IMG/VR virus record: IMGVR_UViG_3300045988_134250
Source of the DNA: a virus
Taxonomy: Duplodnaviria > Heunggongvirae > Uroviricota > Caudoviricetes
Direction: 5' to 3' (one strand)
Length of the DNA: 64,000 bases
Position 1 is the first letter of the stretch; each line of letters opens with the position of its first letter. The position numbers and the translations under genes were made by a program. This document shows, one piece after another, positions 1-64,000 of this stretch. The notes under the pieces are model-generated. The model was not told the DNA's origin, did not search any database, and saw only the letters and a list, made by a program, of their open reading frames with translations.

Positions 1-6
1 CTGTCG

Positions 7-198
7 GTGATTAACCCGGAATCGCTGGTGATCAAACAGGGCTTTGCTGAACCGTCGCTGAAAGATGCGGTTGCGGGTAAAGCATTCCAGTTTGAGCGTG
101 AAGGTTACTTCTGCCTCGATAGCCGCCATTCTACGGCGGAAAAACCGGTATTTAACCGCACCGTTGGGCTGCGTGATACCTGGGCGAAGTTAGGTTAA
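7..198 (+). CDS. glnS: 3' terminal fragment of a glutaminyl-tRNA synthetase-like gene (5' end outside window)
   Basis: 63-aa in-frame tail ...[32 protein letters not shown] matches, from memory, the C-terminal region of enterobacterial GlnS; TAA at 196-198 followed by hairpin terminator. Confidence 0.5.
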
Positions 199-220
199 TA
201 GGTATTTCGCCACATAAAAA

Positions 221-249
221 AGTAAACGCCGCTACTGCGGCGTTTTTTA
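221..249. terminator. Bidirectional rho-independent terminator between convergent glnS fragment and methyltransferase gene
   Basis: Stem aacgccgc(225-232)/gcggcgtt(237-244), loop tact, A-run upstream and T-run 243-248 downstream. Confidence 0.6.
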
Positions 250-2607
250 CTTCATTATTGCAATTATATCGTTAGCAACTACACGTGTTGACGCCTTGCA
301 GGAAACCGACCGTCTGGCTGCCATATGATGTACTTTAAACCCGTTTCCTTCATATAGTTCACGGATGTTTGGCGCACCACTATTTGTTATCACTACCTTA
401 GCGCCGCGCTGGTGGGCTTCCACCAATAGAGATACCAGCCGTTTCTGTTCGTCGAAACGGAAGCTATTTCCTGAATAACTGGTAAACCCTTCTGTATCCG
501 GCAGCGGTTCATACGGCGGATCGCAAAAAATCACATCGCCTTCACCAGCCGCCTCGATGACGCCAGCAAAGTCACCTGATACAAAGGACGTGTTTTTGAG
601 TACGTCATCAGCCAAAAATGCCTCCATCTCTGCATGTGGGAAGTAGGGCGCTTTGTATTTGCCATACCCCACGTTGAACTCGCCATTTTGGTTGTACCGC
701 GTTACGCCATTAAAACAGTGCCGATTAAGGTACAAAAAGGCGGCAGCATGATGTAGCTGGTCATACTTTCCTCTGTTAAATGCCTCACGCACTTCGAGGT
801 AAGCGTCAGCGTTGTTGTAATTTTGGAAAAAACTATATGACAGCGTGACGAGCGAATGTCCTTCTCGCTGCAATGTCTGATAGAAGTTAATCAGGTCACC
901 GTTAATATCATTAAGCAGGTTGTGGCGAAATCCTGCATTCGTAAATACAGAACCGCCACCAACGAACGGTTCTATTAACCGCTTGCCGTGTGGTAGATGC
1001 TCAAGCACTGTAGGCAACTCTGAGAATTTACCGCCTACCCATTTGAAGATCGGACGCTCATATTCATCCGGAGTCCGGAGTTTTCTTGTGTAGGTAATGG
1101 TATTTATTGTTTTTGGCTGTTTAGCTTCCACAGTCGCAAGAATGCGACACCCAATCCATTGCATAACAGGAACTGCCATGCTGTTGCCAATCGCTTTGTA
1201 ACGCGGCCCGTCAGCAGCGAGCATCGCGGCTTCTTCTTCGCTTAAATCTGGATAGTGATTGCGAAGGTATGCCAGTTCATCTGAGGAAATTGTTTTACGC
1301 TTTTCCGTAGGGATCAACGTATGCCCATCAGGAAAACCTTGCAGCCTTTCACATTCGACAGGGGTAAGACGGCGGACAGCTACTTCTGCGTTTCTTACTT
1401 CATAGCAAACGGCTGTTGGATTTTGAGCCATTAGAGATGGTGAAGTATTCTTAGTTGCAGCATGTTGTGTACCGCTCATACGCTCAGGAAAAGCTAATGT
1501 AACAAGATGCTCATGGCTTTCTTGCTCACGTGCCCGCAATGTACCATGCCCTTCTGACCAAAAACCTGCTCCTGTGCTGCTAAAAACGGTAAGGTCAGTG
1601 GCATCTTTAAAATCTCTTGCCTTTACTGTCGATGCGGTTTCATCGTCAATATATTCCCCAAATGCTGCCATCCTGAAAGCGTTTACGGCTTTCGTCGATT
1701 TCATACCGGGTGGAATGTCAGCGTGTAGGCATGGATTTAGGCTTTCGCCACTGATTGCAGCGCCATTTGCAATAATGGCGGAAGCGATTTCCTTCTTTTT
1801 TCGGCTCGGCGCAATATCCCGGCGCACGCCTTCGAACTCAAAAAGTATCGTTGCGGGATCGAGGTCTGTTCGAGCACTTGCGACAACAAACACGCGTCGG
1901 CGTCGTTGTGCCACTCCGAAGTATTGGGCATCAAGGATTCTCCAGGCCACTTTTCGCTGCGGTCCATAAATACAACCACACTGCGGCCACTTTGGAGCAT
2001 GGCAACTGGTTTTGACATCCCACCGCCAGAACGCGTTACTTTTTCGTGATTCAGGTCGAGCACCTGGTTCGAATGGCGCATCTTCTCCAGCCAATCCGGC
2101 AAGGAAACATCCGAAGGCGTTATCTGCCGATGACAAGACTCCTGGGACATTTTCCCAGACGATAACGGCTGGTTTGAGAAATGACTCAGCCCGTTTGTCG
2201 TCAATTGCATTTGCAAGCTCCACATACTTTAAAGTTAGCGCGCCACGCTCATCATCAAGCCCACCACGTAATCCAGCGATACTGAATGCCTGACAAGGTG
2301 TTCCCCCGACGAGCACATCAGGGGATTCGATTTCCCCAGCCAGGACTTTTTTGGCAAGTTTTGTCATATCGCCAAGGTTGGCGATATGGGGCCAGCGGTG
2401 CGCAAGAACGGCAGATGGAAAAGGCTCGATTTCAGCAAACCACGCCGGACGCATACCCAACGGTTCCCAGGCAATGCTCGCTGCTTCAATTCCACTGCAA
2501 ACTGAACCATATCTAAGGTTAACGTTCTGCTTCACCGCCAATGGCCTCCACCAGCGCGTTAAACAGTGCAGATAATTCGCCCGTAAAGAGCACGAAATCA
2601 GCATCAA
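247..2607 (-). CDS. dmt: Bifunctional DNA methyltransferase: N-terminal C5-cytosine MTase domain fused to C-terminal Dam-type N6-adenine MTase domain
   Basis: 786-aa ORF; C5-MTase motifs [22 protein letters not shown] (PCQ), [21 protein letters not shown] in N-terminal two thirds; Dam motifs [20 protein letters not shown] in C-terminal third. Track start 2607 is TTG and overlaps the upstream gene; real start probably ATG 2604 or GTG 2535. Confidence 0.8.
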
Positions 2608-3424
2608 ATCGTTGTGCTACATCCTCCCGGTCGATATCGTCGTTCTGGTCATAGAGATCATCACAGAATGTCAGGGCTTTGATACTCATATCATCGTTGA
2701 CTCTGAACGACGCGCGGTCCATCCAGTTAATTGCAACGGTCGTAGCTACTTTCCCCGCCTCAATGTGAGACATAATCTCGTCGGACTGTAGATCAACTTT
2801 GTTGCAGCGAACGGCACCACCATTATCGAGCAGACCCTTTAATGTGGCGTCTTCACCTGCTGTAAATCCGGCAGGGAAGCCGTTTTTAAACCACTCGGTC
2901 ATTGTAATTTCCAGCGGTTCGCGTGGTGTGAATGGAATGACAGGCAGGCTGCCGAGCGATTTTCGCAATAAAGCCAGCTGGTCCTCTGCCTTTTTGGCGC
3001 TGCTTGCCTCAACGAATACCAGATGGTTGCTGCGGTCGATCAGGATTTTGGCGAGTGATTTTCTCGTGAAAGCACGAGGAAGAAGAGAGTGAAGCACTTC
3101 ATCCTTCAGCGAATCTTTTTCGGTCTTCTTCAGCTTTCTGTCTTGCTCTTCTTCAAGTGTCAGGATTTTTTTCTGTAACTCTTCTTTGAGCACTTGAGAA
3201 GGTAGGATTTTTTCCTCTCGTTTATGCTGTATCAGAAGAAAACCCTGGTATTCATGGGTGAGGTTGTCACCAAGAACGGAGGTCCAACCAGCTTTAGCCA
3301 TATCCTGAGAACCGCATGGGGTAAACACAAACTTGCTAAGGGCTGCATTTACTTCTGCAGTATCCCAGCTAACTTCGCGTGAAAGACGATAGATGAAGAT
3401 ATTTTTGAAAGCGACTGATCTCAT
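2519..3424 (-). CDS. rdgC: RdgC-like recombination-associated protein
   Basis: 301 aa, length and N-terminus (...[11 protein letters not shown]...) resemble E. coli RdgC (303 aa, MLWFKNLMVYRL... as recalled); P1 carries an rdgC homolog (hrdC) next to dmt; ATG at 3424 with RBS ggtgag. Confidence 0.7.
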
Positions 3425-3430
3425 GTCTCA

Positions 3431-3475
3431 CCATTTGTGTTAGAAAATACATATTAATTATCTAACACAAATGGG
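3431..3475. promoter_or_regulatory. 45-bp palindrome containing two inverted copies of the TTTTCTAACA motif (candidate double operator) abutting the rdgC-like RBS
   Basis: ccatttgtgttagaaaatac atat taattatctaacacaaatgg; arms are reverse complements with one mismatch. Confidence 0.5.
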
Positions 3476-3483
3476 TGCATTTT

Positions 3484-4137
3484 CTATCCTTTCTTGAAAT
3501 CGAAGTTGCCAGCAGTGGCCTGAAAGGTTCCTCCTGCCTTGAAAGCTATGTCTCCGTTAGCGGTGACAGCAATATTTTCCCCTTTAACATTGATGTTGTT
3601 GGTTGATTTGACGTTAACACTCCCTCCTGCATTCACGATTACATCAGCCGGACCAATGATATATATCTGCCCGGACTCATTCATGCCAATCCTTGAGCCT
3701 GCTGCCGTATTGGCAATTTCATAGCCGCCACCAGCAGTTCGTACTTCAAGAATATTGTTGCGGTGAATAACGAAGTCTTTCGTTGCTGAGATTTGGGGGC
3801 GGGGAGGTGCTCCATCTACTTCCGGCGGCGTCCAGCCGTTGCCTTTGCCAGATGCTTCTGGTGCAACGTTTGGAATTCCTCCCGGTGCATCCTGAGCGGC
3901 ACCAACTATCATTGGGCGTCTGGTGTCTATTCGACCGTTAACATCTAAATAAGGAAACTCTACCCAGACCAGGTCACCTTTGACTGTGGGTACAAAAGCG
4001 TTTCCGATGGGTAACAGGTATTCCGCCCAGGGTAGATCGTCATCAGGAACGCCATTCCAGTCAGGTAAAACACGGACTTGAGCACGCATAAGCCCTGCCG
4101 GGTGCACAGTTCCAACAATTTGCGCTCTACGCTTCAT
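3484..4137 (-). CDS. Hypothetical protein with Gly-rich beta-strand repeats (function unknown)
   Basis: 217-aa ORF, 4-nt overlap with upstream ORF (coupling), same operon as rdgC-like/dmt. Confidence 0.5.
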   Translation of the reverse strand: MKRRAQIVGTVHPAGLMRAQVRVLPDWNGVPDDDLPWAEYLLPIGNAFVPTVKGDLVWVEFPYLDVNGRIDTRRPMIVGAAQDAPGGIPNVAPEASGKGNGWTPPEVDGAPPRPQISATKDFVIHRNNILEVRTAGGGYEIANTAAGSRIGMNESGQIYIIGPADVIVNAGGSVNVKSTNNINVKGENIAVTANGDIAFKAGGTFQATAGNFDFKKG

Positions 4138-5114
4138 TTGTTCGGCACTCCCAATATCATTCGTGTTGTGTAGCCTACGCGGTCTTCAAAGTGCGCAACA
4201 TTTTTTACTATCAGCTTACGGGGCATTGATTCATCAATGCGGTTTTCCTGGTCATAGCGGTATACGATAATCTCTATCACCATCCCCGGTTTTATATCAG
4301 GATTGCCTGCGACTTCTATATCCATTTTGGGGACGAGAGACAGCTGCATATTACGAAGAGTTTCCATATCAGAGTCGGATATATAACGCACTGGGAGTGA
4401 GCTATCGCCATATTCGACGTAGCCATCGGTCATGGAATACCCAACAAAACGATATTGATTCTTTGCTGTTGTCGCATGTTCCTGTTGGAGTAGGCGCATT
4501 TTGGACAAAGTGTATTCTGCTTTAGGGTTATTCCCCTCGTAGGTAAATGATGGCGTTTGCTTCATCAGATCAGCCAGGGTGTAAAAGTTAAATTCCCCCC
4601 GGCATACCCAACATAATGCACCTTTGTCTCGCGCTATCTCCGAAAGCATTTTTGACGGTTTGTCACCGGCATTCAGATGATATGTAACTGCGCGTTTTAG
4701 CACGCTGCTGGTAATTTTAAGCTTGCCGGAATATGCCTTGAATATAGCGTCTGGTGTTTTGTTGGTATGTAAATTTGTGCGCGGGGAGGGGATCTTAAAC
4801 CTGCGCACGTCTTCACTGACAGCAATAACGGTAACAACATCACCAGCCAGCATTGCAGACGTAACAAAGAAATCTGTTTTAAAAGTGCCTGCATTACCGT
4901 TTGGATCGCCCATTTCAGCCACCAGCGATGCACCGTATTTGGCTTTCCAGTCATCAATTACGGTGCCGGTAGCGTCATGAATTTCCAGTTTTAGCAAAGG
5001 GGCTTTGAGGCTGGTTTTTTCTACATATACTGCGGTAAAAATCCAGTCTCGTGGCACTTTGTTATCGTTAATGAGCACTGACTGTAGAAAATATTGTTGT
5101 AACTCCTGGGCCAC
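4134..5114 (-). CDS. Hypothetical protein
   Basis: 326-aa ORF, co-directional and tightly packed with neighbours; no recognisable motif. Confidence 0.5.
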   Translation of the reverse strand: MAQELQQYFLQSVLINDNKVPRDWIFTAVYVEKTSLKAPLLKLEIHDATGTVIDDWKAKYGASLVAEMGDPNGNAGTFKTDFFVTSAMLAGDVVTVIAVSEDVRRFKIPSPRTNLHTNKTPDAIFKAYSGKLKITSSVLKRAVTYHLNAGDKPSKMLSEIARDKGALCWVCRGEFNFYTLADLMKQTPSFTYEGNNPKAEYTLSKMRLLQQEHATTAKNQYRFVGYSMTDGYVEYGDSSLPVRYISDSDMETLRNMQLSLVPKMDIEVAGNPDIKPGMVIEIIVYRYDQENRIDESMPRKLIVKNVAHFEDRVGYTTRMILGVPNK

Positions 5115-5117
5115 TTA

Positions 5118-5885
5118 TCACCCCATAGATATCGAGGTTTCGGTAATAATACGTTTTGCGTCCAACTCCCATGCTGTGATCACGTCTGCAATCACACTTA
5201 TCGGCGCTTGTGTGGCATAAATACGCTCTTCTCCAATTGGTGCTGAAACATCCGTAAAGCCGACTTCTTTGGCATCCTGTATCGAGCAAATCAGCGGGAC
5301 CGGGACACGAACAAGGTGAGTGGTTGCTTCAAATTGTGTACCTGTCATCAGGCGAAGCCGTGCGCCCAGCGAATTACACATCAGACTCATGGTCGCTTTA
5401 TCAGTTGCCATTAACGTAACGTCATACGTCAGAATGGCCTGGGTGTATTCCAGTTCTGCTAAAGGCATTCCGGTATCCGGTTCGCAAAAACTGGCTACTT
5501 TTTTGCGGTCAATCTGCTGATCATCGTTGATATAATTGATATCCATATTGCGTGAGATATTGACCAGGGGGAGAGCATCCCGGTTAATGTTCTGGTTTTC
5601 AGGTTTTCTCCCTTGCCCGGCATTTGCGCGACGAACTGCTTTAAGAAACTCGATCGCATTGTCGAAACGGGCCACATAGACACGCTCTGCTGGTGGACGA
5701 TTCAGGAATGACGCAAAGCGTTTTTCTTCCGGCGCGGGGGCCACCAGTAAGATATCAGAAAAAATGTTGCTGATTAGCGTCGCAAACGCGTTATCCACGT
5801 TTTCAAAGCCCGTGGTCTGGAATTTTCCTGTGCGTGAGGTTTGCCATTCACCTGTTCGCGCCAGGAGGGTTTTATTTGAAGTCAT
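5118..5885 (-). CDS. Hypothetical protein
   Basis: 255-aa ORF, 4-nt gap/overlap spacing in the same operon. Confidence 0.5.
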   Translation of the reverse strand: MTSNKTLLARTGEWQTSRTGKFQTTGFENVDNAFATLISNIFSDILLVAPAPEEKRFASFLNRPPAERVYVARFDNAIEFLKAVRRANAGQGRKPENQNINRDALPLVNISRNMDINYINDDQQIDRKKVASFCEPDTGMPLAELEYTQAILTYDVTLMATDKATMSLMCNSLGARLRLMTGTQFEATTHLVRVPVPLICSIQDAKEVGFTDVSAPIGEERIYATQAPISVIADVITAWELDAKRIITETSISMG

Positions 5886-6685
5886 TCGATCACTCCGTTT
5901 TGAGTCGTATCAAAATTCCTGGCAGGTATGCAGTAGTAAAGCGAACCAACATGCTGTGTGCCGTAGCTAAAAATACGGTGCACGTACCACCAGCGGCGCG
6001 CTACGCCGTTTACCATCTCTTCATTCCATTCAAGAATTGAGCCGACGGGGACGTTATTTGCTGCAATACGCAGAATCAGAACATCATCGGTTAAGCCATC
6101 CTGCTCACCGTCTGCGTCAATCGCATGGAAAGAGTCACGCCCGTCAGGGTTATCCAGCACATAAACGATTTCAGGTTCCTGGTAAGTCAGTTCGCGTTGG
6201 TTGTTATCCAGTTCGGTGAATGACTCTTCTCCTGTTTCGTCGCTGACTACCCCATATGTGCCAACATCTGGTCGATATAAGAGAGCCTGAAACGCGTCTG
6301 GGCTGGATTCAATAATCAGCATCCAGTCTGCGCGGATTTGGTCGTTAAAGGCTTTATGCCCGTTATAGCGTGCTTTTAACTGTGGAGTCGGTTCTCTGCC
6401 AGCCAGGGAAGATGGAAGTATGGCTATATCTGATTCGCCAGCATCCGGAGTAAGGCCACCGTTGCTATCAGCAAAATTATCATGGCTATCAGCTTTGGCG
6501 GCGGGTTGCTCTTCCAGAATGCTGAATGAATCCGAACCGGTATTGCCATGTTCCGGCGCGCCTCCTGCATTCGCTTCAATCGGCGCTGGCGTTTCTCTCT
6601 GCGTGCTGTCATGTTCTGACTCCTTACTTGCCAGGTTTGCATCGTCAGCAAACCATTCGTCAAAACGGCCCATAAGCATCCTCAA
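5882..6685 (-). CDS. Hypothetical acidic protein
   Basis: 267-aa ORF, D/E-rich N-terminal half, first gene of the leftward operon ending at dmt. Confidence 0.5.
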   Translation of the reverse strand: MRMLMGRFDEWFADDANLASKESEHDSTQRETPAPIEANAGGAPEHGNTGSDSFSILEEQPAAKADSHDNFADSNGGLTPDAGESDIAILPSSLAGREPTPQLKARYNGHKAFNDQIRADWMLIIESSPDAFQALLYRPDVGTYGVVSDETGEESFTELDNNQRELTYQEPEIVYVLDNPDGRDSFHAIDADGEQDGLTDDVLILRIAANNVPVGSILEWNEEMVNGVARRWWYVHRIFSYGTQHVGSLYYCIPARNFDTTQNGVIE

Positions 6686-6835
6686 AGGTCGATCTGTCAG
6701 GTATCGAAAGGAAGATTTTCTGGAGATTGTGATTTTGGATGAAGGAGGGGGAATTCATAAAATGCACTTGCGCACAGTGCAACGGTGCGCTATAGTTATG
6801 GCATTCGGTAATCATCACGGAGGATCAAATGACTA

Positions 6836-7138
6836 ATGACCAAAAAAATTAACATAAAGGATTTCAGGGATGCGTGGCTTGATGATTTTTTTGAATTTTC
6901 AACACCACATAGAAAGATACCTCCTGATATTCATATGACATTGTCACGGAAGTTGGACATTATCAATGCCGCAACTACCTGTAAGGATTTAAGATCACCA
7001 CCAGGTAATCGGTATGAGGAACTGTCAGGGAAGCTAAATGGCTATTCATCAGTAAGGGTGAATAAGCAATATAGGTTAATTTTTAGGTGGGTTAACGGAA
7101 AGGCCGAGGACTTGTATCTCGACCCTCACAAATACTAA
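6836..7138 (+). CDS. higB: HigB-type toxin (plasmid maintenance system killer protein family)
   Basis: 100 aa; pattern F.D.WLDDFF...IP......L..L..L..A.....L..P.G.R.E.L.G.L.G..S.RVN..YRLIFRW.....ED..L..H typical of COG3549 killer proteins; RBS ggagga 10 nt upstream of ATG 6836. Confidence 0.7.
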   Translation: MTKKINIKDFRDAWLDDFFEFSTPHRKIPPDIHMTLSRKLDIINAATTCKDLRSPPGNRYEELSGKLNGYSSVRVNKQYRLIFRWVNGKAEDLYLDPHKY

Positions 7139-7208
7139 AACAGATACCCGGTTACGGACCGGGTTCTGACCAGAGTCCACTTAATACGCACGCTAGTAAG
7201 GGCAAAAA

Positions 7209-7547
7209 ATGAAACAGGCAACCAGAAAACCGACGACCGTAGGTGATATCCTGCTGTACGAATACCTGGAGCCGTTAGAGCTGAAGATCAACGAGTTAGC
7301 AGAAATACTTCATGTTCATCGTAACACCGTAAGTGCTCTTGTTAATAATAATCGTAAGCTAACGATGGATATGGCATATCGCCTGGCAAAAGCATTCGAT
7401 ACTTCTGTAGATTTTTGGATTAATCTTCAGACCGCAGTAGACCTGTGGGAAGTCGAAAATGATATGCGCGTTCAGGAAGAGTTAAGTCGTATCAATACTG
7501 CTGAAAAATTTATTTCTCAGCGGAACCTGAATAAAAAAGCAGCCTGA
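7209..7547 (+). CDS. higA: HigA-type antitoxin (XRE-family HTH, VapI-like)
   Basis: 112 aa; TVGDILLYEYLEPLELKINELAEILHVHRNTVSALVNNNRKLTMDMAYRLAKAFDTSVDFWINLQ matches the HigA/VapI HTH pattern; directly downstream of higB. Confidence 0.7.
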   Translation: MKQATRKPTTVGDILLYEYLEPLELKINELAEILHVHRNTVSALVNNNRKLTMDMAYRLAKAFDTSVDFWINLQTAVDLWEVENDMRVQEELSRINTAEKFISQRNLNKKAA

Positions 7548-7567
7548 TATAGTAAAACACATACAAA

Positions 7568-7597
7568 AAGCCCACTTAGCAAGTGGGCTTTCCTTTG
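7568..7597 (+). terminator. Hairpin terminator-like element after higA
   Basis: aagcccactt-agc-aagtgggctt stem-loop followed by tcctttg; ends 7 nt before next ATG (7604). Confidence 0.4.
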
Positions 7598-7603
7598 TAA
7601 TTA

Positions 7604-7963
7604 ATGAACATTAAACCTATCCGTACAGAACAAGATTATGAGGCCGCACTGCGTGCGGTCGAACCGATGTTCGATAACGAACCGGAAATGAATACTCCGG
7701 AAGGTGATTTCTTTGAGGTTATGTGTCTTCTCATTGAGGAGTACGAGAAAAAACATTACCCAATTGAGCCACCATCACCTATTGAGGCCATTAAATTCCG
7801 TATGGAACTGCAAGGACTGACCGTGAAGGATCTGGAACCGGCAATTGGTAAGTCAAACCGTGTTTACGAAGTGCTTAATGGGACACGAAATTTGACGTTA
7901 CCTATGATTCGTCGTTTACATGCCCAGTTTGGTATTCCACTGGAAAGCCTGGTTGGCGTTTGA
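7604..7963 (+). CDS. Second HigA-family antitoxin-like protein (C-terminal HTH), no adjacent cognate toxin
   Basis: 119 aa; C-terminal LTVKDLEPAIGKSNRVYEVLNGTRNLTLPMIRRLHAQFGIPLESL resembles E. coli K-12 HigA C-terminal HTH (...KLTLEHAKKLATRFGI... as recalled). Confidence 0.55.
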   Translation: MNIKPIRTEQDYEAALRAVEPMFDNEPEMNTPEGDFFEVMCLLIEEYEKKHYPIEPPSPIEAIKFRMELQGLTVKDLEPAIGKSNRVYEVLNGTRNLTLPMIRRLHAQFGIPLESLVGV

Positions 7964-7968
7964 GTTTT

Positions 7969-7994
7969 GCGGTCTGGATGACCGCTGTTTTTAT
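7969..7994 (+). terminator. Rho-independent terminator
   Basis: gcggtc-tggat-gaccgc hairpin followed by tgtttttat. Confidence 0.55.
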
Positions 7995-8026
7995 AAAAAA
8001 TAGATACTAGAAATTTGGTAGCATAT

Positions 8027-8806
8027 ATGAGTACAGATTCATCAGTAAAGAAGACATCTGAATCAGATAAAGAAAATGAGTCCGTTGTTGATTCCGTCAA
8101 GAATACAATGGAATATGTTATAAAAGATAAAGTATTTAATAAGCTTTTTGCATATATTTTTATATCTTTTCTGGTTGTTAACTGGAGAGATATATTAATT
8201 TTGTTCAAATCAAAAGAAGATGTTCTATATACTCTGTCAATAGTTTTTACCGGTGAAAAAATACAATTTCTTGATGGCGAGATTTTACCTCCTTGGTTTG
8301 CCCACTTTTTCTTGCCGTTTTTCTATGGTGTGATTGCGTCGATTGTGGCACCAGTAATTACACTTGCGGTATCTTGCATTACAACTAAGGTGTACTATAA
8401 AATAAAAATTTTGGACAATAAAACAGACGAAAACGAGAAAGAGAAATTAGCAAAAAGAGCCAAGAAAAGAGCTGAGCGTGAAATAGAGGCTAGCTATAGC
8501 CAACAAAAGCTGGATGAAAGAAAAAAAGAACTGGAAGACATTTTAAACAAAATAGAAGATGAAAAAGAAAAATATGATAAAATGAAAGAAAGGTTTGATG
8601 ATGCCATAACGCTTACATATAAAAATATTCACATTTTGCCTACTCTGTATGAGAATAGGAAATGTAAAATTGAAACTCCGCAGGATTTATATGATTTTAT
8701 TGCAGCAATAAAGAAAACATCATTCTATAGTACTGATTTTAATGAATTGTTCTCTGATATTTCTCGATTGTATTCTGAAATGCAAACTGATTTATCAGAA
8801 AAGTGA
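8027..8806 (+). CDS. AT-rich membrane protein with two predicted TM helices and a long charged coiled coil (function unknown)
   Basis: ORF-track 8015..8806 (TTG); first ATG at 8027. Hydrophobic stretches LFAYIFISFLVVNW and FFLPFFYGVIASIVAPVITLAVSCI, then KE-rich heptad region; markedly lower GC than flanks. Confidence 0.55.
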   Translation: MSTDSSVKKTSESDKENESVVDSVKNTMEYVIKDKVFNKLFAYIFISFLVVNWRDILILFKSKEDVLYTLSIVFTGEKIQFLDGEILPPWFAHFFLPFFYGVIASIVAPVITLAVSCITTKVYYKIKILDNKTDENEKEKLAKRAKKRAEREIEASYSQQKLDERKKELEDILNKIEDEKEKYDKMKERFDDAITLTYKNIHILPTLYENRKCKIETPQDLYDFIAAIKKTSFYSTDFNELFSDISRLYSEMQTDLSEK

Positions 8807-8841
8807 AAGCCTGGCATAGACCACCAGGCTATATGTGTGGT

Positions 8842-10035
8842 TTATGCTTTTTTTACATACGCCATAAACATTTTTTCAGCATGTTCTTGTGGCGTTCCTG
8901 CCATGACAAGCGCATCAATAAACGCCTGCTTCTTCAGTGCGAACTGATCGGCCAGGCGTTGCTGAAGCTCCTTGTTTTTCTGTTTCTCACGTTGCAACGC
9001 CGCTTCTTTTGCTGCCGCCCGTTTTTTCTGTGCGTCTGACAACTTTCTGGCCTTGGTCAGTTGGTCACGTAGCTTGTCAATCTTGCCGTTGTCCTTTGCC
9101 AGTTTTGTGCTTAAAGCGGCCTGGCGCTTCTGATAGAGTCTCCATTCTCGCTTGGCAGCGTCAACGTTCGTTTTACTGCTACGATTGCGATTAAACTCCT
9201 TCTCGTCTTCTTTTGAGAAGTGTTTGGTTGTACGGCGGCGATCGTCACCAAATGCAATTTGCGTTGCAGCCTTTTGTAGTGCACGAGCAATACTCATTTG
9301 CCAACTTGCGGACTGTAACCGCGTCATTGAGTGGATCACGTGTTTACAGGCGACGCCTTGTAGCTTAGGGTTACGAACTTTTGGATAGGCGTATTCTTTT
9401 GGCGGGGCCAGGGCAAAGTTACCCGCAGTAGCGATGTAACGATACCAGTATTGATGACGACCACAGTCACAATCGAAAGACACTCGCCCGGCGCACAGTG
9501 ATTTAGTGATTTTGAGAGCTGATTTATCGTCTTCTGCGATGTCATCGACCATCTGATCCCATTCTTCAAAGCGTATCCGGACGATATGGTGCTGGTGGAC
9601 GGATATATCCGATGCTTCTACGCGGATATTAATCACGTTGTGGCGAAGAGATACGGGGGTAGCTCTTTTGATACCAGATCCGTCATCCACGGCGTTATTT
9701 GCACGCTTAATATCGATTGCCTGGCTGGATGCCACCAGCTGGGCGTATGTGATGCCAGCCGTCTTGCTGTCATATTTTTCGCGTGTTTTACTCCGTAGCT
9801 TTTCGAAACCTTTCAGGTCGTCTCGCGTGAAGAACGTGCCGCCTTTTTTCTTCCCTAACTTGAGAATATCTTCGGCGGATTTGTTCCTCAGTCTACCTGG
9901 CGTCAGCGTCCGGTGAGCTTGTCGGCGCTTACGGGTTTGTTCTTTCCTGATAAGCTCGAATATACGCGTGAAGTCCTTAGAGGACAGACCGTCAGTGATA
10001 TAGCGCCCGTCCTGGTTTTTCAGGAAATCAGGCAT
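8842..10035 (-). CDS. SWIM-type zinc-finger protein with lysine-rich coiled-coil C-terminus
   Basis: 397 aa; CxC-x(n)-CxH arrangement FDCDCGRHQ...GVACKHVIH; C-terminal K/R/E/Q-rich tail. Confidence 0.5.
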   Translation of the reverse strand: MPDFLKNQDGRYITDGLSSKDFTRIFELIRKEQTRKRRQAHRTLTPGRLRNKSAEDILKLGKKKGGTFFTRDDLKGFEKLRSKTREKYDSKTAGITYAQLVASSQAIDIKRANNAVDDGSGIKRATPVSLRHNVINIRVEASDISVHQHHIVRIRFEEWDQMVDDIAEDDKSALKITKSLCAGRVSFDCDCGRHQYWYRYIATAGNFALAPPKEYAYPKVRNPKLQGVACKHVIHSMTRLQSASWQMSIARALQKAATQIAFGDDRRRTTKHFSKEDEKEFNRNRSSKTNVDAAKREWRLYQKRQAALSTKLAKDNGKIDKLRDQLTKARKLSDAQKKRAAAKEAALQREKQKNKELQQRLADQFALKKQAFIDALVMAGTPQEHAEKMFMAYVKKA

Positions 10036-10357
10036 TTTCTATCTCCGGTTCCGCGCTTGCGTAATCACGGATCTTGTTCCTCAGCCATGCCACATCAGGA
10101 AGAGTTAACGTGGTCCCTGCGGGCATTTCTTCCATTTCTGACTCATGGCCCACCAGCACCCGGAATACCCAGCGCAAATCTGCATTGCCATACGCCCGGT
10201 AGGCTGCAAGGTCTGAACGATATACTTCATCAATCTTTATCGTGTACTGGAAATTATCAGAGTGATACTCCGATACCCGCTTAATCATTTCCTGGTGAAA
10301 CAGCGCACGAAAAATATCGTCTTCAATGTACCTGTCGTCGAGTCTGCTATAGCCCAT
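10028..10357 (-). CDS. Hypothetical protein
   Basis: 109-aa ORF overlapping the start of the downstream ORF by 8 nt (coupled). Confidence 0.45.
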   Translation of the reverse strand: MGYSRLDDRYIEDDIFRALFHQEMIKRVSEYHSDNFQYTIKIDEVYRSDLAAYRAYGNADLRWVFRVLVGHESEMEEMPAGTTLTLPDVAWLRNKIRDYASAEPEIENA

Positions 10358-10550
10358 AACAAAGCCTCTCAGTCATAACCTGGGGGAAACTGTATGCAGG
10401 GTGTGAAATGTGAGAAACAGACAGGCCACCAGTTCAGGGGGATGTGGTTCATAAATCCCCTCACTGGTGACAAGTGACTTTCATTAATCTTTGTGCGGGG
10501 GCCAGCTTCATTTGCTGGCATTAGATTAAAAATTAAACGGAGTGAATGAC

Positions 10551-10685
10551 ATGGATGTTATATTCGAATTATTAATGCTAATTGATCTGTTTATGAACGC
10601 TTCATTGACCACTCAAATACTCGCGTCAATATTTTTGTTACTCTTCTACCTGGTATTGAGGGAGTTAACAAAGCTACTAATGTGA
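10551..10685 (+). CDS. Small hydrophobic peptide (44 aa), candidate membrane toxin-like ORF
   Basis: ATG 10551 preceded by RBS ggagtg; translation MDVIFELLMLIDLFMNASLTTQILASIFLLLFYLVLRELTKLLM; below the 60-aa cutoff of the ORF track. Confidence 0.3.
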   Translation: MDVIFELLMLIDLFMNASLTTQILASIFLLLFYLVLRELTKLLM

Positions 10686-11339
10686 TCAAAGTATCACGGT
10701 ATCTTCATCAACTTCTTTCCCAGTCAGCGACTTTGGCTGGGAGGTGCCTGCTTTAACTTTTTCATGCCCAATAATGGACAGGAACGAAGCGAGTATGCCT
10801 GTTTTTTGCTCTTTCTCGACTGTACCGGTCATCTGCTCTACGTAATCCGCACTGGCAACATTGTGGTATACGGTCGCGTAGCAACACAGGATCATCAAAA
10901 TATGTTCCGGCCTAATATCCTGCCAGTTCACCCGGTAAACTTCTTCTCCGTTACCGTTGTATTCGGTGTCAACGATGGAGTCGGGAATTTCGAAAGCACC
11001 TTTATTGTTTTGCGGCAGGGATAATAGCTTCTGGAGTTTTAGCTCTCTGTATCTTTCCATCCCTACGATGATCGCAGCTCTGCCGTCGGCATGACGTGTC
11101 TTGAGTGTTACCTGGCTTGCTCCGGTGCCAGCGGAGATCGTTGGCGTAATTTCGTCTACCAGCACCTTAAATTTGCTTTTCCGCAGGGCTGCTATAGCTG
11201 GAGGAATCTTTTGCTTTTGTTCCAATGCTGACGCGGGAAGGGGTTTTACTTCGTTAATCACGAGAGCACCGTCTTTCAGTATTGCAGTGAGCATTTGCGG
11301 TTTGCTGGTGGTCAGGCTGAATATTGCTATCTTCTCCAT
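10686..11339 (-). CDS. Hypothetical protein
   Basis: ORF-track 10686..11381 (GTG); in-frame ATG at 11339 has strong RBS ggaggaagg, giving 217 aa starting MEKIAIFSL. Confidence 0.5.
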   Translation of the reverse strand: MEKIAIFSLTTSKPQMLTAILKDGALVINEVKPLPASALEQKQKIPPAIAALRKSKFKVLVDEITPTISAGTGASQVTLKTRHADGRAAIIVGMERYRELKLQKLLSLPQNNKGAFEIPDSIVDTEYNGNGEEVYRVNWQDIRPEHILMILCCYATVYHNVASADYVEQMTGTVEKEQKTGILASFLSIIGHEKVKAGTSQPKSLTGKEVDEDTVIL

Positions 11340-11607
11340 TGTCCTTCCTCCACGGATGACGGATACAAAAAAAGGCCGCACATGGCGGCCTGCTTTGGCG
11401 TTATGACTCCCTACCGCGCTTCGGCTGAAAGTTAATCGTCAAAAGAACCTTCAACGGGAGCCGTTAGCGCGATGGATTATGTGCAGTTTGTGATTTCCAA
11501 AATAGTGTCAACCACTTTTTGTGGATTTTATTTTTTGACCGAAATTTGGCCTAAATCATGTTGATGTAGTTGATTGTTTTTGTAACATAAAACTTCATTT
11601 TGTTTAC

Positions 11608-12231
11608 ATGAAGGACGGTGTAGTGAAGTTAAGGGTTTTAGGGACCGCGCTCGCGGCTATGTTGGGATGCGTATCTGTTAATACAGCCAATGCAACTGCG
11701 TTACCTGCACAATTCAGGGCAGGGCAGCAGGTTATGAATAACGCTGGTGGGGATCATTCACAAGCGGCAATTATGGACTTTTGCAAGAGAGAGGGCATTC
11801 CATTACGGCCTGTTGGAACTCAGTTTATTGGTAAAACTGACTTTTGCGTTTTTGCATATACAGCATATCTGACGGACAAAGCTATAACAAAAACAGGTTA
11901 TTCAACCAAAGATACTCTTTCCAGATTAAGTCAGGGATGGCAGCAATTCGAAGTGTATCGCCAGCAAGGATTAGGTGAGTTATTACAACCACTTTTTATG
12001 CTTGCGCTGGTGCCCGAGGGGCAGCAATTTTTGGTTAAAAAGGGAATGCTTCGCCAAAGTGATATTGCCGGGTTCGATAGCATGATGGCTTATGAGCGCA
12101 AACTAACCGAGCAGCGAAATAAAAAACCATCTGCTTCATGTGTGCAAAGTAAAACAGCAGAATACAGTGCAGTAGCCGGGCCTTTAGCCAAACAAATGGC
12201 AGAGCAATGGTGTAAAAAATACGGGCAATAA
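11608..12231 (+). CDS. Secreted/periplasmic protein of unknown function
   Basis: 207 aa; N-terminal signal peptide ...LGTALAAMLGCVSVNTANA with AXA site. Confidence 0.5.
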   Translation: MKDGVVKLRVLGTALAAMLGCVSVNTANATALPAQFRAGQQVMNNAGGDHSQAAIMDFCKREGIPLRPVGTQFIGKTDFCVFAYTAYLTDKAITKTGYSTKDTLSRLSQGWQQFEVYRQQGLGELLQPLFMLALVPEGQQFLVKKGMLRQSDIAGFDSMMAYERKLTEQRNKKPSASCVQSKTAEYSAVAGPLAKQMAEQWCKKYGQ

Positions 12232-12251
12232 GTTACGCAGCGGAGGCAGAA

Positions 12252-12644
12252 TTGAAAAGATTGGCTATTGCTTTACTGGCGTCTTTCCCTTTGATCGCGA
12301 GCGCCGGAAATTTACAAGTTAAGTGCGGTAGGTTTGATATAAAAATCTATCCAGATGCCATATTTCTGAATGGGAATAAGGTTGATAACGCACACCGAAA
12401 AACTGAATCTGACGTAATGAGCTATGTGTTCCAGGAGTATGCGGAGATGGGGGGAACTTACACGCTGTACTCGCTGGATGTTCCTTCTCGCGGTGATATG
12501 ACATTATCCCATCAATGGCAGAACGCCGATGGCGAAGCTCTGCGCGAGGTTAAAACAGAAAAATGTGGCACTTTCCATTCTTTTAAAGGGAAAGCGCCAA
12601 ATGTTAAATCTGTGCTTGAAAAACAGCGCGCAGGTGAGCTTTAA
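12252..12644 (+). CDS. Secreted protein of unknown function
   Basis: 130 aa; signal peptide MKRLAIALLASFPLIASA. Confidence 0.5.
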   Translation: MKRLAIALLASFPLIASAGNLQVKCGRFDIKIYPDAIFLNGNKVDNAHRKTESDVMSYVFQEYAEMGGTYTLYSLDVPSRGDMTLSHQWQNADGEALREVKTEKCGTFHSFKGKAPNVKSVLEKQRAGEL

Positions 12645-12952
12645 ACACCTTTAACCACGGAGATGCCGTTCCCTGCACGATAGCGGCGGGGAACGGAATT
12701 CTCCATCAGGTCACGAATTACTCCCGCCTCATGTAGTTCCTCTGTTTCCCAGTATCTGTTTGTCACCAGATCGAGGCTGGCTATGACCTTGTGCCGGTCA
12801 TTAGGCATAGCCAATTTTTCTGCTATAACCATCAGTGAAAACTCTTCATCCAGTAGGATTTGATACCAGACTTTTGACAGTTCCAACTCTCTAATGAGGG
12901 TGAAGCGCCGCTCAAGTGTGGCGGCAGAATAAGTGAAATCTATTTTTTTCAT
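12641..12952 (-). CDS. Hypothetical protein
   Basis: 103-aa ORF downstream of ant-like gene. Confidence 0.4.
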   Translation of the reverse strand: MKKIDFTYSAATLERRFTLIRELELSKVWYQILLDEEFSLMVIAEKLAMPNDRHKVIASLDLVTNRYWETEELHEAGVIRDLMENSVPRRYRAGNGISVVKGV

Positions 12953-13011
12953 CGTGCGGATAATCCGATTATTTGGCAGTTAAATCCCCGGCGTCGCCGG
13001 GGATGCAGCAT

Positions 13012-13953
13012 TTAACTAACAATCCAGTCCATAGCAATAACATCCTCTGGAGCTAAATCAATAGCATGGATTTTCCCGTCACGGATGGTGCGCCAGTGCT
13101 TTCGTGATCCACCTTCGGGCCACACCCATATACCTTCAGGCCAGGAAGAACGACGACACACTGTTGCGTATCCAGTCCTGATCTTCTCTCTGGCGGTATG
13201 TAGTGACAGATTATCCTTTGGGCTTTCAGGCACAGGATGGTGGATTGCCTGAAACATCCCCATCTTTGGATGATACCAGCGTTTATTGCGTGGTTCTGCC
13301 TCCGACATCACCTGCTTAAAGGCTTTCCGGAAGGGGGCAAGGGCCACAATGGAGCGTCGCGCAAGCAAGCCATCGGGGGTCAAAAACTCATGTGTATCGG
13401 TGGGAATCCGGTAAGCGTTGACAAGGTTACGGCATTTGGCTTCAGTCAGGCCACATTTCGCCGCCAGCTGGCGGTAGCCAATGTAGCCTTCCGGCATATT
13501 GCCTTTCTTGATTTGCTCAACGGTTTCAGCGACCCTGGACACTTGTGCCGATACCTCGGCTACCTGGGCATTTACGGCGTTGATCCGGCGTTCATGCTCA
13601 AGATGCATTTGCGCCATTTCAGCCAGGATTTCGGCTTTTGATTTTAACTGTACCCGGGCATTCTCCAGTTCGCGCCAGCGGTCCACCAGCCGGGCGGTAA
13701 ATTCGGGAGAGAGCTGCGCGACGACGACAATACTATCGCGCTTGCCTTGTTCGCCTTCGAAGAAATAGGCTTTTGTGTATTTATTAGGGCTAAGTGATTG
13801 ATTATTCTCAACTGTAGCCAATGGCGTATGTTGGATAACTCCTTTAGCAACAAGTCTTTCGATGCTGCGTTTAACATCAGAGTGACGACTTCCCACCAGT
13901 TCCGCGATCTCAATACTGGTCATTGTCGCTTTTTGAGAGATGGACAGATTCAT
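13012..13953 (-). CDS. ant: Antirepressor-like protein with Rha-type N-terminal domain
   Basis: 313 aa; N-terminal MTSIEIAELVGSRHSDVKRSIERL (Rha/phage regulatory HTH); start overlaps stop of icd-like ORF by 1 nt. Confidence 0.6.
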   Translation of the reverse strand: MNLSISQKATMTSIEIAELVGSRHSDVKRSIERLVAKGVIQHTPLATVENNQSLSPNKYTKAYFFEGEQGKRDSIVVVAQLSPEFTARLVDRWRELENARVQLKSKAEILAEMAQMHLEHERRINAVNAQVAEVSAQVSRVAETVEQIKKGNMPEGYIGYRQLAAKCGLTEAKCRNLVNAYRIPTDTHEFLTPDGLLARRSIVALAPFRKAFKQVMSEAEPRNKRWYHPKMGMFQAIHHPVPESPKDNLSLHTAREKIRTGYATVCRRSSWPEGIWVWPEGGSRKHWRTIRDGKIHAIDLAPEDVIAMDWIVS

Positions 13954-14168
13954 CAGTGCACCTCCACGCAGTTCATCGGCAGATTCCAGTAATTGAGGAT
14001 CTCCATCGCATCAAGAGTGAAGCGAGCAGCAAAAATGCAGGGTTCTTCGGGAAGGTATGAGCGCGCCTCTGCTTCGGTAGCAGCCATGACGCAGATATAC
14101 AGGTGTTTTTGGCAGGAATAGAAACGCCAGATAAATTCAGAATGAGTTGGGGTAGGGATAGTAGCCAT
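13953..14168 (-). CDS. icd: Icd-like small protein
   Basis: 71 aa; RBS aaggagg; conserved EFIWRF.S.QK...AATE.EARS shared with second copy at 53664-53888; coupled to ant. Confidence 0.5.
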   Translation of the reverse strand: MATIPTPTHSEFIWRFYSCQKHLYICVMAATEAEARSYLPEEPCIFAARFTLDAMEILNYWNLPMNCVEVH

Positions 14169-14480
14169 ATTGGCAGCCTCCTTTGACTAAGTTAAGGAGC
14201 TACCGCGTGAGGTTCCAATCTCAATGGCGGTAGCACTGACTGGGTTGGAACTACCGGCGTCAAAGGGAACCGGCCTGCCTTTCGGCAGCCCAGCCAGCAC
14301 TACCATTGATCTCTGAGCTAAACGCTAAGTATGGCTGTGCGATGGCATGACACAAAAAAAGACGCGTTCGGCGTCTGTGTCGCCTTTGACATTATCCGGG
14401 GTTCCAATCCCGGCACCCGTTTTTCTAAGGTGCCGTAGAAATATACCCCACGATAATGCCAGGGCGCAACAGTCAGTATT
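14169..14480 (-). ncRNA. Structured leader / candidate c4-like regulatory RNA region upstream of icd-ant
   Basis: Minus-strand RNA has element CCUUUGAC (plus 14259-14267) complementary to the icd SD region GUCAAAGGAGG (plus 14177-14187), several stem-loops, and an internal terminator. Confidence 0.3.
14354..14375 (-). terminator. Rho-independent terminator within the immI-like leader
   Basis: gacgc-gttcg-gcgtc hairpin (14361-14375) followed on the minus strand by a 7-U run (A-run 14354-14360 on plus). Confidence 0.5.
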
Positions 14481-14648
14481 TTATGCTTTGGCGGATTTCT
14501 TCCTGACTTGCTTGCAGGCGTAGGCCATTGCTTTAGCTTTCACTTCATCCAGCTTCCCGGTGATCACTTCTTTTCCGAGAGTGACAAACCAGTCATAGCA
14601 ACCGCCAGTAATGTTCTTGATTTGAAAGTTGAGGTAGCGAACAGTCAT
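14481..14648 (-). CDS. Small ORF (55 aa) in the immI-like leader
   Basis: ATG 14648 with RBS gggggtg; MTVRYLNFQIKNITGGCYDWFVTLGKEVITGKLDEVKAKAMAYACKQVRKKSAKA; not in ORF track (<60 aa). Confidence 0.3.
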   Translation of the reverse strand: MTVRYLNFQIKNITGGCYDWFVTLGKEVITGKLDEVKAKAMAYACKQVRKKSAKA

Positions 14649-14969
14649 TTTGACACCCCCGGCGCGAGCAAAGAATGCAGATTATCGCGTGAGTGGTGGA
14701 AGACGAGTGATGGGAAAAGACTGTAGTTGTTCATAGTGTTGTGACTCCTTGCTTTCGGAGCCGCCATCGACTGTTCCACGGTCTGGTGGCGGCGCAATAA
14801 AGGCTGGAACACCGTGAGTCAACGGGGGCTTTTCAGCCACCTATATTGCACCGCCATAGGTATGGCGGAGGCAATAATACGAAAAACTAAACAGTTTGTC
14901 TCAAAAAGTTGACCGGTGTGCCAATCGGTAGTGAATGTACATCGGAGAGTTTTTCAATTCAACTTAAAA

Positions 14970-14979
14970 TGTTAGAAAA
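14970..14979 (-). promoter_or_regulatory. TTTTCTAACA motif copy (candidate C1-type operator)
   Basis: plus tgttagaaaa; upstream of the immI-like module 1 leader on the minus strand. Confidence 0.45.
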
Positions 14980-15558
14980 CTAATTTATCAACTCAATCGC
15001 CATCTGATACAACGTCATTTCATCGGCATTGTGCCGCATGAAATCTGCTTTTCCGCCTATTTTTCCGTCAGCATGAACAGGGACCAGCCAGGGATATTGT
15101 TCTCTGACCTCGGCTGGCGCTGCGTACTGGTGGTGCCATTTACACAAAGGGAGGACATATTTATGCGCGTTCTCTGCCGTTCTCCCGAAGATATGGTGCA
15201 GGGATACCACTGGGCTATGTTGCCCGTGAATATGGCAGGCAATGCAGGGGAGAGCACCGATAGCGGTCTGTATCCGGCGTTCATCGGCTGTGAGTGATCT
15301 GCCTTTCAGGCCGCGTGACGTGCGTGTTTTTTTGGACGGAGCGGATACAGCTTTATCTTTTCTCCGCTGTTCATATTGCTTTGCTTTTTCAATTTTCTTT
15401 TGCCGATATTCAGGCGATGCGGCTTTTTCTCTCGCTCGCTGCTGCTGGCGTTGAGCTTGTTGAAGGCGCTTTGCCCTTTGTTCCTCTCGCCAGGCCGGGT
15501 CAGCCAATTTTTGCATGGCTTTTTGTCTCTGTTTCTCCCAATAACTCTGTTTCTGCAT
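14980..15558 (-). CDS. ref: Ref-like HNH nuclease with basic N-terminal domain
   Basis: 192 aa; K/R/Q-rich N-terminus, ADPAWREEQ, then Cys/His motif LPCIACHIHG...SLHHIFG...PLCKWHH, as in P1 Ref as recalled. Confidence 0.5.
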   Translation of the reverse strand: MQKQSYWEKQRQKAMQKLADPAWREEQRAKRLQQAQRQQQRAREKAASPEYRQKKIEKAKQYEQRRKDKAVSAPSKKTRTSRGLKGRSLTADERRIQTAIGALPCIACHIHGQHSPVVSLHHIFGRTAENAHKYVLPLCKWHHQYAAPAEVREQYPWLVPVHADGKIGGKADFMRHNADEMTLYQMAIELIN

Positions 15559-15626
15559 GATGGCAGTCTCTTACTTTTCAACGATTTTTCTATGATTGAT
15601 CAAAATGGTTAGATATTCAAAATTGA

Positions 15627-15636
15627 TTTTCTAACA
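15627..15636 (+). promoter_or_regulatory. TTTTCTAACA motif copy at head of the long rightward operon
   Basis: gattttctaacacaaaac followed by -10-like taatat and RBS ggagga. Confidence 0.45.
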
Positions 15637-15675
15637 CAAAACATTAATATCATTCCTGATAACTGTTTGGAGGAC

Positions 15676-15831
15676 ATGATGCTTATAGCTTTAAGTGCGA
15701 TCCACCAGCCATCTGTGAATGAGATTGGCCTGTTCTATGTGTTGTTTTTCGGGGCGTTGGCGCTACTTGAGCTTGGTATTGAGCTTTTCGCAGTGCTTAT
15801 GTTTTGCGTCACGATTCTGGGGAAATTTTGA
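15676..15831 (+). CDS. Small hydrophobic protein (51 aa), translationally coupled to next gene
   Basis: ATG 15676 after RBS tggaggac; MMLIALSAIHQPSVNEIGLFYVLFFGALALLELGIELFAVLMFCVTILGKF; stop TGA overlaps next ATG (TGATG). Confidence 0.4.
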   Translation: MMLIALSAIHQPSVNEIGLFYVLFFGALALLELGIELFAVLMFCVTILGKF

Positions 15832-16442
15832 TGGTGAAACGTGTTTTGAAAATTTACATCGCGGGGCCGATGACTGGTTATCCAGATTACAACCGTGCGG
15901 CGTTTAATGCGAAAGCGAGCGAGTTGATGGCTGAAGGGCATATCGTTCTGAATCCAGCTATGTTACCTGGTGGCCTTTGTCAGAGTGAATACATGGATAT
16001 TTGCCTGGCAATGGTGCGTTCTGCTGATGCGATCTACTTGCTCAATCGATGGGAAGAATCGGTTGGTGCTCGCGCAGAGCACGCGCTGGCTGAAAAGCTG
16101 GGGCTGACTGTAATTTATGAGTCACCAACCAACATTGAATGCCAGGTTGCTCCGCATATTTACCGGGAACTGGTCAATGCACTGCGTGATATCGCTGCTG
16201 TATATCACGGCACAGAACAGCTTCGTGAGCGTTTAGCCCATACCATTTCCTATTACCTGTCTTTATCTCATGAGCACAAGCTCCGCCAGAAGGTAATGAT
16301 CAAATTTATCATGAGGTTATCGAAATCCCTGGCAAACGCCGATCCAAAGAATCCATTACCGAAAGAGGCAATGAATTACCTGAAGTCCTGCAACGTTGTT
16401 TCTGAAGATGGCGTTCTTTTGGTTAGAAGGAGTTCTGCGTGA
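15831..16442 (+). CDS. DUF4406-like protein (nucleoside 2-deoxyribosyltransferase-like fold)
   Basis: Starts MVKRVLKIYIAGPMTGYPDYNRAAFNAKASEL, pattern typical of DUF4406 as recalled; track start 15804 is upstream non-ATG. Confidence 0.5.
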   Translation: MVKRVLKIYIAGPMTGYPDYNRAAFNAKASELMAEGHIVLNPAMLPGGLCQSEYMDICLAMVRSADAIYLLNRWEESVGARAEHALAEKLGLTVIYESPTNIECQVAPHIYRELVNALRDIAAVYHGTEQLRERLAHTISYYLSLSHEHKLRQKVMIKFIMRLSKSLANADPKNPLPKEAMNYLKSCNVVSEDGVLLVRRSSA

Positions 16443-16756
16443 GCTGGCGGGGATGGGGAAGGGCAGAAATCATGATACTCCGCCAGTGCGCCGGAACTAT
16501 GACGGTCGAGAGTATTGGGAAGCTGATCGGTCGTACCGGTGATGCCGTCAGGACTAAAGCGCGGGAGTTGGGGATCAGCATGATTCTGAAAGGAGACTTT
16601 CATCCGTCAGCCAAATTCCGGCAGAGCGATATAGAACTGGCGCGGCAGCTTCATCAGTGTGGTGTTCCCCGCCGTGAGATCGCGGAAAAACTCGAAATGC
16701 CCCTGGGCATGATTAATCAGTACGTTTATTTCGAAAGGAGAGTACATGAAGTCTGA
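16439..16756 (+). CDS. Small DNA-binding-like protein
   Basis: 105-aa ORF with two HTH-like segments (IGKLIGRTGDAVRTKARELG; CGVPRREIAEKLEM). Confidence 0.45.
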   Translation: MSWRGWGRAEIMILRQCAGTMTVESIGKLIGRTGDAVRTKARELGISMILKGDFHPSAKFRQSDIELARQLHQCGVPRREIAEKLEMPLGMINQYVYFERRVHEV

Positions 16757-17249
16757 AGGTTTAACGCCAGCACAACTGGCAGAGCGTAACGCTGAGTATG
16801 TAACGGAAATTTCCCGACTTGAGAAAGCGTGTGCTGCGCTGGCGGCGGAGAATGCGAGACTGAATGCGATATGTGAGGATCGCCGCACGTTCATTATGAA
16901 TGGCGTGCAGCTTGGCTTTATCAAGGTGCCAACAGTGGAAATAGATCCAGCTCTCGAAACAATTCGTCTCGCCCTATCACCACAAAAAACCACTCCTGCG
17001 ACCGACACTTTCCTGGATGAAGTGAAGACTGAAGCACGCAAGGAGGGCGCTTACTTTGTGGCGAACAGGATGCTGGCTGCTTGGGAAGCTGGTTTTATTG
17101 ATGATACTGCGAAGAACGCCGCGGATATTGCCCGGATGATTCTTACCTCTACTGAGTTTATGGCTAATGCGCGGGAAGGCGATTTTGACCGCTCATTCTC
17201 TGATGGCGTTCTCGAAGATATCGCCGAACAGCTTAGAAAAGGAAGGTAA
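16746..17249 (+). CDS. Coiled-coil protein, member of a paralogous family
   Basis: 167 aa; shares AALAAEN coiled-coil segment and C-terminal ...EGAYFVANRMLAAWEAGFIDD with 21017..21739. Confidence 0.5.
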   Translation: MKSEGLTPAQLAERNAEYVTEISRLEKACAALAAENARLNAICEDRRTFIMNGVQLGFIKVPTVEIDPALETIRLALSPQKTTPATDTFLDEVKTEARKEGAYFVANRMLAAWEAGFIDDTAKNAADIARMILTSTEFMANAREGDFDRSFSDGVLEDIAEQLRKGR

Positions 17250-17252
17250 ACA

Positions 17253-17501
17253 GTGAGTAATACCGCACGACTACAGCTTGGTTTTTCACCGCTATCAAAA
17301 ACCATCGTGTTGGCAAAAATGCGTGACTTAGGGGATGGAACAAAACGTCGTGTTGGCAATGATCGCGGTCGTGATGTAACCAACGAGGCCGCTCAACTCC
17401 TCTGGCATCTGGTCATGGCAGAAGGCGGTGAAATTAATTGGGAGCTGGATGATGGTTCTCGCATGGTATTGAAGGCAGAAAAGCAGGAACCACCACAGTG
17501 A
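17253..17501 (+). CDS. Hypothetical protein
   Basis: 82-aa ORF in tightly packed rightward array. Confidence 0.4.
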   Translation: MSNTARLQLGFSPLSKTIVLAKMRDLGDGTKRRVGNDRGRDVTNEAAQLLWHLVMAEGGEINWELDDGSRMVLKAEKQEPPQ

Positions 17502-17773
17502 ATATCGACACCACGATAACGCTCGATACGGCCCTAAATACCGGTCTGGCACTTCTTGGTTGGCTTTACATCATGTCCCGTACCTGGCGATGGCTGGGTT
17601 CCATTTTCCTAAAAGAGTGGAAAAAACGGCGCAAACAGGAACTACGCCAGAAGGCATTAGAAGCGTTCTATGACGCATTTGAACTTAGCCGCATTGAACC
17701 AGGCACAACAGCCAGAATAGCGACAAAAGGCGACCTGATGATAGTGATGTTCAGACAGGAGAAAACCAAATGA
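17498..17773 (+). CDS. Hypothetical protein with N-terminal hydrophobic segment
   Basis: 91-aa ORF, 4-nt overlaps on both sides. Confidence 0.4.
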   Translation: MNIDTTITLDTALNTGLALLGWLYIMSRTWRWLGSIFLKEWKKRRKQELRQKALEAFYDAFELSRIEPGTTARIATKGDLMIVMFRQEKTK

Positions 17774-17994
17774 CAGAACAGACGATGACAAATCGCGAAC
17801 TTGTTGATGCCGCGATTGAACTTGCTGGCGATTTTTATTCCATGATGGGGTACACGCATCGCCCAGGCTTCAAATATTGGGAGTCTCCGCACCCGCAAGA
17901 GCAACGGGTATTTCAAATGGCCTGCCGCGCTTTTGAAGTTATTCGCGGTTCTGATGTGATGGACGCGGTTGCTGATTTGGAGGATGAAGAGTGA
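17770..17994 (+). CDS. Hypothetical protein
   Basis: 74-aa ORF, 4-nt overlaps. Confidence 0.4.
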   Translation: MTEQTMTNRELVDAAIELAGDFYSMMGYTHRPGFKYWESPHPQEQRVFQMACRAFEVIRGSDVMDAVADLEDEE

Positions 17995-18302
17995 ACACAA
18001 TTAAAGAAATGCCGGTAGAACGTGATGAATATGGCTGCTGGACACATCCGGAGTATGAGAAGTTTTGCGCAGGTCGTGAATATATTTCCACTGAGGAATT
18101 TGACGCCTGGATGAAGGAAAATAATCTTCAGTGGACTATTCGCAGTATGGATGAAGATGATTTTGATCTGGACGCAGCTGGTCCCGATATTGCCGCCTGG
18201 GAACCGGAGCGACCAGAGGGTGAAGGCTGGTTTGTTGGCTCTATTCATGACACTGAAGATGGTCCGGTTTGTATCTGGCTGCGTGAGAAGGTTGCCGCAT
18301 GA
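17991..18302 (+). CDS. Hypothetical protein
   Basis: 103-aa acidic ORF, 4-nt overlaps. Confidence 0.4.
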
Positions 18303-18991
18303 CCCAGGCTCTGCATGAAGTGAATTTATATAGCCGTATTGATGGTTCTGGCTATAGAAACATATGGGTTGTTGGTGATCTGCATGGTTGCTACACCAGA
18401 CTGATGTCCGAACTCCATCGTGTGGATTTTGACCCGGCGCAGGATTTACTGATATCGGTTGGCGACCTTATCGATCGCGGTACTGAAAATGTCGAATGTC
18501 TGGAACTATTGCAGATGCCCTGGTTCAGGGCAGTAATGGGGAACCATGAGCGGTTGATGCTTGATGCGTTAAGTCCTGATGGCAACGTGAATAACTGGCT
18601 AATGAATGGCGGACAATGGTTCTTCATGCTGGACACTGATCAGGAAATATTAGCCAAGGCGCTGGTGGAGCTGGTAAAGCGTCTGCCATATATCATTGAG
18701 TTGAACACCGGGCATGAAACTATCGTTATAGCCCATGCCGACTATCCAGGTGGAGAGTACCAGTTCGGTAAGGATGTGTCGCTTTTTGATGTTGTCTGGT
18801 CGCGCAGTCGCGTCGGTGATTCGATAGATGGCATTGGTGGAGAAATCACAGGCGCAGATCGCTTTATCTTTGGGCACACACCGGTACGAAGACCAAAAGC
18901 ATACTGGAATCAGCACTACATAGACACGGGCGCGGTTTTTAGCGGAAATCTGACGCTAATGCAGGTGAAGGGAGGGCAGCTTAAAGTCTGA
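18299..18991 (+). CDS. ppp: Ser/Thr protein phosphatase (lambda PPase family)
   Basis: 230 aa; metallophosphatase motifs GDLHG, GDLIDRG, GNHE, and later GH; P1 encodes a homologous phosphatase. Confidence 0.75.
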
Positions 18992-19037
18992 TCAAATCAT
19001 TTACGCACTCAAAATTACGTTAGAACATTGATTTTAG

Positions 19038-19047
19038 TTTTCTAACA
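19038..19047 (+). promoter_or_regulatory. TTTTCTAACA motif copy
   Basis: gttttctaacatatt 43 bp upstream of ATG 19090; degenerate copy cgttagaaca at 19018-19027. Confidence 0.4.
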
Positions 19048-19089
19048 TATTATTTTACCGATCGGAACAAAACAGAGTCGGTATGCATT

Positions 19090-20085
19090 ATGAGTGCAAT
19101 AATCACCCCATATGTCGTAAATGAAACTGGTGTGGCTGTCTTTCCTGTAGATAAGCCCACCAGCAATTACATCGGCGCAGGACGCCGTTTTCTTATATCC
19201 CCATTGCCGCGTGAACAGGCTGAAAACACCCCTGATGGTGTCGTTGACCTGAATTATTCACTGGTTGCCAACCAGTCACTGGCACCCTTTTTTCAAAGTG
19301 AGCGCGTATTTAACGCGTTAGGTGGTGAGGATTCTCTCGTTCACTGGGTTAGCACCAACATTCACGATTGCCAGGTGCATGATAAGCGCGATTGCAGCCA
19401 CCAGCTAACCACCCATTTCTATAACGGTTCTGCCGTTCGCCTGTGCTGGAAGCATGATGCGGAATACATGATGAAGGGATACGGCAAGCTGGAAGACCAA
19501 CTGTCACTGAATCGCGCCAACTGGATTATGAACTGGGCTGCCAGCGAGTTAAAACTTCCGCCAGATCGCGATCTGAGCATGGTTGAACTCACCTTTTGGG
19601 CCATTCGCCGGAATCTTAAAGACGAACTGCCTGATGAAGCTGGTCGCATTGCATTTTGTCAGCCAAAAACTGAAATCCCTACCGGCACTCTGAAAGAGTC
19701 GGATATTACTTGGGAGCATAGTACCCGCGAGCTGGTGGATATTTCCGCAGAGCAGATCGTCAATCTGTCCGTCGATGAAGATTCTGGCCTCCTATATATG
19801 CGCCGTCCAAAAACCTTACTCGGAAAAAGCCCGGCTTATCTCCGGTTTGTGGTGTCTCGCCCGTGTGTAGGCTGCGGCGGCAAGGTTAATCACCCATTCA
19901 TGTACCGCGCCCGCTCGTTAAACGAACACGACCGCTGGACTGTTCCTCTTTGCGATGACTGCGCCAGAAGCGCAGAAAACGATGTCCGGGCATGGGAAAA
20001 AGCACATGGCATACGCCTTTACGTAGCCGCTAACCAGCTTTTCGACTTCGCCATTGAGCGCGGAGTGATCACGTTCAATAACTGA
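19090..20085 (+). CDS. Hypothetical protein with C-terminal Cys/His zinc-binding (HNH-like) motif
   Basis: 331 aa; C-terminal RPCVGCGGKVNHPF...HDRWTVPLCDDCARS. Confidence 0.45.
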   Translation: MSAIITPYVVNETGVAVFPVDKPTSNYIGAGRRFLISPLPREQAENTPDGVVDLNYSLVANQSLAPFFQSERVFNALGGEDSLVHWVSTNIHDCQVHDKRDCSHQLTTHFYNGSAVRLCWKHDAEYMMKGYGKLEDQLSLNRANWIMNWAASELKLPPDRDLSMVELTFWAIRRNLKDELPDEAGRIAFCQPKTEIPTGTLKESDITWEHSTRELVDISAEQIVNLSVDEDSGLLYMRRPKTLLGKSPAYLRFVVSRPCVGCGGKVNHPFMYRARSLNEHDRWTVPLCDDCARSAENDVRAWEKAHGIRLYVAANQLFDFAIERGVITFNN

Positions 20086-20098
20086 TGGGAGCAATGCA

Positions 20099-20392
20099 AT
20101 GAGTCAAGGTAATGGTGACGGAGCTGCAAAGTGCAGAATCTCCACTTGTTTGATTAATGACAAAAAAATAGAACCGTGCGCGGCGTTGGCACAATCTCTG
20201 GAGCAGGATGCTGAATACACGACGCGGAAAGGTCTGCTGAAATACAAAATCTATAACCATGAATTAATTCATTCACAAGACCTGATCATGCTGCGGTCTG
20301 GTGAATTTTCTAAATCGCCTATTCGAGTTTCATTTTGCCCATTCTGTGGTGAAAGTCTGAAAACGTGGGAAGCGGAGGCAACCAGTGAATAA
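20099..20392 (+). CDS. Hypothetical protein
   Basis: 97-aa ORF; CxxC...CxxC pattern (CRISTCL...CPFCG). Confidence 0.4.
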   Translation: MSQGNGDGAAKCRISTCLINDKKIEPCAALAQSLEQDAEYTTRKGLLKYKIYNHELIHSQDLIMLRSGEFSKSPIRVSFCPFCGESLKTWEAEATSE

Positions 20393-21029
20393 CCGCTTTT
20401 ACATGATGTGCTTGCGTGAAACTGTGGGTAATAACGCCTCATTCCATTGCCATAACGGCAATGGTTACAGTTCTGATATCGATCGCGCTCATATTTACAC
20501 GCTGGAAGAAGCCCAAAAAGCCTGGAATTGTGGGCGAGATATCGATCAGCCTGTTTGTGCCGATAGTGTGGATGCAATGGCTGTGTGGCACGTTGATTGC
20601 CAGTACATCCCTACAGAAAGCCTGATTGAGTCAGATTGCACTGAGTATGTGGCCTACAAAAAAGGTAGCTGGAACGGCAACGATGTTTACTGGCTTCAAC
20701 ACGGTGGATTGCCAACAGATGACTTCAGTAAAGCGACCATCTTTAGCTTCGCCAACAAAAACGAACCAGGAATAGTTTGGTTGCCATTTTCCATTGCTGA
20801 TGCAGCAAAGCGCCGGACGTTCAATATCAATAACTTTAACCGCAGAACAATGGTTCAGGGCGCAGGTTTGGTCATGCCTGACTGGTTGAAAGAGCAGAAC
20901 AGAAGAAAGAAGTCGCGAAGCGGGAAGGTGCGTTGGAATTGTCCGCATTGCGGAAAAATAACCTGGCAGTACAGCCCATATGATTTTGAAGGCTGTCGTG
21001 ATTACAACTGTGAAGGATGGCGAGAATGA
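20385..21029 (+). CDS. Hypothetical protein with C-terminal zinc-ribbon-like motif
   Basis: 214 aa; NCPHCGK...GCRDYNCEGW. Confidence 0.45.
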   Translation: MNNRFYMMCLRETVGNNASFHCHNGNGYSSDIDRAHIYTLEEAQKAWNCGRDIDQPVCADSVDAMAVWHVDCQYIPTESLIESDCTEYVAYKKGSWNGNDVYWLQHGGLPTDDFSKATIFSFANKNEPGIVWLPFSIADAAKRRTFNINNFNRRTMVQGAGLVMPDWLKEQNRRKKSRSGKVRWNCPHCGKITWQYSPYDFEGCRDYNCEGWRE

Positions 21030-21739
21030 CAATTGACTATCAGGTACTGCGTGAGGCGGCAGAAAAGGCAACACCAGACGAATGGGTCGCATTTATTTCG
21101 ACGGATACTGGTACTTATGCGGTGCACACGCCCGGTGATGAACGATGTGAAGACGTTATCAAATGGACCGGCTTTGATGGACAGAAAAATGCAGAGAACA
21201 ACGCTCGTTATGTTGCCGCGTTCAACCCAAAGGTTGCACTGGAGCTTCTTGGTGAAATTAAGCGCCTGGAGGACACAAATATTGATGCTATGTGTCGAAT
21301 TGCAGAGCTTGAGACTAATCTCGCGGCGCTGGCGGCGGAGAATGAACTGGCTCGTAAGGCAGTTCAGGCATTCTGCGATGTTGTTGGCGACAACACCGAG
21401 GTTATCGCTGAGGAGGTTGGGCGAGATGGCGTTCTGGTTATTTTGGAGGCCATGAAGGCAACAGGAAATATGCCAGCCACCGATGCTTTTCTGGCTGAAA
21501 TTCGTGCGGAAGCACGCAACGAGGGAGTTAACTATACCGCCAGCCGTCTTGCTGCTGCGTTCAATCACGGATTTATCAATAAGTCTTTGCGTGAAGTTTT
21601 CGACGTTACACGCATGATTTTGTCAGCGAAAGAAGAGTTGGCTAATGAAGCGCATCCGATTGATGGCCTGTCTGGTGAATATGCGGAGAAATCCCTTGAA
21701 GAATGGGCGGAACAGATTCGCAAAGGAGCTGACAAGTGA
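21017..21739 (+). CDS. Coiled-coil protein, paralogous family member
   Basis: 240 aa; N-terminal MTIDYQVLREAAEKATPDEW parallels 22675 gene; AALAAEN segment shared with 16746 and 22143 genes. Confidence 0.5.
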   Translation: MARMTIDYQVLREAAEKATPDEWVAFISTDTGTYAVHTPGDERCEDVIKWTGFDGQKNAENNARYVAAFNPKVALELLGEIKRLEDTNIDAMCRIAELETNLAALAAENELARKAVQAFCDVVGDNTEVIAEEVGRDGVLVILEAMKATGNMPATDAFLAEIRAEARNEGVNYTASRLAAAFNHGFINKSLREVFDVTRMILSAKEELANEAHPIDGLSGEYAEKSLEEWAEQIRKGADK

Positions 21740-22146
21740 AGAAGATGATTTTTATCGCGGCATTGTTGGTGAATATCCAACAAGTGCATGCTTCAGCAGC
21801 TATTGTAGCCTCTACCGCCGCGACTACGGCTGCTGTAGCTGCTGCGAACTCTGCGAATATCGCAAACCAACAGGCACAGCGTGCTGCTAATGCATCAGCC
21901 AGCGTTCACTCAATCACCATTAAGAGCAGTAAGCAAAATCTGGGATTCATAACGTGCGGCACGCGTTCTAATGAAGCTGTAGGTTCACTTGGATGTACGG
22001 TATATGGGGGTAGTGAGAATAGAGAAATTCCATGGAAAACGTGGCCCGGATACGTTCTTGGCTCGAAGCTCCCGGCCAGTTATGAAGTAAACGCCGTATC
22101 GTTTGATCACTATAACGGCGTGGCAACGGTCTATTTTGCATATTGA
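21736..22146 (+). CDS. Secreted protein of unknown function
   Basis: 136 aa; signal peptide MKKMIFIAALLVNIQQVHA. Confidence 0.5.
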   Translation: MKKMIFIAALLVNIQQVHASAAIVASTAATTAAVAAANSANIANQQAQRAANASASVHSITIKSSKQNLGFITCGTRSNEAVGSLGCTVYGGSENREIPWKTWPGYVLGSKLPASYEVNAVSFDHYNGVATVYFAY

Positions 22147-22688
22147 GGCTCCGCATGAAATTCTCCAAATTTTCTGAGTTGGTGAATCGTATTTTGTTGA
22201 ATCGTATTTTGTCCAACAACCACAGCCATCGTCGCGATATGGATGTAACGATCGTTGTTCATTCGCCTGGCAGCATTGGTTCAACACCCTCAGTTGAGGT
22301 TCAGTCAATTCACGCTGGTTTTGATTGGGATTCCGGGAAAGTGCTGATTTTCCCAGCACAGCCACTGACCACTCTAACACCAGAACAGATTACTGATATT
22401 ACTGATAGTGTGCGCAAAGGTCAGTCCTGGCACGCATATCAGGAATACAAGAAGCATAAAGAGCAGTTGGAAAAATTATCGATTGAACTTGATACCGCAA
22501 AACAGCGCATTGCAGAGCTGGAGAGCAATCGCGCGGCGCTGGCGGCGGAGCATGGTATTCAGATTGCAATAAATGAACTGCTTGCTCTGGCCCCGCGTCT
22601 GGATAAACGAGCGGTGGATGCACTCTCTGTGGCTGTGGAGCACCTGTGTAAACTGATTAAGAAGGAGGCAGTCAGTGAGCAAAATTAA
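22143..22688 (+). CDS. Coiled-coil protein, paralogous family member
   Basis: 181 aa; RIAELESNRAALAAEH segment. Confidence 0.45.
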   Translation: MRLRMKFSKFSELVNRILLNRILSNNHSHRRDMDVTIVVHSPGSIGSTPSVEVQSIHAGFDWDSGKVLIFPAQPLTTLTPEQITDITDSVRKGQSWHAYQEYKKHKEQLEKLSIELDTAKQRIAELESNRAALAAEHGIQIAINELLALAPRLDKRAVDALSVAVEHLCKLIKKEAVSEQN

Positions 22689-23313
22689 TTACCAGGCACT
22701 GCGTGAGGCGGCAGAGAAAGCAACGTGGGGAGACTGGGACTCATATAAACCACACCGTGGCGCACGTGGTTATAAGGTCCGACTAAGTGGTCAGGCCATT
22801 GCGCAACACGTTCTGAAAAACAACGCTGAATTTATTGCTGCCTTTAATCCAAAGGTTGCTTTGGCATTACTGGATGAACTGGAAAGAAACCAGCAATACA
22901 TCAAATCTCGCGACCAGGAGAACGAGGATATTGCGCTTACGGTAGGGAAGCTGCTAATCGAAAACGGCCGGCTTGTTGCCGATACGCTACGCCACTTAGC
23001 TGATAACGAAATCGACTCTGATTATTTTGCTATCACCTCAACGAATGAGAACGGTACTGAAATTGATCATGAGATGGCTATTACCGATTACGCACTGCAA
23101 GCTGCCGGAACTGTAGACGAATTGGTTGCGGCGTTGGAATCCGCAGAGAAGCGCATTGCAGAACTGGAAGCACGGGAAATATCGCTCCCAGAACGTAGCA
23201 GCATGCTTCATCGAACAGATTTTCACGAGGATTACCAAACGGTAATGGCATACAAAGTTTCTGAAGTCATCGATGCAATCCGCGCTACTGGCATTCGCAT
23301 CAAAGGAGAGTGA
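22675..23313 (+). CDS. Hypothetical protein, paralogous family member
   Basis: 212 aa; N-terminal MSKINYQALREAAEKATWGDW. Confidence 0.45.
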   Translation: MSKINYQALREAAEKATWGDWDSYKPHRGARGYKVRLSGQAIAQHVLKNNAEFIAAFNPKVALALLDELERNQQYIKSRDQENEDIALTVGKLLIENGRLVADTLRHLADNEIDSDYFAITSTNENGTEIDHEMAITDYALQAAGTVDELVAALESAEKRIAELEAREISLPERSSMLHRTDFHEDYQTVMAYKVSEVIDAIRATGIRIKGE

Positions 23314-23314
23314 G

Positions 23315-23725
23315 ATGAACGCTATAACCAAAGAACGTATCAAATTATTCATTAAAAATCCGCTTGATAACGGACTTACTCGTGGCGAACAAATGGAACT
23401 GGCACGAATTGCTCTGGCATCGCTGGAAGCAGAGGCAGTTATGTTCTGTATATCAGGACAAAATGTAGATTCAGAAGAACATGTATCAACCAGCAAAGCG
23501 GTTGTTGATGCCTGGGTTGAAGAATGGAATCAGGTTGACGGAAGTCCTGGCGAACCACTGTACAAAACTATGCCACTCTACTATCACGCTGCCTTGCCAG
23601 CGCCGGTAGTGCCGGATGAAATGTATTGGCAGGATGCGCCAGTTGAAGGCAGCAGCAAAGCGGCTGCATACGCTACAGGCTGGAACGCCTGCCGCGCCGC
23701 TATGCTTCATGGGAAAGGAGAGTGA
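23315..23725 (+). CDS. Hypothetical protein, N-terminal paralog of 24001 gene
   Basis: ATG 23315 with RBS aaaggagag (track gave 23273); MNAITKERIKLFIKNPLDNGLTRGEQMELARIALASLEA. Confidence 0.5.
   Translation: MNAITKERIKLFIKNPLDNGLTRGEQMELARIALASLEAEAVMFCISGQNVDSEEHVSTSKAVVDAWVEEWNQVDGSPGEPLYKTMPLYYHAALPAPVVPDEMYWQDAPVEGSSKAAAYATGWNACRAAMLHGKGE
23327..23433 (+). repeat. ~105-bp direct repeat, copy A
   Basis: accaaagaacgtat-aaattattcattaaaaatccgcttga...ctggcatcgctggaagcaga, about 90% identical to 24013-24119. Confidence 0.7.
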
Positions 23726-23726
23726 T

Positions 23727-23990
23727 ATGGCAACTTTAACAAAAAAAGAACGGGCATGGTTGAACGAATTACAGGACGTTCTTGATCGCTGCCCATCACC
23801 GAAAAAAATTGGTTTTTACACCATTGGCGATAAAAGCATTTACCTGTATGACCTGCGCCGCATGGATGAAATCATGGAGACTCTTGATAATCGTTCGTCG
23901 ATGGATTGGTGTGTTGCTGTTCATGATATGAATGCAGGGTTTGATGAAAAGATTTTGTTCCCCTCATCAGTTGAAAGCACTGCGGGTTAA
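23727..23990 (+). CDS. Hypothetical protein
   Basis: ATG 23727 with RBS ggaaaggag (track 23616 start is inside previous gene); MATLTKKERAWLNELQ... Confidence 0.45.
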   Translation: MATLTKKERAWLNELQDVLDRCPSPKKIGFYTIGDKSIYLYDLRRMDEIMETLDNRSSMDWCVAVHDMNAGFDEKILFPSSVESTAG

Positions 23991-24000
23991 GGAGTAACAC

Positions 24001-25521
24001 ATGACCACTATTACCAAAGAACGTATTGAATTGTTCATTAAAAATCCGCTTGAAAACGGGCTTACCCGTGGTGAACAAATGGAACTGGCACGGATTGCGC
24101 TGGCATCGCTGGAAGCAGATCCAGTTAAACGAGTTAACTCAGATCAGATGCGCCGAGTCTGCTTAGAAGCTAATCGCCATTTAGATAAATATGACGCGAT
24201 GGCGAAAGAGGTAAATAAGTTGCTTGGACGCATCGCCCCGCCAGCGCCGGTAGTGCCGGAAGAAGCAACTCCGGAAAACGTAGAAATGCTCTCTGGCTAT
24301 GTTTCCACGTACAAATTAACCGATAGCGAGCGCGATATTGCTGCCGAAATATGGAACGCCTGCCGCACCGCCATGCTTCAGTCCGGAAACTTTCGGGAAA
24401 GCAAGAATTCGTCAACCAATAATTTTCGGGAAATCGCGGAAACGTCAACCAACTATCCGGTAATTCCTAGTGAGGTGTTGTCAGCAATCCTGAAGTTTGC
24501 CAGAGTTCGTGCCGATTTCGATGATTTTGACGGTGACAGGCGAGGTATCGGTGATTGTCTGGATGAGGCCGAGCAAGAGCTTATCGTTACCATTAACAAA
24601 TATGCCAGTCAGTTGGCAGCAGAACCGATAGCGACTAATGACGTTCGAGAGCAAACAGCCGTTCCGCCAATACAGGCTGATGTCGCGCAAGCAATTGAAA
24701 ATCTCAAGCAGAAGTTAGTGGAATGCAATCGCTATAACTACTGCGCAGATGCAGTTAAAGGCGTAGAGGATGCCAGCCGCGTCTTGGCACTCCAAAATCA
24801 AAATATGTCAGCACCGGTAACGCCGGAGGCCATTGAAAACGCAATTGAATATATCCGCAGTATCGCTTTTCACATCGATGAAGACGATTACCACGGCAAG
24901 CATATTGCGTATTTCATGCGACAAGCATTGGCCTGGCTGGAAGGGCATTCATGCAGCGACGACAGGCTGGGTAAGGCCGACAATCAACCCGCATCTGGTA
25001 ACCAGTCTGCCGAATCCAATCGCGGTAATGAGTGGACCGGCAATCCTGATATTGATAACGCCATCATCATGCTCGACCGCATAGATACGGCGGAAAGTTG
25101 CGATGATGACCGTATTGAGGCCGTTAAGGCTGTGTTGCGTAGACTGGCAGGCAACTATCCGGATATTCCGGATAGTTCGGTGCCAGCGCCAGGAAAGGGC
25201 GTCACCGGTGAACGTATCCGCATTAAGCCGCATGTTTATCGCGAACTGGTTAACCGTCTCCACGATACAGCGATCAAGTGTGCTGGCACCCAGCAATTAC
25301 GAGAAAGAATTAGCCGTGTTTTGGGCGACGTTATTACACCAGATCATCATAAACAAGCCGAGAAAAGTGGCCTGGAAAGGTGTCGCCTTGAGGCGGCATT
25401 AAACATTAAGCCGGGGCATACGCTTGGCATTATTGATGCACTATTGGTTCATAAGATGGCCAGGGCTTTATTGCCGCTGGTGGCTGAAAAGCATGAGGTG
25501 GACCATGCCAACGAAAGCTGA
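24001..25521 (+). CDS. Hypothetical protein (506 aa), N-terminal paralog of 23315 gene
   Basis: MTTITKERIELFIKNPLENGLTRGEQMELARIALASLEA; also shares PAPVVP and WNACR.AML segments. Confidence 0.5.
   Translation: MTTITKERIELFIKNPLENGLTRGEQMELARIALASLEADPVKRVNSDQMRRVCLEANRHLDKYDAMAKEVNKLLGRIAPPAPVVPEEATPENVEMLSGYVSTYKLTDSERDIAAEIWNACRTAMLQSGNFRESKNSSTNNFREIAETSTNYPVIPSEVLSAILKFARVRADFDDFDGDRRGIGDCLDEAEQELIVTINKYASQLAAEPIATNDVREQTAVPPIQADVAQAIENLKQKLVECNRYNYCADAVKGVEDASRVLALQNQNMSAPVTPEAIENAIEYIRSIAFHIDEDDYHGKHIAYFMRQALAWLEGHSCSDDRLGKADNQPASGNQSAESNRGNEWTGNPDIDNAIIMLDRIDTAESCDDDRIEAVKAVLRRLAGNYPDIPDSSVPAPGKGVTGERIRIKPHVYRELVNRLHDTAIKCAGTQQLRERISRVLGDVITPDHHKQAEKSGLERCRLEAALNIKPGHTLGIIDALLVHKMARALLPLVAEKHEVDHANES
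24013..24119 (+). repeat. ~105-bp direct repeat, copy B
   Basis: Near-identical to 23327-23433. Confidence 0.7.
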
Positions 25522-25789
25522 ATTACAGGTGCGCGTAGATGAGCTTGAAAAAGAGAACGCGAGCCTCAAAAAAATGCTGTCGCGGGCGGAAAGGGAATTA
25601 TCAGGCAAATTATTGCCAGAAGAACTGCCACCAGCAGATATACCTGATCGAGTGTCCTGGTGGATGAAGTATTTCCGTGCACCGTGGGAGGCGTTTTGGT
25701 GCTACGACCATCGCAGATGGTGTGATGAGCTTGATAGCAGTTTCCCCTATTTTGCAGAAGGGAACTCTTGCCCTGAATGTAGGCGTTAA
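25505..25789 (+). CDS. Small Cys-rich protein, paralog of next gene
   Basis: ATG 25505 (track 25424); WEAFWCYDHRRWCDELDSSFPYFAEGNSCPECRR. Confidence 0.45.
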   Translation: MPTKAELQVRVDELEKENASLKKMLSRAERELSGKLLPEELPPADIPDRVSWWMKYFRAPWEAFWCYDHRRWCDELDSSFPYFAEGNSCPECRR

Positions 25790-26094
25790 TGATGACCGGC
25801 GAGCTTTATTTTAAAATGGCACGGGAGCGGCGTGTGCATCTGGATCGGATATTTCATCTCCAGAAGAGAGTAGAAGAACTGGAACGTCGTCTGAACTGTT
25901 ATCCTGTTGATATGGTGTCTGCAATACCGCCGATTCCAATAGAAATGCAGATCCGCCTATGGATGGAAGAATATGGAATGCCGTGGGAGATATTTTTCTG
26001 CTTCGACCATAAACAGTGGGTAGATGAGCTGGATAATAGTTTCCCATATTTCACAGAGAACACATGCCCAGTATGCAGGAAGAACGGAATATGA
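25789..26094 (+). CDS. Small Cys-rich protein, paralog of previous gene
   Basis: 101 aa; WEIFFCFDHKQWVDELDNSFPYFTENTCPVCRK; TAATG start overlap. Confidence 0.45.
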   Translation: MMTGELYFKMARERRVHLDRIFHLQKRVEELERRLNCYPVDMVSAIPPIPIEMQIRLWMEEYGMPWEIFFCFDHKQWVDELDNSFPYFTENTCPVCRKNGI

Positions 26095-26615
26095 CAAAAT
26101 TTGGAAAGCTGGAAGCTCATTTGCTAACTCGCAACTACCGCCATGATATACACCCATATAGACAGTGGATCGATGAAAGCGAAGGAGTAGTTACATTCCC
26201 TCTCTACAGGTTTGATGGGATGTTGGCTGGGTATCAGACATATAGACCAGGTGCACCTAAGCAGCATAGCAATCCGAAGATGGCCCGGTATTTCACGCGA
26301 TCACACGGCAGACAGTTACTTTGGGGAACCTATCTTCCTTTAAAAGATGGCCCAATATGGATAACTGAGTCTATTTTTAAGAGCGCAGCTGTACACAACG
26401 CGGGCGGCAATTCGTGGGCGCTGTTAGGTTCAACTTTCTCCGCAGGATTACGCCGTCAACTTGCGATGCTGCCGTATGACTTTCGCGTAATAGGTGACAA
26501 TGATGCGGCTGGTGAATCACTTGTGAAGTCTTTCGGAAAAGGTTTTGTGGCCCCGGATCTTGACGAGCTACAACCACATGAAGTGTCTCATTTGATTTTT
26601 AGCCATAGCCAATAA
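26091..26615 (+). CDS. Hypothetical protein
   Basis: ATG 26091 with RBS aggaag (track 26064); contains VIGDNDAAG (Toprim-like DxD?). Confidence 0.4.
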   Translation: MTKFGKLEAHLLTRNYRHDIHPYRQWIDESEGVVTFPLYRFDGMLAGYQTYRPGAPKQHSNPKMARYFTRSHGRQLLWGTYLPLKDGPIWITESIFKSAAVHNAGGNSWALLGSTFSAGLRRQLAMLPYDFRVIGDNDAAGESLVKSFGKGFVAPDLDELQPHEVSHLIFSHSQ

Positions 26616-26823
26616 GCATCTCTCCCCTTTGAGGTCACAATTAGTGGCCTTAAACAATGTGTTTTCTACCTCGATTTAGCCTTTATTATCGTTTTGCATT
26701 TCTCTAATCCGGGCAACGAGGTTACGCTGATTCGTTGGTGATGAATAGTAGCAAAGCGCACAAAATCATCTGCGGTGGTTGATGTACGTAACGCGTTTGC
26801 ACCAAATGTGTCTCTTTAATGTA

Positions 26824-26843
26824 TACTGTATAAATGAACAGTA
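26824..26843 (+). promoter_or_regulatory. LexA box (SOS operator)
   Basis: tactgtataaatgaacagta matches CTGT-N8-ACAG; 20 bp upstream of humD ATG. Confidence 0.75.
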
Positions 26844-26862
26844 TTATTGAGGTGAAAACGCT

Positions 26863-27252
26863 ATGGGCTTCCCTTCTCCTGCGGCGGACTATGTTGAAAG
26901 CCGAATTTCTCTTGATCAGCAACTAATCAGGCATCCATCAGCGACATACTTCATGCGGGCGGCAGACAGCCATCACCGTGAGGGAATATTGCAGGGTGCT
27001 TTGCTGGTGGTTGATTCTTCGCTTACTCCAGTTGATGGTTCGCTGCTTGTGTGCGCTATGGAGGGAGAATATCGCGTAAAAAGATACCGGAAGTATCCGC
27101 GCCAGCACCTGGAGGATTTAAGCACCGGGAAGAAAGAGGCGTTACCAGTAGATGACGATGGTTACACGGGTAGTAATGCTGTTTTTGGTGTGATCACCCA
27201 CATTATCAATGACGCCAGGGGCGGTGAATTTGATGATAGTCCTGCTATATGA
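26863..27252 (+). CDS. humD: UmuD'-like protein (pre-processed UmuD homolog)
   Basis: 129 aa; begins MGFPSPAADYVESRISLDQQLIRHPSATYF, aligning with E. coli UmuD from Gly25 (the RecA-mediated cleavage product). Confidence 0.75.
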   Translation: MGFPSPAADYVESRISLDQQLIRHPSATYFMRAADSHHREGILQGALLVVDSSLTPVDGSLLVCAMEGEYRVKRYRKYPRQHLEDLSTGKKEALPVDDDGYTGSNAVFGVITHIINDARGGEFDDSPAI

Positions 27253-27386
27253 TTTGTTTTCAGAGAAACCATAGAGAGGCATGACTGGATCTATATCGCC
27301 CTGGCCATTTAAATGATTCCTCCCATTAGACGCGGTTACTCACTTGAAGATAAGATGAGGTTATAATTCTCTTTTTAGGTACGCGA

Positions 27387-27809
27387 ATGAGTTCGTCTGC
27401 TTTTGTCACTGTTGTCACTGGAGTAAGCGTTTTTGTCCTAGGTCGACTCATCATCAAGGGGGTTGAGTCTTACATTTCATTCAAGGAACAGTTGGGGGAA
27501 ATATCGCATCTGTTATTGTCTAACCAAGCAAAGCTATCGAATCCCCGCTCTGACTTAAAACAAGAAATCATCCATGATTTGAAAGATGCGGCAGCACAGT
27601 TACGGGTGAAGTACGAACTATTACCTTTCTATATCAAAATGTTACACATCGGTTTTCGCCTTGTTCCATCAGAAACTGAAATTCGTAAAGCGGCGCAAGA
27701 ATTGAATCTGATAGCCTCGATACATGATGGTAAAACCGGAGAGCTGCCATATGAGCACATAGCCAAGATTGGATTACTGCTCAGAATTCCAACCACTTAT
27801 TCTGCTTAA
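27387..27809 (+). CDS. Hypothetical protein with N-terminal TM helix
   Basis: 140 aa; AFVTVVTGVSVFVLGRLII hydrophobic segment; lies between humD and phd. Confidence 0.45.
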   Translation: MSSSAFVTVVTGVSVFVLGRLIIKGVESYISFKEQLGEISHLLLSNQAKLSNPRSDLKQEIIHDLKDAAAQLRVKYELLPFYIKMLHIGFRLVPSETEIRKAAQELNLIASIHDGKTGELPYEHIAKIGLLLRIPTTYSA

Positions 27810-27917
27810 TCCCAGCAATTGCAAGACTGCATCTCGAGGATTTAAGGCACCAAGAAGTGGTATTCAGCATCATTAAAACCTATAATTGCGTACACATAAC
27901 GAGCACACGAGGTGTTT

Positions 27918-28139
27918 ATGCAATCCATTAACTTCCGTACCGCGCGCGGCAACCTTTCTGAAGTGCTCAACAATGTTGAAGCCGGGGAAGAGGTTGAAAT
28001 CACCCGCAGAGGCCGTGAGCCAGCAGTAATTGTCAGCAAGGCTACTTTTGAAGCCTACAAAAAAGCGGCGCTGGATGCCGAATTTGCATCCCTGTTTGAC
28101 ACCCTGGACTCCACCAACAAGGAACTGGTTAACCGATAA
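27918..28139 (+). CDS. phd: Phd antitoxin
   Basis: [73 protein letters not shown] matches P1 Phd as recalled; ATG 27918 (track GTG 27912). Confidence 0.85.
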
Positions 28140-28519
28140 TGAGGCATATATCACCGGAAGAACTTATTGCGCTTCATGATGCGAATATAAGCCGCTACGG
28201 CGGCCTGCCGGGAATGTCAGATCCGGGTAGGGCAGAGGCCATTATCGGGAGAGTTCAGGCCAGAGTTGCCTACGAAGAGATCACCGACCTTTTCGAAGTC
28301 TCCGCCACCTACCTGGTGGCTACGGCGAGAGGGCATATATTCAATGATGCCAATAAGCGTACCGCGCTAAACAGTGCGCTGCTATTTCTACGCCGTAACG
28401 GTATACAGGTATATGATGATCCCGTGCTGGTGGAGCTTGCAGTGGGGGCTGCAACTGGTGAAATCCCCGTATCTTCAGTAGCGAAAAAACTACGTGAACT
28501 ATATGGTTCCAATATTTGA
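28139..28519 (+). CDS. doc: Doc toxin (Fic-fold kinase)
   Basis: 126 aa, [25 protein letters not shown]...[11 protein letters not shown]; TAATG overlap with phd. Confidence 0.85.
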
Positions 28520-28520
28520 A

Positions 28521-28552
28521 AAGAAGCCCGCTCAACCAGGCGGGCTTCTTAC
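28521..28552. terminator. Bidirectional hairpin terminator between doc and convergent terminase paralog
   Basis: gaagcccgc-tcaaccag-gcgggcttc stem-loop (28523-28548). Confidence 0.5.
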
Positions 28553-28554
28553 TA

Positions 28555-29649
28555 TCACTCAATGATTTTTTCTGCTGTCAGCCAGCTAATTTCTTGCCTG
28601 TCTTTCGGCGGTTTTAGCATGTGGGCGTATTCAGCGACATTCTCCCACGGAATTGTTTTTGCCCACTCAACGATAGCATTGTGATCTGCAGTGAAGAGTG
28701 GAATGGTGTGCGATTTCAACCATTCTAATGTCGTGACGCCATGTTTTTTGGCGTGGTGCTGCGCATGATGCCGGGCTATCACTCGTAATGGTATTGTCCA
28801 TTCACTACCATCAGGCATCGAAAAGCGCATTGTCTTCGGCATATCTGATTCAAGAACAGCCTCCCTAATACCAGGGAACTCACCAAGAATCATACGACGA
28901 TAGTCATCACTATTTCGCCCGCCATACCTTTCGGCAAAATGATCAAGATATTCTTGGGTAATAAATGGTGAATCCTCCGCACTCAGCTTAATGGCTTTAT
29001 ATACACCACTCGGATTATCTTCAGCTAAAGCACGTCCATGATGTGAATCATAAAAAAAGCCTATTTCCTCTGGTGACGGAATTGAAGTGAGCAATATGCG
29101 TGAATCACCACTAGTCATGCTTGCCCACACAATGCTGTATGCCCGATCGCTGATATGTGCGGAATCCACAATAATGAATAAAAGATGGTCGGCGTAGTGA
29201 CCTGCAATGCTATCTTCATAGTTAAGGCGGAAGTTACAAAAGCACATTCCCCAAAATTCATTGAACATCAGACCGCTATCACCGACCTTAAAATACTCAA
29301 TGATAAAAGGTTGTTTTTTCAGCAATGCCTCCCAACATTGCCACACATATGCAACAATTCCTCTTTTGCAAACATTTGATTTTGGATAAACAATTACTGT
29401 CCGGGAATCAGGATACATAATCGTATAAAGGGTACTAATAACAGCAAGCACTTGCGGTCGTCCGATCCCATACGGAGTGGTGACAGTAGCTTTTGCATTA
29501 TTGGGCTGTATAGCTTCAACAATTTGTTGTTGCTGGTGGCTTAAATCAATATCAAACAATTCTTTTGCTGCCAGTACCCAATTGTCTTTATATTTCTCCA
29601 CCAGCGACAGCCAGCGCGGATCTTTATAAATATTGCTCTTAGTCGCCAT
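28555..29649 (-). CDS. Terminase large-subunit paralog: ATPase-like domain with degenerate Walker A/B, lacking the C-terminal nuclease domain
   Basis: Track ORF 28555..29940 overlaps upstream gene; ATG 29649 gives ~364 aa (MATKSNIYKDPRWLS...). Aligns by eye to PacB-like 34738..36246 over ~330 aa (DPRW, HQQQQI, FFYDSHH, DNP.G, YGGR, LG.FP) but Walker A is TTPYGIGRPQ and Walker B is IIVDSAH. Confidence 0.6.
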   Translation of the reverse strand: MATKSNIYKDPRWLSLVEKYKDNWVLAAKELFDIDLSHQQQQIVEAIQPNNAKATVTTPYGIGRPQVLAVISTLYTIMYPDSRTVIVYPKSNVCKRGIVAYVWQCWEALLKKQPFIIEYFKVGDSGLMFNEFWGMCFCNFRLNYEDSIAGHYADHLLFIIVDSAHISDRAYSIVWASMTSGDSRILLTSIPSPEEIGFFYDSHHGRALAEDNPSGVYKAIKLSAEDSPFITQEYLDHFAERYGGRNSDDYRRMILGEFPGIREAVLESDMPKTMRFSMPDGSEWTIPLRVIARHHAQHHAKKHGVTTLEWLKSHTIPLFTADHNAIVEWAKTIPWENVAEYAHMLKPPKDRQEISWLTAEKIIE

Positions 29650-30406
29650 CTGCCACTTCCTTAACTTCTTCTTTGGCCTGTTCTGCAATCGCCGCACGGC
29701 ATTTCGCCCTGGCTGTAGCGATTGCTTCAGCTCGCACATCGTCTGGAATCGTTGACGTGATATACATATCCAGTTCTTCGGCACGGAATACTGTTTGGTC
29801 CAGATATTCGCGTAGCATCCAGGTAAATTCGAAATCACACGCGATAATCTCTGCGCTACCTTCTGCACCATTTGGGAAATGAATAAATGCCTGTTTAGCC
29901 AAACCGATAACACGACATGCGGTTGCCAAAACAGCGACAACTAGGTTTACATTTTCACACGCTACGGGCTGGTTAACGCCGGAGATTACTCCATTTAACT
30001 GTCGGTTATATGGAAGGTAGTTTGAGATGCGTTCTACGCGCCATGTGCCAGTCAGGCTGCCATTTTTAAATATAATTGGTGTAACGGATAGCCCAAGCTC
30101 GCGTATAAGTCGTTGCGCTATAGCAGGATCATTAAACAGGTCTAATGCTACACATTCGAAAGACTGCGCAAGGGCAAACAGTTCTTCCAGAGAGTAGTCT
30201 TTGCCCCTGGCGGTGATGTAACGACGAACGCCGCTGTCTGCATCACTCCATATAGCTACGCCATGCTCTTCATTCAGCTCTTCATTAAAGCCGAGATACG
30301 TCATGATAGTGCGTTCAATCGTGTCAAACGGCAGTGACATGTCGGCGTTAACAGCCACCAGCAGGCCATTACGCAAGCGGTATTGAATTGTTTTAGTGCT
30401 TTCCAT
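29639..30406 (-). CDS. Hypothetical protein
   Basis: 255-aa ORF immediately upstream of and overlapping the terminase paralog start. Confidence 0.5.
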   Translation of the reverse strand: MESTKTIQYRLRNGLLVAVNADMSLPFDTIERTIMTYLGFNEELNEEHGVAIWSDADSGVRRYITARGKDYSLEELFALAQSFECVALDLFNDPAIAQRLIRELGLSVTPIIFKNGSLTGTWRVERISNYLPYNRQLNGVISGVNQPVACENVNLVVAVLATACRVIGLAKQAFIHFPNGAEGSAEIIACDFEFTWMLREYLDQTVFRAEELDMYITSTIPDDVRAEAIATARAKCRAAIAEQAKEEVKEVADGD

Positions 30407-30412
30407 GTCAAA

Positions 30413-30853
30413 TCACTCCACAACAAACCAGTCACAGGCCAGCAGGTCGCCAACTGAAGGCACCCACGGAACAACTACACCTTGTGCATTTTTTAAGGCG
30501 AAATAAGCACCATACGGAACGAGGTCGCCGGGGAAATATCCCTTAATGGCTTCCATTCGTGCCGGGTACTGTCCTTCAGGAACCAGCCAGCAGAATTGGT
30601 TTTCGCCGTTCCACCCGCGTCGAGCAACTTTCTTGCCTTCCTTCAGCCACATCAGCGCGTCTGAAAAGTCGGCTGCTTCAAGGTCGATTTCTTCTTGCTG
30701 GGTGGTGATGCCACCAGCAGAAATAGTTACGCTCCCGGTAAGATTAATCATCACGCCGTTGTCATCCGTAATGATGACCGTGGTTCCATTTTTTTTGTGA
30801 GCTTTGTATTTGGGACGGAACTTAAAAAGCTCTTTCGTTGCCATGTTATTCAT
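30413..30853 (-). CDS. DUF2829-like domain protein (Tad2-like fold candidate)
   Basis: 146 aa; C-terminal FSDALMWLKEGKKVARRGWNG...VPWVPSVGDLLACDWFVVE resembles the DUF2829 signature as recalled. Confidence 0.45.
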   Translation of the reverse strand: MNNMATKELFKFRPKYKAHKKNGTTVIITDDNGVMINLTGSVTISAGGITTQQEEIDLEAADFSDALMWLKEGKKVARRGWNGENQFCWLVPEGQYPARMEAIKGYFPGDLVPYGAYFALKNAQGVVVPWVPSVGDLLACDWFVVE

Positions 30854-30867
30854 AGTCTTTTCTCTGC

Positions 30868-31362
30868 TTATAACTTTTCGTACTGAAGCGGTGAACGCTT
30901 AATTTCAAAGTGGCCTTCCGATGTGCTACCAAAGCCACCAGCACCACGCTCCGTTTCGTTGAGTTCCTCAACCTCGACTAGTGAGACTTGTTCAACACGC
31001 TCAAAAATTCCTTGCATGACAGCCATTCCAGGCTTGAGACAAACGCCTTCCCCGCCGGGATCAGTAATCAGTTTTGCCATGATTTCGCCGCGATAATCGG
31101 AGTCGATAATTCCTACGCAGTTAGCCAGGCGAGTATGTTTTTTGCAGCCCAATCCTGATCGCGGATAGAGTTTCAGACACCAGCCGGGCGGGATCTCCAT
31201 AGCCAGTCCGGTATACACCCACCAGCTTGAGGAAATTGCACCATTGCTATCGACGCATGGTTTTATTTCAACAGCCTCAAAATCCATCGCCGCCGATCCG
31301 GAGGTGGCATAAGCTGGAAGTTTTGCTGCCGGATGTAGGCGTTTCACTTTTACGTAAATCAT
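30868..31362 (-). CDS. dut: dUTPase-like protein
   Basis: 164 aa; LPAYATSGSAAMDF, GIIDSDYRGEI, RGAGGFGSTS motifs. Confidence 0.6.
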   Translation of the reverse strand: MIYVKVKRLHPAAKLPAYATSGSAAMDFEAVEIKPCVDSNGAISSSWWVYTGLAMEIPPGWCLKLYPRSGLGCKKHTRLANCVGIIDSDYRGEIMAKLITDPGGEGVCLKPGMAVMQGIFERVEQVSLVEVEELNETERGAGGFGSTSEGHFEIKRSPLQYEKL

Positions 31363-31841
31363 TGTTTTTTAGCTCTCTGCGTGAAGGTGTAAACCCGACG
31401 TTTGATATGTGGAACGGTAGGAACAGGAAGACAGGAACTTTCAATAACTCCTTGCTCATCCAGCGATCGCACCGCCCGCAAGAACTGCGACGTGTCGCCG
31501 CCAAACTGGCGGGCATAGGTGCTGCCGTTATGAAGTATTTGAGCTATTACCCGAGTTTTTGTCTGGCTGTCACGATATGCGAATAGCCGCACGGCCTCTT
31601 CTGGCGCAATCGCTAACTGATAGCCTTTCCCGGCACGGTGTCGAATGAATCCATGCGCCAGTAGGTTTTTGAGTTCGTTACGAGTGCGAACAGATCCGTA
31701 ACCCAGGAAGTGTGGATTGATAACGACTGGCTTAAACCATTCCGTAGGTGCTTTAGCTAATAGAGCTAACAGCTTCCCGGATAATTCTGGATAGGAAGAC
31801 GGGTAACAATTCAGAGATGGGTAATAAGTTTTCACCGACAC
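31359..31841 (-). CDS. Hypothetical protein
   Basis: 160-aa ORF, 4-nt overlap with dut-like gene. Confidence 0.45.
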   Translation of the reverse strand: MSVKTYYPSLNCYPSSYPELSGKLLALLAKAPTEWFKPVVINPHFLGYGSVRTRNELKNLLAHGFIRHRAGKGYQLAIAPEEAVRLFAYRDSQTKTRVIAQILHNGSTYARQFGGDTSQFLRAVRSLDEQGVIESSCLPVPTVPHIKRRVYTFTQRAKKQ

Positions 31842-32176
31842 CCCCTTGCAGGATATCGACCGGCATTAGTATCCGGTGCAATAAAGCCGGTAGTGGGGCG
31901 AGTGAAAGCGAGATTAATCTTCTCGACCATAGTGCGATAATTTTCCTGATAGTGGGCCAGGAGTTTTTCGGCGGCAATGATGGTTACTTTCCGGACGTAG
32001 CTTTCTGCTTCCTCCAGATTTCGCCAGTTTTTTTCGAGGGTAAACACAGGGACGGCCTCAAGCCCGGTCATGATGCCGAACACAACGACAGCATGACTGT
32101 TCTTAACACCAGCGGCGAAGGTTACGGTGTAACCATCCACCTTGAAGCGTCTTGATTCCGTGATTTGACTCTGCAA
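31832..32176 (-). CDS. Hypothetical protein
   Basis: 114 aa, TTG start with RBS aggagg; first gene after dre. Confidence 0.4.
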   Translation of the reverse strand: MQSQITESRRFKVDGYTVTFAAGVKNSHAVVVFGIMTGLEAVPVFTLEKNWRNLEEAESYVRKVTIIAAEKLLAHYQENYRTMVEKINLAFTRPTTGFIAPDTNAGRYPARGCR

Positions 32177-32234
32177 AGCACCCTCCTAAATAGGCGAGGG
32201 TACTTTACAGCAAAGGCGTTAATCTAAAAAGATG

Positions 32235-32244
32235 TGTTAGAAAT
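32235..32244 (-). promoter_or_regulatory. TTTTCTAACA motif copy
   Basis: plus gatgtgttagaaattt, between dre stop and next gene start. Confidence 0.45.
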
Positions 32245-32249
32245 TTAAT

Positions 32250-33278
32250 TTACGAATCCATCAGGCGGCTATTAGCCCCCACAGACACGCCGCCACGGCG
32301 AAGATACCGCATAAGTGTTTCCGGTTTCTTCCAGGTTCCTTCCTGCATGATCTCCACCATAGACACCTGCTTTTCAGCCATATCAATAGCGGCCCCGACG
32401 CGTGCACTATGCCCGGTCCACGTCCGGTATCTTCCTTTGTTTGGCGTAGCATCTCTTTTATTCAGCAACACCCAGGCGTCGCTGAATATTTTCTCCATTG
32501 CAGGTGCAGTAAGGGGCGTTGTCGTGATCCTGGCCTTATTGCTACGGTGTATCGGCGGGAACAGCACTGCGTCAGGATGTTCGCGAAGCCCGGAAACATC
32601 CAGCCAGTCATTCAGCACAGCGGTAGTGCGACGGGAAAGCACCTTATCAAGCCCGGCGGCGGTCGTTATTGTCTTCGTGTGTGAAATATGTAGCGTGACA
32701 GTGTCACCTGTTTGATCCAGATCTCCTACACGAATACGCGAGATTTCCGACATACGCATCAGCGTATTGTATGCAACAAAGAGAAAAGCCCGGTTGCGCA
32801 GGTCCACCAGCCGTTCTGACCTGGACAACAGGACGTCGAGCAGTTTCAGATCGTCCCACCGAAGCGGTATAGCCTGGCCTGTTCGTTCGCCTTTTTCAGT
32901 TGCCGCTTCGCGCCGGATGCGCCGCATAGCCAGAGAAACACTTTTATCATCCGAAAGTGGCGGAAGGCCACAATGCGAAAGCAGCATATTCAGCATGGCG
33001 TAGTGCTTATCAATGGTGGTCGAAGCCAGATCGGCATCATGCAGCTGAAGAAAATACTCGCGGGCCATTTCTGGTGAGATCGGAAACCAGGCAAGCTGGC
33101 GAGCGTGACACCAGCGCGCCCATGAATGAAACACCAACCGGAGGTCGCGCAGAGTATTCGGCGCATAAGCCCCCTGGTCATTCATGAACCGCATAAAGTT
33201 TTCTGCGGCCTCCTGGTACTCTTTGCCAATGTTGCGCAGAAAACCACCGGAGCTGCCAGAGATAATTAATTCACTCAT
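32250..33278 (-). CDS. dre: Cre-family tyrosine recombinase (Dre)
   Basis: 342 aa; Cre-like segments WFPISPE, LNMLLSHCGLPPLSDDKSVSLAMRRIRRE, IRVGDLD, WTGHSARVGAAIDMA, EIMQEGTWK; sequence as recalled matches D6 Dre; rox site 150 bp upstream. Confidence 0.85.
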   Translation of the reverse strand: MSELIISGSSGGFLRNIGKEYQEAAENFMRFMNDQGAYAPNTLRDLRLVFHSWARWCHARQLAWFPISPEMAREYFLQLHDADLASTTIDKHYAMLNMLLSHCGLPPLSDDKSVSLAMRRIRREAATEKGERTGQAIPLRWDDLKLLDVLLSRSERLVDLRNRAFLFVAYNTLMRMSEISRIRVGDLDQTGDTVTLHISHTKTITTAAGLDKVLSRRTTAVLNDWLDVSGLREHPDAVLFPPIHRSNKARITTTPLTAPAMEKIFSDAWVLLNKRDATPNKGRYRTWTGHSARVGAAIDMAEKQVSMVEIMQEGTWKKPETLMRYLRRGGVSVGANSRLMDS

Positions 33279-33430
33279 GAAACTATTTAACCTCTATATA
33301 CAGATAACGCTACGCGAAAAATATAAAAATGACAGGGTAGCTATAAGTTAATTTTCAAGATTCAAGCCTTTGATTCGAGGCGCGTATTTTCAGTGATGTC
33401 AATACTGATCATCTACCCATAATTATAGCC

Positions 33431-33462
33431 TAACTTTAAATAATGCCAATTATTTAAAGTTA
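33431..33462. other. rox recombination site (Dre target)
   Basis: taactttaaataat-gcca-attatttaaagtta: 14-bp inverted repeats around 4-bp spacer, identical to rox as recalled. Confidence 0.85.
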
Positions 33463-33644
33463 TAAAATGGCGATTTTTTTTAATCCATCACAGATTGATT
33501 CTGACCAGTAACACGTTGCCTTCATGGTCTTTAATTTGCGAAGCGTGGTTTATACAGTTGGTTTTCTAAATTTGATGACAAAAAATCACAGTTCGATCCT
33601 TTACTCACTCTGTTATTCGACATAAATTTGTCATAGTAATTTTA

Positions 33645-33654
33645 TGTTAGAAAA
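33645..33654 (-). promoter_or_regulatory. TTTTCTAACA motif copy just upstream of candidate repressor gene
   Basis: plus ttttatgttagaaaactaaat, 18 bp before ATG 33673. Confidence 0.45.
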
Positions 33655-33672
33655 CTAAATCGAGTAGGAATA

Positions 33673-34710
33673 ATGAGTAAGAAGTCGATCGAGAAAGAGT
33701 ACAAACGGTTCCTGCAAACCGCTGAACGGTGGAAAGAGCTGGTGGTCGCAAACTCTGTTTTCCATGATACCAGTTATGCTGGCGAGGAATTCCGCCATGT
33801 TGCATTAACGCATGACCAAAACATATTAGAAGAAGCTGAAAAATGTCTTGCTGAATGGAAAGCCTTCGTTGACATGTGCCGCGATGCCGACGGCAAAGCG
33901 TCGAACATTGTTGAGTCTGTATATTCTCCGATCCCATTCATCATTGAGGACACCAATCAAAGCACGCATGTTGTTGTGCAAAGCGCTACAACAACACGTA
34001 CATTTACACGTGAACAATTGCTCAAAAAATACGACAAAATCATAAAGAAAAGCCTGAAAAATAGGGTTTTTTCTCAAATCGTAGGTGCTCTTGAAGAAGA
34101 ACAGCGCTTCTTTGAAGCTGAGCCTGAAGGCGAGATCTACCGGGCGCGTAAAGAGGCATATACAGATGTTGTGCTGACAACAAACATCGAAGGCAGCAAT
34201 GCCCTTTCTCGCTTTAGAGTTGGCGCACATGGCGCATTGGTTTTCGCAAGACTACCGAAGACAACGATCCCCGTTGTCAATAATGTTGGTGAGCGCCGGA
34301 GCATTACAATTTATTCTGGCGTCGAATCGGTACCTTGCAGCCTTCTCGGCGATTTTAACTTATATCGTGTTCGTGACCTGGAAAAACACCAGCCAAGCTA
34401 CGTTGCGAAGTCGTACATCTTAAGGAACATCGATATTCGCAATGAAAGCCTTAAGCAGAAATCCGCTAAGATGCTGGAGGATGCCGATCCGGCTATTCGC
34501 CATATCATTGAGCGTAAGATACGTACATCACGTGAAGCAATGGCAAGGCTGGATAAAATGGATCTGGAATTGTTAGACGTAATGATGGCCTCTGGAGACG
34601 ACCTGACCGGCATAAAACTGAATGAAGCTCGTAAAAAATACGGCAAAGCAATCGAAGAACGTTACGGATACACATTCCCCCAAACGCAGTACGCCGCGAA
34701 GCTCTGGTAA
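33673..34710 (+). CDS. Candidate C1-type immunity repressor (positional inference only)
   Basis: 345-aa ORF between rox/dre and pacB, the position of c1 in P1-family phages; operator-like motif at its 5' end; no motif-level confirmation. Confidence 0.3.
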   Translation: MSKKSIEKEYKRFLQTAERWKELVVANSVFHDTSYAGEEFRHVALTHDQNILEEAEKCLAEWKAFVDMCRDADGKASNIVESVYSPIPFIIEDTNQSTHVVVQSATTTRTFTREQLLKKYDKIIKKSLKNRVFSQIVGALEEEQRFFEAEPEGEIYRARKEAYTDVVLTTNIEGSNALSRFRVGAHGALVFARLPKTTIPVVNNVGERRSITIYSGVESVPCSLLGDFNLYRVRDLEKHQPSYVAKSYILRNIDIRNESLKQKSAKMLEDADPAIRHIIERKIRTSREAMARLDKMDLELLDVMMASGDDLTGIKLNEARKKYGKAIEERYGYTFPQTQYAAKLW

Positions 34711-34737
34711 TCACAACCGGCCCCGCATCGCGGGGCT

Positions 34738-36246
34738 TTATATATCCAGATCCGGCATTTCGATATCCGCCAGAACCTGATCTCGGAAAGTTGCCATTTC
34801 GGCACCAATATCTTCATTAGCAGGCACATAGTCCACCAGCATAGTGAAGCAGTAGGTATCCCATCGGTCAGGCGATTTGATGTTTAGCTTTTGCCGCATG
34901 TGCTCTTTGCGCATCATCGCCATTTTCCCTTCTTCATTCAGTAAAAAGGGGATTTTTGACGCTTGCTCTGCCGTTTTAGGGTCACTGTCTATCCGCATAC
35001 GCCCTGACTTTATGGCATCTCGCGCCATAATATTTGCGTAGGCACGCTGATTAACAAATCGCTCCCTGTCTTTGTTCGCAAACATGGGTTTTCCCCACCG
35101 AATACGTACCGGGTTCGCACCACGACGCACCAACTGCGCACACGTATCAGAACCAAAACCATCAGCATCAACCGCGATTGTTATATTCGGGTATTTTTCC
35201 GGCGTACATTCGTTATATATGAAGTCAGCAAAGGCCAATGGGTCCATAGTGCCAGGCATCTCCATTACCTTAAAGTTAACAACGCGCCGCTTATCCCTGT
35301 GACCTGATACCTTGCAGATGTTGAGGACCGACTTATCTCGCCCATTACCAACGTCAGCCGTTGCCACCCATCCCCAGTTTTTCTCCAACAACACCTTGCG
35401 GCGAGCAGAGCGATCGCATTCATCACGACCAAGCAAATAGCCGTTAATTTCTCGTGGGAACTGACCAAGCACCTTGACCATGTACTCAATAGAATCGCGC
35501 CCACCATATTCCAGAAGCTTCTCCTTGATGAATTGTGGTGTGACGAACGGTGATTCTTCCGAGTTAAGAACAATTGCTGTCCAGATCCCTTTCGGGTTGT
35601 CTGGGGTTTTTGCTCGAGAATGGTGCGAATCGTAGAAATAACCACTTGGCCTTGTTGGCTGGGATAGCATCAACATCCGGTTATCTTCTTCAGTAAGAGC
35701 ACCGGTCATTACGCCGATCGCCTTATCAGATATACCAGATGCTTCATCCAGAATTAGAAGCAAATGTGCCGCGTGTTCCCCCGCCAGCGCTTCTTCGTTG
35801 CCGAGTCGATAACCTTTGCAGAGAACTTCCCAAATCCCCTTACGGGAGCGCTCATAAAACATGGTGTCAGAGAGGACAAAATAGGTCTGCAACCACCCAT
35901 GACGCTTAACTGCATTCGCCCAATACTGTTTAACGTATTTGAATACGCCTGTTTTTACCTGGCCTATCTTGTTAGCAACAATGATGACACGGGCATCGGG
36001 GAACAGGATCATAAAAATCAACAGCAACATCGCGGTAAGGGACGACTTCCCCGTTCCGTGTCCGGACGTGACGGTCGTCCTACTCCCCGTTTCCTGCACT
36101 GACTGAATGATCTGCTGCTGCTGGTGGGAGGGGAACATCCCAAAAATATCGACTACAGCCTGGGTAAAGTTGTAGCGGTATTTGATTACCATATCGCGCC
36201 AGCGTGGATCGCTGGTGACGCATTTAATCTTGCGCCCGCCAGCCAT
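34738..36246 (-). CDS. pacB: Terminase large subunit (PacB-like)
   Basis: 502 aa; Walker A TSGHGTGKSS, Walker B LLLILDEAS; start overlaps pacA stop. Confidence 0.8.
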   Translation of the reverse strand: MAGGRKIKCVTSDPRWRDMVIKYRYNFTQAVVDIFGMFPSHQQQQIIQSVQETGSRTTVTSGHGTGKSSLTAMLLLIFMILFPDARVIIVANKIGQVKTGVFKYVKQYWANAVKRHGWLQTYFVLSDTMFYERSRKGIWEVLCKGYRLGNEEALAGEHAAHLLLILDEASGISDKAIGVMTGALTEEDNRMLMLSQPTRPSGYFYDSHHSRAKTPDNPKGIWTAIVLNSEESPFVTPQFIKEKLLEYGGRDSIEYMVKVLGQFPREINGYLLGRDECDRSARRKVLLEKNWGWVATADVGNGRDKSVLNICKVSGHRDKRRVVNFKVMEMPGTMDPLAFADFIYNECTPEKYPNITIAVDADGFGSDTCAQLVRRGANPVRIRWGKPMFANKDRERFVNQRAYANIMARDAIKSGRMRIDSDPKTAEQASKIPFLLNEEGKMAMMRKEHMRQKLNIKSPDRWDTYCFTMLVDYVPANEDIGAEMATFRDQVLADIEMPDLDI

Positions 36247-37610
36247 TAATCATCCTCCGGCGGTTCTATCGCGATATCATCATCTCCGGCGTCATACCCT
36301 GCATCAGATGCATCATAATCACCGTAAATTTCAGCCGTTGCCGAAGGGTCAATATCCAGCTCTTCGTCGTTGGCCTCGAATTCTCCAGCTTTACGCTCGC
36401 CATTGCGGTCGTAATCTCCGCACCCCAATTCTTCAACAATGGTTGCCACATCCGCCCGGCGCTCTGCCAGCCATTGCGGATGGTTAGCCTGAAGCGTTGC
36501 AAACTCCCTTGCCTCTTTGTCCAGCTGTTCATCATCAACATCATTGACGTCAGAAACAGGTGGTTCGAGAAGAGTGATAGCTTTCGCCGCGCGCGCCGCG
36601 AGGATAGCCGGGACGCTGACACCCTGGCGCTCGATGTATTCAGCAACACCGATATCATCCAGTTCCTCGCGCTCACGCATACGTATAGCGGCGGCGATAA
36701 CTCTGGCTGCGCGTGCGTCAGCGCCAATGCGATATTCAATCTCTTTGCCACGCTGTTCGGCCTGTAGGCGTGCTAATTCGAGTTTTTCTCTGGCCTCAGC
36801 CTCTTTGAATGCTTGCTGGCGAGCGCTCTGACGAAGCTTTTCATCCCCCTGTCGCAGCTTTTGTTCGGACTGATATATAGCTGCCAACCTACTGATAAAA
36901 TCATTCATGTAGTAGGCCGCGTCACTGATTAGACCGAGAAGGCGCTGCCCAGGGTGCATTCCTTCTGGCTCTTTATCGCCCAAGGCGTCTATTTCCGCCT
37001 GTAGACGTTCGGCCTCCTGATCAACAATGCTTTGATACTGAAGTGCGCGCTCTTGCGCCATTTGAATTGCTAACCGCAGGTGTTCTTCTGCGCCGTTCTT
37101 CATCATATCGCGAGCCACATTCGTAGTTGGCAATGTGGCACGCTGCACAGCACCGTCAGGGATCATTGCAGAAGATCCCTCAATTTTTGGGGCGTTTTTA
37201 TCTTCTTCGGGGATCATTTTCGCCATTTTTTCGCGCAATGATCTCCTGACAGATTCTTTTATCTCATTGTTATTATTTGAATTATTTTCATGATCCGAAG
37301 TTTTCTTTCTCGGCATACTTCGGAAAGAACCTGCGCCCTGCGAATTGTCAATTTCTGTAAATTTTGTTTTTTCTGCACCCTCTTCCAGCTTTTTTGTTGC
37401 TCTTCCCGCCCGTTTTTTTTCAGGTGATTTGGTGCTTTTTTTTGTTGTCTTTACCTGCGACCGCACCTCATTTTTTTTCATATTGAGATGCTTTCTGGCT
37501 GTATTGAAGCTAAGGCCATGCTCCTCACAGTATTCCTTTACAGTGATCCCTTTTTCTTCACGCAACGCTATAAAGCGGGCGCGGTGCTCCTCCCAATTAA
37601 CCAGACTCAT
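36246..37610 (-). CDS. pacA: Terminase small/pac-recognition subunit (PacA-like)
   Basis: 454 aa; N-terminal HTH ITVKEYCEEHGLSFNTARKHL, central coiled coil, acidic C-terminus; coupled to pacB; GATC cluster inside 5' third. Confidence 0.65.
   Translation of the reverse strand: MSLVNWEEHRARFIALREEKGITVKEYCEEHGLSFNTARKHLNMKKNEVRSQVKTTKKSTKSPEKKRAGRATKKLEEGAEKTKFTEIDNSQGAGSFRSMPRKKTSDHENNSNNNNEIKESVRRSLREKMAKMIPEEDKNAPKIEGSSAMIPDGAVQRATLPTTNVARDMMKNGAEEHLRLAIQMAQERALQYQSIVDQEAERLQAEIDALGDKEPEGMHPGQRLLGLISDAAYYMNDFISRLAAIYQSEQKLRQGDEKLRQSARQQAFKEAEAREKLELARLQAEQRGKEIEYRIGADARAARVIAAAIRMREREELDDIGVAEYIERQGVSVPAILAARAAKAITLLEPPVSDVNDVDDEQLDKEAREFATLQANHPQWLAERRADVATIVEELGCGDYDRNGERKAGEFEANDEELDIDPSATAEIYGDYDASDAGYDAGDDDIAIEPPEDD
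37155..37300. other. Candidate pac site (cluster of Dam GATC hexamers inside pacA)
   Basis: Five GATC in ~135 bp (37161, 37174, 37212, 37240, 37292), four within TGATC; P1 pac lies within pacA and consists of clustered TGATCA/G elements. Confidence 0.45.
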
Positions 37611-37999
37611 AAAGCAACACCACGCTTTTTAACGGCGGCATTCCACAGCTTATTCGCCATGTCCACCAGCTCTCGTTGCTCTTTTCGCGCCTGTTCGACT
37701 GATTTCCTGCTACAGTTTTTAACCAGTAAACTGCCATATTCAGGGGTTCGCCCACGCACCTTGAACTGATATCCGTTCAGGCCATGCAACCAGTATTTTC
37801 GTGGGTAAACACGATCATCAAGCTCACAGATTGCCCTGCTTGAACGAACAAAATGACGAATGATGTTAGTTACACTTACTCGTGAAACATGGAGATGAGG
37901 GTATTTTTCTTTGGCGAGAGTGGTAATTTCAGTGACTGTCAGATAGCAGTCAGCCCTGATCATGATATCCGCAATTTCTGCGCTGCTGATTTGTTCCAT
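37607..37999 (-). CDS. Candidate late-promoter activator (Lpa-like; positional)
   Basis: 130-aa ORF directly upstream of and coupled to pacA; operator-like motif 80 bp upstream. Confidence 0.35.
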   Translation of the reverse strand: MEQISSAEIADIMIRADCYLTVTEITTLAKEKYPHLHVSRVSVTNIIRHFVRSSRAICELDDRVYPRKYWLHGLNGYQFKVRGRTPEYGSLLVKNCSRKSVEQARKEQRELVDMANKLWNAAVKKRGVAL

Positions 38000-38077
38000 T
38001 AATCCCCCGGGCAGGAAATGACCGAGGGGATGATAATGAGAATGTTAAAACTGTATAGACTGGTAAAAAGATGAATA

Positions 38078-38087
38078 TGTTAGAAAA
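38078..38087 (-). promoter_or_regulatory. TTTTCTAACA motif copy
   Basis: plus atatgttagaaaattaat; degenerate neighbour atatctaatgct 38096-38109. Confidence 0.45.
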
Positions 38088-38107
38088 TTAATACTAAATA
38101 TCTAATG

Positions 38108-38500
38108 CTACCAGCGAGACAAACGAACAACATGTTTCACTTTTGCGATCCACTGTCCGCGATAACTATTGATTACGGCCTGTGCCAGCTTCAAATTGGC
38201 TTCAAAATCAGCCTTACTACCATCAGACTCCACCAGCATTCCTCCATCTATTTCTGGTAAACATAGATAATCCTGCTCAACCTGCAGCGGCATTGATGGC
38301 TCTCTGAATGGGGTTACTTGCTCTGCTTTCCAGCGAAATCTAACCCTTATCCCCCTGGTGGTCATTACTAGATAGCCTGTTATAGTGCTTTTATGGCCCA
38401 CATCAGTACGCGTGGCATTGCATGACTCGATCTTACAGTTAGCGATAGACCACTCCATATTGGTGGCCTGTTGAGTGCTTAATTTGGTAGTCCCGTACAT
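38108..38500 (-). CDS. Hypothetical protein
   Basis: 130-aa ORF coupled (1-nt overlap) to upstream gene. Confidence 0.45.
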   Translation of the reverse strand: MYGTTKLSTQQATNMEWSIANCKIESCNATRTDVGHKSTITGYLVMTTRGIRVRFRWKAEQVTPFREPSMPLQVEQDYLCLPEIDGGMLVESDGSKADFEANLKLAQAVINSYRGQWIAKVKHVVRLSRW

Positions 38501-39075
38501 CAGAAAGCCTCCCAGTCAGTCGCGATAATATCCACACCAGTTGCAAACCAGTCTGTCTGCGCCTGTAAATCCCCATTCATCATTACCAGGCGAGGCATCA
38601 CCATCACATCGCACCCTTCCACAATATCGAATGCCTCTTCCGGCAAGAATTCGAAGAGCTTTTCTTTGCTGCCAATACTGCCACGGAACATCGATATATA
38701 GCTCCCTTTGGGCCATGATGTCCGCCGGGCATCAAGCCCTTTCATCATCCAGTAAAAAGCCGAGGAAAAAGGGATATTCTTTTTGCCAATGATTACATTA
38801 TTCGCTTCTGTGTATTTCAGGAACTTAACTAACCTTACCATTGACTCGGATAACGCAACGTATGGCTCATGATTGATTGCTGACACGCTTACACCGTGCA
38901 ATCCAACGCTTACCACTGTCATATCGCCGCTCTGTGCGGTTTCGATATTGACGCCTTTGCGAACTAATGAGGCGTAAATTTCCTCTCGCTTTTGGGTCCA
39001 GCGTTCACGCTTCCCTATGAAGTCACTCAAAATGAGATCTTCTTCTGTATATGCGTTATCGTTCGCCATTAACAT
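38500..39075 (-). CDS. Hypothetical protein with C-terminal DUF2829-like segment
   Basis: 191 aa; FSSAFYWMMKGLDARRTSWPKGSYI...DIIATDWEAF. Confidence 0.4.
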   Translation of the reverse strand: MLMANDNAYTEEDLILSDFIGKRERWTQKREEIYASLVRKGVNIETAQSGDMTVVSVGLHGVSVSAINHEPYVALSESMVRLVKFLKYTEANNVIIGKKNIPFSSAFYWMMKGLDARRTSWPKGSYISMFRGSIGSKEKLFEFLPEEAFDIVEGCDVMVMPRLVMMNGDLQAQTDWFATGVDIIATDWEAF

Positions 39076-39527
39076 AACGTTTCCTTTTTTACACGCGCGA
39101 CTATCCCCCGGAAGTACCGGTAGTGATGTCGTAACTTCGTATTAATTAAGGGGTACAGCCTGAGCGGCTATATGATGAATTGAAAGGAGTTGTGGCGGTG
39201 GTGCCTCCACCTGCCAGGTTAGCCACTCCTGGCGACGTCACTTATCAGAACGTAGTGAATGAAAATGGCTTCGTCACGAGCGCATAGCCGCAATTACCAC
39301 AACGGAAACGGCGCTCACGCTAATTAAACGCCTTTTCCTGTTGTGCGCCGTGCTCTTCCGGCTGTCACACCGAATCGCCAGGATGGTGAATCCGCAGTCC
39401 GACGCTATGAACGGGGCTTGCACATTCCGGCTACCTGGTGTGCCCATGCAGTGTTAGTAAAAGGTACCTAACAGCTACACCAGACCGCTAACGACGCATG
39501 TGCCATACGCCGTGTTACAACCAAATG

Positions 39528-39603
39528 TGGTGGCCCCTACCGGACTTGAACCGGTGACCGTGCGATTATGAGTCGCCCGCTCTAACCACTGAGCTAAAGG
39601 GCC
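39528..39603 (-). tRNA. tRNA-Ile2 (anticodon CAU, ileX-like)
   Basis: GGCCCTTTAGCTCAGTGGTTAGAGCGGGCGACTCATAATCGCACGGTCACCGGTTCAAGTCCGGTAGGGGCCACCA; near-identical to E. coli ileX as recalled; encoded CCA. Confidence 0.8.
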
Positions 39604-40032
39604 AGATTACTGTTAATTACGCTTACGCTTTTTGCCAGAACCGCGTAAGGCTTTTGCCGCTTGCTCTACCCCGTATGCAACCACCAGCAGAAACAATAAT
39701 GTCCACTCCGGGTTTTTATCGGCAAACGCCCAAAAATCCATCACTTGCAGCCACCTTTTAAGACAAAACGCCATTGCTGTTAGGTTGCGGTGCCGGGCGC
39801 CTCCCGGTGACGTTAACCAGTTAACAATTAACGCCGGATCACTTATGGATTCTCGTTACGCCAGTAAAAAGACCACCTTTACTGTTTTAACTGTTCCGCG
39901 TGCGCTTAGCCGCATTCACCGCAATGGTAAGAGCATTTGGCTGACTGGGCGGCGATGACGCCTGTACGCATTTGGTGATCCGGTTCTGCTTCCGGCATTC
40001 GCTTAATTAGCCAAATACCCTTAATGTTGCAC

Positions 40033-40119
40033 TGGCGGAGAGTAATGGAATCGAACCATCATCGCTTGCGCAATGGGACGGTTTTCAAGACCGCTTGAGC
40101 ACCATGCTCCCTACTCTCC
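40033..40119 (-). tRNA. tRNA-Ser (anticodon UGA), type II
   Basis: Acceptor GGAGAGT/ACTCTCC, anticodon arm CGGTCTTGAAAACCG identical to E. coli serT, long variable arm, T-loop TTCGATT, CCA end. Confidence 0.7.
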
Positions 40120-40491
40120 CGTTATTGTGGCGACCGGTGCTGATCTCCGGCTTGCGGTTATTTCAGACTCTCACGGGCGTTTAATTGCCCCGCCGAACAG
40201 CTCTTTTCCGCAATAGCTGCAATGTCTTTCGCGCATCAGCCTGCGCATTCACCACAATGTTGAGAACACTGGTTGTCACGCTGCAACGCAACATTTATTC
40301 GTAGATTGGGATATGACCCCGTTACGCCAGTGTTCTCAACGTTGTAGTGCCGGTTACGGTTCCGGCCAGACCTCTTCCTCAACGGGGTGTTCTCCATACG
40401 GACTACCGTTTATTGGTCGTTCCTGCGGTTTATGTTGTGAAGCCAGATGCTTATCTTCTGGTTGCTTCAAAGAGCTGCACTTCATCACAAC

Positions 40492-40565
40492 GGTAAGAGC
40501 ATTTATGGCTCGCATCGCGGGAAAAAGCCCACGGTAGAGAGTCGAACTCTACAAATGCTCTTACC
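40492..40565. repeat. 13-bp perfect inverted repeat enclosing a tRNA 3'-half-like element
   Basis: ggtaagagcattt (40492-40504) / aaatgctcttacc (40553-40565); on the minus strand the loop reads GTAGAG-TTCGACT-CTCTAC-CGTGGGC-TTTTT (T-arm plus acceptor-like 7-mer plus U-run); related copy at 39926-39938. Confidence 0.5.
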
Positions 40566-40573
40566 TGTTGTGT

Positions 40574-40649
40574 TGGTGCCGGTTAACGGGATCGAACCGC
40601 TGACCATTCGCTTACAAAGCGACTGCTCTACCAACTGAGCTAAACCGGC
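40574..40649 (-). tRNA. tRNA-Thr (anticodon UGU)
   Basis: GCCGGTTTAGCTCAGTTGGTAGAGCAGTCGCTTTGTAAGCGAATGGTCAGCGGTTCGATCCCGTTAACCGGCACCA. Confidence 0.8.
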
Positions 40650-40653
40650 AATT

Positions 40654-40740
40654 TGGTGGGGAGTGATGGAGTCGAACCACCCGAGTCGCAATGACAGTAG
40701 ATTTACAGTCTACCCCGCTACCCCTACGGACTAACTCCCC
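40654..40740 (-). tRNA. tRNA-Tyr (anticodon GUA), type II
   Basis: Acceptor GGGGAGT/ACTCCCC; anticodon arm GTAGACTGTAAATCTAC (E. coli tyrT: CAGACTGTAAATCTG); long variable arm; TTCGACT T-loop; CCA. Confidence 0.75.
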
Positions 40741-40745
40741 TAAAT

Positions 40746-40820
40746 TGGCGATGGTGGGTGGATTCGAACCACCGACCAGTTGGTTAACAGCCAACTGCTC
40801 TACCGCTGAGCTACACCATC
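40746..40820 (-). tRNA. tRNA-Asn (anticodon GUU)
   Basis: GATGGTGTAGCTCAGCGGTAGAGCAGTTGGCTGTTAACCAACTGGTCGGTGGTTCGAATCCACCCACCATCGCCA. Confidence 0.8.
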
Positions 40821-41888
40821 ACTTGCCGGGTACGTCTCCGGCGAGGGCTTCCACCTCCGTATGCTTTTCGGCGCACCGCGCCCTGGCTGCAATTCGGTAA
40901 CAGGGGATGCACAACCCTGGCTTCCAGCGTGATTAGCGCCTTCAGCATGACGGGATATACCCGTTACAAGAAGTTCTCCCAGGATGCCATTAAGCAATGG
41001 CTGTTACGCGGGAAGGACGCAACAGGTAAGGGCGCTGACCAGAAAGACCTGACCCTTCTCATTCATCTGGTTAATCACACCAGCGCCCTTGCCTGTTATG
41101 CCTCCCCGTTCCCTAATACACAGACGGGGACACTCTGCGGTCGATTTTTTTGACGGGGGACGACTCATACCCCGTGGCGTCTGGCTTCTTAGCCCGCTAC
41201 CATCATCAGATCATCGTTTGCATTTACTTTAATGGTCAGTTTCTAAACCGCCGCAAAGTCGCTAACCATGACGAAAACCCTAAAAAAGCCCACCCGAAGA
41301 TGGGCAAATACGCTACATCTCACACAAGAAAGAAGCCGACTGCCTGAGCTGGATTCACTTTCAAATGCCCGCTGAAAGGGATCACAAGTCGGCTTCTTTC
41401 TTGATGCGGCACTCTCTCCGCCCGTCACCGCTCTGTCTCGGTTGTCGCGTTTGCCACGCCAGCCGTAACGAGGTTTAAAGTCTTTACACGTTTCCATCAC
41501 TCGACTGCCGTCTGTGGCTGTTCGTTGCAGCGGGGGTGCCTCCCCCTGGGGATATCCCCGGCCTTACCCCATTCTTTCAAGACACAATGCAAGGCCACAT
41601 CCGCATAGGTGCATTACCGCAACATTAAGGAGACTCAGGGCAAAAGGTAACCGCCACAAAAATCCCTATGCCTCCTTAATGTTGAAGATGTGCATTGATG
41701 ATTAGATGCAGCATGTACCGTTACTCTCTGCCGGACCATCATCAATGAACACCTTAAAAAGACCTTCCGTGGCTCAACATGTATTGTCGTTTACTCCGCA
41801 AAGTGCTCTCTCTGAAACCACTTTCCGCACTAAACCTGCTGAACTTTGGCCTGCACGGTGCCAAAGCGTGCTCTTGCATTACTATACA

Positions 41889-41898
41889 TTTCTAACAC
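41889..41898 (+). promoter_or_regulatory. TTTTCTAACA-family motif copy
   Basis: catttctaacacttt in the ORF-poor region. Confidence 0.35.
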
Positions 41899-42044
41899 TT
41901 TAATTTGTTAAATGCTGGTGGGCGAACAATAACCAATAAGTGACTATCAAGCCCAGCAAGCGAAACGTGGGTACCGCCCACCAGCAAGGAAAATTCTATG
42001 TTAAGTTATCTTCACAATCAATACATTCGAATTGTGATTTTAGA

Positions 42045-42054
42045 TTTCTAACAC
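42045..42054 (+). promoter_or_regulatory. TTTTCTAACA-family motif copy
   Basis: agatttctaacacatt immediately 3' of the 402-aa gene stop. Confidence 0.35.
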
Positions 42055-42055
42055 A

Positions 42056-43264
42056 TTATTTCCCATAAAGATCTTCTACACCCCCATTCTTCTTATCCCA
42101 TTCGTTCGCCCATACCCGGCAAGCGTCAATGATTTCCTGACGACGATCTCCTTGCATGAACGGGATGCTTTCATGGAAACAGCTTGGAATGCAGGCCACA
42201 CTGAATACAGTATCAAACTCCGTCTGCTTGATTGCCTCCAGCGTCTCCGGACGCATTTTTAATTCATCGATTGGCGCATCCTTAGAGTCCATAATCCGGC
42301 GATATAAGCGCGGAAAATCCGTCTCCAGATACGCCATAATTTTATCTGCGAGACATTCGTCTATGTCGGTATTCCAGTCCTTTTCGAAGCCCGGCAGGCG
42401 ATAGTAAAGCGGCGTTCCCCATACCGATGGGATCACATCCATCGTTAACAGGCGATTGGTTCTGATTTGTTGATGGTAATTAGCCGTCAGCAGTGCTTCG
42501 CCACGCTGCCCAGTTTCCGCAACCAGGCCGTGCGGATACTCATGGATGTAGGCAATGGCATCCCTTCCATCATACATAAGTGGAAATGTCTCTGGTCTTT
42601 GTCCCATGCCACAAGCACGGTTCAGATCGTGACCAAGCTGTGAGCACTCTCGCTTTAATGTTTCGATAATGCTCTGCGCTGTAGCCAACTTTTTACGCAG
42701 TGTGACGCCTTCGCCTTGATAATCAATGCATTGCTGATTGAGCTTGGTTAAACGCTCTTTTAGTTCCCGGCGCTCTCTTTTCAGCGTGCGGTTATCCTTC
42801 TCCGCAACATCCAGCCGCTTTGTCAGGCTTGGCGGATAGTCTTTTTTGTAACGGTTCAAATCGGCTTCGGCAGATTTACGCAGTGTATTTGCCTGTTCAA
42901 GACGCGCTTCCAGATTGCCGATCTCATTACGCATATTCGCGGCAAATTGATTAACTGCATCACCCAGGCTTTCAACTGTCGCTGATACGCCTGTGACTTG
43001 TGAAAAACGGATCAAGCCATCATTAACTGCTTGTTGGTATTCCTCAAACTGATCCACCAGCTTATTGTAATCAACTGCCCCATCATCAAGCAGCTTGTTG
43101 ATTTCCGCCACCAGGTTATCTGTAGTGGCAATGACACTCTCGTGCAGTCGCTTTGACAGGTCATCACCCGGATTCCGTTTCTGTATAAGAGCGATTTGTG
43201 TGCGCAGCGTTTCAATTGCTGTCGAGATAATTTCCAGATTAGAAGTATCAGTGTGTTGACTCAT
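42056..43264 (-). CDS. Hypothetical protein: N-terminal coiled coil plus C-terminal globular domain
   Basis: 402-aa ORF, ATG 43264; operator-like motif 30 bp upstream; no recognisable catalytic motif. Confidence 0.55.
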   Translation of the reverse strand: MSQHTDTSNLEIISTAIETLRTQIALIQKRNPGDDLSKRLHESVIATTDNLVAEINKLLDDGAVDYNKLVDQFEEYQQAVNDGLIRFSQVTGVSATVESLGDAVNQFAANMRNEIGNLEARLEQANTLRKSAEADLNRYKKDYPPSLTKRLDVAEKDNRTLKRERRELKERLTKLNQQCIDYQGEGVTLRKKLATAQSIIETLKRECSQLGHDLNRACGMGQRPETFPLMYDGRDAIAYIHEYPHGLVAETGQRGEALLTANYHQQIRTNRLLTMDVIPSVWGTPLYYRLPGFEKDWNTDIDECLADKIMAYLETDFPRLYRRIMDSKDAPIDELKMRPETLEAIKQTEFDTVFSVACIPSCFHESIPFMQGDRRQEIIDACRVWANEWDKKNGGVEDLYGK

Positions 43265-43292
43265 TGCTATTCCCGTTACTTTGTTAAATTAT

Positions 43293-43302
43293 TTTTCTAA
43301 CA
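43293..43302 (+). promoter_or_regulatory. TTTTCTAACA motif copy
   Basis: atttttctaacatatt between 43264 gene start and upstream gene stop. Confidence 0.45.
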
Positions 43303-43377
43303 TATTTTATTAGTTTGATGACAGTATCGAAAGATGCAATAAACAAAAAACCCGCTAATTGGCGGGTTTTTATGCAA

Positions 43378-43692
43378 TTACTGTGTTGCAGCCTGATAAA
43401 TAAGATACGCGATAAATACAGGTACGATGGCCCATTGCAGCAATGAAAGTAGCCTCATTACTGTTATTGGGGTAACTCCATCCACGTATTGTTTCTCTGA
43501 CATTTTCCCGAACCAACTAACCGACAACAGTGCCGAGTTTTCCCCCAATTCCAGCTCTCTGAGAGCTTCACGGATTAACGGCGCTGTCACAGCCTTAACC
43601 GGTGTGCTCAACGTGATACTCCGCGTCCTCCCCGCATCGTCAGCGAACGCCAGACTCACATAATATTTTTTGCTCAATGTACAAACTCCCAA
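43378..43692 (-). CDS. Small membrane-anchored protein
   Basis: 104 aa; C-terminal hydrophobic helix LLSLLQWAIVPVFIAYLIY. Confidence 0.45.
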   Translation of the reverse strand: MGVCTLSKKYYVSLAFADDAGRTRSITLSTPVKAVTAPLIREALRELELGENSALLSVSWFGKMSEKQYVDGVTPITVMRLLSLLQWAIVPVFIAYLIYQAATQ

Positions 43693-43874
43693 TCATCAGC
43701 GCTTGCACTTTCCGGGGTTATGTGAACCTTATCGCCAGTAACAATATTGCGAGCTTCAAAACTTCCATTGATACGTTTCGAGATCTCAATACATAGAGCC
43801 TGCTGCCATGAGCGACGACGAGCGATAGCATTAGTTCCTGCAGGGATAAGTTCTGCCACGTTAAGTAACCGCAA
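43674..43874 (-). CDS. Hypothetical small protein
   Basis: 66-aa ORF overlapping downstream gene by 19 nt. Confidence 0.35.
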   Translation of the reverse strand: MRLLNVAELIPAGTNAIARRRSWQQALCIEISKRINGSFEARNIVTGDKVHITPESASADDWEFVH

Positions 43875-43888
43875 AACGATTTCTCCGT

Positions 43889-44383
43889 TTAATCAAGACA
43901 AACATACTCCGTGATAGCTTTTATGGCTTCAGCGGCACTGCGCGCCTCAAAGCAGTAGTAACCGGCTTCTGTGAGGCGAGTCATCCAGACGAGTTGTTCG
44001 GGAGTCAGGCGATTTCTCCCATGTTTCATCTCAATGCGCATTCCGTGGTATCCCCCACAAGCAAGGTCTATAGAAAGATCGGGATATCCCTTCTTTTGGC
44101 CCTCTGCCACCATTTTTATTGCCGTCCTTATGCCTCGCAGGCCACCGTTTGGAGTGGCGTGAGTATGCTCATACACATAACGCATATTGCGATACATCCA
44201 GTCCAGGACGCGAACCTGCTCGTAATGCTCATGGTTCCTTTTGATTAGATCTGGGTTTTTCTCCAGTTCTCTAAGAGCTGCGGCATGTGGGGATGTTTCA
44301 GAATATTCACTACGACGCCTTCTCTTTCGCGCTATTTTTCTAACACACCCATTGATAGTAAATATGCGAAATAATAACAACAA
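43889..44383 (-). CDS. VRR-NUC domain nuclease (PD-(D/E)xK family)
   Basis: 164 aa (TTG start, uncertain); ...YEQVRVLDWMYRN...GYPDLSIDLACGGYHGMRIEMK...LTPEQLVWM fits VRR-NUC; an operator-like motif lies inside codons ~12-17. Confidence 0.55.
   Translation of the reverse strand: MLLLFRIFTINGCVRKIARKRRRRSEYSETSPHAAALRELEKNPDLIKRNHEHYEQVRVLDWMYRNMRYVYEHTHATPNGGLRGIRTAIKMVAEGQKKGYPDLSIDLACGGYHGMRIEMKHGRNRLTPEQLVWMTRLTEAGYYCFEARSAAEAIKAITEYVCLD
44336..44345 (+). promoter_or_regulatory. TTTTCTAACA motif copy
   Basis: tatttttctaacacaccc. Confidence 0.4.
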
Positions 44384-44519
44384 CGTTAGATTTGTAAAAC
44401 AAGAGAGATACTACTCAAGGATGGTCTATATGCAACAGGTCGGATTTGCTTTTAGAGTAAAGAGTGACCTTAATCAACAAGGAGGGTAAATCGCATGGCA
44501 TTTACCCAACCTGTTATTT

Positions 44520-44780
44520 TTAAAGGGTTATTTTATCCTGTTCGGATAATTCTTTGATTGTCTTGTCGATTGCGATCAACCAACCTTCATAGGTTAAATC
44601 ATCAACAAGTTCTACCAACTTATCATCGGTGTGAGGAAAGTATATCCAGCTCCAGTTCGCAGGGTTTTCTGCTTTTCGCAGCGTAAAAACCTTCTTGTAT
44701 CGGTGGAACTCAAGGATATACCCCTTCGATATGGAATATTCCTTTAGGTCTTCGACCGTAAACCTACGATTCTTTCGCAT
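44520..44780 (-). CDS. Hypothetical protein
   Basis: 86-aa ORF. Confidence 0.4.
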   Translation of the reverse strand: MRKNRRFTVEDLKEYSISKGYILEFHRYKKVFTLRKAENPANWSWIYFPHTDDKLVELVDDLTYEGWLIAIDKTIKELSEQDKITL

Positions 44781-44782
44781 GG

Positions 44783-45217
44783 CTACCCCATAATTCGATA
44801 TTTCTCTATAGACTCGTCGTAACTTGTGTACACGTATGGCTCTGTATCATCGGCATAAGGTGCGACTTCCAGAGCATGAACAGGATTGTATACCGCGTCA
44901 TTTTCCAGGCGATCGCTCGAATACAGATGCCCAGCCAAAACCGTAAGCGCCGGGCGACTCATTTTGTAGATCTCTGCCACATCACTATCTACAACTTGTC
45001 CAAATGATATGTCGCCGCGCTCCAGCAATAACGTTTTAAGCGCAGGCCACCACGGCCCATAAAGGTGATAAAGCTGTGGATCTCGTTTCAGCCTTTCCAC
45101 CATGCCATTCAGATATGCATCCAGAAACGCCTCTTCACTCCTGCCATTGAGCGCCTGCGGCAAAATGTCCTCAAGGTAGGATTCCGTCGGTTTTACAGTG
45201 TCAATTAATGTCGTCAT
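44783..45217 (-). CDS. Hypothetical protein
   Basis: 144-aa ORF immediately upstream of the DarB-like gene. Confidence 0.45.
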   Translation of the reverse strand: MTTLIDTVKPTESYLEDILPQALNGRSEEAFLDAYLNGMVERLKRDPQLYHLYGPWWPALKTLLLERGDISFGQVVDSDVAEIYKMSRPALTVLAGHLYSSDRLENDAVYNPVHALEVAPYADDTEPYVYTSYDESIEKYRIMG

Positions 45218-45253
45218 TCAAATTCGGCCCCAGTTGGGGCCGCTCCTTATCTG

Positions 45254-48200
45254 TTAGGCCGCATCGGCGATTATTTTACGCAGTTCATCTACCGAGTAAC
45301 GCGTAGATACCATCCATGCAGGACGGTCAAAGTTCACATCAGCAACCGGGTTTGCTTCAAAATTCCAGAAACGTCCGCCAATCTTCTTAATCGCGTCTTT
45401 GGCGTTCCGTATTGTCGAGGAACCTGGTTGGTCGGCAATGAGATAAACCGCGCCAACGTCCTCGCTGACGCTCCACCAGCGCCCGCGAACACGCGCCTTA
45501 GCGCGAATCGGCTTATCATTAACCACAATGATATAGTCATCATTCGCCGCTTCATCAGCTCTGGCTTCAGCCACTGCCGCCTGCTCTTCTCTTTTGCTTT
45601 CAGCCTGCTCAAGCCTTTCCGCGATCTCTGATTCAGTGGCCCCGCCGTTTTTCAGCGATACATAGTCCTGCCACGTTGCCGATTTGAGCGTATCCGGCAA
45701 CTCATTCACATAGTCGCCGTCTTTCAACTCACGGGCGCGGCGGGTAGCCATTTCTACCAGGCGATTAACAGAAACAGCATCAGCAAAATCGTCCTTACTA
45801 ATGTGTTTTTCATCAAATGCATTGATGACAGCCCCCACCTTAATCCACTGTGCTGCCGGTGATTCCAGGGGGTTATCAGCCTGAACAATGGCGAGTTTCG
45901 CTCCATCTACCCCATTATTCGCCAGCTGTTCCAATGCCGCCCATCCATCTGCATCACTGAGTGATTTATATTGCTCAAACAATGCATCGCGCCAGGCCAC
46001 CAGCGCAGAACGTGTTTTTTCGATCTTCGCCTTAATTTTCGCGATCTTGACCTGATTAAACATCCGTTCAATATCATCGATATTGCTAAAGGCTTTCATC
46101 CTGCCCTGGAATAAACGGTATGCCAGCACGGTCCTCCAGAATGATTCCAGACCTTCTCCGGACGGTTTGCGGAACAAGCTAAGAATATCTTCAGAAGTGA
46201 CTTTATTAAGCGAACGACCTGACAGACCACGCCCAGCCATCCAGTTTTCGAACTCATGGGCAACATCATCCATCGTTGCCTGTGCGCCCCATGCCTGCAT
46301 TCCCTGGGTGTAATCATACCCATACAATGCCTGGAGGAATCCCTCGCCGTCCACGATATTCAGCGGGTTATCACTGGCTTGTATTTTTGCCACTTCACGC
46401 TTCAGCGCCTCGTCGTTGCCATCAGGATATATCCATCGCTCAGGTGCTATATCCGATGCTCGCCCGATTTTTTGGCCTATCACGCCATCATAGGCCGATG
46501 ACAGCGCGATCTGACCATCATCTGTGCGATATGCCCAGTATTTAATAGCTGACCCACCGCCCCATGCATTACCAGGTTTACCAGCAATAACATTCATTAC
46601 CCCATTGCGAATAGCATCATAGAACTGATCGCGAGTAAGTATTGTTGATAGCTGGTGGCACTGAACACCACGCGCAGCCGTTGCGCGCGATTCAGCTACC
46701 CCCTCTTCAAAAGTTACCGCTTCAATCACAGAGTCAAACGGCAATGTAACGATTGACCCCGGTGCTCGAGCGTAACGACTTGCTCTATCCAGCCAGGCGA
46801 TACGGCAGAGGTATTGTGCTTTTTCACCGTCAATTTTTTCCACCCGGACAATCGCTGTTGTTTCGCGATCATCAATGACTGCACGGTAATAACTACCTTT
46901 ATGCAACAGGATATTCTTGTCAGTGCGCATATATTCCTGTGGGTTCTGAATAACATCGATACTGATATCCAGCACACCAGACTTAATAGCGCGCTCCACA
47001 TCACCACGAGAGCGTTTCATTATGGTATCCGCGTCTTTTGCCCTGGTGATCGCAAACCGCAGCACCCGCGCACGTTTTCTGTAGCTACTCAACTGCTCAA
47101 GCGCGTATTTTTGCCCATTCCTGTTCGTACCCGCTTTTATCAGGTCGTCAAGATTGCGCTGGTAATACTCTATCTGTTCCATCGCGCTTTTCAGTTCTGT
47201 CTCCATCATGCCGATATCTTTTCCGGCGGCGTTTGCCGCTTTCAGGTAGATATCGAGAGCATTGTTGGCCTCGCGCTGTGCTTTCAGTTTCAGACGTTCT
47301 TCACGCTCTTGCGCCTGGCGAGCCATGATTGCGCGGCGTTCTTCCGGGTTTGCCGCCAGCATAATGGCGCGTTCATCAGCATCATCCGCATCACCATTGG
47401 CGATCTCTGACATGTCGGATGTCATCACCATCTTGATCCAGTCTTTCTTACGTTTCAGCGTATCCAGACGGAAGTCGTCGAATGTGCCTTTGCCACAATA
47501 GTAGTGAACATTGACCTTTTCTTGCGGTGAACCTACGCGCGCACCGCGCCCATTTCGTTGGTCGATACTGGCTGGTGTCCAGGGTAGTGTCAGGTGGTGG
47601 ATATCGGTTGTCCCGATGTGCAGGTTAATACCTACTTCAGCCTTCTTGTTACAGATTATGATGCGCGTGCGACCTTCGTTATAGTCGGCGGCAATACCTT
47701 CCATGCCCTCAAGGCCAGCATCATTTTTAGCGGAGAGATAATCCTCATATTGGGCAAGTTTGCTGTAGTAGGTTTCCCATGCCCCTTCTTTGTATTCACC
47801 GTTTTTGTTTGGAGTAGGTTCGGTCGGCTTATTCACCTTCTTCAGCTTGATGCCACCAGCCTGGCTAACTGTCGTCGCATTGATAATGCCAATCTCCTGC
47901 TCCGGCATTTGCAGTGCACTGGCGATAATACGGCGCAGCTTCTGGTGCTGGGCTTTTTCATCAATAAAGACGATCTGCTTACCGTTCTTCAGACCTTCAC
48001 GAAGATTTTCGATCAGCGCGGCATACTTCGGCGGGATGGGGTGCGACACCTGCTGCATATCAATGCCGGCAGCCGCAATGGCCTTCAGTATTTCAGCTTC
48101 CAGTTCAATGCTGGCACGTATTTCAACATGCGTCGGATGTTCACTAAAAGCGGTCTTCACTACCTTGCTGGTACGCGTACTGACCAGCCCGCCAGCGCCG

Positions 48201-51200
48201 TCTTCCTCGGCCTCATCAACATCATCTGCCACTTTACCGCCAGCTACTTTTGGCAAGGCATCAGCAATAGCTTTTACCTGGTCTGCAAGCTCAACGGGGA
48301 ACTGGAATGTAATCGCACTGGCATACAGATCCGGGTCTATAGCAACCTTATCCATGTCACGGATGATGGAGAAGATGAAATCATCCGGTTTGTCGTTAGT
48401 GATATGCCCGTTTTCATCGACTGTCAGCTCATCATTGCGACTTAACTCCTGAGCACGCTTACGAAGCTCTTCATAAGCAGTCTCCTGCTCCCCTGTCATC
48501 GGGATCTGCAAGGTGTTCTCGATGATGTCGGGAATTTTAACCGTCGCTCCGACATCTGCAGCAGTCTTCAGAGTGGTCCAACGATGGAAAATACCACGCA
48601 GGCCGTCAAGGTTCTGGAAGCCCACCAGCCCCTGCTTCTCTTCCACTTCCCCGGAAATTTTCTGGACCTGAACTGTGGCTGTTTTGCCAAACACACGAAC
48701 GAAATCATCAGGCGTAATGATGCCCATACGCATCCACTCTTCCTGCGGAATGACAGTAGACAGCATGTTGAAGGCATCAATCGGACTGTTCACCAGCGGT
48801 GTTGCCGTCAGCATGACTACACCACGCCCGTTGTTGCGTTTCATCATGTACGCAGCTTTTACAGCCATGTCGCGGGCCATCTTGGATACTGCCGGGTTAG
48901 GCAAATATGCCAGTTGTCCCGCTTCACGCCCGGCATTAAAGGAGTTGCGGTAGTTATGCCCCTCGTCGGCAATCACGCTATCGAAGTTCATATCCTCAAA
49001 GTAAGGGATATTCTGCTTCTTCGTTGTACCGGTATTCGCGGCCTGATCCTTAATCTTGTTCTTCTTCTGCGCATCACGGTGTTTACCGGACGCCAGGTCA
49101 AGACGCCCCATTTCCACAGCATTAAAGACAGCTTGCTGTGAGTTCTCCTCGATGGTTTTTTCTCGTAGCGGGATAGACGCGAATTGTTCTTTTGTCATGA
49201 TGACCGTTCGCCAATTTGACGACGGGATCATGTTCATACGCTGAACGATAACGGCGCTGGAGGACTCTTTCACAACATTTCTGGTAAGAGGCTGCCCGTT
49301 ACTGTCGAGGCGTGGTTCGCCATTTTCATCAAGCACCGGCGCGGTCAGAATATTTCCGCTGTCATCACGAACTTCATCCAAACCGATAAACATCATATTG
49401 GCGAAGGCATCAGCACTGTAGAAACTCTGTGCCTCGTGATACCAGTTCTGATAAACCGCCTTCGGAACAACAATACACGTGCGTTTAGTGCGACCTGTTT
49501 CGAAGTTATACGCCTCAAGCGCAAGCGCGGTCGTGGTTTTACCCAGCCCGGTACCAAATCCCATGATGCCACGCCCATCTTCTGACAAGCGCCGAACTTC
49601 TTCATTCTGATAAGTCAGAGGAATGCGCTTTCCACTAATCCCTTCCAGGCCAAGCGGTGCGTCAGAATGTGTGAACGGAATGAAACCATTGAATGCGTCG
49701 TTATAGTCACGGGCTATCTGATCCGCCTGCGGGTGGGTGCGTAACCAGTCGTTAAAGCTAACTTCCAGTTGAGCAATTTTATCCAGGTACTCGTTAGCGT
49801 TCTGCCCACGCGGTTTAACACCGTTCAGGTAGTTTTCTAACTGGTTCAGGAAGCCGTCTTTATTGTTGGCCTTCTTGAACTCATTCCCGTTTTTGCCGTT
49901 TACGGTTCGTAGCTGATAGCCGGTAAATACCCCGTCCTTACCTTCGTAATCGTCCGGAGATACCAGAATGCCATCGACGACCTTCAGATCAGGTTCAGTG
50001 TACTTAAACTCGTCATAGCCCTGCTCTGCCAGGAACTCTTTTATCAAGCGGCGATCCAGCCAGCGGGCATTCAGATTAACGGTGACTTTATTTAGTGGCG
50101 TGAAAATGCGTTTCTCTTCGATTTTCGCCAACTGACGCTCAAAGTTCGCTTTCTGCTCACCTGTTGACGCATCACGCCAGCCCACCAGCAGTGCTGTTTT
50201 GGTTGCAACATCGCCGCTGGTGGCGCGGTCCATCGGCAGCAGACAGCCATACCCATCAATAGCGATATCATCAAATTTCGCCAGGTATTCAAGGACCGCG
50301 TCGTCGTCCTCTGGCAGTTCACCAGCAAACGCCTCACGAAAGTCGCCCAGCGTTATAGGATTAAGGGCTACATCACTAAAAAGATGTGCTATCACTTGTT
50401 CAGGACGCGTAAAGTCAATACCGGCAGCACCATCCGTTACATCAAGTCGCCCTGCCAGAAGGTCAGAAGTGGAACCATCCTGTTTCACATTGCCAGTGAA
50501 CGTCATCCAGTTTTTAGCGCCAGCTTCAGCAAGCCCATTCAGCTTAATCGCGTGCGGTGGTCCATACTTCGCAACTTCTGCTGCCGCCAAGCGGGATGCA
50601 TCTGCCAGTTTGTCATCAACGTTCACCCCCAGGTTACGCAAATCAAGTGCCTTGTTGATCAACTGACCTATCAGTGCACCGCGCATAACGCGCTCCCTGT
50701 CTTTTTCTCGCTGCTTGCCAGCAAAGCGAATCATTGCTGCCACTTCATCACTGACAACCGATGGATAGTCGGACGCGATCGCCGATATCTGGTCCCATGA
50801 CAAAGCCAGAATCCCGTTTGTTGACTGGAACGCGATCTGCAGATCGCCAAACGTCGAAACACCATATCGACTTACATCAAGCGCGGAGGATTTGGTTGTC
50901 GTGTCCTGAACCCATTTCAGACCATCAAACTCATGCCAGATACCGCCTACAAGGCGTTTATCGCCCACTTTCGCGCCCTGCCATGCCTGAGTAGTTACGC
51001 CGAGCAAATCCCAATTGATGCGACTATCAAAGCGACGAGATAGCGCGGTTTTCATCGACTCATTGGATACACGACCGTCTTTTTTCACCACTAGGGTATT
51101 GCGGAAGCTGGTACGTTCCATGTCGCCGTAAACAAATCGCTTCCCTTCGGTTGTAAACCATTTCCCTTTGAGGAAGGTAACCCAAAGGACGTTTGCCGAT

Positions 51201-52090
51201 TTGAGCGTCGAATCATCCGTATCGGGGATCATCTCCAGGAAGGCTTCCGGGTGTTTACGCAATACCCATACGTCCACCACGGTATCTGTACCTGATTCAC
51301 TGAACGTACCGGAAGGCATACGATGCGCGCCCAAAAATTCCGCTTTACGGCTGACTTTATCGCGCAATTTTTTGTATTTCGTACCATCAGTCATGCCATT
51401 CGGCACCACCAATACGATAAGCCCACCAGGTTTAACCTTGTCGATCGTGCGCAGCACAAAGTAATTGCCAACGTTCTTCTCGTTTGCATATGCCGGATCA
51501 AGCCCTGCAACGCCGGAACGGCCTTCGCCAAACGGTACGTTACCAACAGCGTGGTCATACATTGCGTCTTTCGCCGCCAGAGCCTCAAACGCCCCAATGT
51601 TCACATCGTCTTCCGGGTGCAACAGCTGGTTGATTCGACCGGAGATCGGAGACAGCTCGGCGCTGGTCATTATCATTCCCTGCCGTTTTGTCTCCTGGAA
51701 AATACCCGTGCCAGCTGATGGTTCCAGTACGTGACCGCCATCAATACCGTAGTCAGCAAACAGCTCCCATATACCTTCAGCCATAAACTGTGGCGTGTAG
51801 TATTCGTATTGGCTGCCCTCACCATCTGTCAGGCCGCCTTCACCGGTATACCCAGCAAGAATCTGACGTTGTTCGTCAGTTAATTTCGCCCCATCGAAGC
51901 CGGGCGGAAGGGAATTAAGAAGATTTACTGCGGCATTGTTTGCTGCCCGGCGTGTTTTCTGAATACTGACGCCATCGGCTTTCCTGACGCCAAAGGTCGC
52001 AACAGCACGTAATTTATGCAACCGACTAACAATTTCAATCAGTTCGCCTAAGCTGGAGGCTTCACTGATTGAATGAAGTAGTTTGTCCAA
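45254..52090 (-). CDS. darB: DarB-like giant antirestriction protein: N6-adenine methyltransferase fused to SF2 helicase
   Basis: 2278 aa (P1 DarB ~2255 aa as recalled); N-terminal MTase motifs VLEPSAGTGIF and NVPFG; helicase Walker A GTGLGKTT and DEGHNYRN box. Confidence 0.75.
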   Translation of the reverse strand: MDKLLHSISEASSLGELIEIVSRLHKLRAVATFGVRKADGVSIQKTRRAANNAAVNLLNSLPPGFDGAKLTDEQRQILAGYTGEGGLTDGEGSQYEYYTPQFMAEGIWELFADYGIDGGHVLEPSAGTGIFQETKRQGMIMTSAELSPISGRINQLLHPEDDVNIGAFEALAAKDAMYDHAVGNVPFGEGRSGVAGLDPAYANEKNVGNYFVLRTIDKVKPGGLIVLVVPNGMTDGTKYKKLRDKVSRKAEFLGAHRMPSGTFSESGTDTVVDVWVLRKHPEAFLEMIPDTDDSTLKSANVLWVTFLKGKWFTTEGKRFVYGDMERTSFRNTLVVKKDGRVSNESMKTALSRRFDSRINWDLLGVTTQAWQGAKVGDKRLVGGIWHEFDGLKWVQDTTTKSSALDVSRYGVSTFGDLQIAFQSTNGILALSWDQISAIASDYPSVVSDEVAAMIRFAGKQREKDRERVMRGALIGQLINKALDLRNLGVNVDDKLADASRLAAAEVAKYGPPHAIKLNGLAEAGAKNWMTFTGNVKQDGSTSDLLAGRLDVTDGAAGIDFTRPEQVIAHLFSDVALNPITLGDFREAFAGELPEDDDAVLEYLAKFDDIAIDGYGCLLPMDRATSGDVATKTALLVGWRDASTGEQKANFERQLAKIEEKRIFTPLNKVTVNLNARWLDRRLIKEFLAEQGYDEFKYTEPDLKVVDGILVSPDDYEGKDGVFTGYQLRTVNGKNGNEFKKANNKDGFLNQLENYLNGVKPRGQNANEYLDKIAQLEVSFNDWLRTHPQADQIARDYNDAFNGFIPFTHSDAPLGLEGISGKRIPLTYQNEEVRRLSEDGRGIMGFGTGLGKTTTALALEAYNFETGRTKRTCIVVPKAVYQNWYHEAQSFYSADAFANMMFIGLDEVRDDSGNILTAPVLDENGEPRLDSNGQPLTRNVVKESSSAVIVQRMNMIPSSNWRTVIMTKEQFASIPLREKTIEENSQQAVFNAVEMGRLDLASGKHRDAQKKNKIKDQAANTGTTKKQNIPYFEDMNFDSVIADEGHNYRNSFNAGREAGQLAYLPNPAVSKMARDMAVKAAYMMKRNNGRGVVMLTATPLVNSPIDAFNMLSTVIPQEEWMRMGIITPDDFVRVFGKTATVQVQKISGEVEEKQGLVGFQNLDGLRGIFHRWTTLKTAADVGATVKIPDIIENTLQIPMTGEQETAYEELRKRAQELSRNDELTVDENGHITNDKPDDFIFSIIRDMDKVAIDPDLYASAITFQFPVELADQVKAIADALPKVAGGKVADDVDEAEEDGAGGLVSTRTSKVVKTAFSEHPTHVEIRASIELEAEILKAIAAAGIDMQQVSHPIPPKYAALIENLREGLKNGKQIVFIDEKAQHQKLRRIIASALQMPEQEIGIINATTVSQAGGIKLKKVNKPTEPTPNKNGEYKEGAWETYYSKLAQYEDYLSAKNDAGLEGMEGIAADYNEGRTRIIICNKKAEVGINLHIGTTDIHHLTLPWTPASIDQRNGRGARVGSPQEKVNVHYYCGKGTFDDFRLDTLKRKKDWIKMVMTSDMSEIANGDADDADERAIMLAANPEERRAIMARQAQEREERLKLKAQREANNALDIYLKAANAAGKDIGMMETELKSAMEQIEYYQRNLDDLIKAGTNRNGQKYALEQLSSYRKRARVLRFAITRAKDADTIMKRSRGDVERAIKSGVLDISIDVIQNPQEYMRTDKNILLHKGSYYRAVIDDRETTAIVRVEKIDGEKAQYLCRIAWLDRASRYARAPGSIVTLPFDSVIEAVTFEEGVAESRATAARGVQCHQLSTILTRDQFYDAIRNGVMNVIAGKPGNAWGGGSAIKYWAYRTDDGQIALSSAYDGVIGQKIGRASDIAPERWIYPDGNDEALKREVAKIQASDNPLNIVDGEGFLQALYGYDYTQGMQAWGAQATMDDVAHEFENWMAGRGLSGRSLNKVTSEDILSLFRKPSGEGLESFWRTVLAYRLFQGRMKAFSNIDDIERMFNQVKIAKIKAKIEKTRSALVAWRDALFEQYKSLSDADGWAALEQLANNGVDGAKLAIVQADNPLESPAAQWIKVGAVINAFDEKHISKDDFADAVSVNRLVEMATRRARELKDGDYVNELPDTLKSATWQDYVSLKNGGATESEIAERLEQAESKREEQAAVAEARADEAANDDYIIVVNDKPIRAKARVRGRWWSVSEDVGAVYLIADQPGSSTIRNAKDAIKKIGGRFWNFEANPVADVNFDRPAWMVSTRYSVDELRKIIADAA

Positions 52091-52241
52091 AGGATTTCCC
52101 CCTCTAAACCGTAAAAAATTCCGCTATGCGGTACGGTTGAGAGGGTATGGAGAATGTTATTTTCAGGGGGACGATACTACCGTCAAAATCACATACTCCC
52201 CATAGTTTGCCTACTTATTAACCCATGACCGGGAGAAAAAT

Positions 52242-52727
52242 ATGGCAAACATTGAACCTCGCTGGCTAATTGAAGCCCGTAAGCACATTGGCTTGACTGA
52301 AATAAAAGGCGCTAAACACAACCCTGAAATCGTTCAGTTCTGGCGCGACATCAAGCGCGGCGGAATTAAAGACGATGAAACGCCGTGGTGCGCAGCATTT
52401 GTCGGTGCAATGCTGGAACGTGTAGGCATTCGCTCAACAAGATTTGAGTCGGCAAAATCCTATCTGGATTGGGGCGAGAAATTAGATACACCGGCATACG
52501 GATGTATCGTTGTATTTACCCGCGTAGGCGGTGGGCACGTAGGCTTCGTTGTCGGACGCCGCGCCAATGGCGATCTGCTTGTCCTGGGTGGGAACCAGGG
52601 GGATGCGGTTAATATTCGCGCATTCCCAACATCAAGAGTGTCTGGCTATCGCTGGCCTGCTGGCGAACCACGCAATACCGCCCTGTTACCAGTCGGAGAC
52701 GCAGCAACCTCAACTAATGAGGCATGA
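52242..52727 (+). CDS. CHAP/NlpC-P60-like putative peptidoglycan hydrolase
   Basis: 161 aa; conserved Cys (ETPWCAAFV) and His (GGGHVGFVVG) in papain-like arrangement; divergent from darB. Confidence 0.45.
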   Translation: MANIEPRWLIEARKHIGLTEIKGAKHNPEIVQFWRDIKRGGIKDDETPWCAAFVGAMLERVGIRSTRFESAKSYLDWGEKLDTPAYGCIVVFTRVGGGHVGFVVGRRANGDLLVLGGNQGDAVNIRAFPTSRVSGYRWPAGEPRNTALLPVGDAATSTNEA

Positions 52728-52759
52728 AAAAAGCCCCGGCCAGGCCGGGGCATCACGCT

Positions 52760-52957
52760 TCAAGTCACGATCCAATCATTACCGACTATATCAGCCGTCG
52801 ATAAATCAACTTCCCGGATCTGGAGTCCATTAATACAAAACCATCCGGTAGTAGAGTAATTATCAGGCCAGGCCCATACACCAACACTCCATGCTTTACG
52901 GCGGCACACTTCAGCCTGTCCTTCCCTGATTTTTTTTACCGCCTGCATGATGTCCAT
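52760..52957 (-). CDS. Ant C-terminal-domain homolog as separate coupled ORF
   Basis: 65 aa from ATG 52957 (TGATG overlap with upstream stop); CRRKAWSVGVWAWPDN...IVGNDWIVT parallels Ant-1 C-terminus CRRSSWPEGIWVWPEG...VIAMDWIVS. Confidence 0.5.
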   Translation of the reverse strand: MDIMQAVKKIREGQAEVCRRKAWSVGVWAWPDNYSTTGWFCINGLQIREVDLSTADIVGNDWIVT

Positions 52958-53664
52958 CACTCACCTCCCCAACCGATCACCTGGAATTGCCCCATTTTGG
53001 GGTGATACCAGCGTTTTCCTCGGTGTTCAGCCTCCGACATCATCCGGTTAAAAGCATTCATGAAGGGAGATAAGGCCACGATGGAACGACGCGACAATAC
53101 CCCCTCTGGAGTCAAAAACTCATGTGTATCGGTGGGAATCCGGTAAGCGTTGACAAGGTTTCGGCATTTGGCTTCAGTCAGGCCGCATTTCGCCGCCAAC
53201 TGGCGGTAGCCAATGTAGCCTTCCGGAATATTGCCTTTCTTTATTTGCTCGACGGTTTCAGCGACCTGGCTAACCTTTGACTCAACAGCATGAATCAGCT
53301 TTTGCTGCTGAACTGCATTCGCAGCCATTGCAGCGATCATCTCTATTTCGGTCAACGGCTGGCGTACTTGTTCTTCCAGTTCGCGCCAGCGGTCCACCAG
53401 CCGGGCGGTGAATTCGGGAGAGAGCTGCGCGACGACAATGATGCTGTCTCGTTTGCCTTGCTCGCCTTCGAAGACGTAAGCCTCAACGCCACGACGCAAT
53501 CCTAAGTTATTGATTTTTTCGAAAACAGCCATTGGCGGTTTTCGGATAATGCTTCGAGCAACCATACGCTCAATACTACGTTTAACGTCAGAGTGTTGGC
53601 TTCCCACCAGCTCCGCAATCTCAATGCTGGTCATTGATAGTTTTTCGAGAATGCAGATACCCAT
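52957..53664 (-). CDS. ant: Antirepressor-like protein (Rha-type N-terminal domain), copy 2, lacking fused C-terminal domain
   Basis: 235 aa; MTSIEIAELVGSQHSDVKRSIERM...; C-terminal region near-identical to Ant-1 residues ~190-260. Confidence 0.6.
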   Translation of the reverse strand: MGICILEKLSMTSIEIAELVGSQHSDVKRSIERMVARSIIRKPPMAVFEKINNLGLRRGVEAYVFEGEQGKRDSIIVVAQLSPEFTARLVDRWRELEEQVRQPLTEIEMIAAMAANAVQQQKLIHAVESKVSQVAETVEQIKKGNIPEGYIGYRQLAAKCGLTEAKCRNLVNAYRIPTDTHEFLTPEGVLSRRSIVALSPFMNAFNRMMSEAEHRGKRWYHPKMGQFQVIGWGGE

Positions 53665-53888
53665 CAGTGAGCCTCCGCAATGCCGGGATTGGTAATATTG
53701 CGATACCAGGGATTAGTGTTTGGTTGTGGGGAAGTAGAGAAACGACCAGTAAGAACACCATGCTGATCAGGGATCAGAGAACGGGCTTCTTTTTCGGTTG
53801 CGGCAATTGCGAAGTGATCGCAGCGTTTTTGCAGGGAGTGGAAACGCCAGATGAATTCTGGACGTGAGCAAGGATTGGCATTAACCAT
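53664..53888 (-). CDS. icd: Icd-like small protein, copy 2
   Basis: 74 aa; EFIWRFHSLQK...AATEKEARS; coupled to ant. Confidence 0.5.
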   Translation of the reverse strand: MVNANPCSRPEFIWRFHSLQKRCDHFAIAATEKEARSLIPDQHGVLTGRFSTSPQPNTNPWYRNITNPGIAEAH

Positions 53889-54230
53889 AGTTACGGCCTC
53901 ACTAACAGGTTTAACAACCTGCCACCCGCTGTCAAACAGGTGGCAGGACGTGACAGGGTTGACAGACTGGCGTTAGTGAAACCAGCAGGCCGAAGCCTCC
54001 CCATCACGCCCCACCATAATTCGGGCGTAACGCGGTTTACGGACACAAAAATACCGCAATATCGGAAATCTGCGGTTGTCCGCACTAACATTCAGGCTGT
54101 CAAACCCGGTCGCAGAATTTGCTACGACGGCATGAATATAAGCCTGAAAACATGGAAGATCAACTAAAAATTTCAGCAATGGATGACTTCAGTCGATGAT
54201 GCAGATCATACATTCCGTTTTAGAAACAGC
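53889..54230 (-). ncRNA. Structured leader / candidate c4-like regulatory RNA region, copy 2
   Basis: Minus-strand RNA has UCACUAAC (plus 53972-53979) complementary to SD region GUUAGUGAGG (plus 53897-53906) plus 9-bp stem cctgccacc/ggtggcagg (53918-53947). Confidence 0.3.
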
Positions 54231-54237
54231 AAATTAA

Positions 54238-54247
54238 TTTTCTAACA
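54238..54247 (+). promoter_or_regulatory. TTTTCTAACA motif copy
   Basis: aattaattttctaacataaat; degenerate copy ttttagaaac at 54217-54226. Confidence 0.45.
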
Positions 54248-54301
54248 TAAATAATCGGCCGAGCATTTTCCGATCATTGGGATGTTTTGTAGACACACAG
54301 G

Positions 54302-55264
54302 TCATCCCCTAAATCCCGCAGGGATTGACCAATCCTCACGGTCAAATTCAGACCGATAGCCACGCTGTTTCATCAGGTCAAAGGCTTCACCAATGGTTGC
54401 ACACCCCTGGGAGCCAGAATAATCCATTGAGAAATCTAGGGCACTGGATTGTTTAGGCTTATTCACTGCGGTAGCGGCACTACGTATCCATGCAAATTTT
54501 TTTGCCAGATTTTCAGCGGTACGATACAGAGCCTGCCGTTTTGCGTGCCCCTCGTCTGAACGACGCTTTGCAGCTCTCGCTTTTGCCGCCGCCAGGCAGT
54601 GGTTGGTATGTTCTTCCCTGATTACTGGTTTTTTATCCAGTACCCCGTTATCCGTTTGAGAACTATCTGCAGGTGAAGCCTTTGGCTGAACCGCGCATGA
54701 TCTTTCTCTTCTTTTGGCTATAGAGTGACTCTTATTTTCTATTGGCTGTTCATTTTGAACATGGGGGGACTTGTTCAATTTGAACAGGGGGTTCCCAGTT
54801 TCAAAAAAATAACGAACCTTTGAAATCAACTGCTTAACCAGTTTTGTGGCGTTGGCAAATTTGATGCCCTGCTTACCCCCTATCTCCATTGCTACATGAA
54901 TGAAGTGGAGAAATTGTGTCGTAAACCGATATACGTTACACACCTGGGCATTGTTATTCGCTACCTGATGTTGCTTAACAAGCATTCCGCACTTCGTCGC
55001 TTCAGCAAATGCCCGGCGCACAGTAGAAATACTGCGTCCTGTAATCTCGGACATATCAGCATATGAGCGACGGATCATGTATTCATCGGTAGACCCTGCC
55101 AGGTTGGCGAACTCGGCAATAATGGCGCTATGTGAAGGGGAAAGAAGACCGCTATGACGAGCAAAAAAACTCAACTGATGACCTTTGATTTTTTTGTGGT
55201 ATTCAGTGTTGTTTTTATACTCAGAAGTGTTGAAAGTTACTGAAACTGAATTTAAAATACTCAC
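54302..55264 (-). CDS. HTH-containing protein, candidate RepL-like replication/regulatory protein
   Basis: 320 aa; N-terminal region ...SYADMSEITGRSISTVRRAFAEATKCGMLVKQ...VCNVYRF; operator-like motif upstream. Confidence 0.35.
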   Translation of the reverse strand: MSILNSVSVTFNTSEYKNNTEYHKKIKGHQLSFFARHSGLLSPSHSAIIAEFANLAGSTDEYMIRRSYADMSEITGRSISTVRRAFAEATKCGMLVKQHQVANNNAQVCNVYRFTTQFLHFIHVAMEIGGKQGIKFANATKLVKQLISKVRYFFETGNPLFKLNKSPHVQNEQPIENKSHSIAKRRERSCAVQPKASPADSSQTDNGVLDKKPVIREEHTNHCLAAAKARAAKRRSDEGHAKRQALYRTAENLAKKFAWIRSAATAVNKPKQSSALDFSMDYSGSQGCATIGEAFDLMKQRGYRSEFDREDWSIPAGFRG

Positions 55265-55437
55265 CAGATAGTTCCGTGAAAAAATCTATCTACCGTATAA
55301 ATCTATGGCAGTGGATTTATACACCCAAAAAGCCGCTGAGAAGCGGCTTTTGCTTTTTTGGCAGTCGCTACCGGAGCAGTGACCGCGATCCTACTCGATC
55401 CCATCCACCAGGATCAACAGTGTATATAAATACACTA

Positions 55438-55447
55438 TGTTAGAAAT
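55438..55447 (-). promoter_or_regulatory. TTTTCTAACA motif copy
   Basis: plus ctatgttagaaatttaac. Confidence 0.45.
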
Positions 55448-55464
55448 TTAACTTAACAAGGCGA

Positions 55465-56463
55465 TTACCCCCTTCTGGAAACGAAGAGTAACGGGGTAGT
55501 GTTTTTGTTCTCCTTCGGTGATAACTCTGGTTCTTTCTTGCCTGATACCGGTAAGCCATAAGTAGCATTTGCCCCAAGAGATTCAAGCATCGCAGCCACT
55601 ATGCGGGCATCATCTTCAGACTGCATACGGCAGAGCGCCCGGCGCTGTTCTGCGCTGATAAAAACAGGCATTTCCTGGATAGCTTCACGCAAAATCCGGC
55701 GGTATTGCTTTGCATTTTCCCCCTGGCTTTCCATCATCGCTGTTTGAGCGCGCAGCTTATCTCGAAGCTGTATGTTTTCCACTTCAAGGAGCATCAATTC
55801 TGATTCCAGGGCTTCACGATGTGCAGATTCGAGCATGGCTTGCTGATTTTTCATTGCTGAAAAGTGGTGAACCAGATCCGTAGCAGCGTTATCGGTAAAA
55901 CCTTGTTCGATAAGTGCTGCATGAATAGCCGCATCGCGCTCTTCTGCTGATTCAAGCATCAGGCTTTTCTTGTCGAGGCTGATATAGTTAGGCACAGTTA
56001 CGTAATCAAAGCCGTGGAAAGACTTTACCAGGGATACCGATGAATCTGGACCAGATGTAGCCCACGACCAACCACCAGCACCAGAATTAATCATGCCCTG
56101 AACAATACGCCCGGTGTCTGTATCCAGTATTTCCTGCGTATGAGTAACAATGCCGTTGTCGTCAATCGAAATGTCGATAGTCCTGTTTGACGGCACGTTC
56201 TCCAATACAACAGGCTTCCCATCTACCATCACAACAGAGACTTCCGGCAAGTTCAGGCTTTTCGTTTTGTTATAGTGCATCGCCCGGCGACCATGACCGT
56301 AATAACCATACATCTCACCCAGCGCGATACGCTCTTTTGTTTCTGGCGAGTTGAATGTGTCTCGTACCGACTGAATGACGTAATTTCGGTTGTTCTGCGG
56401 TGTGTGTTTGCGGATTTTCTCTACCAGGGAGAAGCGATCCGTAACAGTATTCAGTGATTGCAT
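55465..56463 (-). CDS. Candidate head maturation protease/scaffold-like protein
   Basis: 332 aa; follows portal-like gene; C-terminal coiled coil; assignment by gene order only. Confidence 0.35.
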   Translation of the reverse strand: MQSLNTVTDRFSLVEKIRKHTPQNNRNYVIQSVRDTFNSPETKERIALGEMYGYYGHGRRAMHYNKTKSLNLPEVSVVMVDGKPVVLENVPSNRTIDISIDDNGIVTHTQEILDTDTGRIVQGMINSGAGGWSWATSGPDSSVSLVKSFHGFDYVTVPNYISLDKKSLMLESAEERDAAIHAALIEQGFTDNAATDLVHHFSAMKNQQAMLESAHREALESELMLLEVENIQLRDKLRAQTAMMESQGENAKQYRRILREAIQEMPVFISAEQRRALCRMQSEDDARIVAAMLESLGANATYGLPVSGKKEPELSPKENKNTTPLLFVSRRG

Positions 56464-56476
56464 TATTTCCCTCCGG

Positions 56477-58159
56477 TTAATTGCTCATCACAAATTTTGC
56501 AAAGTTTATTAACTGTTCTGGCGTCCAGTTTTCCGGATCGTCACCGGACGACAACGGCGCGGATTCGTACATACCATGCTCGTTGTTTTGCTCTGATTCA
56601 TTCGCCTTAAACTCTTTGATCATGGTGTTGAGAGTGTCATCGTCGATGTGCAACTGCTCAGTGAACAGATAACGCATAAACGCGTCGCTACCAGCCAGTT
56701 TCGGGTTGTTCTGGATCTGGTCCATAATTTGGGAGATGACAGCAACAAAGTTGGCGCGTGCATCCAGTTCTCGGTTTTCCTCTTCCTGGATAGCTGTGTT
56801 CATTGAGTTGAATTGCACGTCATAAGGGCGGTTTGTTTCGGTGTAAACCTTGCCGTATTTATAAGCGAGGTGAATGTCCAGAAGCCGATAAATAGTTCGC
56901 TGGGCGGCCTGTCTGATCCAGTTCGCACGCAATGCAGCCTGGATAGCAGTTTGCTGCCAGCCGCCTTCTCCAAGCCCTCCGCTCATCTGATCAGCCCAGC
57001 CAAGCATTGTTGCGTCAATGCCGAGGCTTGCAGCAAGCTGCCGGAGGTGAAACATAACGTCTTCGATACCACTGATATCTGCGGGTATGGATTGCGTATC
57101 AATGGTGATGCCGTTCTTCCCGTCTCCCATAACAGGTATCAGATGGTTAAGCACAGTCGGAATAGCGTTGGCATTAATCGACCTTTGCGCCACCAGGTCA
57201 CTATGACGCTTCAATGCCTGGCTGACGCCACGCGTATAGTTCGCCGCATTAACCGGGTCCAGTGTGTTCGTCGTAAGAGCAATCAGGCGGTCAATTTTGG
57301 CTGCATTATTTCGCGTTGATTTCAGCGCGGCGAGCGAAGCACATAAATTAAGGTAAGGTTCATAGCTGTATTCCAGGAATGAAGTTCCGTAATTCTGCGT
57401 CTCCATTAACGGCTTATCAGCCTGATCACTTAACAGTGAGTACCCTTTTGTGCCGTAGCTAACCGGAATAACTTTATGCTGTGGCGTCCAATAGGGATTT
57501 TTCATGGAAACCAGATTCCACGGTTCGGTTATTACTCTGCGCAAACTATGCGTATCCAGAATGTAATCACCACTGAAACCTACCAGCTGGCTACCACGAT
57601 AAAACTCCTGGACGAAGTGTGGCAGAGTGTAATAACTGGACTCAATGCCTGTTATCCCCCTGCCCTGTTCAGCATAAGGTCGGACATAAGACACCCCAAA
57701 GATCGCCATAATCATGGCCCATGAAGGAAGTCCGTCATTAATCATCGTCCCCAAATCAGCGGTTAACTCTTCACATCTACTTACTGCCTCGGCATCGGAA
57801 CCATCCTTTGGCGAAAGGATGAATGCTTGTCCGGTTTTTTTTGAAGGCGCAAGCGCATGTGCAATGTGAATATTTAAAGCCGTCGAGATAGTCGGGCTTT
57901 TAGCCATCGTTTCCAGGATGTTGTACTTTTGCAGGCGGTCGCCGGGCAGTTCTGCCGAAATTGATACTGTATCTGCCGCGCTTGTCATGCCATCGCTATT
58001 GCCACCCAGTATCCCCGGACGTAAAGCGGACAGACCAGAACGCGCAACGACACTATGACCGCTCGTAAAAACGACCGGATCGGCAGGCGTGACATCGCCA
58101 CTGTTGAAGGCTTTCTTCAATGCCGACAGAAAGCCTTTGTTTTTGTCTTTCGTTGCCAT
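56477..58159 (-). CDS. Candidate portal protein
   Basis: 560-aa ORF, size and position (upstream of protease-like gene) fit a portal; no motif confirmation. Confidence 0.35.
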   Translation of the reverse strand: MATKDKNKGFLSALKKAFNSGDVTPADPVVFTSGHSVVARSGLSALRPGILGGNSDGMTSAADTVSISAELPGDRLQKYNILETMAKSPTISTALNIHIAHALAPSKKTGQAFILSPKDGSDAEAVSRCEELTADLGTMINDGLPSWAMIMAIFGVSYVRPYAEQGRGITGIESSYYTLPHFVQEFYRGSQLVGFSGDYILDTHSLRRVITEPWNLVSMKNPYWTPQHKVIPVSYGTKGYSLLSDQADKPLMETQNYGTSFLEYSYEPYLNLCASLAALKSTRNNAAKIDRLIALTTNTLDPVNAANYTRGVSQALKRHSDLVAQRSINANAIPTVLNHLIPVMGDGKNGITIDTQSIPADISGIEDVMFHLRQLAASLGIDATMLGWADQMSGGLGEGGWQQTAIQAALRANWIRQAAQRTIYRLLDIHLAYKYGKVYTETNRPYDVQFNSMNTAIQEEENRELDARANFVAVISQIMDQIQNNPKLAGSDAFMRYLFTEQLHIDDDTLNTMIKEFKANESEQNNEHGMYESAPLSSGDDPENWTPEQLINFAKFVMSN

Positions 58160-58291
58160 GAGTCACCGCGAAATGTTTTCAGTTTGCGGCAGCATAATCA
58201 GTATGTGATTTTTGATGATGGATCTTTTCAACTAGAAATATTGGCTGGCCCCTCTCGTAACAAAGTGAAGAATAAAACTTGAATATGCACA

Positions 58292-58645
58292 TTGTGCGCA
58301 TTAAGATTGAAAAAGTTGACCACTTTGCTGCGGAGAAATCCCATGAAAAGCTCTTTAATTAATTCCAAATTACACCAACTTGCTATCAAAAATCGAGTTC
58401 CTGCATGGTCGGTTTACATGCATATCAGCCGCGCATGTCTGAGCAATGAAAACATTTACAATCTGCAAATTCTAAGCCGGGAAGGCAGGACTTTGTTTAG
58501 CGTTGCAGAGGATTCCTATAAGGCCTGGGATATGCTGGATGACGCGTTAAGCCAATACGCGCAAACAGAAGAATGCCAAAAAGAATGGGCCAGGTACTGT
58601 GATGAAGGGATGCCATGCTGCGGTCTATTCGGCGCAGCTCTGTGA
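58292..58645 (+). CDS. Hypothetical protein
   Basis: 117-aa ORF (start probably internal at MKSSLINS), upstream of HTH gene. Confidence 0.35.
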   Translation: MCALRLKKLTTLLRRNPMKSSLINSKLHQLAIKNRVPAWSVYMHISRACLSNENIYNLQILSREGRTLFSVAEDSYKAWDMLDDALSQYAQTEECQKEWARYCDEGMPCCGLFGAAL

Positions 58646-58657
58646 ATCGATTCAACG

Positions 58658-58921
58658 ATGATATACTTCGTTGCGAATCACAGCATTGGCAAAGGGCATA
58701 TTGTGAAACAACTCCCACCAAACACCCCGGAAACTATAATTGAAATCCGCCAGCGAATGGGGCTAACGCAAACGGAGTTAGCCCACAAAATGGGGTATCA
58801 ACTCCGGGCTTGGCAATTCAAAGAAGATAGAAATAAACCGAGACGCCTTATGGCTGGTGAATTTGAGTACCTGTTATTGCTTGCTGGAGAGCATCCTGAA
58901 TTTATTCTTACACCACGCTAA
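58658..58921 (+). CDS. XRE-family HTH regulator
   Basis: 87 aa; IRQRMGLTQTELAHKMGYQLRAWQ. Confidence 0.5.
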   Translation: MIYFVANHSIGKGHIVKQLPPNTPETIIEIRQRMGLTQTELAHKMGYQLRAWQFKEDRNKPRRLMAGEFEYLLLLAGEHPEFILTPR

Positions 58922-58955
58922 AAAAACCCGCCTGACGGCGGGATTATCAATCATA

Positions 58956-59249
58956 TCAATTCACATCAATGTCTTGATATGATTCGCCAGTATCGTCTTC
59001 GTCGTCAGGATCTCCTTCCACCTCTGGCCACTCAACCTCCCAGCCAACAGTTTCCAGGCTCCGCAGAACAAACACCCCATCGGCATGAATGGTATTCACG
59101 ATCCCCATTGCGGAATTTGTGTTGATAAAGCGTAAATCTTGCGCAATATTTTCTTCCGAAATATCGCCTTCAAATATACGCAATGTGCCGTCATCAGAGC
59201 ATTCAACAATCCCTCTAATCCCAGCGGGACTCACAATGCTATACTTCAT
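58956..59249 (-). CDS. Hypothetical acidic protein
   Basis: 97 aa, D/E-rich C-terminus; overlaps upstream gene by 11 nt. Confidence 0.4.
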   Translation of the reverse strand: MKYSIVSPAGIRGIVECSDDGTLRIFEGDISEENIAQDLRFINTNSAMGIVNTIHADGVFVLRSLETVGWEVEWPEVEGDPDDEDDTGESYQDIDVN

Positions 59250-62200
59250 TTTGCAACTCCTTCATACATCCCAAGAAAAATTCCAGCACGCCGTCATTGT
59301 TTAATACAGAGTTAGTCGCCTGCTCCGGATCGGCATACATCTGCAAGGCCATAGAAAAAATCTCAGTCGCCCTGCAATTGCTTAATGCAGGTGGCTTTGA
59401 TATAAATCTGCCGCTGACAGAACTTACCGTATTTTCCATATAAATTTTAGACATATATCCATGACTTAGGTCGGTTCGCACCAAATACTCAGCACTGCCA
59501 CGGCTACCAATATTATGATAAGAAACTTTACCGTTAGTTTTTGATTTAATGAAGGCTTTGGCCCTCTCCAATAGATGGGGATTTGAATGTTCTATATGGT
59601 GACCTATTTCATGCCATAATACACGCTCGTGATCACTATTAGCATCAATTGTTATATTCCCATTTCGACTTGCAAAAGCACGAACATTGTTCTTGTGGTT
59701 AATATTTTTTAATGTAGATAAAGTCCCTCCTGAAATAATATAGGCTTTTTCAATCGTCTCGCGAATACTGTATGCTTTACGGGAGAAAGTTTCATTATCG
59801 TGACCACTTAACTGCTCTGCTTCATCAGAAATAGCAATCCCACGACTCCATTCCTTAGACTGGTCATGTGACACATTTGACGATTCAAGAATCATGTCAA
59901 ATGCGGCTCTGACTTTTTTATGTACTACATTTTCAAGCGCATTAGGATAGGCTTTTTGTCCACGTGTTAATGAAGCTATTTCATATAGTTCTGCTTGCAA
60001 GTCTTCCGGTATGTCCAGATTAAAAACAAGCATTTTTTTCAGATCATATCCAATCCCATGATCATTCTGGTGCAAAACCTCAGCAAGGTAGTCAGTGAGT
60101 TTTTCCTTATTTGACCTAACTTTATTGATTTGTTCTATAGTAAAGTCAACACGCTCCTTGATTCCGTAATATGAGGAATGCTCTGCTAATTCCACTATCT
60201 CCTTAAGCCTGACAAGTGTCTCAATATACGCATCAGCGATCTCCTCTGCCGTTAGTTCAGAGCTAACTCCGACACTGGCTGTTATTTTCCTACCAGCCGC
60301 CATAATATCGTCGATATTATGCAAGCTCTTTTTGAATAACTTCAAAGTATTTTGGATTATGCACACCATCTCTTCTGCGCTTCCAGCTTTATTCATTTCC
60401 TTTCTAAATCTTAAAGCTGTTTTCTCTGCAATAGACGCTGGAGATTTTAAATAGTTACCTAACCAAACAAGACAACCATTGCGCAATTCATCAATACTAA
60501 AGTCATCAGGAATATGTTTTGCTGCATTATGTAAAACACGTATAAATTGTTCAGCGGGCACGCCTTCTTCTGATATGTTGCAAAACGTTTCAATATCACA
60601 ATCAATATTTCTTTCATCTGCGAGCGAAGGAGCTTCATCTCCTTTTTCAATCGCGTCACGCAGTGCGTTAGCATAAAAATTGCTGCGTTGATAAGACAAT
60701 AACATCGTTGTTAACACAGCGTCGCTGTATCCATAACGTTTAGCCCACTCCTTAATCTCATTAACGGTGACATTGCGAATATAAAAACCAAGTTCCAAAA
60801 ATACATTGCGCTTTATTTTTTTTGCGGACTCCTTAATTTTTTCTGACACCTTCACGATTCGGATCAAGTCCTCCACGCTGGTCGCATCAGCAATTAGCTT
60901 TGAAATGTATGGTTCGACCTCTCCTGAAACCGATTCAAACATGGCGAAATTAAGCCCTTTACCTTCGCCATACTCAGCCTCAATTTCATCAGAAACGGCA
61001 GATAAAATGCTACGCAGATCGACATCTCCGCCGCCGAACATATCGCCTAACGCTTGTTGCTGGTGAATAAGTTCATCGTTAATTTTTTGCGCCAGTTTCT
61101 TGAAAGCTGCCCCCATTCGCTTAGCGCTTCGGTTGTTGGCAACAATAAACAGAGCAAGCGCTTCTGCTTCCGGAGTGCTATCTCCAAACAATCCACGCTG
61201 TGCGATCACCTCTTCTACTGCCTGACCGTTATCTTTTGCTTCACGAACAAGGTTAATTGCTTCCTGTAGCGCGGCAATAGCCTGTTTATCCAGACCATTC
61301 AATTGCTCTATACCGTCTACCAGTCCGGTTACCGTGTCATGGTGAACATCACCTGAAAGCGACTGCATTTGCGCAAAATCGCTGGCTGCCGTATTTAATG
61401 CGGTAAGAATGTTACGCATTTCCGGATCTGGCTCTTCCGCCACCAGCCGAACAAGCCTTTCATCCTTGTACGCTTTGGCAAAAATTGCATTCTGGATGCG
61501 GTCGATAAGTTGTTTCGTTGGACGCCCATCGGCAGTAAGCAAACCTGCCGTCGCCGTATCACCTATTTCGCGCAAAAACGCACGAATAAACGCATCATTG
61601 GACCGCGCCAGTAGATTTCCATCATCTGAAGGATTAAATAGCGCCATGACGCTCTCAGTGAGAAATTGCGCATCCGCATACGCTTTTTCACTTGCAGCCA
61701 TCTCTTGCAGATCGCTGATGTTTGAATCGCGGGCAAATTGTGCGCGGTCTACATCTGTGAGTCTTTCTCGCACCAATACGGGCATAGACATTTGTGAAAT
61801 GTCGTCAGGATTCAGACCAAACTCTTTTGCATGATCGATCAGGTACTGGCGATATTCATCCGCCTGCCCTTGCTCATAGGCACGCCAGATACCCATGCTC
61901 CTTCCGTTGCCGGATTCAACAACGTTGTCCGGACCAACTATCGGCGCTCCGTGGCTGCTCATGCCGGAATCCGTTAATTGTGCCGGGCGTAAATTGGAGG
62001 CAATACGGTTAACCTGGAGTTTGCTTGATAGCCGTGTACGGTCACGTGGCTGGAGTTCTTCCGGGAAGGCCGGATTAATCGTACCGTCAAGGTTGTTCGA
62101 AATGATCAGACTGCTGGCATCAACGACCTTAAAAGCCGTCTTTACCTCTGCCCCTTTACTGGTGACTACGTAACTACTGCGCCCCTGGCGTGTTTCTCGC

Positions 62201-62280
62201 CTCTCTAATGAAGAAACCAGCGCAATAACACTGTTAATGTCTGCTGCTTCGGATAGCGCGGAAGTAACTGACTTGTTCAA
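59239..62280 (-). CDS. Large virion-associated-type protein with C-terminal HExxH zinc-metallopeptidase motif (DdrB-like by size and context)
   Basis: 1013 aa; HEIGHH near C-terminus; in operon with small and mid-size upstream genes, resembling the P1 dar/ddr operon layout. Confidence 0.45.
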   Translation of the reverse strand: MNKSVTSALSEAADINSVIALVSSLERRETRQGRSSYVVTSKGAEVKTAFKVVDASSLIISNNLDGTINPAFPEELQPRDRTRLSSKLQVNRIASNLRPAQLTDSGMSSHGAPIVGPDNVVESGNGRSMGIWRAYEQGQADEYRQYLIDHAKEFGLNPDDISQMSMPVLVRERLTDVDRAQFARDSNISDLQEMAASEKAYADAQFLTESVMALFNPSDDGNLLARSNDAFIRAFLREIGDTATAGLLTADGRPTKQLIDRIQNAIFAKAYKDERLVRLVAEEPDPEMRNILTALNTAASDFAQMQSLSGDVHHDTVTGLVDGIEQLNGLDKQAIAALQEAINLVREAKDNGQAVEEVIAQRGLFGDSTPEAEALALFIVANNRSAKRMGAAFKKLAQKINDELIHQQQALGDMFGGGDVDLRSILSAVSDEIEAEYGEGKGLNFAMFESVSGEVEPYISKLIADATSVEDLIRIVKVSEKIKESAKKIKRNVFLELGFYIRNVTVNEIKEWAKRYGYSDAVLTTMLLSYQRSNFYANALRDAIEKGDEAPSLADERNIDCDIETFCNISEEGVPAEQFIRVLHNAAKHIPDDFSIDELRNGCLVWLGNYLKSPASIAEKTALRFRKEMNKAGSAEEMVCIIQNTLKLFKKSLHNIDDIMAAGRKITASVGVSSELTAEEIADAYIETLVRLKEIVELAEHSSYYGIKERVDFTIEQINKVRSNKEKLTDYLAEVLHQNDHGIGYDLKKMLVFNLDIPEDLQAELYEIASLTRGQKAYPNALENVVHKKVRAAFDMILESSNVSHDQSKEWSRGIAISDEAEQLSGHDNETFSRKAYSIRETIEKAYIISGGTLSTLKNINHKNNVRAFASRNGNITIDANSDHERVLWHEIGHHIEHSNPHLLERAKAFIKSKTNGKVSYHNIGSRGSAEYLVRTDLSHGYMSKIYMENTVSSVSGRFISKPPALSNCRATEIFSMALQMYADPEQATNSVLNNDGVLEFFLGCMKELQNEV

Positions 62281-62373
62281 AATACACTCCCCTTACATAG
62301 AAAGCAGGAAGTGTAAAAAGTGTGTGATTTATGGACTTACAGGAAAGTGAAAGGGGCATTTCAGCCCCTTTGA

Positions 62374-62742
62374 TTACCCTGCATAACCGTTGGCTTTCAC
62401 CCAGCTTATGGTCTGCTCTTTTGCCTGTTCCAACGTAAGGAACTCGCCAACATAGTTTGAGATCCCACGCAGCGCATCAATAAATTCCATTTGTGTGGAC
62501 TTTGTGAACACACCGCCCAGGAAGTCAGTCACTATCTTAGGAACTTCATCTACAACAGGATCAGTCTGTTGTTGCGGTTCCGCTGCCGGTTGCGCGGCAG
62601 TCCCCAAGCCCAATTTCAGCATCACATCAACAATCTGCTTACCAATGGTGACGCGTTGCAATACTGGCGCCGTTTTCTGCGCCTGCATTAGATCTGATAG
62701 CTCTTTACCTAATTTCAGGCGGTCTAAAACAGAGATGGTCAT
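62374..62742 (-). CDS. Hypothetical protein (DdrA-like by position)
   Basis: 122-aa ORF between the 407-aa and 1013-aa genes. Confidence 0.4.
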   Translation of the reverse strand: MTISVLDRLKLGKELSDLMQAQKTAPVLQRVTIGKQIVDVMLKLGLGTAAQPAAEPQQQTDPVVDEVPKIVTDFLGGVFTKSTQMEFIDALRGISNYVGEFLTLEQAKEQTISWVKANGYAG

Positions 62743-63965
62743 TAAGCACCTCCCTGCTGAATTTCAGCCAGAATGTTGATCAGGTAGTCAACTGCTGCAC
62801 CAACAGTGGCTTCGTTCTCGTCGTATCGACCTGCGCTGATTAGAGCGTTTGCTGCTTCCTGCACATGATCAAGTTCAGCACTGATGACCGTCAGATCGCG
62901 GGATGTAAACTGCTCCGGCACGGATTTCAGGTACTCCAGTGCTTTATCTGCCTCCTGATCAGCTTCACTTGCTGATTCACCAGCTTCTTCTGGCTCCGGC
63001 TCCTGTTCTGGTGCTGGTTGTGGTTGTGATTCCGGCTCAACCACATGCTCTGTTTTTACTTCGCTTGAATGATTTTGAAGGGCGTTATACACGTCCATAA
63101 TGAAAAGGTTCTCCCCATCACCAAGTGGATACGCCACGTTTGGAAACGCTTTGCGGAAAAGAATTTTCACTTGCGCCTTGAATGTTTTCAGGTCACTGCC
63201 AAACAGGTCTACATAGCCATCAATATGTTTCGACATGCTGGACACAACCAATTGGCCTGCAAAATCTTTCAGCTCATCTTCATCAGGAAGATAGAGCAAC
63301 TCGTACTGGCTGACTTCTTCATCTGTCAGTTTACGGTCATACGTAATGATACCGTGACGAGCATATTCGTAATACTGATCAGCCTGGTCAGGACGATCAA
63401 GCACGGCTTTATTTCCATCCGGCACAGCACCAACACCAGCCGGGCGAGATTGAAGTGCATAGTGGTATTTACCTACATCCTGGCTCTCTGGTTGTGATAC
63501 TGGGTTCGTCTCGGGGTCTGTCTGTGGTGGTTCGGGGTCTTCCTGCTGGCCTGGTAACACATCAACTTTATATTTATCTGCGTTATGCTCTCGGTAGGCT
63601 TTAAGTAATTTGGTTGCAGCATCTGCCAAACTGCCTCCTTTGACAGCACTGGCATCAATACTGAATTTACCTTCAGGTGCTACTATCGTAACGAAATTGT
63701 CACTGCCGGACGTGATATAATTAACTTCAGCGCCATTATCCAGCACTGTTTTTCCGTCAATGGCAAGATTATGTTTTACATGTCGCAGCTGGTCACTAAA
63801 CGCTCGTTCCTTCGTTTTTTCACCTTTAGCAGACAACAATTTATCGCGTTTTTCTTGTAATTCCTCGTTGATGGCTTTCTGGGCATCAAGTTTTTTTTGC
63901 ATCTCCGTAAGAGCAGCACGCTTTTCAGTCAGCCCACGTTGCGCAACGTCCACCTGATCAATCAT
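62742..63965 (-). CDS. Hypothetical protein (DarA-like by position); 5' end may extend beyond window
   Basis: 407 aa from ATG 63965; reading frame stays open upstream to the window edge. Confidence 0.4.
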   Translation of the reverse strand: MIDQVDVAQRGLTEKRAALTEMQKKLDAQKAINEELQEKRDKLLSAKGEKTKERAFSDQLRHVKHNLAIDGKTVLDNGAEVNYITSGSDNFVTIVAPEGKFSIDASAVKGGSLADAATKLLKAYREHNADKYKVDVLPGQQEDPEPPQTDPETNPVSQPESQDVGKYHYALQSRPAGVGAVPDGNKAVLDRPDQADQYYEYARHGIITYDRKLTDEEVSQYELLYLPDEDELKDFAGQLVVSSMSKHIDGYVDLFGSDLKTFKAQVKILFRKAFPNVAYPLGDGENLFIMDVYNALQNHSSEVKTEHVVEPESQPQPAPEQEPEPEEAGESASEADQEADKALEYLKSVPEQFTSRDLTVISAELDHVQEAANALISAGRYDENEATVGAAVDYLINILAEIQQGGA

Positions 63966-64000
63966 TATTGACCGTTCTTCTGCCAGTTTATCTGCTTCAT

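Follow-up and report, generated by a model that had tools for sequence, protein, structure and literature searches.

Features at the left end of the window

The window (the whole stretch of viral DNA analysed here, 64,000 nucleotides in length) opens inside a plus-strand reading frame, which is followed by a hairpin and by the end of a convergent methyltransferase gene. The features are as follows.

1 to 198, plus strand: 3' end of glnS (glutamine--tRNA ligase), from translation, Pfam, identity with K-12 and mapping to D6
189 to 223, plus strand: remodelled C-terminal tail and a short spacer without a REP element, from alignments
224 to 245, both strands: predicted two-way intrinsic terminator hairpin, from a consensus scan, folding and comparison among genera
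247 to 2535, minus strand: dmt, a fused C5-cytosine and Dam-type adenine DNA methyltransferase, from the ORF list and homologues

Translation of bases 1 to 198 in frame 1 gives 65 codons and a TAA stop (196 to 198), with a second in-frame stop, TAG, at 199 to 201; leftwards the frame stays open up to position 1. The preliminary description had recognized a GlnS-like end here, counting 63 residues from position 7, which is simply the first GTG chosen by the ORF finder. The assignment is borne out: the peptide of bases 1 to 195 matches PF20974, the C-terminal beta-barrel anticodon-binding domain of class I Glu/Gln-tRNA synthetases (E = 1.3e-12; 48.6 bits, cut-off 23.9), and bases 1 to 188 are identical to E. 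coli K-12 glnS at 188 of 188 positions. Over the same interval D6 has a single base difference, and the visible 195 coding bases contain neither a frameshift nor an internal stop. Beyond this point the alignments diverge: the GlnRS of the window ends AKLG*, whereas chromosomal GlnRS ends AKVGE*, and an E. fergusonii D6-like plasmid has AKVEG*. Escherichia chromosomes have REP elements in the spacer between stop and terminator, whereas this spacer has none in the window.

The hairpin, AAACGCCGC-TACT-GCGGCGTTT, has 9 pairs, 6 of them G-C, and a loop of 4. It is followed by T6 on the plus strand (T-tract 243 to 248) and by TTTACTTTTTT on the minus strand, for which the A-tract at 216 to 221 would supply the U-tract. 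A consensus terminator scan detected it on both strands; its 67-nt context folds at -19.8 kcal/mol on the plus strand and -21.3 kcal/mol on the minus strand (z = -4.0 and -3.5), none of 200 shuffles folded as well, and the motif occurs once in 64 kb where 0 were expected. These results uphold the earlier proposal that one hairpin is shared by glnS and the dmt-like gene. An Rfam search of bases 1 to 700 returned sub-threshold matches only, all of them on this hairpin. Structurally it is a bidirectional intrinsic (Rho-independent) terminator, predicted to end the transcripts of both genes.

The dmt gene is convergent with glnS, and its stop codon (249 to 247, minus strand) lies within the terminator T-tract; the start near 2535 is taken from annotated homologues of 2289 nt. 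A promoter-like site on the minus strand at 291 to 263 (TCAACA-17-TATAAT, 10 of 12 matches) was put down to chance, as the region holds 3 such sites against 4.4 expected.

The complete gene on D6-like phage-plasmids

The presence of glnS in D6-like phage-plasmids is already known. The gene is annotated as orf62 of D6 (GenBank MF356679.1 / NC_050154.1; Gilcrease & Casjens 2018, as cited in PMC6799933 and in the GenBank annotation), occurs in plasmid prophages such as pYU39_89, and was reported in all D6-like genomes and termed a moron by Bravo et al. (2019, PMC6799933). Hence, the discovery value of the present locus is small, and its fragmentary look is an artefact of the position at which the window begins; a partial ORF that runs off the edge of a window should be taken neither for a truncated gene nor for a junction.

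Collinearity with circular D6 extends over the window, from D6 position 61389 through 91159/1 to 29436, at 97 to 99.5% identity, which agrees with the preliminary description in assigning the DNA to the right of the hairpin to the P1/D6 family. Position 1 corresponds to D6 61389, inside orf62 (59925 to 61586), so that bases 1 to 198 are nucleotides 1465 to 1662 of a 1662-nt gene, the preceding 1,464 nt falling upstream of position 1. In D6 and the inspected plasmids glnS sits between orf61 and dmt, and the dmt side of this arrangement is visible here. Collinearity, the occurrence of relatives as circular plasmids of about 90 kb and the position of glnS place the window in the D6 lineage of P1-like phage-plasmids.

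About 1.4% of complete E. coli genomes contain this lineage, which Salmonella and Shigella harbour as well. The glnS-terminator-dmt junction is carried by 75 of 5,426 complete E. coli genomes, all 20 of the matches listed being plasmid records. D6-type dam was detected in 101 of the same 5,426 genomes, in exactly 75 of them at 95% identity or more. The 1,992-bp segment from the end of orf61 to the end of dmt matched 117 PLSDB records, about 100 of which are plasmids of 88 to 97 kb from E. coli, Salmonella and Shigella; circular relatives of this size are typed rep_cluster_1704. A Klebsiella 'plasmid' and four Mb-sized PLSDB records are chromosomal DNA, and the four from E. coli were used only as chromosomal glnS alleles. 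Among close relatives, the first 20 kb of the window are 99.7% identical to JS316, and bases 1 to 260 are 99.6% identical to ETEC1706. As maintenance systems the window also encodes RelE/HigA (6836 to 7963), and ParM and ParA are encoded nearby in D6.

In D6, orf62 is annotated as a glutaminyl-tRNA synthetase; its product scores 1068 bits against the NCBIfam glnS equivalog TIGR00440 (cut-off 426) and has all three Pfam domains, PF00749, PF03950 and PF20974. Annotations of the ETEC1706, JS316, N17S016, Z1323, 13ZX28 and KY1497 plasmids include the same 1662-nt CDS. Eight of eight plasmid alleles of good quality are intact, with HIGH at 41 to 44 and VMSKR at 268 to 272; pSa1423-160k, which is full of indels, was left out of the allele statistics. 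The preliminary description had offered a captured host gene fragment as one reading of the locus. Its host origin stands, but D6 has the gene in full, as do about 100 circular phage-plasmids of its lineage and all the close relatives that were inspected, and for this particular genome completeness is predicted from those relatives.

Values of dN/dS for plasmid glnS range from 0.009 to 0.034, and this range takes in comparisons of one plasmid with another, for which dS reaches 0.23. Judged by these ratios, the carried copies are under strong purifying selection, and they look functional. Gene conversion from chromosomal alleles could be a partial source of the low dN/dS, because the 3' two-thirds of plasmid glnS are mosaic with chromosomal variation, an observation added by this analysis. 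The 5' part contains a plasmid-specific patch of mostly synonymous changes (CDS nt 87 to 585) with one fixed change, I112V; E. ruysiae was considered as its donor and rejected, being no closer than E. coli. The allele on Salmonella D6-like plasmids is of the E. coli type and matches D6 at 99.9% identity across the 1,992-bp segment, whereas chromosomal Salmonella GlnRS has only 93% amino-acid identity to D6 GlnRS; the gene therefore travels with the phage.

Probable capture of a host transcription unit

Morons are autonomous promoter-gene-terminator units inserted between phage genes, as described in the genomics of lambdoid phages. In D6 and its relatives a promoter, TTGTCA-17-GATCAT, lies 65 nt upstream of the glnS ATG (outside the window) and is common to chromosomal glnS. 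At the other end, the stem of the hairpin is found 20 to 30 nt past the stop of chromosomal glnS in Citrobacter, Salmonella, Pseudescherichia, Enterobacter, Kluyvera, Trabulsiella and Atlantibacter, while Escherichia chromosomes have it behind the REP elements. Comparison across these genera shows the hairpin to be the native glnS terminator and, since it is conserved in at least seven enterobacterial genera, indicates that it was captured together with the gene; it is now predicted also to end convergent dmt. Empty sites exist in the E. marmotae and E. coli D6-like plasmids L004 and L005, where orf61 is directly convergent with dmt and the terminator differs from the hairpin of the window. 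Because promoter and terminator are both native to glnS, and relatives without glnS have a different hairpin, we consider the unit a promoter-gene-terminator moron.

The limits of the insertion are best seen on the right. Homology with plasmids lacking glnS starts at window position 258, and the last three codons of dmt differ from those of relatives without glnS, which places the right edge at about 246 to 257; the left edge of the captured DNA is approximate. A capture junction near 189, where chromosomal BLAST homology ends (188 to 194), was considered and rejected after other genera had been aligned: the break there reflects an indel-rich C-terminal tail and the absence of the Escherichia-specific REP insert.

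Very probably, then, bases 1 to 260 are the downstream end of a host-derived moron on D6-lineage P1-like phage-plasmids, with the following origin and mode of action. An ancestor of the D6 lineage would have picked up glnS from an Escherichia-like chromosome as a complete unit, with its sigma-70 promoter, coding sequence and own intrinsic terminator, and this unit would have been placed between orf61 and convergent dmt. As the window opens 1,464 nt inside glnS, what it shows of this locus would be the final 65 codons, the terminator and the end of dmt. In the plasmid prophage the captured promoter may drive transcription of glnS, which would end at the 224 to 245 hairpin, where dmt transcription would be stopped in the other orientation. 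The product would be an active second glutaminyl-tRNA synthetase charging host tRNA-Gln, and its most likely benefit would be to supplement or back up an essential translation function. To what was known, the present analysis adds that the whole transcription unit, including its native terminator, was captured once. The presence of glnS defines the D6 lineage proper, alongside sister lineages with empty sites.

Several other readings of the locus were weighed. The preliminary description had suggested a chromosome/prophage junction, to be given up if the same sequence lay inside circular D6-like plasmids. A D6-like prophage integrated next to or into chromosomal glnS, with the attachment junction at about 190 to 260, would account for the complete identity of bases 1 to 188 with K-12 and for the end of chromosomal BLAST homology at about 188 to 194. 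However, the identical order of glnS, terminator and dmt occurs inside phage D6 and closed circular plasmids of about 90 kb, and none of the listed records among the 75 with the junction is chromosomal. Moreover, none of the 101 matches to D6-type dam in the 5,426 complete E. coli genomes lies on a chromosome, chromosomal matches to bases 1 to 260 never cover 80%, the sequence past the stop is the conserved native glnS terminator rather than phage backbone, and the break near 189 amounts to a small patch of indels at the final codons, which varies in the E. fergusonii plasmid too. Integration at glnS is hence extremely improbable. A related idea is that this genome has lost or disrupted the 5' part of glnS immediately upstream of position 1, leaving the tail of a pseudogene. 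The relevant sequence does lie outside the window, and among PLSDB relatives H123 matches in two pieces while H85, H116 and H120 have no annotated glnS. Nevertheless, such a relic is very unlikely here, as coverage of the full segment reaches 80% or more in 113 of the 117 matches from PLSDB, all the closest relatives (JS316 and ETEC1706 included) have the full 1662-nt CDS, and the visible tail is undamaged and, over bases 1 to 188, identical to a functional allele.

The hairpin itself might be the phage's own dmt terminator, with glnS inserted upstream of it and lacking one. It adjoins the dmt stop codon and is predicted to work on the minus strand. We regard this as highly improbable, because D6-like plasmids without glnS have another hairpin after dmt, AAAAGCCCC-loop-GGGGCTTTT, whereas the AAACGCCGC/GCGGCGTTT stem follows chromosomal glnS in the other genera and, behind REP, in Escherichia, and because homology with the glnS-less relatives begins only past the hairpin. 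A different kind of alternative concerns function: the plasmid glnS may have replaced the chromosomal copy in expression or function, making plasmid loss lethal or costly. Such addiction by takeover of an essential gene has been suggested for D6-like glnS (PMC6799933) and has an experimentally documented precedent in cysS (PMC6333337, PMC6785131); the strong purifying selection on the plasmid copy and the maintenance systems already stacked on these plasmids would fit it as well. Yet the chromosomal 3' end of glnS is kept in essentially all E. coli genomes, the 75 carriers included (5,500 matching records, 75 to 76 of them plasmid-borne, against 5,425 genomes with any match), and about a quarter of D6-type plasmids have no glnS. 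The captured promoter is also nearly identical to the chromosomal one and therefore gives no sign of preferential expression. Such a takeover is, on balance, quite unlikely, and we favour an acquired moron that would supplement the chromosomal copy.

Implications and comparison with known systems

It is puzzling that a P1-like phage-plasmid lineage retains, under strong purifying selection, a synthetase gene that nearly duplicates an essential one of its host. One speculation, which we think has a small chance of being correct, is that the carried glnS is a lever on an essential host function, either as addiction by takeover or as a translational boost during lytic growth under Dam control, and at the same time a site of gene conversion or cointegration. 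A GATC lies within the -10 element of the carried native promoter, and the phage encodes a Dam methylase next door, so that Dam might control such a boost. Near-identity with the chromosome over 1.7 kb might likewise permit active gene conversion or reversible cointegration of phage-plasmid and chromosome; the mosaicism across the 3' two-thirds of glnS and the identity of the visible tail with K-12 are compatible with this.

Among known systems the closest is D6 itself, in which glnS has the same position between orf61 and dmt, the same AKLG* end and the same terminator as in the window. The methyltransferase region differs: D6 has a split orf63 and orf64, whereas dmt of the window is a single fused ORF whose C5-methylase half is P1-like. 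Chromosomal glnS of K-12 (b0680) shares the promoter, ribosome-binding region and terminator stem with the plasmid unit, and plasmid alleles are 95 to 98% identical to chromosomal alleles in coding sequence. In K-12, however, the gene is flanked by nagE and chiP rather than by phage genes, and it has the AKVGE* end and REP elements and lacks the patch at nt 87 to 585, in contrast to the plasmid copy. The unit resembles other morons in having its own promoter and terminator, in lying between two backbone genes and in being absent at the same site in relatives, but its cargo is an essential housekeeping gene copied recently from the host, whereas the usual cargo is a lysogenic-conversion or defence gene. 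A parallel for such cargo is cysS on pBT1 of Salmonella Typhimurium ST313 D23580, likewise a complete aminoacyl-tRNA synthetase gene beside a chromosomal copy, where the copy shown to be expressed and essential is that of the plasmid (PMC6333337, PMC6785131). Compared with pBT1 cysS, D6-like glnS differs in that its carrier is a phage-plasmid and that its sequence is almost the same as that of the host gene.

glnS at the window edge and its complete counterpart in D6

Translation of window bases 1-198 gives 65 residues in frame 1, uninterrupted from base 1 and open at the window edge. This peptide matches PF20974, the second anticodon-binding domain of class I Glu/Gln-tRNA synthetases, with E=1.3e-12 (above the curated cut-off), and E. 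coli K-12 glnS is identical to bases 1-188. The preliminary description, a GlnS end followed by a hairpin and the convergent methyltransferase gene dmt, is borne out by the translation, the domain match, the fold and the dmt stop within the T-tract. The 63 residues that it counted from position 7 are indeed GlnS, by the PF20974 and K-12 matches, but that start is merely the first GTG taken by an ORF finder. Window position 1 corresponds to position 61389 of Escherichia phage D6, the best phage match of the first 260 bases, and to nucleotide 1465 of D6 orf62. This gene (59925-61586, 1662 nt) is annotated 'glutaminyl-tRNA synthetase, similar to E. coli GlnS', has orf61 on one side and the dam-type methylase orf63 on the other, and encodes a protein with the catalytic and both anticodon-binding domains, whose score against the NCBIfam glnS equivalog is 1068 bits (cut-off, 426). 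A complete 1662-nt glnS CDS is annotated in all close relatives that we opened (ETEC1706, JS316, S. Typhimurium N17S016, Z1323HEC0010, 13ZX28 and KY1497). Since the window starts inside a gene that is complete in D6 and its relatives, and since the window otherwise keeps the order of circular D6 (collinear from 61389, across the record origin, to 29436), the 'fragment' is a product of the window boundary. Hence, the proposal of a captured host gene fragment holds for the host origin of the DNA but not for the fragment: the gene is whole in D6 and its relatives, and the window edge cuts it.

A chromosome/prophage junction had also been proposed. The 1,992 bp that reach from the orf61 end to the dmt end occur in 117 PLSDB records and are at least 80% covered in 113 of these; E. 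coli, Salmonella and Shigella plasmids 88-97 kb in size make up approximately 100 of the records. A search of 5,426 complete E. coli genomes with window 1-260 gave 75 records that match over the full length at 98-99.6%, while chromosomal matches are limited to the glnS part. All 20 of the matches listed for 1-260 are plasmids, 19 of them of ~90 kb, with glnS annotated beside a DNA adenine methylase; this sequence, glnS end included, is therefore found within circular D6-like plasmids. Of the 5,426 genomes, 101 carry the D6-type dam segment (window 258-1150), in every case on a plasmid and in none on a chromosome; the glnS end therefore does not mark a chromosome/prophage junction. Exactly 75 of these 101 dam matches have at least 95% identity, equalling the number of glnS-positive records; the others form one band at 90-95% and another near 73%.

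Terminator, extent of the insertion and empty sites

The hairpin at 224-245 (AAACGCCGC-TACT-GCGGCGTTT) is preceded by an A-tract and followed by a T-tract, is called a terminator on both strands by a consensus scan, is much more stably folded than shuffled controls (z about -4 and -3.5) and occurs once in the 64-kb window. The dmt stop codon, TAA at 249-247 (-), lies within the T-tract. BLAST similarity to E. coli chromosomes ends at window 188-194. In alignments of other genera (Citrobacter, Salmonella, Pseudescherichia, Enterobacter, Kluyvera, Trabulsiella and Atlantibacter), AAACGCCGC-loop-GCGGCGTTTTTT lies 20-30 nt past the glnS stop, and Escherichia chromosomes have the same hairpin farther from the stop, beyond inserted REP elements. 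Because the same hairpin follows chromosomal glnS in other genera, the 224-245 hairpin is the native glnS terminator, taken up along with the gene. A junction inside the last glnS codons (188-194) was ruled out by the same alignment, which places the terminator beyond the break; what looks like a 'break' at 189 is a minor patch of indels, through which the C-terminal tail AKVGE* has become AKLG*. Upstream, chromosome-like sequence begins at the -35 hexamer (TTGTCA-17-GATCAT, 65 nt 5' of the ATG), and plasmid and chromosomal glnS have their 5' UTR and ribosome-binding site in common. In relatives that lack glnS, another hairpin (AAAAGCCCC..GGGGCTTTT) lies 3' of dmt, and homology with the window starts only at 258; thus, the insertion spans from the promoter to about 246-257. 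The last three dmt codons and the stop thus came from the insertion, and the glnS terminator is predicted now to serve dmt in reverse. This arrangement of promoter, gene and terminator between two backbone genes is classic phage moron architecture.

No Rfam family reached threshold in window 1-700. A promoter-like site at 263-291 (-), TCAACA-17-TATAAT (10/12), lies within the dmt 3' end and faces the terminator, antisense to glnS; it is probably due to chance, as there is no excess of such sites in the region.

E. marmotae NZ_CP056699.1 and E. coli pHX138.33gt_1 lack glnS: their orf61 and dmt converge directly, with 95-135 nt between them. These loci are empty sites, and their presence in other D6-type lineages indicates a single glnS insertion in the ancestor of the D6 lineage proper. 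An E. fergusonii D6-like plasmid, with the upstream junction and terminator stem of the D6 lineage and a glnS that is ~5% diverged and ends in AKVEG*, is consistent with this single insertion. The empty-site plasmids of E. marmotae (locus L004, 3889-4025) and E. coli NZ_CP091837.1 (locus L005, 3894-3990) carry their own, different hairpin between orf61 and dmt, and contradict a published claim that glnS is present in all D6-like genomes. Lineages without glnS account for ~26 of the 101 D6-type plasmids in complete E. coli genomes.

Other segments of the window are also mosaic. The dmt gene (247-2535, -) is a single fused ORF for C5-cytosine and Dam methylation, ~96% identical to P1 dmt over 1151-2511, whereas D6 has split methylases, orf63 (Dam) and orf64 (a different C5 enzyme); the methylase module is thus a mosaic of the two lineages, P1 and D6. 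The window is ~4.8 kb longer than the matching D6 interval, and 20153-28482 (phd-doc, humD and upf genes), a further mosaic segment, matches P7 and SJ46 at ~95% and not D6. A toxin-antitoxin region has its counterpart in D6 orf70-72:

6836-7138, + strand: RelE/HigB-type toxin ORF
7209-7547, + strand: HigA-like antitoxin ORF
7604-7963, + strand: HigA-like antitoxin ORF

Constraint and exchange with host chromosomes

The eight good-quality plasmid glnS alleles are all intact and retain HIGH (41-44) and VMSKR (268-272), and the encoded GlnRS differs from that of K-12 by only 2-7 residues. Pairwise dN/dS among glnS alleles is 0.009-0.034, plasmid-versus-plasmid pairs included; dS within the latter is 0.09-0.23, as deep as or deeper than that between two chromosomal E. 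coli alleles (0.12). The phage-plasmid carries a complete glnS transcription unit under purifying selection, with its native promoter and terminator, the latter common to dmt. Salmonella D6-like plasmids hold an E. coli-type glnS with 99.9% identity to D6 across the 1,992-bp segment, whereas chromosomal Salmonella GlnRS has only 93% protein identity to that of D6, so that the gene moves with the phage and is kept. In pSa1423-160k (Salmonella sp., NZ_MK356558.1), the glnS region is full of single-base indels and has no glnS annotation; this looks like an unpolished long-read assembly and not a real pseudogene.

The plasmid-specific fixed differences all lie within CDS nt 87-585 (13/13; P about 1e-6 under uniform placement), a patch that is mostly synonymous in the alignment of plasmid and chromosomal alleles. 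E. ruysiae was rejected as its donor. From nt 600 on, plasmid alleles fall inside chromosomal E. coli diversity, and over nt 600-1650 they are interleaved with chromosomal polymorphism. The window's glnS tail matches K-12 exactly, including a variant absent from D6. This mosaicism and the K-12-identical tail suggest repeated gene conversion between phage-plasmids and host chromosomes. Such conversion would bring in already-purified variation, inflating the apparent constraint.

Possible function and relation to known systems

Lysogens would be expected to express the phage-plasmid glnS, whose product may be an active second GlnRS charging host tRNA-Gln. The window's tRNA cluster (39528-40820, -) has five genes (Met-CAT, Ser-TGA, Thr-TGT, Tyr-GTA and Asn-GTT) and lacks tRNA-Gln, though the element carries a GlnRS gene. 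Chromosomal glnS is repressed by Dam methylation of promoter GATC sites (Plumbridge & Soll 1987, a result taken up and reproduced in PMC12369378). Dam-dependent control of plasmid glnS is plausible by analogy, because the GATC in the -10 element is kept in all plasmid alleles and the gene next door is a Dam-type methylase. In PMC6799933, the D6-like glnS is termed a moron, a role in host fitness or plasmid maintenance is suggested and an analogy is drawn with the essential plasmid-borne cysS of pBT1. A simple takeover of chromosomal glnS by the plasmid copy is not favoured: chromosomal glnS is still present in essentially every carrier genome, and about a quarter of D6-type plasmids lack glnS. 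We consider it unlikely that the plasmid copy acts on host translation as a functional lever or serves as a portal for recombination with the chromosome.

Other plasmids also bear glnS. In Citrobacter cronae NZ_CP060445.1 (locus L006, 2918-6742; conjugative, MOBP/MPF_I), cysS and glnS lie ~760 bp apart, separated by a single small hypothetical ORF, and ~740 bp upstream of cysS is a higB/antitoxin pair; two synthetase genes thus occur on one plasmid. Its glnS shares only 86% identity with that of E. coli and is therefore an independent acquisition. Another independent acquisition is that of the Enterobacter ludwigii plasmid NZ_CP116349.1 (locus L007, 1788-7002), where glnS adjoins two site-specific integrase genes and a dinQ toxin. 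Five PLSDB 'plasmids' with chromosomal DNA (CP099174.1, CP061270.1, NZ_CP141089.1, NZ_CP134663.1 and NZ_OP378648.1) are mislabelled chromosomes, chromosome fragments or misassemblies: in four E. coli records of 1.2-4.9 Mb, glnS matches at chromosomal-type boundaries, with nagE-glnS(-chiP) annotated in 2/4, and a 316-kb K. pneumoniae record holds the whole chromosomal nagE-glnS-chiP-fur neighbourhood.

The closest known system is glnS (orf62) of phage D6 and D6-like plasmid prophages, i.e., the window's gene itself, which Gilcrease & Casjens reportedly discussed in 2018. The presence of glnS on D6-like phage-plasmids is already known; the D6 gene has its annotation in GenBank MF356679.1 and is treated in PMC6799933. 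What we add (that the terminator is native to glnS, that empty sites exist, that glnS coincides with the dam clade of at least 95% identity and that the alleles are mosaic) refines this known system, with no new kind of element.

Follow-up and report, generated by a model that had tools for sequence, protein, structure and literature searches.

A P1 Dmt-type gene for a two-domain C5-cytosine and Dam-type DNA methyltransferase in a D6-like plasmid prophage

We analysed a 64,000-nt stretch of DNA (henceforth referred to as the window), which is a phage-D6-like, P1-family plasmid prophage; the phage origin assumed in a first-pass annotation made from the sequence alone was borne out by colinearity with phage D6. 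The locus described here contains the methyltransferase gene dmt, its upstream neighbour hrdC and several short elements within or next to them:

224..245, no strand: bidirectional intrinsic-terminator-like hairpin with a 9-bp stem (6 GC) and T-runs on both strands (scan)
247..2535, minus: dmt coding sequence, ortholog of phage P1 Dmt, 762 aa plus stop (ORF, identity to P1 Dmt, public proteins)
2519..3424, minus: hrdC, RdgC family, its stop overlapped by the dmt start (PF04381, 6e-103; P1 annotation)
2545..2549, minus: Shine-Dalgarno sequence GGAGG within the 3' end of hrdC, 9 nt before the GTG start (sequence read directly)
3431..3474, no strand: inverted repeat (arms of 18 nt, 94% complementary; spacer of 8 nt) within the 59-nt gap that precedes hrdC

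The first-pass annotation had described a 786-aa ORF, with no strand given, and had called its start codon ambiguous. The frame is a single, uninterrupted one on the minus strand (247..2607, counted from the most upstream TTG) and the ambiguity was genuine: 786 aa is correct for the maximal ORF but not for the product, whose supported length is 762 aa. The start is now settled as the GTG at 2535-2533 (minus strand), given the GGAGG located 9 nt upstream, the dozens of public gene calls that use this start (762 aa), and the GTG starts annotated for P1 dmt and for the D6 gene D6_64, both of which match its position. It overlaps the hrdC stop (TAA 2521-2519) by 17 nt, and a match to phrog_116 covers aa 2-761 of the product. 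The pairing with an RdgC homolog held up, as the upstream neighbour is a PF04381 protein, and the 17-nt overlap together with the operon annotation in P1 suggests that hrdC and dmt are co-transcribed.

From short motifs, the same annotation had read the product as a C5-cytosine methyltransferase followed by a Dam-type domain, and had named a profile search as the way to check it. That search matched both DNA_methylase (PF00145) and MethyltransfD12 (PF02086), with NCBIfam profiles likewise matching both families within one polypeptide; each of the motifs PCQ, ENV, QRRRR and RLQGFPD of the first domain, and KWVGGK, FVGGGSV and DPPY of the second, was located by translation. The resulting architecture, in which all motif positions were obtained by translation, is as follows:

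1129..2535, minus: C5-cytosine methyltransferase half, aa 1-469 (PF00145, TIGR00675, AF2 core, translation)
2476-2511, minus: C5 motif I (AdoMet)
2281-2307, minus: C5 motif IV, PCQ with the catalytic Cys (GGTPCQAFS)
2140-2154, minus: C5 motif VI, ENVPG
1888-1908, minus: C5 motif VIII, QRRRRVF
1378..1800, minus: variable region for target recognition, aa 246-386, flanked by motifs VIII and IX (length classes, module assortment)
within 1378..1800, minus: four cassettes, A1 (aa 246-285), M2 (286-317), M3 (318-345) and A4 (350-379)
1324-1374, minus: C5 motif IX, with RLQGFPD inside
1165-1194, minus: C5 motif X (GN)
1060..1128, minus: inter-domain linker, aa 470-492 (between the Pfam domains)
250..1059, minus: Dam-type (D12 class) N6-adenine methyltransferase half, aa 493-762 (PF02086, TIGR00571, E. 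coli Dam alignment)
1027-1047, minus: Dam motif FKWVGGK
946-972, minus: Dam motif EPFVGGGSV
511-522, minus: Dam motif DPPY

The Dam-type half matched PF02086 over profile positions 1-252 of 253 (ORF aa 523-767; E=2.1e-55, 188.6 bits) and TIGR00571 (dam) with 245.9 bits (cut-off 114.85), and scored 237 bits against the host Dam equivalog NF008152, below its cut-off of 441. By these profile scores it is a Dam-family member rather than the host E. coli Dam equivalog. It aligned over its whole length with E. coli Dam (PDB 2G1P, 4GBE; E=1.4e-57), and it has the D12-class fold and motifs in common with both E. coli Dam and T4 Dam, from which Dmt differs by its fused C5 domain. In the alignment, K9, N120, R124 and Y138 of EcoDam, which we take to be DNA-contact residues in EcoDam-DNA structures, are conserved, while L122 is replaced by V and P134 by G (P1 Dmt, which is reported to methylate GATC, also has Gly at the P134 position but retains Leu at the L122 position). 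The Dam half may likewise be specific for GATC.

In P1, Dam activity methylates GATC at the packaging site pac; packaging depends on this, so that the phage cannot do without dmt in Dam- hosts (PMC12707154). CRISPRi knock-down nevertheless scored P1 dmt as non-essential in a Dam+ host (PMC10695390), meaning that P1 can dispense with either activity in the laboratory. A GATC scan of the window detected one comparable region:

37161..37330, minus: cluster of 5 GATC sites in the 5' part of a pacA homolog (36246..37610, minus)

Nowhere else in the window do 170 bp contain 4 or more GATC sites, although a Poisson estimate gives about one cluster of such density by chance in 64 kb. The cluster occupies a position comparable to that of pac in P1, which has 4+3 TGATCA/G repeats; this is suggestive only, and we consider the cluster a candidate Dam-regulated pac site that could be a substrate of the Dam half.

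The C5 half matched PF00145 (E=1.2e-36, 127.3 bits; cut-off 22) in two stretches with the variable region between them, and TIGR00675 (dcm) with 119.8 bits (cut-off 100.65). Motifs I, IV, VI, VIII, IX and X are all present in canonical order (motif I as the SGIEAAS variant common to the whole Dmt family), and the C5 and Dam motifs are invariant across 15 relatives. A full-length AF2 model built with 15 close homologs was discarded (mean pLDDT 32). In a model of the C5 half, pLDDT exceeded 90 in the core and was 37-70 in the target-recognition region, and the best Foldseek matches were M.HhaI and M.HaeIII (probability 1.00, target-normalised TM 0.58). The core is hence predicted to adopt an M.HhaI-like two-lobe fold, with low confidence for the target-recognition lobe; in that lobe confidence was too low for the model to show whether the cassettes form lobes of their own. 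In some relatives an intein is placed exactly before the catalytic Cys81. This position, and the exchange of cassettes around a fixed core described below, would be consistent with a functional C5 catalytic core, while neither proves it.

The region between motifs VIII and IX falls into length classes of 97, 118, 141, 233 and 249 aa among otherwise near-identical proteins. Every cassette within it is about 30-40 aa long and has an x-[T/S/C]-[L/V]-x-A core, and the number of modules ranges from a single one in the shortest relatives to about seven, with four in the window (A1-M2-M3-A4). Across 150 diverse representatives of the family, modules assort independently and their order is permuted. 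Homology among the cassettes as repeats could not be demonstrated: profile searches with iteration found no significant match of one cassette to another, and BLAST self-comparison only weak ones (E 0.26-0.63). The variable region had no match among PDB sequences even at E=10, so a specificity cannot be transferred to it. There is a resemblance in module architecture to the multispecific C5-methyltransferases of Bacillus phages (SPR, phi3T, rho11s, H2), which are likewise phage-borne orphans with a constant catalytic core and a variable region of short exchangeable modules; Dmt differs from them by its additional, fused Dam domain. One tentative reading, which we consider possible but would not yet favour, is that in P1/D6-type phage-plasmids Dmt has a multispecific C5 half, carrying tandem autonomous target-recognizing cassettes that are shuffled among enterobacterial phages, such that with the fused Dam a single protein would shield the genome against several restriction specificities.

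The window gene is an ortholog of the known P1 Dmt (P1_gp069, YP_006537.1, 754 aa, Punavirus P1), to which it has 84% amino-acid identity (ORF aa 31-785 vs. P1 aa 4-753). P1 Dmt likewise has a C5 domain followed by a Dam domain, a GTG start, and hrdC upstream with a stop/start overlap, and proteins of this type are also found in P7, SJ46, JL22 and RCS47. A bifunctional Dmt is therefore already known: the GenBank note to the P1 protein calls it a 'bifunctional DNA methyltransferase' that acts on N6 of adenine in GATC and 'perhaps' on C5 of cytosine, and the exact protein encoded in the window is public.

The relationship to P1 is uneven along the locus. In the C5 half, DNA identity to P1 is about 96% and the 141-aa target-recognition cassette set is the same, with 92-100% DNA identity to P1 dmt over window positions 2494-1193. 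In 60-nt windows, by contrast, DNA identity to P1 is 42-85% in the Dam half and 37-72% in hrdC. The upstream context also differs from that of P1, given that hrdC in the window follows tail/baseplate genes and the palindrome, and there is no uhr gene. Phage D6 (MF356679) has the same genomic slot (glnS, methyltransferase gene or genes, hrdC, baseplate), and its flanks are 99.3-99.6% identical to those of the window, including the Dam half (99.3% DNA identity to D6_63) and the first codons ('MKQN'); hrdC DNA is 100% D6-type. The linker stretch 1078-1150 resembles neither phage. Judged by these identities, dmt of the window is a mosaic, its P1-type C5 half lying between a D6-type hrdC and a D6-type Dam half.

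D6 itself carries two separate, overlapping ORFs in this slot, namely D6_63, a 301-aa Dam, and D6_64, a 226-aa cytosine-methyltransferase-like gene that is unrelated to the P1-type C5 domain (no Pfam or NCBIfam match; phrog_757). Together with a P1 study in which dmt-A and dmt-B are given as separate targets, this raises the question of whether the two activities are made as separate proteins in the window as well, the long ORF either reflecting an error in sequencing or assembly or being skipped through the use of an internal start. We find this hardly credible, since the ORF is continuous, at least 58 independent contigs have gene calls for exactly this 762-aa product (P0001 plus P0002; close variants occur on many more), and the same fusion exists in P1 and in about ten 50%-identity clusters. 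An internal start is further disfavoured by a linker that contains no Met and by the start of the D6 Dam, which sits in D6-specific sequence absent from the window.

A different alternative concerns the C5 half of the fused protein, which could be a vestigial or inactive passenger, such that only the Dam half matters and the protein is in effect a phage Dam with an N-terminal extension. The NCBI pipeline names it only 'Dam family ...' (some records, in turn, mislabel it as 'multidrug DMT transporter permease'). GATC methylation is the sole experimentally grounded function of P1 dmt that we found (PMC12707154; PMC10695390), and the literature searched yielded no experimental report of C5 activity or of a C5 target for P1 Dmt. 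Moreover, the reference laboratory P1 grows normally although Trp replaces the first, conserved Gly of its motif IV. The window allele, however, has the canonical Gly77 (Gly-Gly of motif IV) and all its catalytic motifs are intact; Gly occupies this position in 114 of 122 family proteins, Trp was seen only in laboratory P1, and the pattern was not found in the other 7. In addition, a near-invariant core around an actively shuffled target-recognition region is what one would expect of a working enzyme that diversifies its specificity, not of a decaying domain. We thus consider an inactive C5 half improbable. As a corollary of the tentative multispecific reading, the Gly-to-Trp change may have crippled the C5 half of laboratory P1, the Gly allele of the window then being the active form; if true, this could explain why C5 activity went unreported.

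In the neighbourhood of dmt we found no adjacent endonuclease gene, its neighbours being the convergent phage glnS, from which the 224..245 hairpin separates the dmt stop, and hrdC with the baseplate genes. A restriction-modification system was rejected on these grounds, and the product is an orphan methyltransferase with no partner endonuclease. The inverted repeat upstream of hrdC overlaps a weak sigma-70-like match and is possibly an operator or an RNA hairpin for the hrdC-dmt unit; further copies of its arm sequence in the window do not exceed the chance level, so the palindrome is not a recognisable multi-copy operator. A scan of the window for the P1 C1 operator consensus ATTGCTCTAATAAATTT, allowing up to 3 mismatches, found no site and so gave no support to C1-type control; the site bound by the D6 repressor may differ from the P1 C1 operator.

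Taken as a whole, we put at roughly 88% the probability that this locus is the dmt gene of a D6-like, P1-family plasmid prophage, encoding an orphan, two-domain C5 and Dam methyltransferase. Translation would begin at the GTG within the end of hrdC. The C-terminal, Dam-type domain would then methylate N6 of adenine in GATC which, as in P1, would permit cleavage at pac for headful packaging and free the phage from any need for host Dam, besides blocking MboI/DpnII-type restriction. The N-terminal domain would be a catalytically intact C5-cytosine methyltransferase that derives its specificity from the cassette-built target-recognition region and that most likely acts on one or several short sequences, thereby allowing Type II restriction to be evaded in new hosts. 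Domain content, intact motifs, orthology to P1 Dmt, mosaic origin and the modular build of the variable region are established by the analysis, while GATC specificity, C5 activity, its target or targets, co-transcription with hrdC and the biological roles of both halves are inferred. The first-pass suggestion that a dual methylase shields the genome from multiple restriction systems is plausible as regards the C5 half, whereas the role documented for the Dam activity of P1 lies in packaging. A C5 activity need not always protect, as m5C can also expose DNA to McrBC/McrA-type restriction.

Of 5,426 complete E. coli genomes, about 570 carry related DNA, in nearly every case on a plasmid. The practical value of the finding is annotational, in that the NCBI 'Dam family ...' name hides the C5 half. 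Among carriers of resistance genes in E. coli and Salmonella, P1-like phage-plasmids are common; if the cassette-array reading is true, they would carry a rapidly re-assortable, multi-target anti-restriction methylase, which would have a bearing on the host range of phage-plasmids and on P1 as a delivery vector.

The interval 247..2607 (-) is a single uninterrupted ORF, and Pfam and NCBIfam each placed both methyltransferase (MTase) families in its product. Specifically, Pfam detected a C5 DNA methylase (PF00145, E=1.2e-36, in two stretches) and a full-length D12-class N6-adenine MTase (PF02086, E=2.1e-55), while the NCBIfam scores exceeded the curated cut-offs for both dcm (TIGR00675; 119.8 vs. 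100.65) and dam (TIGR00571; 245.9 vs. 114.85). The protein scored below the cut-off of the NCBIfam E. coli Dam equivalog model (237 vs. 441), and the PHROG family phrog_116 spans the fused protein in its entirety. Given these matches, and given that translation placed all of the motifs quoted in the first-pass annotation within the ORF, its two-domain observation is confirmed far above chance and its two-domain interpretation is supported. The RdgC homologue that it had placed beside the methyltransferase was also found (Pfam, E=6e-103), directly upstream and on the same strand.

Features at and around dmt
1-198 (+): inside the glutaminyl-tRNA synthetase gene glnS, which continues upstream of the window (ORF 7..198 is the gene end)
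224-245: strong bidirectional terminator right after dmt
247..2535 (-): dmt
2519..3424 (-): hrdC, RdgC family
3431-3474: near-perfect inverted repeat (18-nt arms, 8-nt spacer)
3484..4137: baseplate gene

The 786 aa reported earlier hold for the maximal ORF, counted from the most upstream TTG, but not for the protein: the supported start, an in-frame GTG at 2535-2533 with GGAGG 9 nt upstream (2549-2545), gives 762 aa. As had been noted, this start does overlap the end of hrdC (stop codon TAA at 2521-2519); the overlap is 17 nt, and the start need no longer be called ambiguous. Independent gene calls with the same GTG exist for dozens of public entries whose length is exactly 762 aa (97–100% identical to ours), the annotated GTG starts of phage P1 dmt ('VKELCYGS') and of D6_64 in the P1-family plasmid prophage D6 ('VKQND...') match its position, and translation from the next in-frame ATG would lose motif I. 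Considering the overlap, the Shine–Dalgarno sequence inside hrdC, the lack of a convincing terminator between the genes and the strong one after dmt, a single transcript is probably the template for translation of both hrdC and dmt. The phage-plasmid glnS (a homologue of D6_62, L001:2338-3999 in the D6 locus; DNA 99% identical) is convergent with dmt and uses the same terminator. The inverted repeat sits in the 59-nt gap between hrdC and the baseplate gene, overlaps a weak sigma-70-like match and has no further copies in the window; it has no T-run and is thus not a classic terminator, being possibly an operator or RNA hairpin.

Across its whole length the protein is 84% identical to P1 Dmt, recorded as a 'bifunctional DNA methyltransferase' acting on N6 adenine in GATC and 'perhaps' on C5 cytosine. 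As in the window, P1 dmt directly follows the RdgC homologue hrdC with overlapping stop and start. Among PLSDB plasmids, 603 have DNA akin to window 200-3500, as do 569 of the 5,426 complete E. coli genomes (almost always on plasmids). The window is colinear with the circular phage D6 genome at 94–99% identity, across the D6 rox junction. Judged by sequence, the gene is therefore the known Dmt of a D6-like phage-plasmid and an orthologue of P1 Dmt; an identical protein is already in public databases. Some NCBI records (P0025, P0036) label the same protein 'multidrug DMT transporter permease', apparently through a mix-up with the gene symbol, and the standard PGAP name ('Dam family ...') leaves out the C5 domain. 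Segments without a megablast match to D6 were 8045-8733, 11660-12728, 16856-17495, 20389-24672 (which includes two Ead/Ea22-like genes), 25784-26791, 28477-29665 and 58212-60934; the 1013-aa protein at 59239..62280 (-) has a DdrB-like ParB domain and is much longer than D6_25.

Sliding identity to P1 and D6 divided the hrdC-dmt region into four mosaic segments.

Mosaic segments of the hrdC-dmt region
hrdC and first few dmt codons: D6-type, 98–100% identity
About 2494-1193, virtually all of the C5 half: P1-type, unlike D6, 88–100% identity
About 1150-1078, linker: resembles neither P1 nor D6
From 1077 down (Dam half, terminator, glnS): D6-type, 95–100% identity

Where the window has one fused gene, D6 has two separate, overlapping genes, encoding a 301-aa Dam and a 226-aa cytosine-MTase-like protein which matched phrog_757 only, with no Pfam or NCBIfam match. 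The latter ORF (L001:4946-5626 (-), equivalent to window 1078-2518; motifs FTGAM, FPPCTD and ENP) is too short for a standard C5-MTase. This arrangement implies that the slot preceding the Dam module can exchange its content, and that fused and split forms are both natural. A colinear fused version (90–95.5% identity) was found on about 20 plasmids.

The Dam half can be aligned over its full extent with the sequences of E. coli Dam crystal structures (E=1.4e-57). Among the residues that contact DNA in EcoDam-DNA structures, K9, N120, R124 and Y138 are conserved, while L122 is replaced by Val and P134 by Gly. P1 Dmt, the enzyme credited with GATC methylation, shares this Gly but keeps the Leu. 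By anatomy and by analogy with P1, the window's Dam half would methylate GATC. In P1, GATC methylation at the pac site is required for packaging and dmt is essential in Dam- hosts (PMC12707154), and its knock-down is tolerated in a Dam+ host (PMC10695390). GATC sites are densely clustered at just one place in the 64-kb window, 37161-37330, with 5 sites in 170 bp, near chance expectation by number alone; this cluster lies inside a pacA homologue (36246..37610 (-)), at a position comparable to that of the Dam-regulated pac site of P1, which has 4+3 TGATCA/G repeats.

The C5 half contains motifs I, IV (GGTPCQ), VI (ENV), VIII (QRRRR), IX and X, all invariant among relatives. In the AF2 model of aa 1-490, for which 92 diverse family representatives were used, core pLDDT exceeded 90 and the stretch from motif VIII to motif IX was poorly modelled; the best PDB matches of the model were M.HhaI and M.HaeIII. 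No endonuclease gene was found among the genes adjacent to dmt, making the C5 half an orphan MTase, which most plausibly would shield phage DNA from Type II restriction in new hosts. A literature search found no published demonstration of Dmt C5 activity.

Codon 74 of lab P1 dmt (L002:4155-4157 in the P1 locus) is TGG (Trp), as opposed to GGG (Gly) at window 2305-2307. This Trp, replacing the first Gly of motif IV (GGxPCQ), occurs in the reference lab P1 records alone (AF234172, AF234173, NC_005856) and may impair their C5 half; Gly occupies this position in JL22 and SJ46 as well as in the window, and in 114 of the 122 family proteins (the other 7 gave no match to the pattern). In many relatives, motif IV is interrupted by an intein of about 340 aa, made up of Hint alone or of Hint plus a LAGLIDADG domain. 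Its insertion point lies precisely between Pro80 and the catalytic Cys81, and Cys81 is the +1 extein residue ('...GGTP|CFTAGH...VVHN|CQAFS'). Examples are P0109 (1095 aa, from a cluster of 3,523 sequences), P0095, P0122, P0148, P0153, P0157, P0203 and P0261; phages RCS47 and vB_EcoM-Ro157c2YLVW have a matching insertion of about 1 kb.

In a set of 122 close family members, the catalytic core hardly varies, nor does the Dam half, and the segment after 'GVRRxIAPxR' falls into discrete length classes (97, 118, 141, 233 and 249 aa, with 141 aa for both the window and P1) that have blocks in common in differing combinations.

Blocks of the window variable region, with their cores
A1: aa 246-285, PCLHA
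M2: aa 286-317, STVKA
M3: aa 318-345, GTLRA
A4: aa 350-379, PSLMA

Every core has the form x-[T/S/C]-[L/V]-x-A, the cores are spaced about 30–35 residues apart, and the variable region is about 20-fold richer in TL-type cores than the remainder of the proteins. Together, the blocks might form a single composite recognition domain. We surveyed them by profile searches in the wider C5 family, which comprises 4,453 clusters at E<=1e-30, using 150 representatives from clustering at no more than 50% identity.

Block combinations among the 150 representatives
M2 only: 32 proteins
A4 only: 17 proteins
M3 only: 15 proteins
M2-M3: 3 proteins
M3-M2 (reverse order): 2 proteins
M2-A4: 2 proteins

The shortest family members have one module only (about 35–60 aa). 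Such independent assortment is as expected of autonomous target-recognising domains, and we hypothesise that the blocks are domains of this kind; the C5 half may be multispecific.

Finally, 11 of the 150 nearest representatives fuse the C5 core to a Dam domain (some being fragments or intein-bearing copies of Dmt), and in one case among the relatives the partner is an MT-A70 adenine MTase. Dual cytosine/adenine methylases are thus a recurrent phage design.

Follow-up and report, generated by a model that had tools for sequence, protein, structure and literature searches.

Genomic context

The window (the whole stretch of DNA analyzed here, 64,000 nt) is a D6-like phage-plasmid of the P1 supercluster, and is collinear with D6 at 94–99% identity. 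D6-like plasmid prophages are known in E. coli, Salmonella and Shigella, and a C1 protein at least 99% identical to that of the window is encoded on 74 PLSDB plasmids. The gene order dre-rox-c1-pacB-pacA-lpa agrees with both D6 and P1, and the window has two immI modules with C4 RNAs, each preceded by a predicted operator. Table 1 lists the predicted operators together with the associated genes, RNAs and promoter, and the P1 counterparts.

Table 1. Predicted C1 operators and associated features of the window (bivalent operators consist of two inverted sites)
Feature	Position	Strand	Score (bits)	Context	P1 counterpart
hrdC operator, bivalent	3436..3469	3436-3454 (-) and 3451-3469 (+), both strong	23.4 and 26.6	59-nt gap from baseplate gene 5 stop (3484) to hrdC ATG (3424); upstream of hrdC-dcm-dmt	Odmt/Op68, ahead of uhr-hrdC-dmt
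C4 RNA, second immI module	14223-14310	-
isrK, second immI module	14355-14433	-
immI-2 operator, monovalent	14968..14986	-	27.3	overlaps ref stop codon; upstream of second immI-like module (isrK-like RNA, C4 RNA, icd, antirepressor)	Oc4 by function; Omat by position, because P1 Omat overlaps ref stop
ref operator, bivalent	15605..15638	15620-15638 (+) strong, 15605-15623 (-) weak	27.3 / 8.1	between divergent ref (-) and orf88...ppp operon (+)	Oref
pdcB operator, bivalent, offset 15 bp	19016..19049	+ and -	28.3 (+), 13.1 (-)	between ppp stop (18991) and pdcB ATG (19090)	no exact counterpart (ppp/pdcB)
dut-isaA operator, monovalent	32233..32251	-	29.2	overlaps stop of Dre/Cre recombinase gene; 57 nt upstream of orf117-orf116-dut-orf114-isaA operon	no exact counterpart (dre stop/orf117)
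second c1 operator, weak (TTTTCTAAAT)	33562..33571	+		~30 nt upstream of candidate c1 promoter
candidate c1 promoter	33600..33628	+		-35 TTTACT, 17-nt spacer, -10 TAAATT
main c1 operator	33643..33661	-	27.1	12 nt before c1 ATG, between candidate -10 and Shine-Dalgarno of c1	Oc1a-e
c1	33673..34710	+		345-aa D6-type C1 repressor, presumed binder of the sites
lpa operator, bivalent, offset 15 bp	38076..38109	- and +	28.2 (-), 8.1 (+)	77 nt upstream of lpa (late-promoter activator gene)	Olpa/Op94
tRNA-tciAB leader operator, weaker, monovalent	41881..41899	+	18.5	unannotated leader upstream of tRNA-tciAB operon (tRNAs on minus strand)
tRNA-tciAB head operator	42037..42055	+	27.1	abuts pmgS stop; heads minus-strand leader to tRNA-Asn, -Tyr, -Thr, -Ser, tciA/B, tRNA-Met	Obanab/Op72, ahead of tRNA-tci-ban operon
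pmgS operator, monovalent	43286..43304	+	28.7	22 nt upstream of pmgS ATG (43264), downstream of pmgR	OpmgRa/b/Op86
pmgM operator, monovalent	44329..44347	+	20.6	between candidate promoter (TTTACA 44398-44393, TATTAT 44376-44371) and pmgM start (likely GTG at 44310)	O26/Op82, ahead of pmgL-pmgM
C4 RNA, first immI module	53936-54021	-
c4-a1b1, first immI module	54089-54141	-
immI-1 operator, top score	54231..54249	+	30.4	53 nt past repL stop; 90 nt upstream of c4-a1b1	Oc4/Op51 by function; Orlf/Op55 by position (4 nt after repL stop in P1)
repL operator, monovalent	55436..55454	-	27.3	between pro stop and repL, 172 nt upstream of repL GTG	OrepL/Op53

Enrichment, placement and geometry of the motif

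The initial annotation had described a dispersed core motif with 14 listed copies. Nine of these are exact (TTTTCTAACA; 0.15 expected in the window), and five carry one mismatch (ATTTCTAACA at 32235, 41888, 42044 and 55438, and TTATCTAACA at 3458), including two that had been placed one nucleotide off at 41889 and 42045 (the correct positions are 41888–41897 and 42044–42053). None of 100 dinucleotide shuffles reached nine exact copies, and 19 matches to TTTTCTAACA with at most one mismatch were found versus 5.4 expected. Using a matrix derived from the window's own sites, we found 14 sites at 18.5–30.4 bits that conform to an asymmetric 19-bp consensus, AAATTAWTTTCTAACAYA, and everything else in the window scores at most 13.4 bits. 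Together with about five weak sites, these 14 strong sites are spread across positions 3436–55454 of the window. The whole D6 genome contains 15 strong sites (the window's 14 plus an extra one at D6 54201–54219), and the D6 GenBank records MF356679 and AY753669 contain no operator annotations.

Three further, degenerate copies had been proposed. The one at 19018–19027 does exist, as a weak half-site in inverted orientation (13.1 bits), and the one at 33546–33555 was misplaced, the conserved weak site being the second c1 operator of Table 1. The remaining copy, at 8005–8016 (TACTAGAAATTT), is not supported: two of the invariant core bases are mismatched and the score stays under 8 bits.

All but one of the 14 sites fall outside ORFs of at least 70 aa (binomial P 6e-11; these ORFs leave just 13.5% of the window uncovered), in agreement with the mostly intergenic placement noted initially, and the sole strong site inside a long ORF is probably located in a 5' UTR. 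Matrix sites were indeed found ahead of lpa, both immI modules, c1 and repL. At four loci the sites form 34-bp inverted pairs of fixed geometry (the remaining loci have mostly single sites), with an offset of exactly 15 bp in all bivalent sites of the window and its relatives. The palindrome reported around the hrdC pair is real (45 bp, 3431–3475, with 18-nt arms that are 94% complementary), and the ref pair was also recovered as an inverted repeat.

The motif is AT-rich and intergenic DNA is somewhat AT-richer than genes, as would be expected if the copies had arisen by chance from base composition; they could also be remnants of a small repeated mobile element. Both explanations are effectively refuted: intergenic DNA contains 12 copies of TTTCTAACA versus 0.12 expected from its own dinucleotide composition, likeness among the copies ends beyond ~19 bp, and orthologous copies keep the core where flanks have diverged (between the window and relatives with 70–80% C1 identity, the 19-mers are 85% identical and the flanks 58%). 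The motif is confirmed as real and far above chance.

The location of the copies at operon heads, and the resemblance of TAACAT within the motif to a -10 hexamer at some sites, would also suit a promoter element, either of an early sigma-70 class or as the target of the late activator Lpa. We consider this very improbable: half of the sites read TAACAC and lack the essential final T of the -10 hexamer, and the sites point in either direction with respect to the downstream gene (about half are co-directional; some P1 C1 operators are likewise mixed in orientation). Late operons for structural and lysis functions (portal, tail gene 7, the orf16 lysis gene, mat and ddrB) have AAAATCACA-N6-7-TAnnnT instead, without TTTCTAACA, and palindromic pairs at a constant offset of 15 bp are a usual trait of operators rather than of promoters.

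The c1 gene and its predicted operators

We propose that the sites are bound, as operators, by the C1-family master repressor that the prophage itself encodes, and consider this very probable. The c1 product is a full-length member of phrog_1678, the PHROG that also contains P1 C1; D6 records label it prophage repressor, and PF27008 (Phage_P7_repressor_C1) is precomputed on its close homologues. It shares 21% identity with P1 C1. Against the strict NCBIfam P1 C1 equivalog model it scores 25 bits (cut-off 500), and therefore is not a P1 C1 equivalog. A local Pfam scan of the c1 product gave zero family matches, with no HTH domain detected.

The two c1-adjacent sites flank a candidate promoter whose hexamers are kept in five of five aligned relatives. 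This promoter was recovered by a relaxed scan and falls below the threshold of the consensus promoter tool (9/12). With the same tool, no sigma-70 match of at least 9/12 was found overlapping operators at c1 or repL/immI-1; any promoter occlusion would therefore depend on poorer hexamers, a part of which are conserved. The main c1 operator is fully kept across C1 identities of 68 to 100%. At the weak site, TTTTCTAA forms an invariant island amid a diverged stretch in a five-way alignment, and relatives with C1 proteins 51% and 44% identical have a perfect TTTTCTAACA there.

As a separate observation, a moderate-confidence model of C1 (pLDDT 78.8, pTM 0.46, from a 9-sequence alignment) appears to resemble only Tus among solved structures. 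Tus was the only significant structural neighbor in two programs, with TM-scores of 0.32–0.41. Tus, the replication terminus protein of E. coli, binds asymmetric 23-bp Ter sites as a monomer; P1 C1 has likewise been reported to bind asymmetric sites as a monomer. Tus arrests replication forks, whereas the role of C1 would be transcriptional repression. The C1 and Tus profiles are collinear but weakly similar (hhalign E 0.0037 over 136 columns, probability 8.9%), and a PDB sequence search with C1 gave no hit, i.e. no significant sequence similarity to Tus. PF05472 (Tus) is the Pfam family most often matched among distant C1 relatives, yet in only 2 of 73 (best E 0.012), and shuffled controls match TerB at least as well as the operators.

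Conservation and covariation among relatives

Relatives with C1 proteins 44–90% identical to that of the window retain the core at syntenic places. The pdcB and pmgM sites are kept in the relatives L007 and L008, and the pmgS site in L007, L008 and L016. The tRNA-tciAB leader site is kept in D6, L007, L008 and L016, and the repL site is present in D6 (with one substitution) and in L008. Weak or missing partners can be stronger in relatives: both halves of the ref pair are strong in L007 and L008, the partner half of the lpa pair reaches 15.8–16.7 bits in the same two, and the counterpart of the tRNA-tciAB head site in L007 is bivalent. The dut-isaA site is found at the same place in L007, L008, L009 and L016, and plasmids from Leclercia and Pantoea have their own motif types at the equivalent place.

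The motif type covaries with the type of C1. D6-type genomes contain 11–13 copies of TTTCTAACA versus 0.3–0.9 expected, and there are none in P1, the Leclercia plasmid or the Pantoea plasmid. Genomes with more distant C1 types have other motifs: among the genomes compared, TGCTCTAAT is enriched in P1 only (14 versus 0.8 expected), ATTCTAAGG in the Leclercia plasmid only (7 versus 0.5) and TTCTAAAW in the Pantoea plasmid only (20 versus 3.3), and the enriched motif of each C1 type sits at syntenic positions.

This pattern shows a binder specific to the phage lineage and does not by itself single out C1; it would also suit another phage-type-specific protein, such as a Rha/Roi-type 'antirepressor' of the immI modules (the window has two Rha/Roi-like genes) or a small HTH protein. 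Such a binder seems improbable to us: the sites lie at the places of the experimentally defined C1 operators of P1, operon by operon, the motif resembles the P1 operator sequence, and two sites flank the candidate c1 promoter, as in P1 autoregulation. Moreover, L009 (plasmid pK91), in which only the recombinase-c1 region is left, still retains both c1-adjacent sites.

Comparison with the operators of P1, P7 and lambda

The P1 operator has a 17-bp asymmetric consensus, ATTGCTCTAATAAATTT (PMC8546580), as the initial annotation had given it. P1 and P7 have about 20–22 Op sites per genome, and D6-type phages, like P1, use numerous asymmetric sites scattered over the genome, in monovalent as well as bivalent form. 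Of 12 site-bearing loci, 10 are ahead of homologues of P1 operons with annotated, experimentally based C1 operators (Oref, Oc4, OrepL, Odmt, Oban, O26, OpmgR, Olpa and Oc1), the matched operons being ref, c4/immI, repL, hrdC-dmt, tRNA-tci(-ban), pmgM, pmgR/S, lpa and c1. In both types c1 carries more than one site, and the cognate repressor is of the same family and lies at the same genomic position (beside rox/lox, the recombinase gene and pacAB).

The operator sequences are nevertheless different, as had been claimed. Aligning the two matrices gives TCTAA in common and matches at 11 of 17 consensus positions. In the window, where TGCTCTAAT occurs 0 times, hits of the P1 matrix do not exceed 11.9 bits, and the D6-type matrix finds no strong sites in P1. 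About 19 bp of the D6-type operator are informative, and its AT-rich part lies on the 5' side of TCTAA, whereas it is 3' in P1. D6-type bivalent operators span 34 bp with divergent TCTAA pentamers (centers 21 bp apart), unlike P1 Obanab and Oc1ab; those of P1 span 28 bp, with convergent pentamers 13 bp apart. The D6-type C1 (345 aa) is extended, as compared to P1 C1, by ~100 aa of helical C-terminal sequence. Unlike in P1, coi is absent between the recombination site and c1, and at the locus beside ulx, where an Lxc homologue was sought, the small ORF does not match.

Like lambda CI, C1 would act as the master repressor of a prophage, silencing lytic genes, regulating its own gene and setting immunity specificity. 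Lambda OL/OR, however, are clustered at two loci, near-palindromic and bound by HTH dimers, whereas the sites of the window are scattered across at least 52 kb, mostly single and asymmetric.

A proposed heteroimmune C1 regulon

The existence, enrichment, placement and conservation of the sites, and their covariation with C1 type, were observed directly; binding by C1, repression as its outcome and an overlap of operators with promoters are inferred. While the phage persists as a plasmid prophage, C1 would occupy about 19 dispersed asymmetric sites and thereby block transcription of repL (lytic replication) and lpa (late-gene activator). Occupancy would also silence both antirepressor (immI) modules, ref and the hrdC-methylase operon, and further C1-blocked units would be pmgS, pmgM, the tRNA-tciAB operon and the dut-isaA operon. 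C1 would autoregulate c1 through the two sites flanking its candidate promoter. The computed placement, conservation and covariation thus support the heteroimmune C1-type operator regulon suggested initially. Dispersed C1 operators are an expected trait of this phage family, and the version found here differs in sequence from that of P1, so that immunity would be separate from P1 and P7.

Identity of the window and its C1 repressor

Phage D6 was the megablast match of window positions 30000–40000 (98% identity), and whole-window BLAST against the D6 genome showed collinearity with D6 61389..91159 followed by 1..29436, at 94–99% identity. This collinearity places the window, as a D6-like member, in the P1 supercluster of plasmid prophages. 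In the D6 records the gene at window 33673–34710 is labelled c1 prophage repressor, and lpa, pacAB, repL, ref, hrdC, dmt, pmgS, pmgR, pmgM and two icd/antirepressor modules appear by name as well; operators are annotated in neither D6 GenBank record.

The 345-aa C1 product shares 21% identity with P1 C1 over 240 residues and scores far under the NCBIfam P1 C1 equivalog cut-off. The two proteins have phrog_1678 in common over their full length, and homologues of the window C1 carry PF27008 (Phage_P7_repressor_C1). The family has few members (83 cluster representatives in 1.84 billion proteins), most of them 250–290 aa long and matching residues 5–245. An 86-aa ORF beside ulx, considered as an Lxc corepressor, is unrelated to P1 Lxc.

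An asymmetric 19-bp motif in intergenic gaps

The initial annotation had described a dispersed motif as candidate operators of a C1-type repressor, which would be heteroimmune to P1, a reading to be given up if the motif proved no more frequent than intergenic composition predicts. Exact TTTTCTAACA occurs nine times in the window (0.15 expected) and 19 times when up to one mismatch is allowed (5.4 expected); with intergenic composition alone as background, TTTCTAACA has 12 copies against 0.12 expected, so that this refuting outcome did not occur and a chance product is excluded. The 14 core copies originally counted are real sites, but five of them carry one mismatch (nine are exact) and two coordinates were off by one. 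As for the degenerate copies, the one placed at 33546–33555 was relocated to 33562–33571, and the one at 8005–8016 was rejected as unsupported.

Aligned, the 14 good copies give a 19-bp asymmetric consensus, A-w-a-T-T-A-r-W-T-T-T-C-T-A-A-C-A-Y-A, with information beyond the searched core at positions -7, -4 to -2, +10 and +11. The matrix built from these sites scores them at 18.5–30.4 bits, and every other position at 13.4 bits or less. ORFs of at least 70 aa cover all but 13.5% of the window, and 13 of the 14 sites fall outside them (P 6e-11). The remaining site, upstream of pmgM, has a good candidate promoter on one side and an SD-GTG start (44310) on the other, and is probably in a 5' UTR too.

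The annotated pmgM start is a TTG at 44383, as in D6 orf12. Around 44310–44383, a promoter-like TTTACA-16-TATTAT is followed by the operator, and the operator by an SD (GAGAAGG) and then the GTG at 44310. The annotated start is probably wrong, and translation from the GTG would give a protein shorter by 24 residues.

Four loci are inverted pairs in which the 19-mers stand at an identical 15-bp offset, each locus covering 34 bp and reading TGTGTTAGAAA...TTTCTAACACA; the remaining sites are single. The weaker halves of the pairs are stronger in relatives, where a fifth locus is also bivalent (an inverted pair), always with the same offset.

The reading of the motif as a promoter element fails, since in half of the sites a -10 hexamer would be missing its final T, site orientation is mixed, and the late operons bear another motif. 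A sigma-70 consensus scan of the c1 and repL/immI-1 regions gave no match of at least 9 of 12 overlapping an operator. A relaxed scan gave weak candidates only, with weaker hexamers, some of them conserved, beside or across most sites; overlap of promoters with the operators is something we only infer.

Locations of the probable operators and their P1 counterparts

A dispersed C1 operator regulon is textbook knowledge for P1. The C1 operators in the P1 GenBank record are Oref, Omat, Ossb, Oc4, OrepL, Orlf, Odmt, Obanab, O26, Oppp, OpmgRa/b, OpmgT, Olpa and Oc1a-e, and 10 of the 12 window loci match operator-bearing operons of P1 (see the table).

Probable operator loci and neighboring features of the window, with P1 counterparts
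Feature	Position (strand)	Location or content	P1 counterpart
Paired operator locus	3436–3469
Paired operator locus	15605–15638
Paired operator locus	19016–19049
Paired operator locus	38076–38109
Operator site		11 nt upstream of hrdC (paired locus 3436–3469), head of hrdC-dcm-dmt	Odmt
Operator site		on ref stop codon, ahead of immI module 2	Oc4 by function; Omat overlaps ref stop too
Operator site		between divergent ref and orf88 (paired locus 15605–15638)	Oref
Operator site		between ppp and pdcB (paired locus 19016–19049)	no exact counterpart
Operator site		on dre stop codon, ahead of orf117-dut-isaA	isaA is in ssb-isaA operon under Ossb
Operator sites, two places		around c1 promoter	Oc1a-e
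Operator site		upstream of lpa (paired locus 38076–38109)	Olpa
Operator sites, two	41881; 42037–42055	head of minus-strand leader into five tRNA genes and tciAB	Obanab, before tRNA-tci-ban operon
Operator site		upstream of pmgS	OpmgR
Operator site	44329–44347	upstream of pmgM	O26
Operator site		90 nt upstream of c4-a1b1, immI module 1	Oc4, ~100 nt before a1/b1
Operator site		upstream of repL	OrepL
tRNA genes	39528–40820 (-)	Met, Ser, Thr, Tyr, Asn
Leader	40821–41880	~1.06 kb without annotated gene, between the operators and tRNA-Asn	long leader of ban operon (by position)
immI-type module 1	53936–54141	C4 antisense RNA; c4-a1b1 target element
immI-type module 2	14223–14433	C4 antisense RNA; IsrK-family match
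Palindrome TTTTACCGATCGGAACAAAA	19053–19070	directly after ppp/pdcB operator
Late motif AAAATCACA	6728–6736 (-)
Late motif AAAATCACA	11489–11497 (-)
Late motif AAAATCACA	33582–33590 (+)
Late motif AAAATCACA	42033–42041 (-)
Late motif AAAATCACA	52185–52193 (+)
Late motif AAAATCACA	58204–58212 (-)
Late motif AAAATCACA	62323–62331 (-)

The two leader sites are assigned to the tRNA operon because ARAGORN and Rfam, contrary to the D6 feature table, place the tRNAs of both the window and D6 on the minus strand. The D6 GenBank record has three tRNAs on the plus strand, without tRNA-Met, and ARAGORN puts them on the minus strand (D6 counterpart 6084–7850); the window has an extra tRNA-Tyr relative to D6. 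The leader of the ban operon in P1 holds a dicF-like region; no Rfam family reached its gathering score in the window leader. In immI module 2, the match to the IsrK family of Hfq-binding sRNAs (61 bits) lies immediately upstream of C4. The small palindrome beside the ppp/pdcB operator is kept in relatives with 70–80% C1 identity.

Relation to the P1 operator and to late promoters

Eighteen P1 17-mers give the P1 operator consensus ATTGCTCTAATAAATTT, which is also quoted in PMC8546580. The best matrix-to-matrix alignment puts the two motifs in the same orientation with a common TCTAA, ATTGCTCTAATAAATTT in P1 against AATTTTCTAACAYATTA here, and 11 of 17 positions agree. P1 operators hidden in the window were sought with the P1 operator matrix, which found nothing above 11.9 bits, and the D6-type matrix found nothing above 14.8 bits in P1. 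Which register is right is uncertain: the forward reading fits the P1 sequence better, and the other-strand reading TRTGTTAGAAAWYTAATTT fits the P1 architecture better, having a conserved block on its 5' side, an AT-rich tail on its 3' side and, in bivalent sites, overlapping tails. Whichever register is taken, the geometry of the two-site loci is unlike that of the 28-bp Obanab of P1.

A different lineage-specific DNA-binding protein, in place of C1, could in principle occupy the sites; this alternative is disfavoured by the P1 synteny of the sites and by the resemblance of the motif to the P1 operator. C1 is very probably the binder. Repression by C1 at these operons is established in P1. 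By analogy, C1 on the motif sites would keep lytic replication, the late activator and the antirepressor modules silent, along with several early operons, and would autoregulate c1 via two sites ~83 bp apart, on either side of the c1 promoter.

The motif was also considered as a P1-type late promoter (AAGTGACTT plus a -10, extracted from P1) and rejected: the window contains a single exact box, at 10472, where there is no motif site. The window late operons have AAAATCACA-N6-7-TAnnnT in place of, and different from, the P1 box. This second intergenic motif precedes tail gene 7, mat, the orf16 lysis gene, portal and ddrB, and is probably the Lpa-dependent late promoter of the D6 type. Of its copies, one overlaps the operator at 42037–42055 and another is found a short way upstream of the c1 promoter. 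Chi (GCTGGTGG), whose richness is known for P1, occurs 48 times in the window against 1.6 expected (e.g. 408, 2548, 41914, 41978), and is equally over-represented in all related plasmids examined, including those of Leclercia and Pantoea.

Covariation of the motif with C1 type

Relatives with 80% and 70% C1 identity have the core at the same places within different flanks (19-mers 85% identical versus 58% for ±40-nt flanks). In a five-way alignment, the DNA upstream of c1 is diverged except for conserved islands: the rox arm, the weak operator (33562), hexamers resembling -35 and -10, the main operator and the SD-ATG. At 51% and 44% C1 identity, TTTCTAACA is retained at both c1 sites, lpa, the tRNA leader, pmgS and the recombinase stop. 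At ~30% the motif is altered and the positions are kept. In Leclercia plasmid pE1_003, ..TAG..ATTCTAAGG follows the recombinase stop and also stands ahead of c1, ref, the genes resembling lpa, repL and pmgM, and the pmgS end; in Pantoea plasmid pPSP-26e the motif is CAyAwTTCTAAAwtaat, and hrdC is preceded by convergent pairs of it.

The motif-by-genome count matrix is diagonal: among its genomes, TTTCTAACA has 11–13 copies in D6-type genomes and 0 elsewhere, TGCTCTAAT 14 copies in P1 only, ATTCTAAGG seven in the Leclercia plasmid only, and TTCTAAAW 20 in the Pantoea plasmid only. Such a pattern is as expected for cognate repressor-operator pairs. We do not press a 'discriminator base after TCTAA' code (T, C, G, A across the four types), because the register of the D6-type motif relative to P1 is ambiguous.

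Two other sequences are over-represented in pE1_003, the palindrome AGTGATCACT (6 strand-counts vs 0.1 expected) and ACTGTATGAC (7 vs 0.09 expected); they may be the late-promoter box or iterons of this plasmid.

A possible Tus-like fold

We modeled C1 with AlphaFold2 from a 9-sequence alignment (mean pLDDT 78.8, pTM 0.46). The sole significant neighbor among solved structures (Foldseek) was E. coli Tus bound to Ter DNA, with E 6.7e-7 to 2.2e-5 and probability 1.00 for each of four Tus entries, the next hit having E 0.047. The model matched nothing in the BFVD structure library. A comparison of the 83-sequence C1 profile with Tus by hhalign was weak (E 0.0037, probability 9%, 136 collinear columns), and PF05472 was the Pfam family most often touched by 73 distant C1 relatives (2 members, best E 0.012); sequence support for the link is faint but consistent. 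Searches of PDB sequences with C1 (phmmer, hmmsearch) found nothing. The operators do not resemble Ter sites beyond chance, TerB scoring no better than shuffles by both matrices (P 0.46–0.59). Full-text search found no paper linking C1 to Tus. We take the predicted Tus-like fold as a lead and no more than that.

Tus binds asymmetric sites as a monomer, so the fold, if the assignment holds, would explain asymmetric operators; monomer clamping, if true, would account for C1 operators being asymmetric, ~17–19 bp long and dispersed. A joint reading, about which we are somewhat more doubtful than confident, is that C1-family phage-plasmid repressors, that of the window among them, are Tus-fold monomer clamps with at least four mutually exclusive operator specificities: P1 TGCTCTAAT, D6-type TTTCTAACA, Leclercia ATTCTAAGG and Pantoea TTCTAAAW. 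In this reading all four share a TCTAA-like core, and the D6 type has a two-site geometry of its own.

Implications for D6-like elements

Full-text search found the D6 operator sequence in no paper (two primary D6 papers are outside it). Neither GenBank records nor searchable papers contain the D6-type consensus, its 34-bp paired form or the covariation series, all of which may have been described earlier.

D6-like plasmid prophages are common in E. coli, Salmonella and Shigella, and C1 relatives occur in 149 PLSDB plasmids (from 100% down to 25% identity). An operator consensus would permit annotation of D6-like elements, would predict mutual immunity among them, and would define a repressed regulon of lytic replication, the late activator, two antirepressor modules, methylases and tRNAs. 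Non-cross-reacting C1/operator pairs could yield orthogonal repressor parts, and the series could help show how the structurally uncharacterised C1 family reads DNA. The Tus-like fold, if true, would tie a classic phage immunity repressor to a replication-terminator protein.
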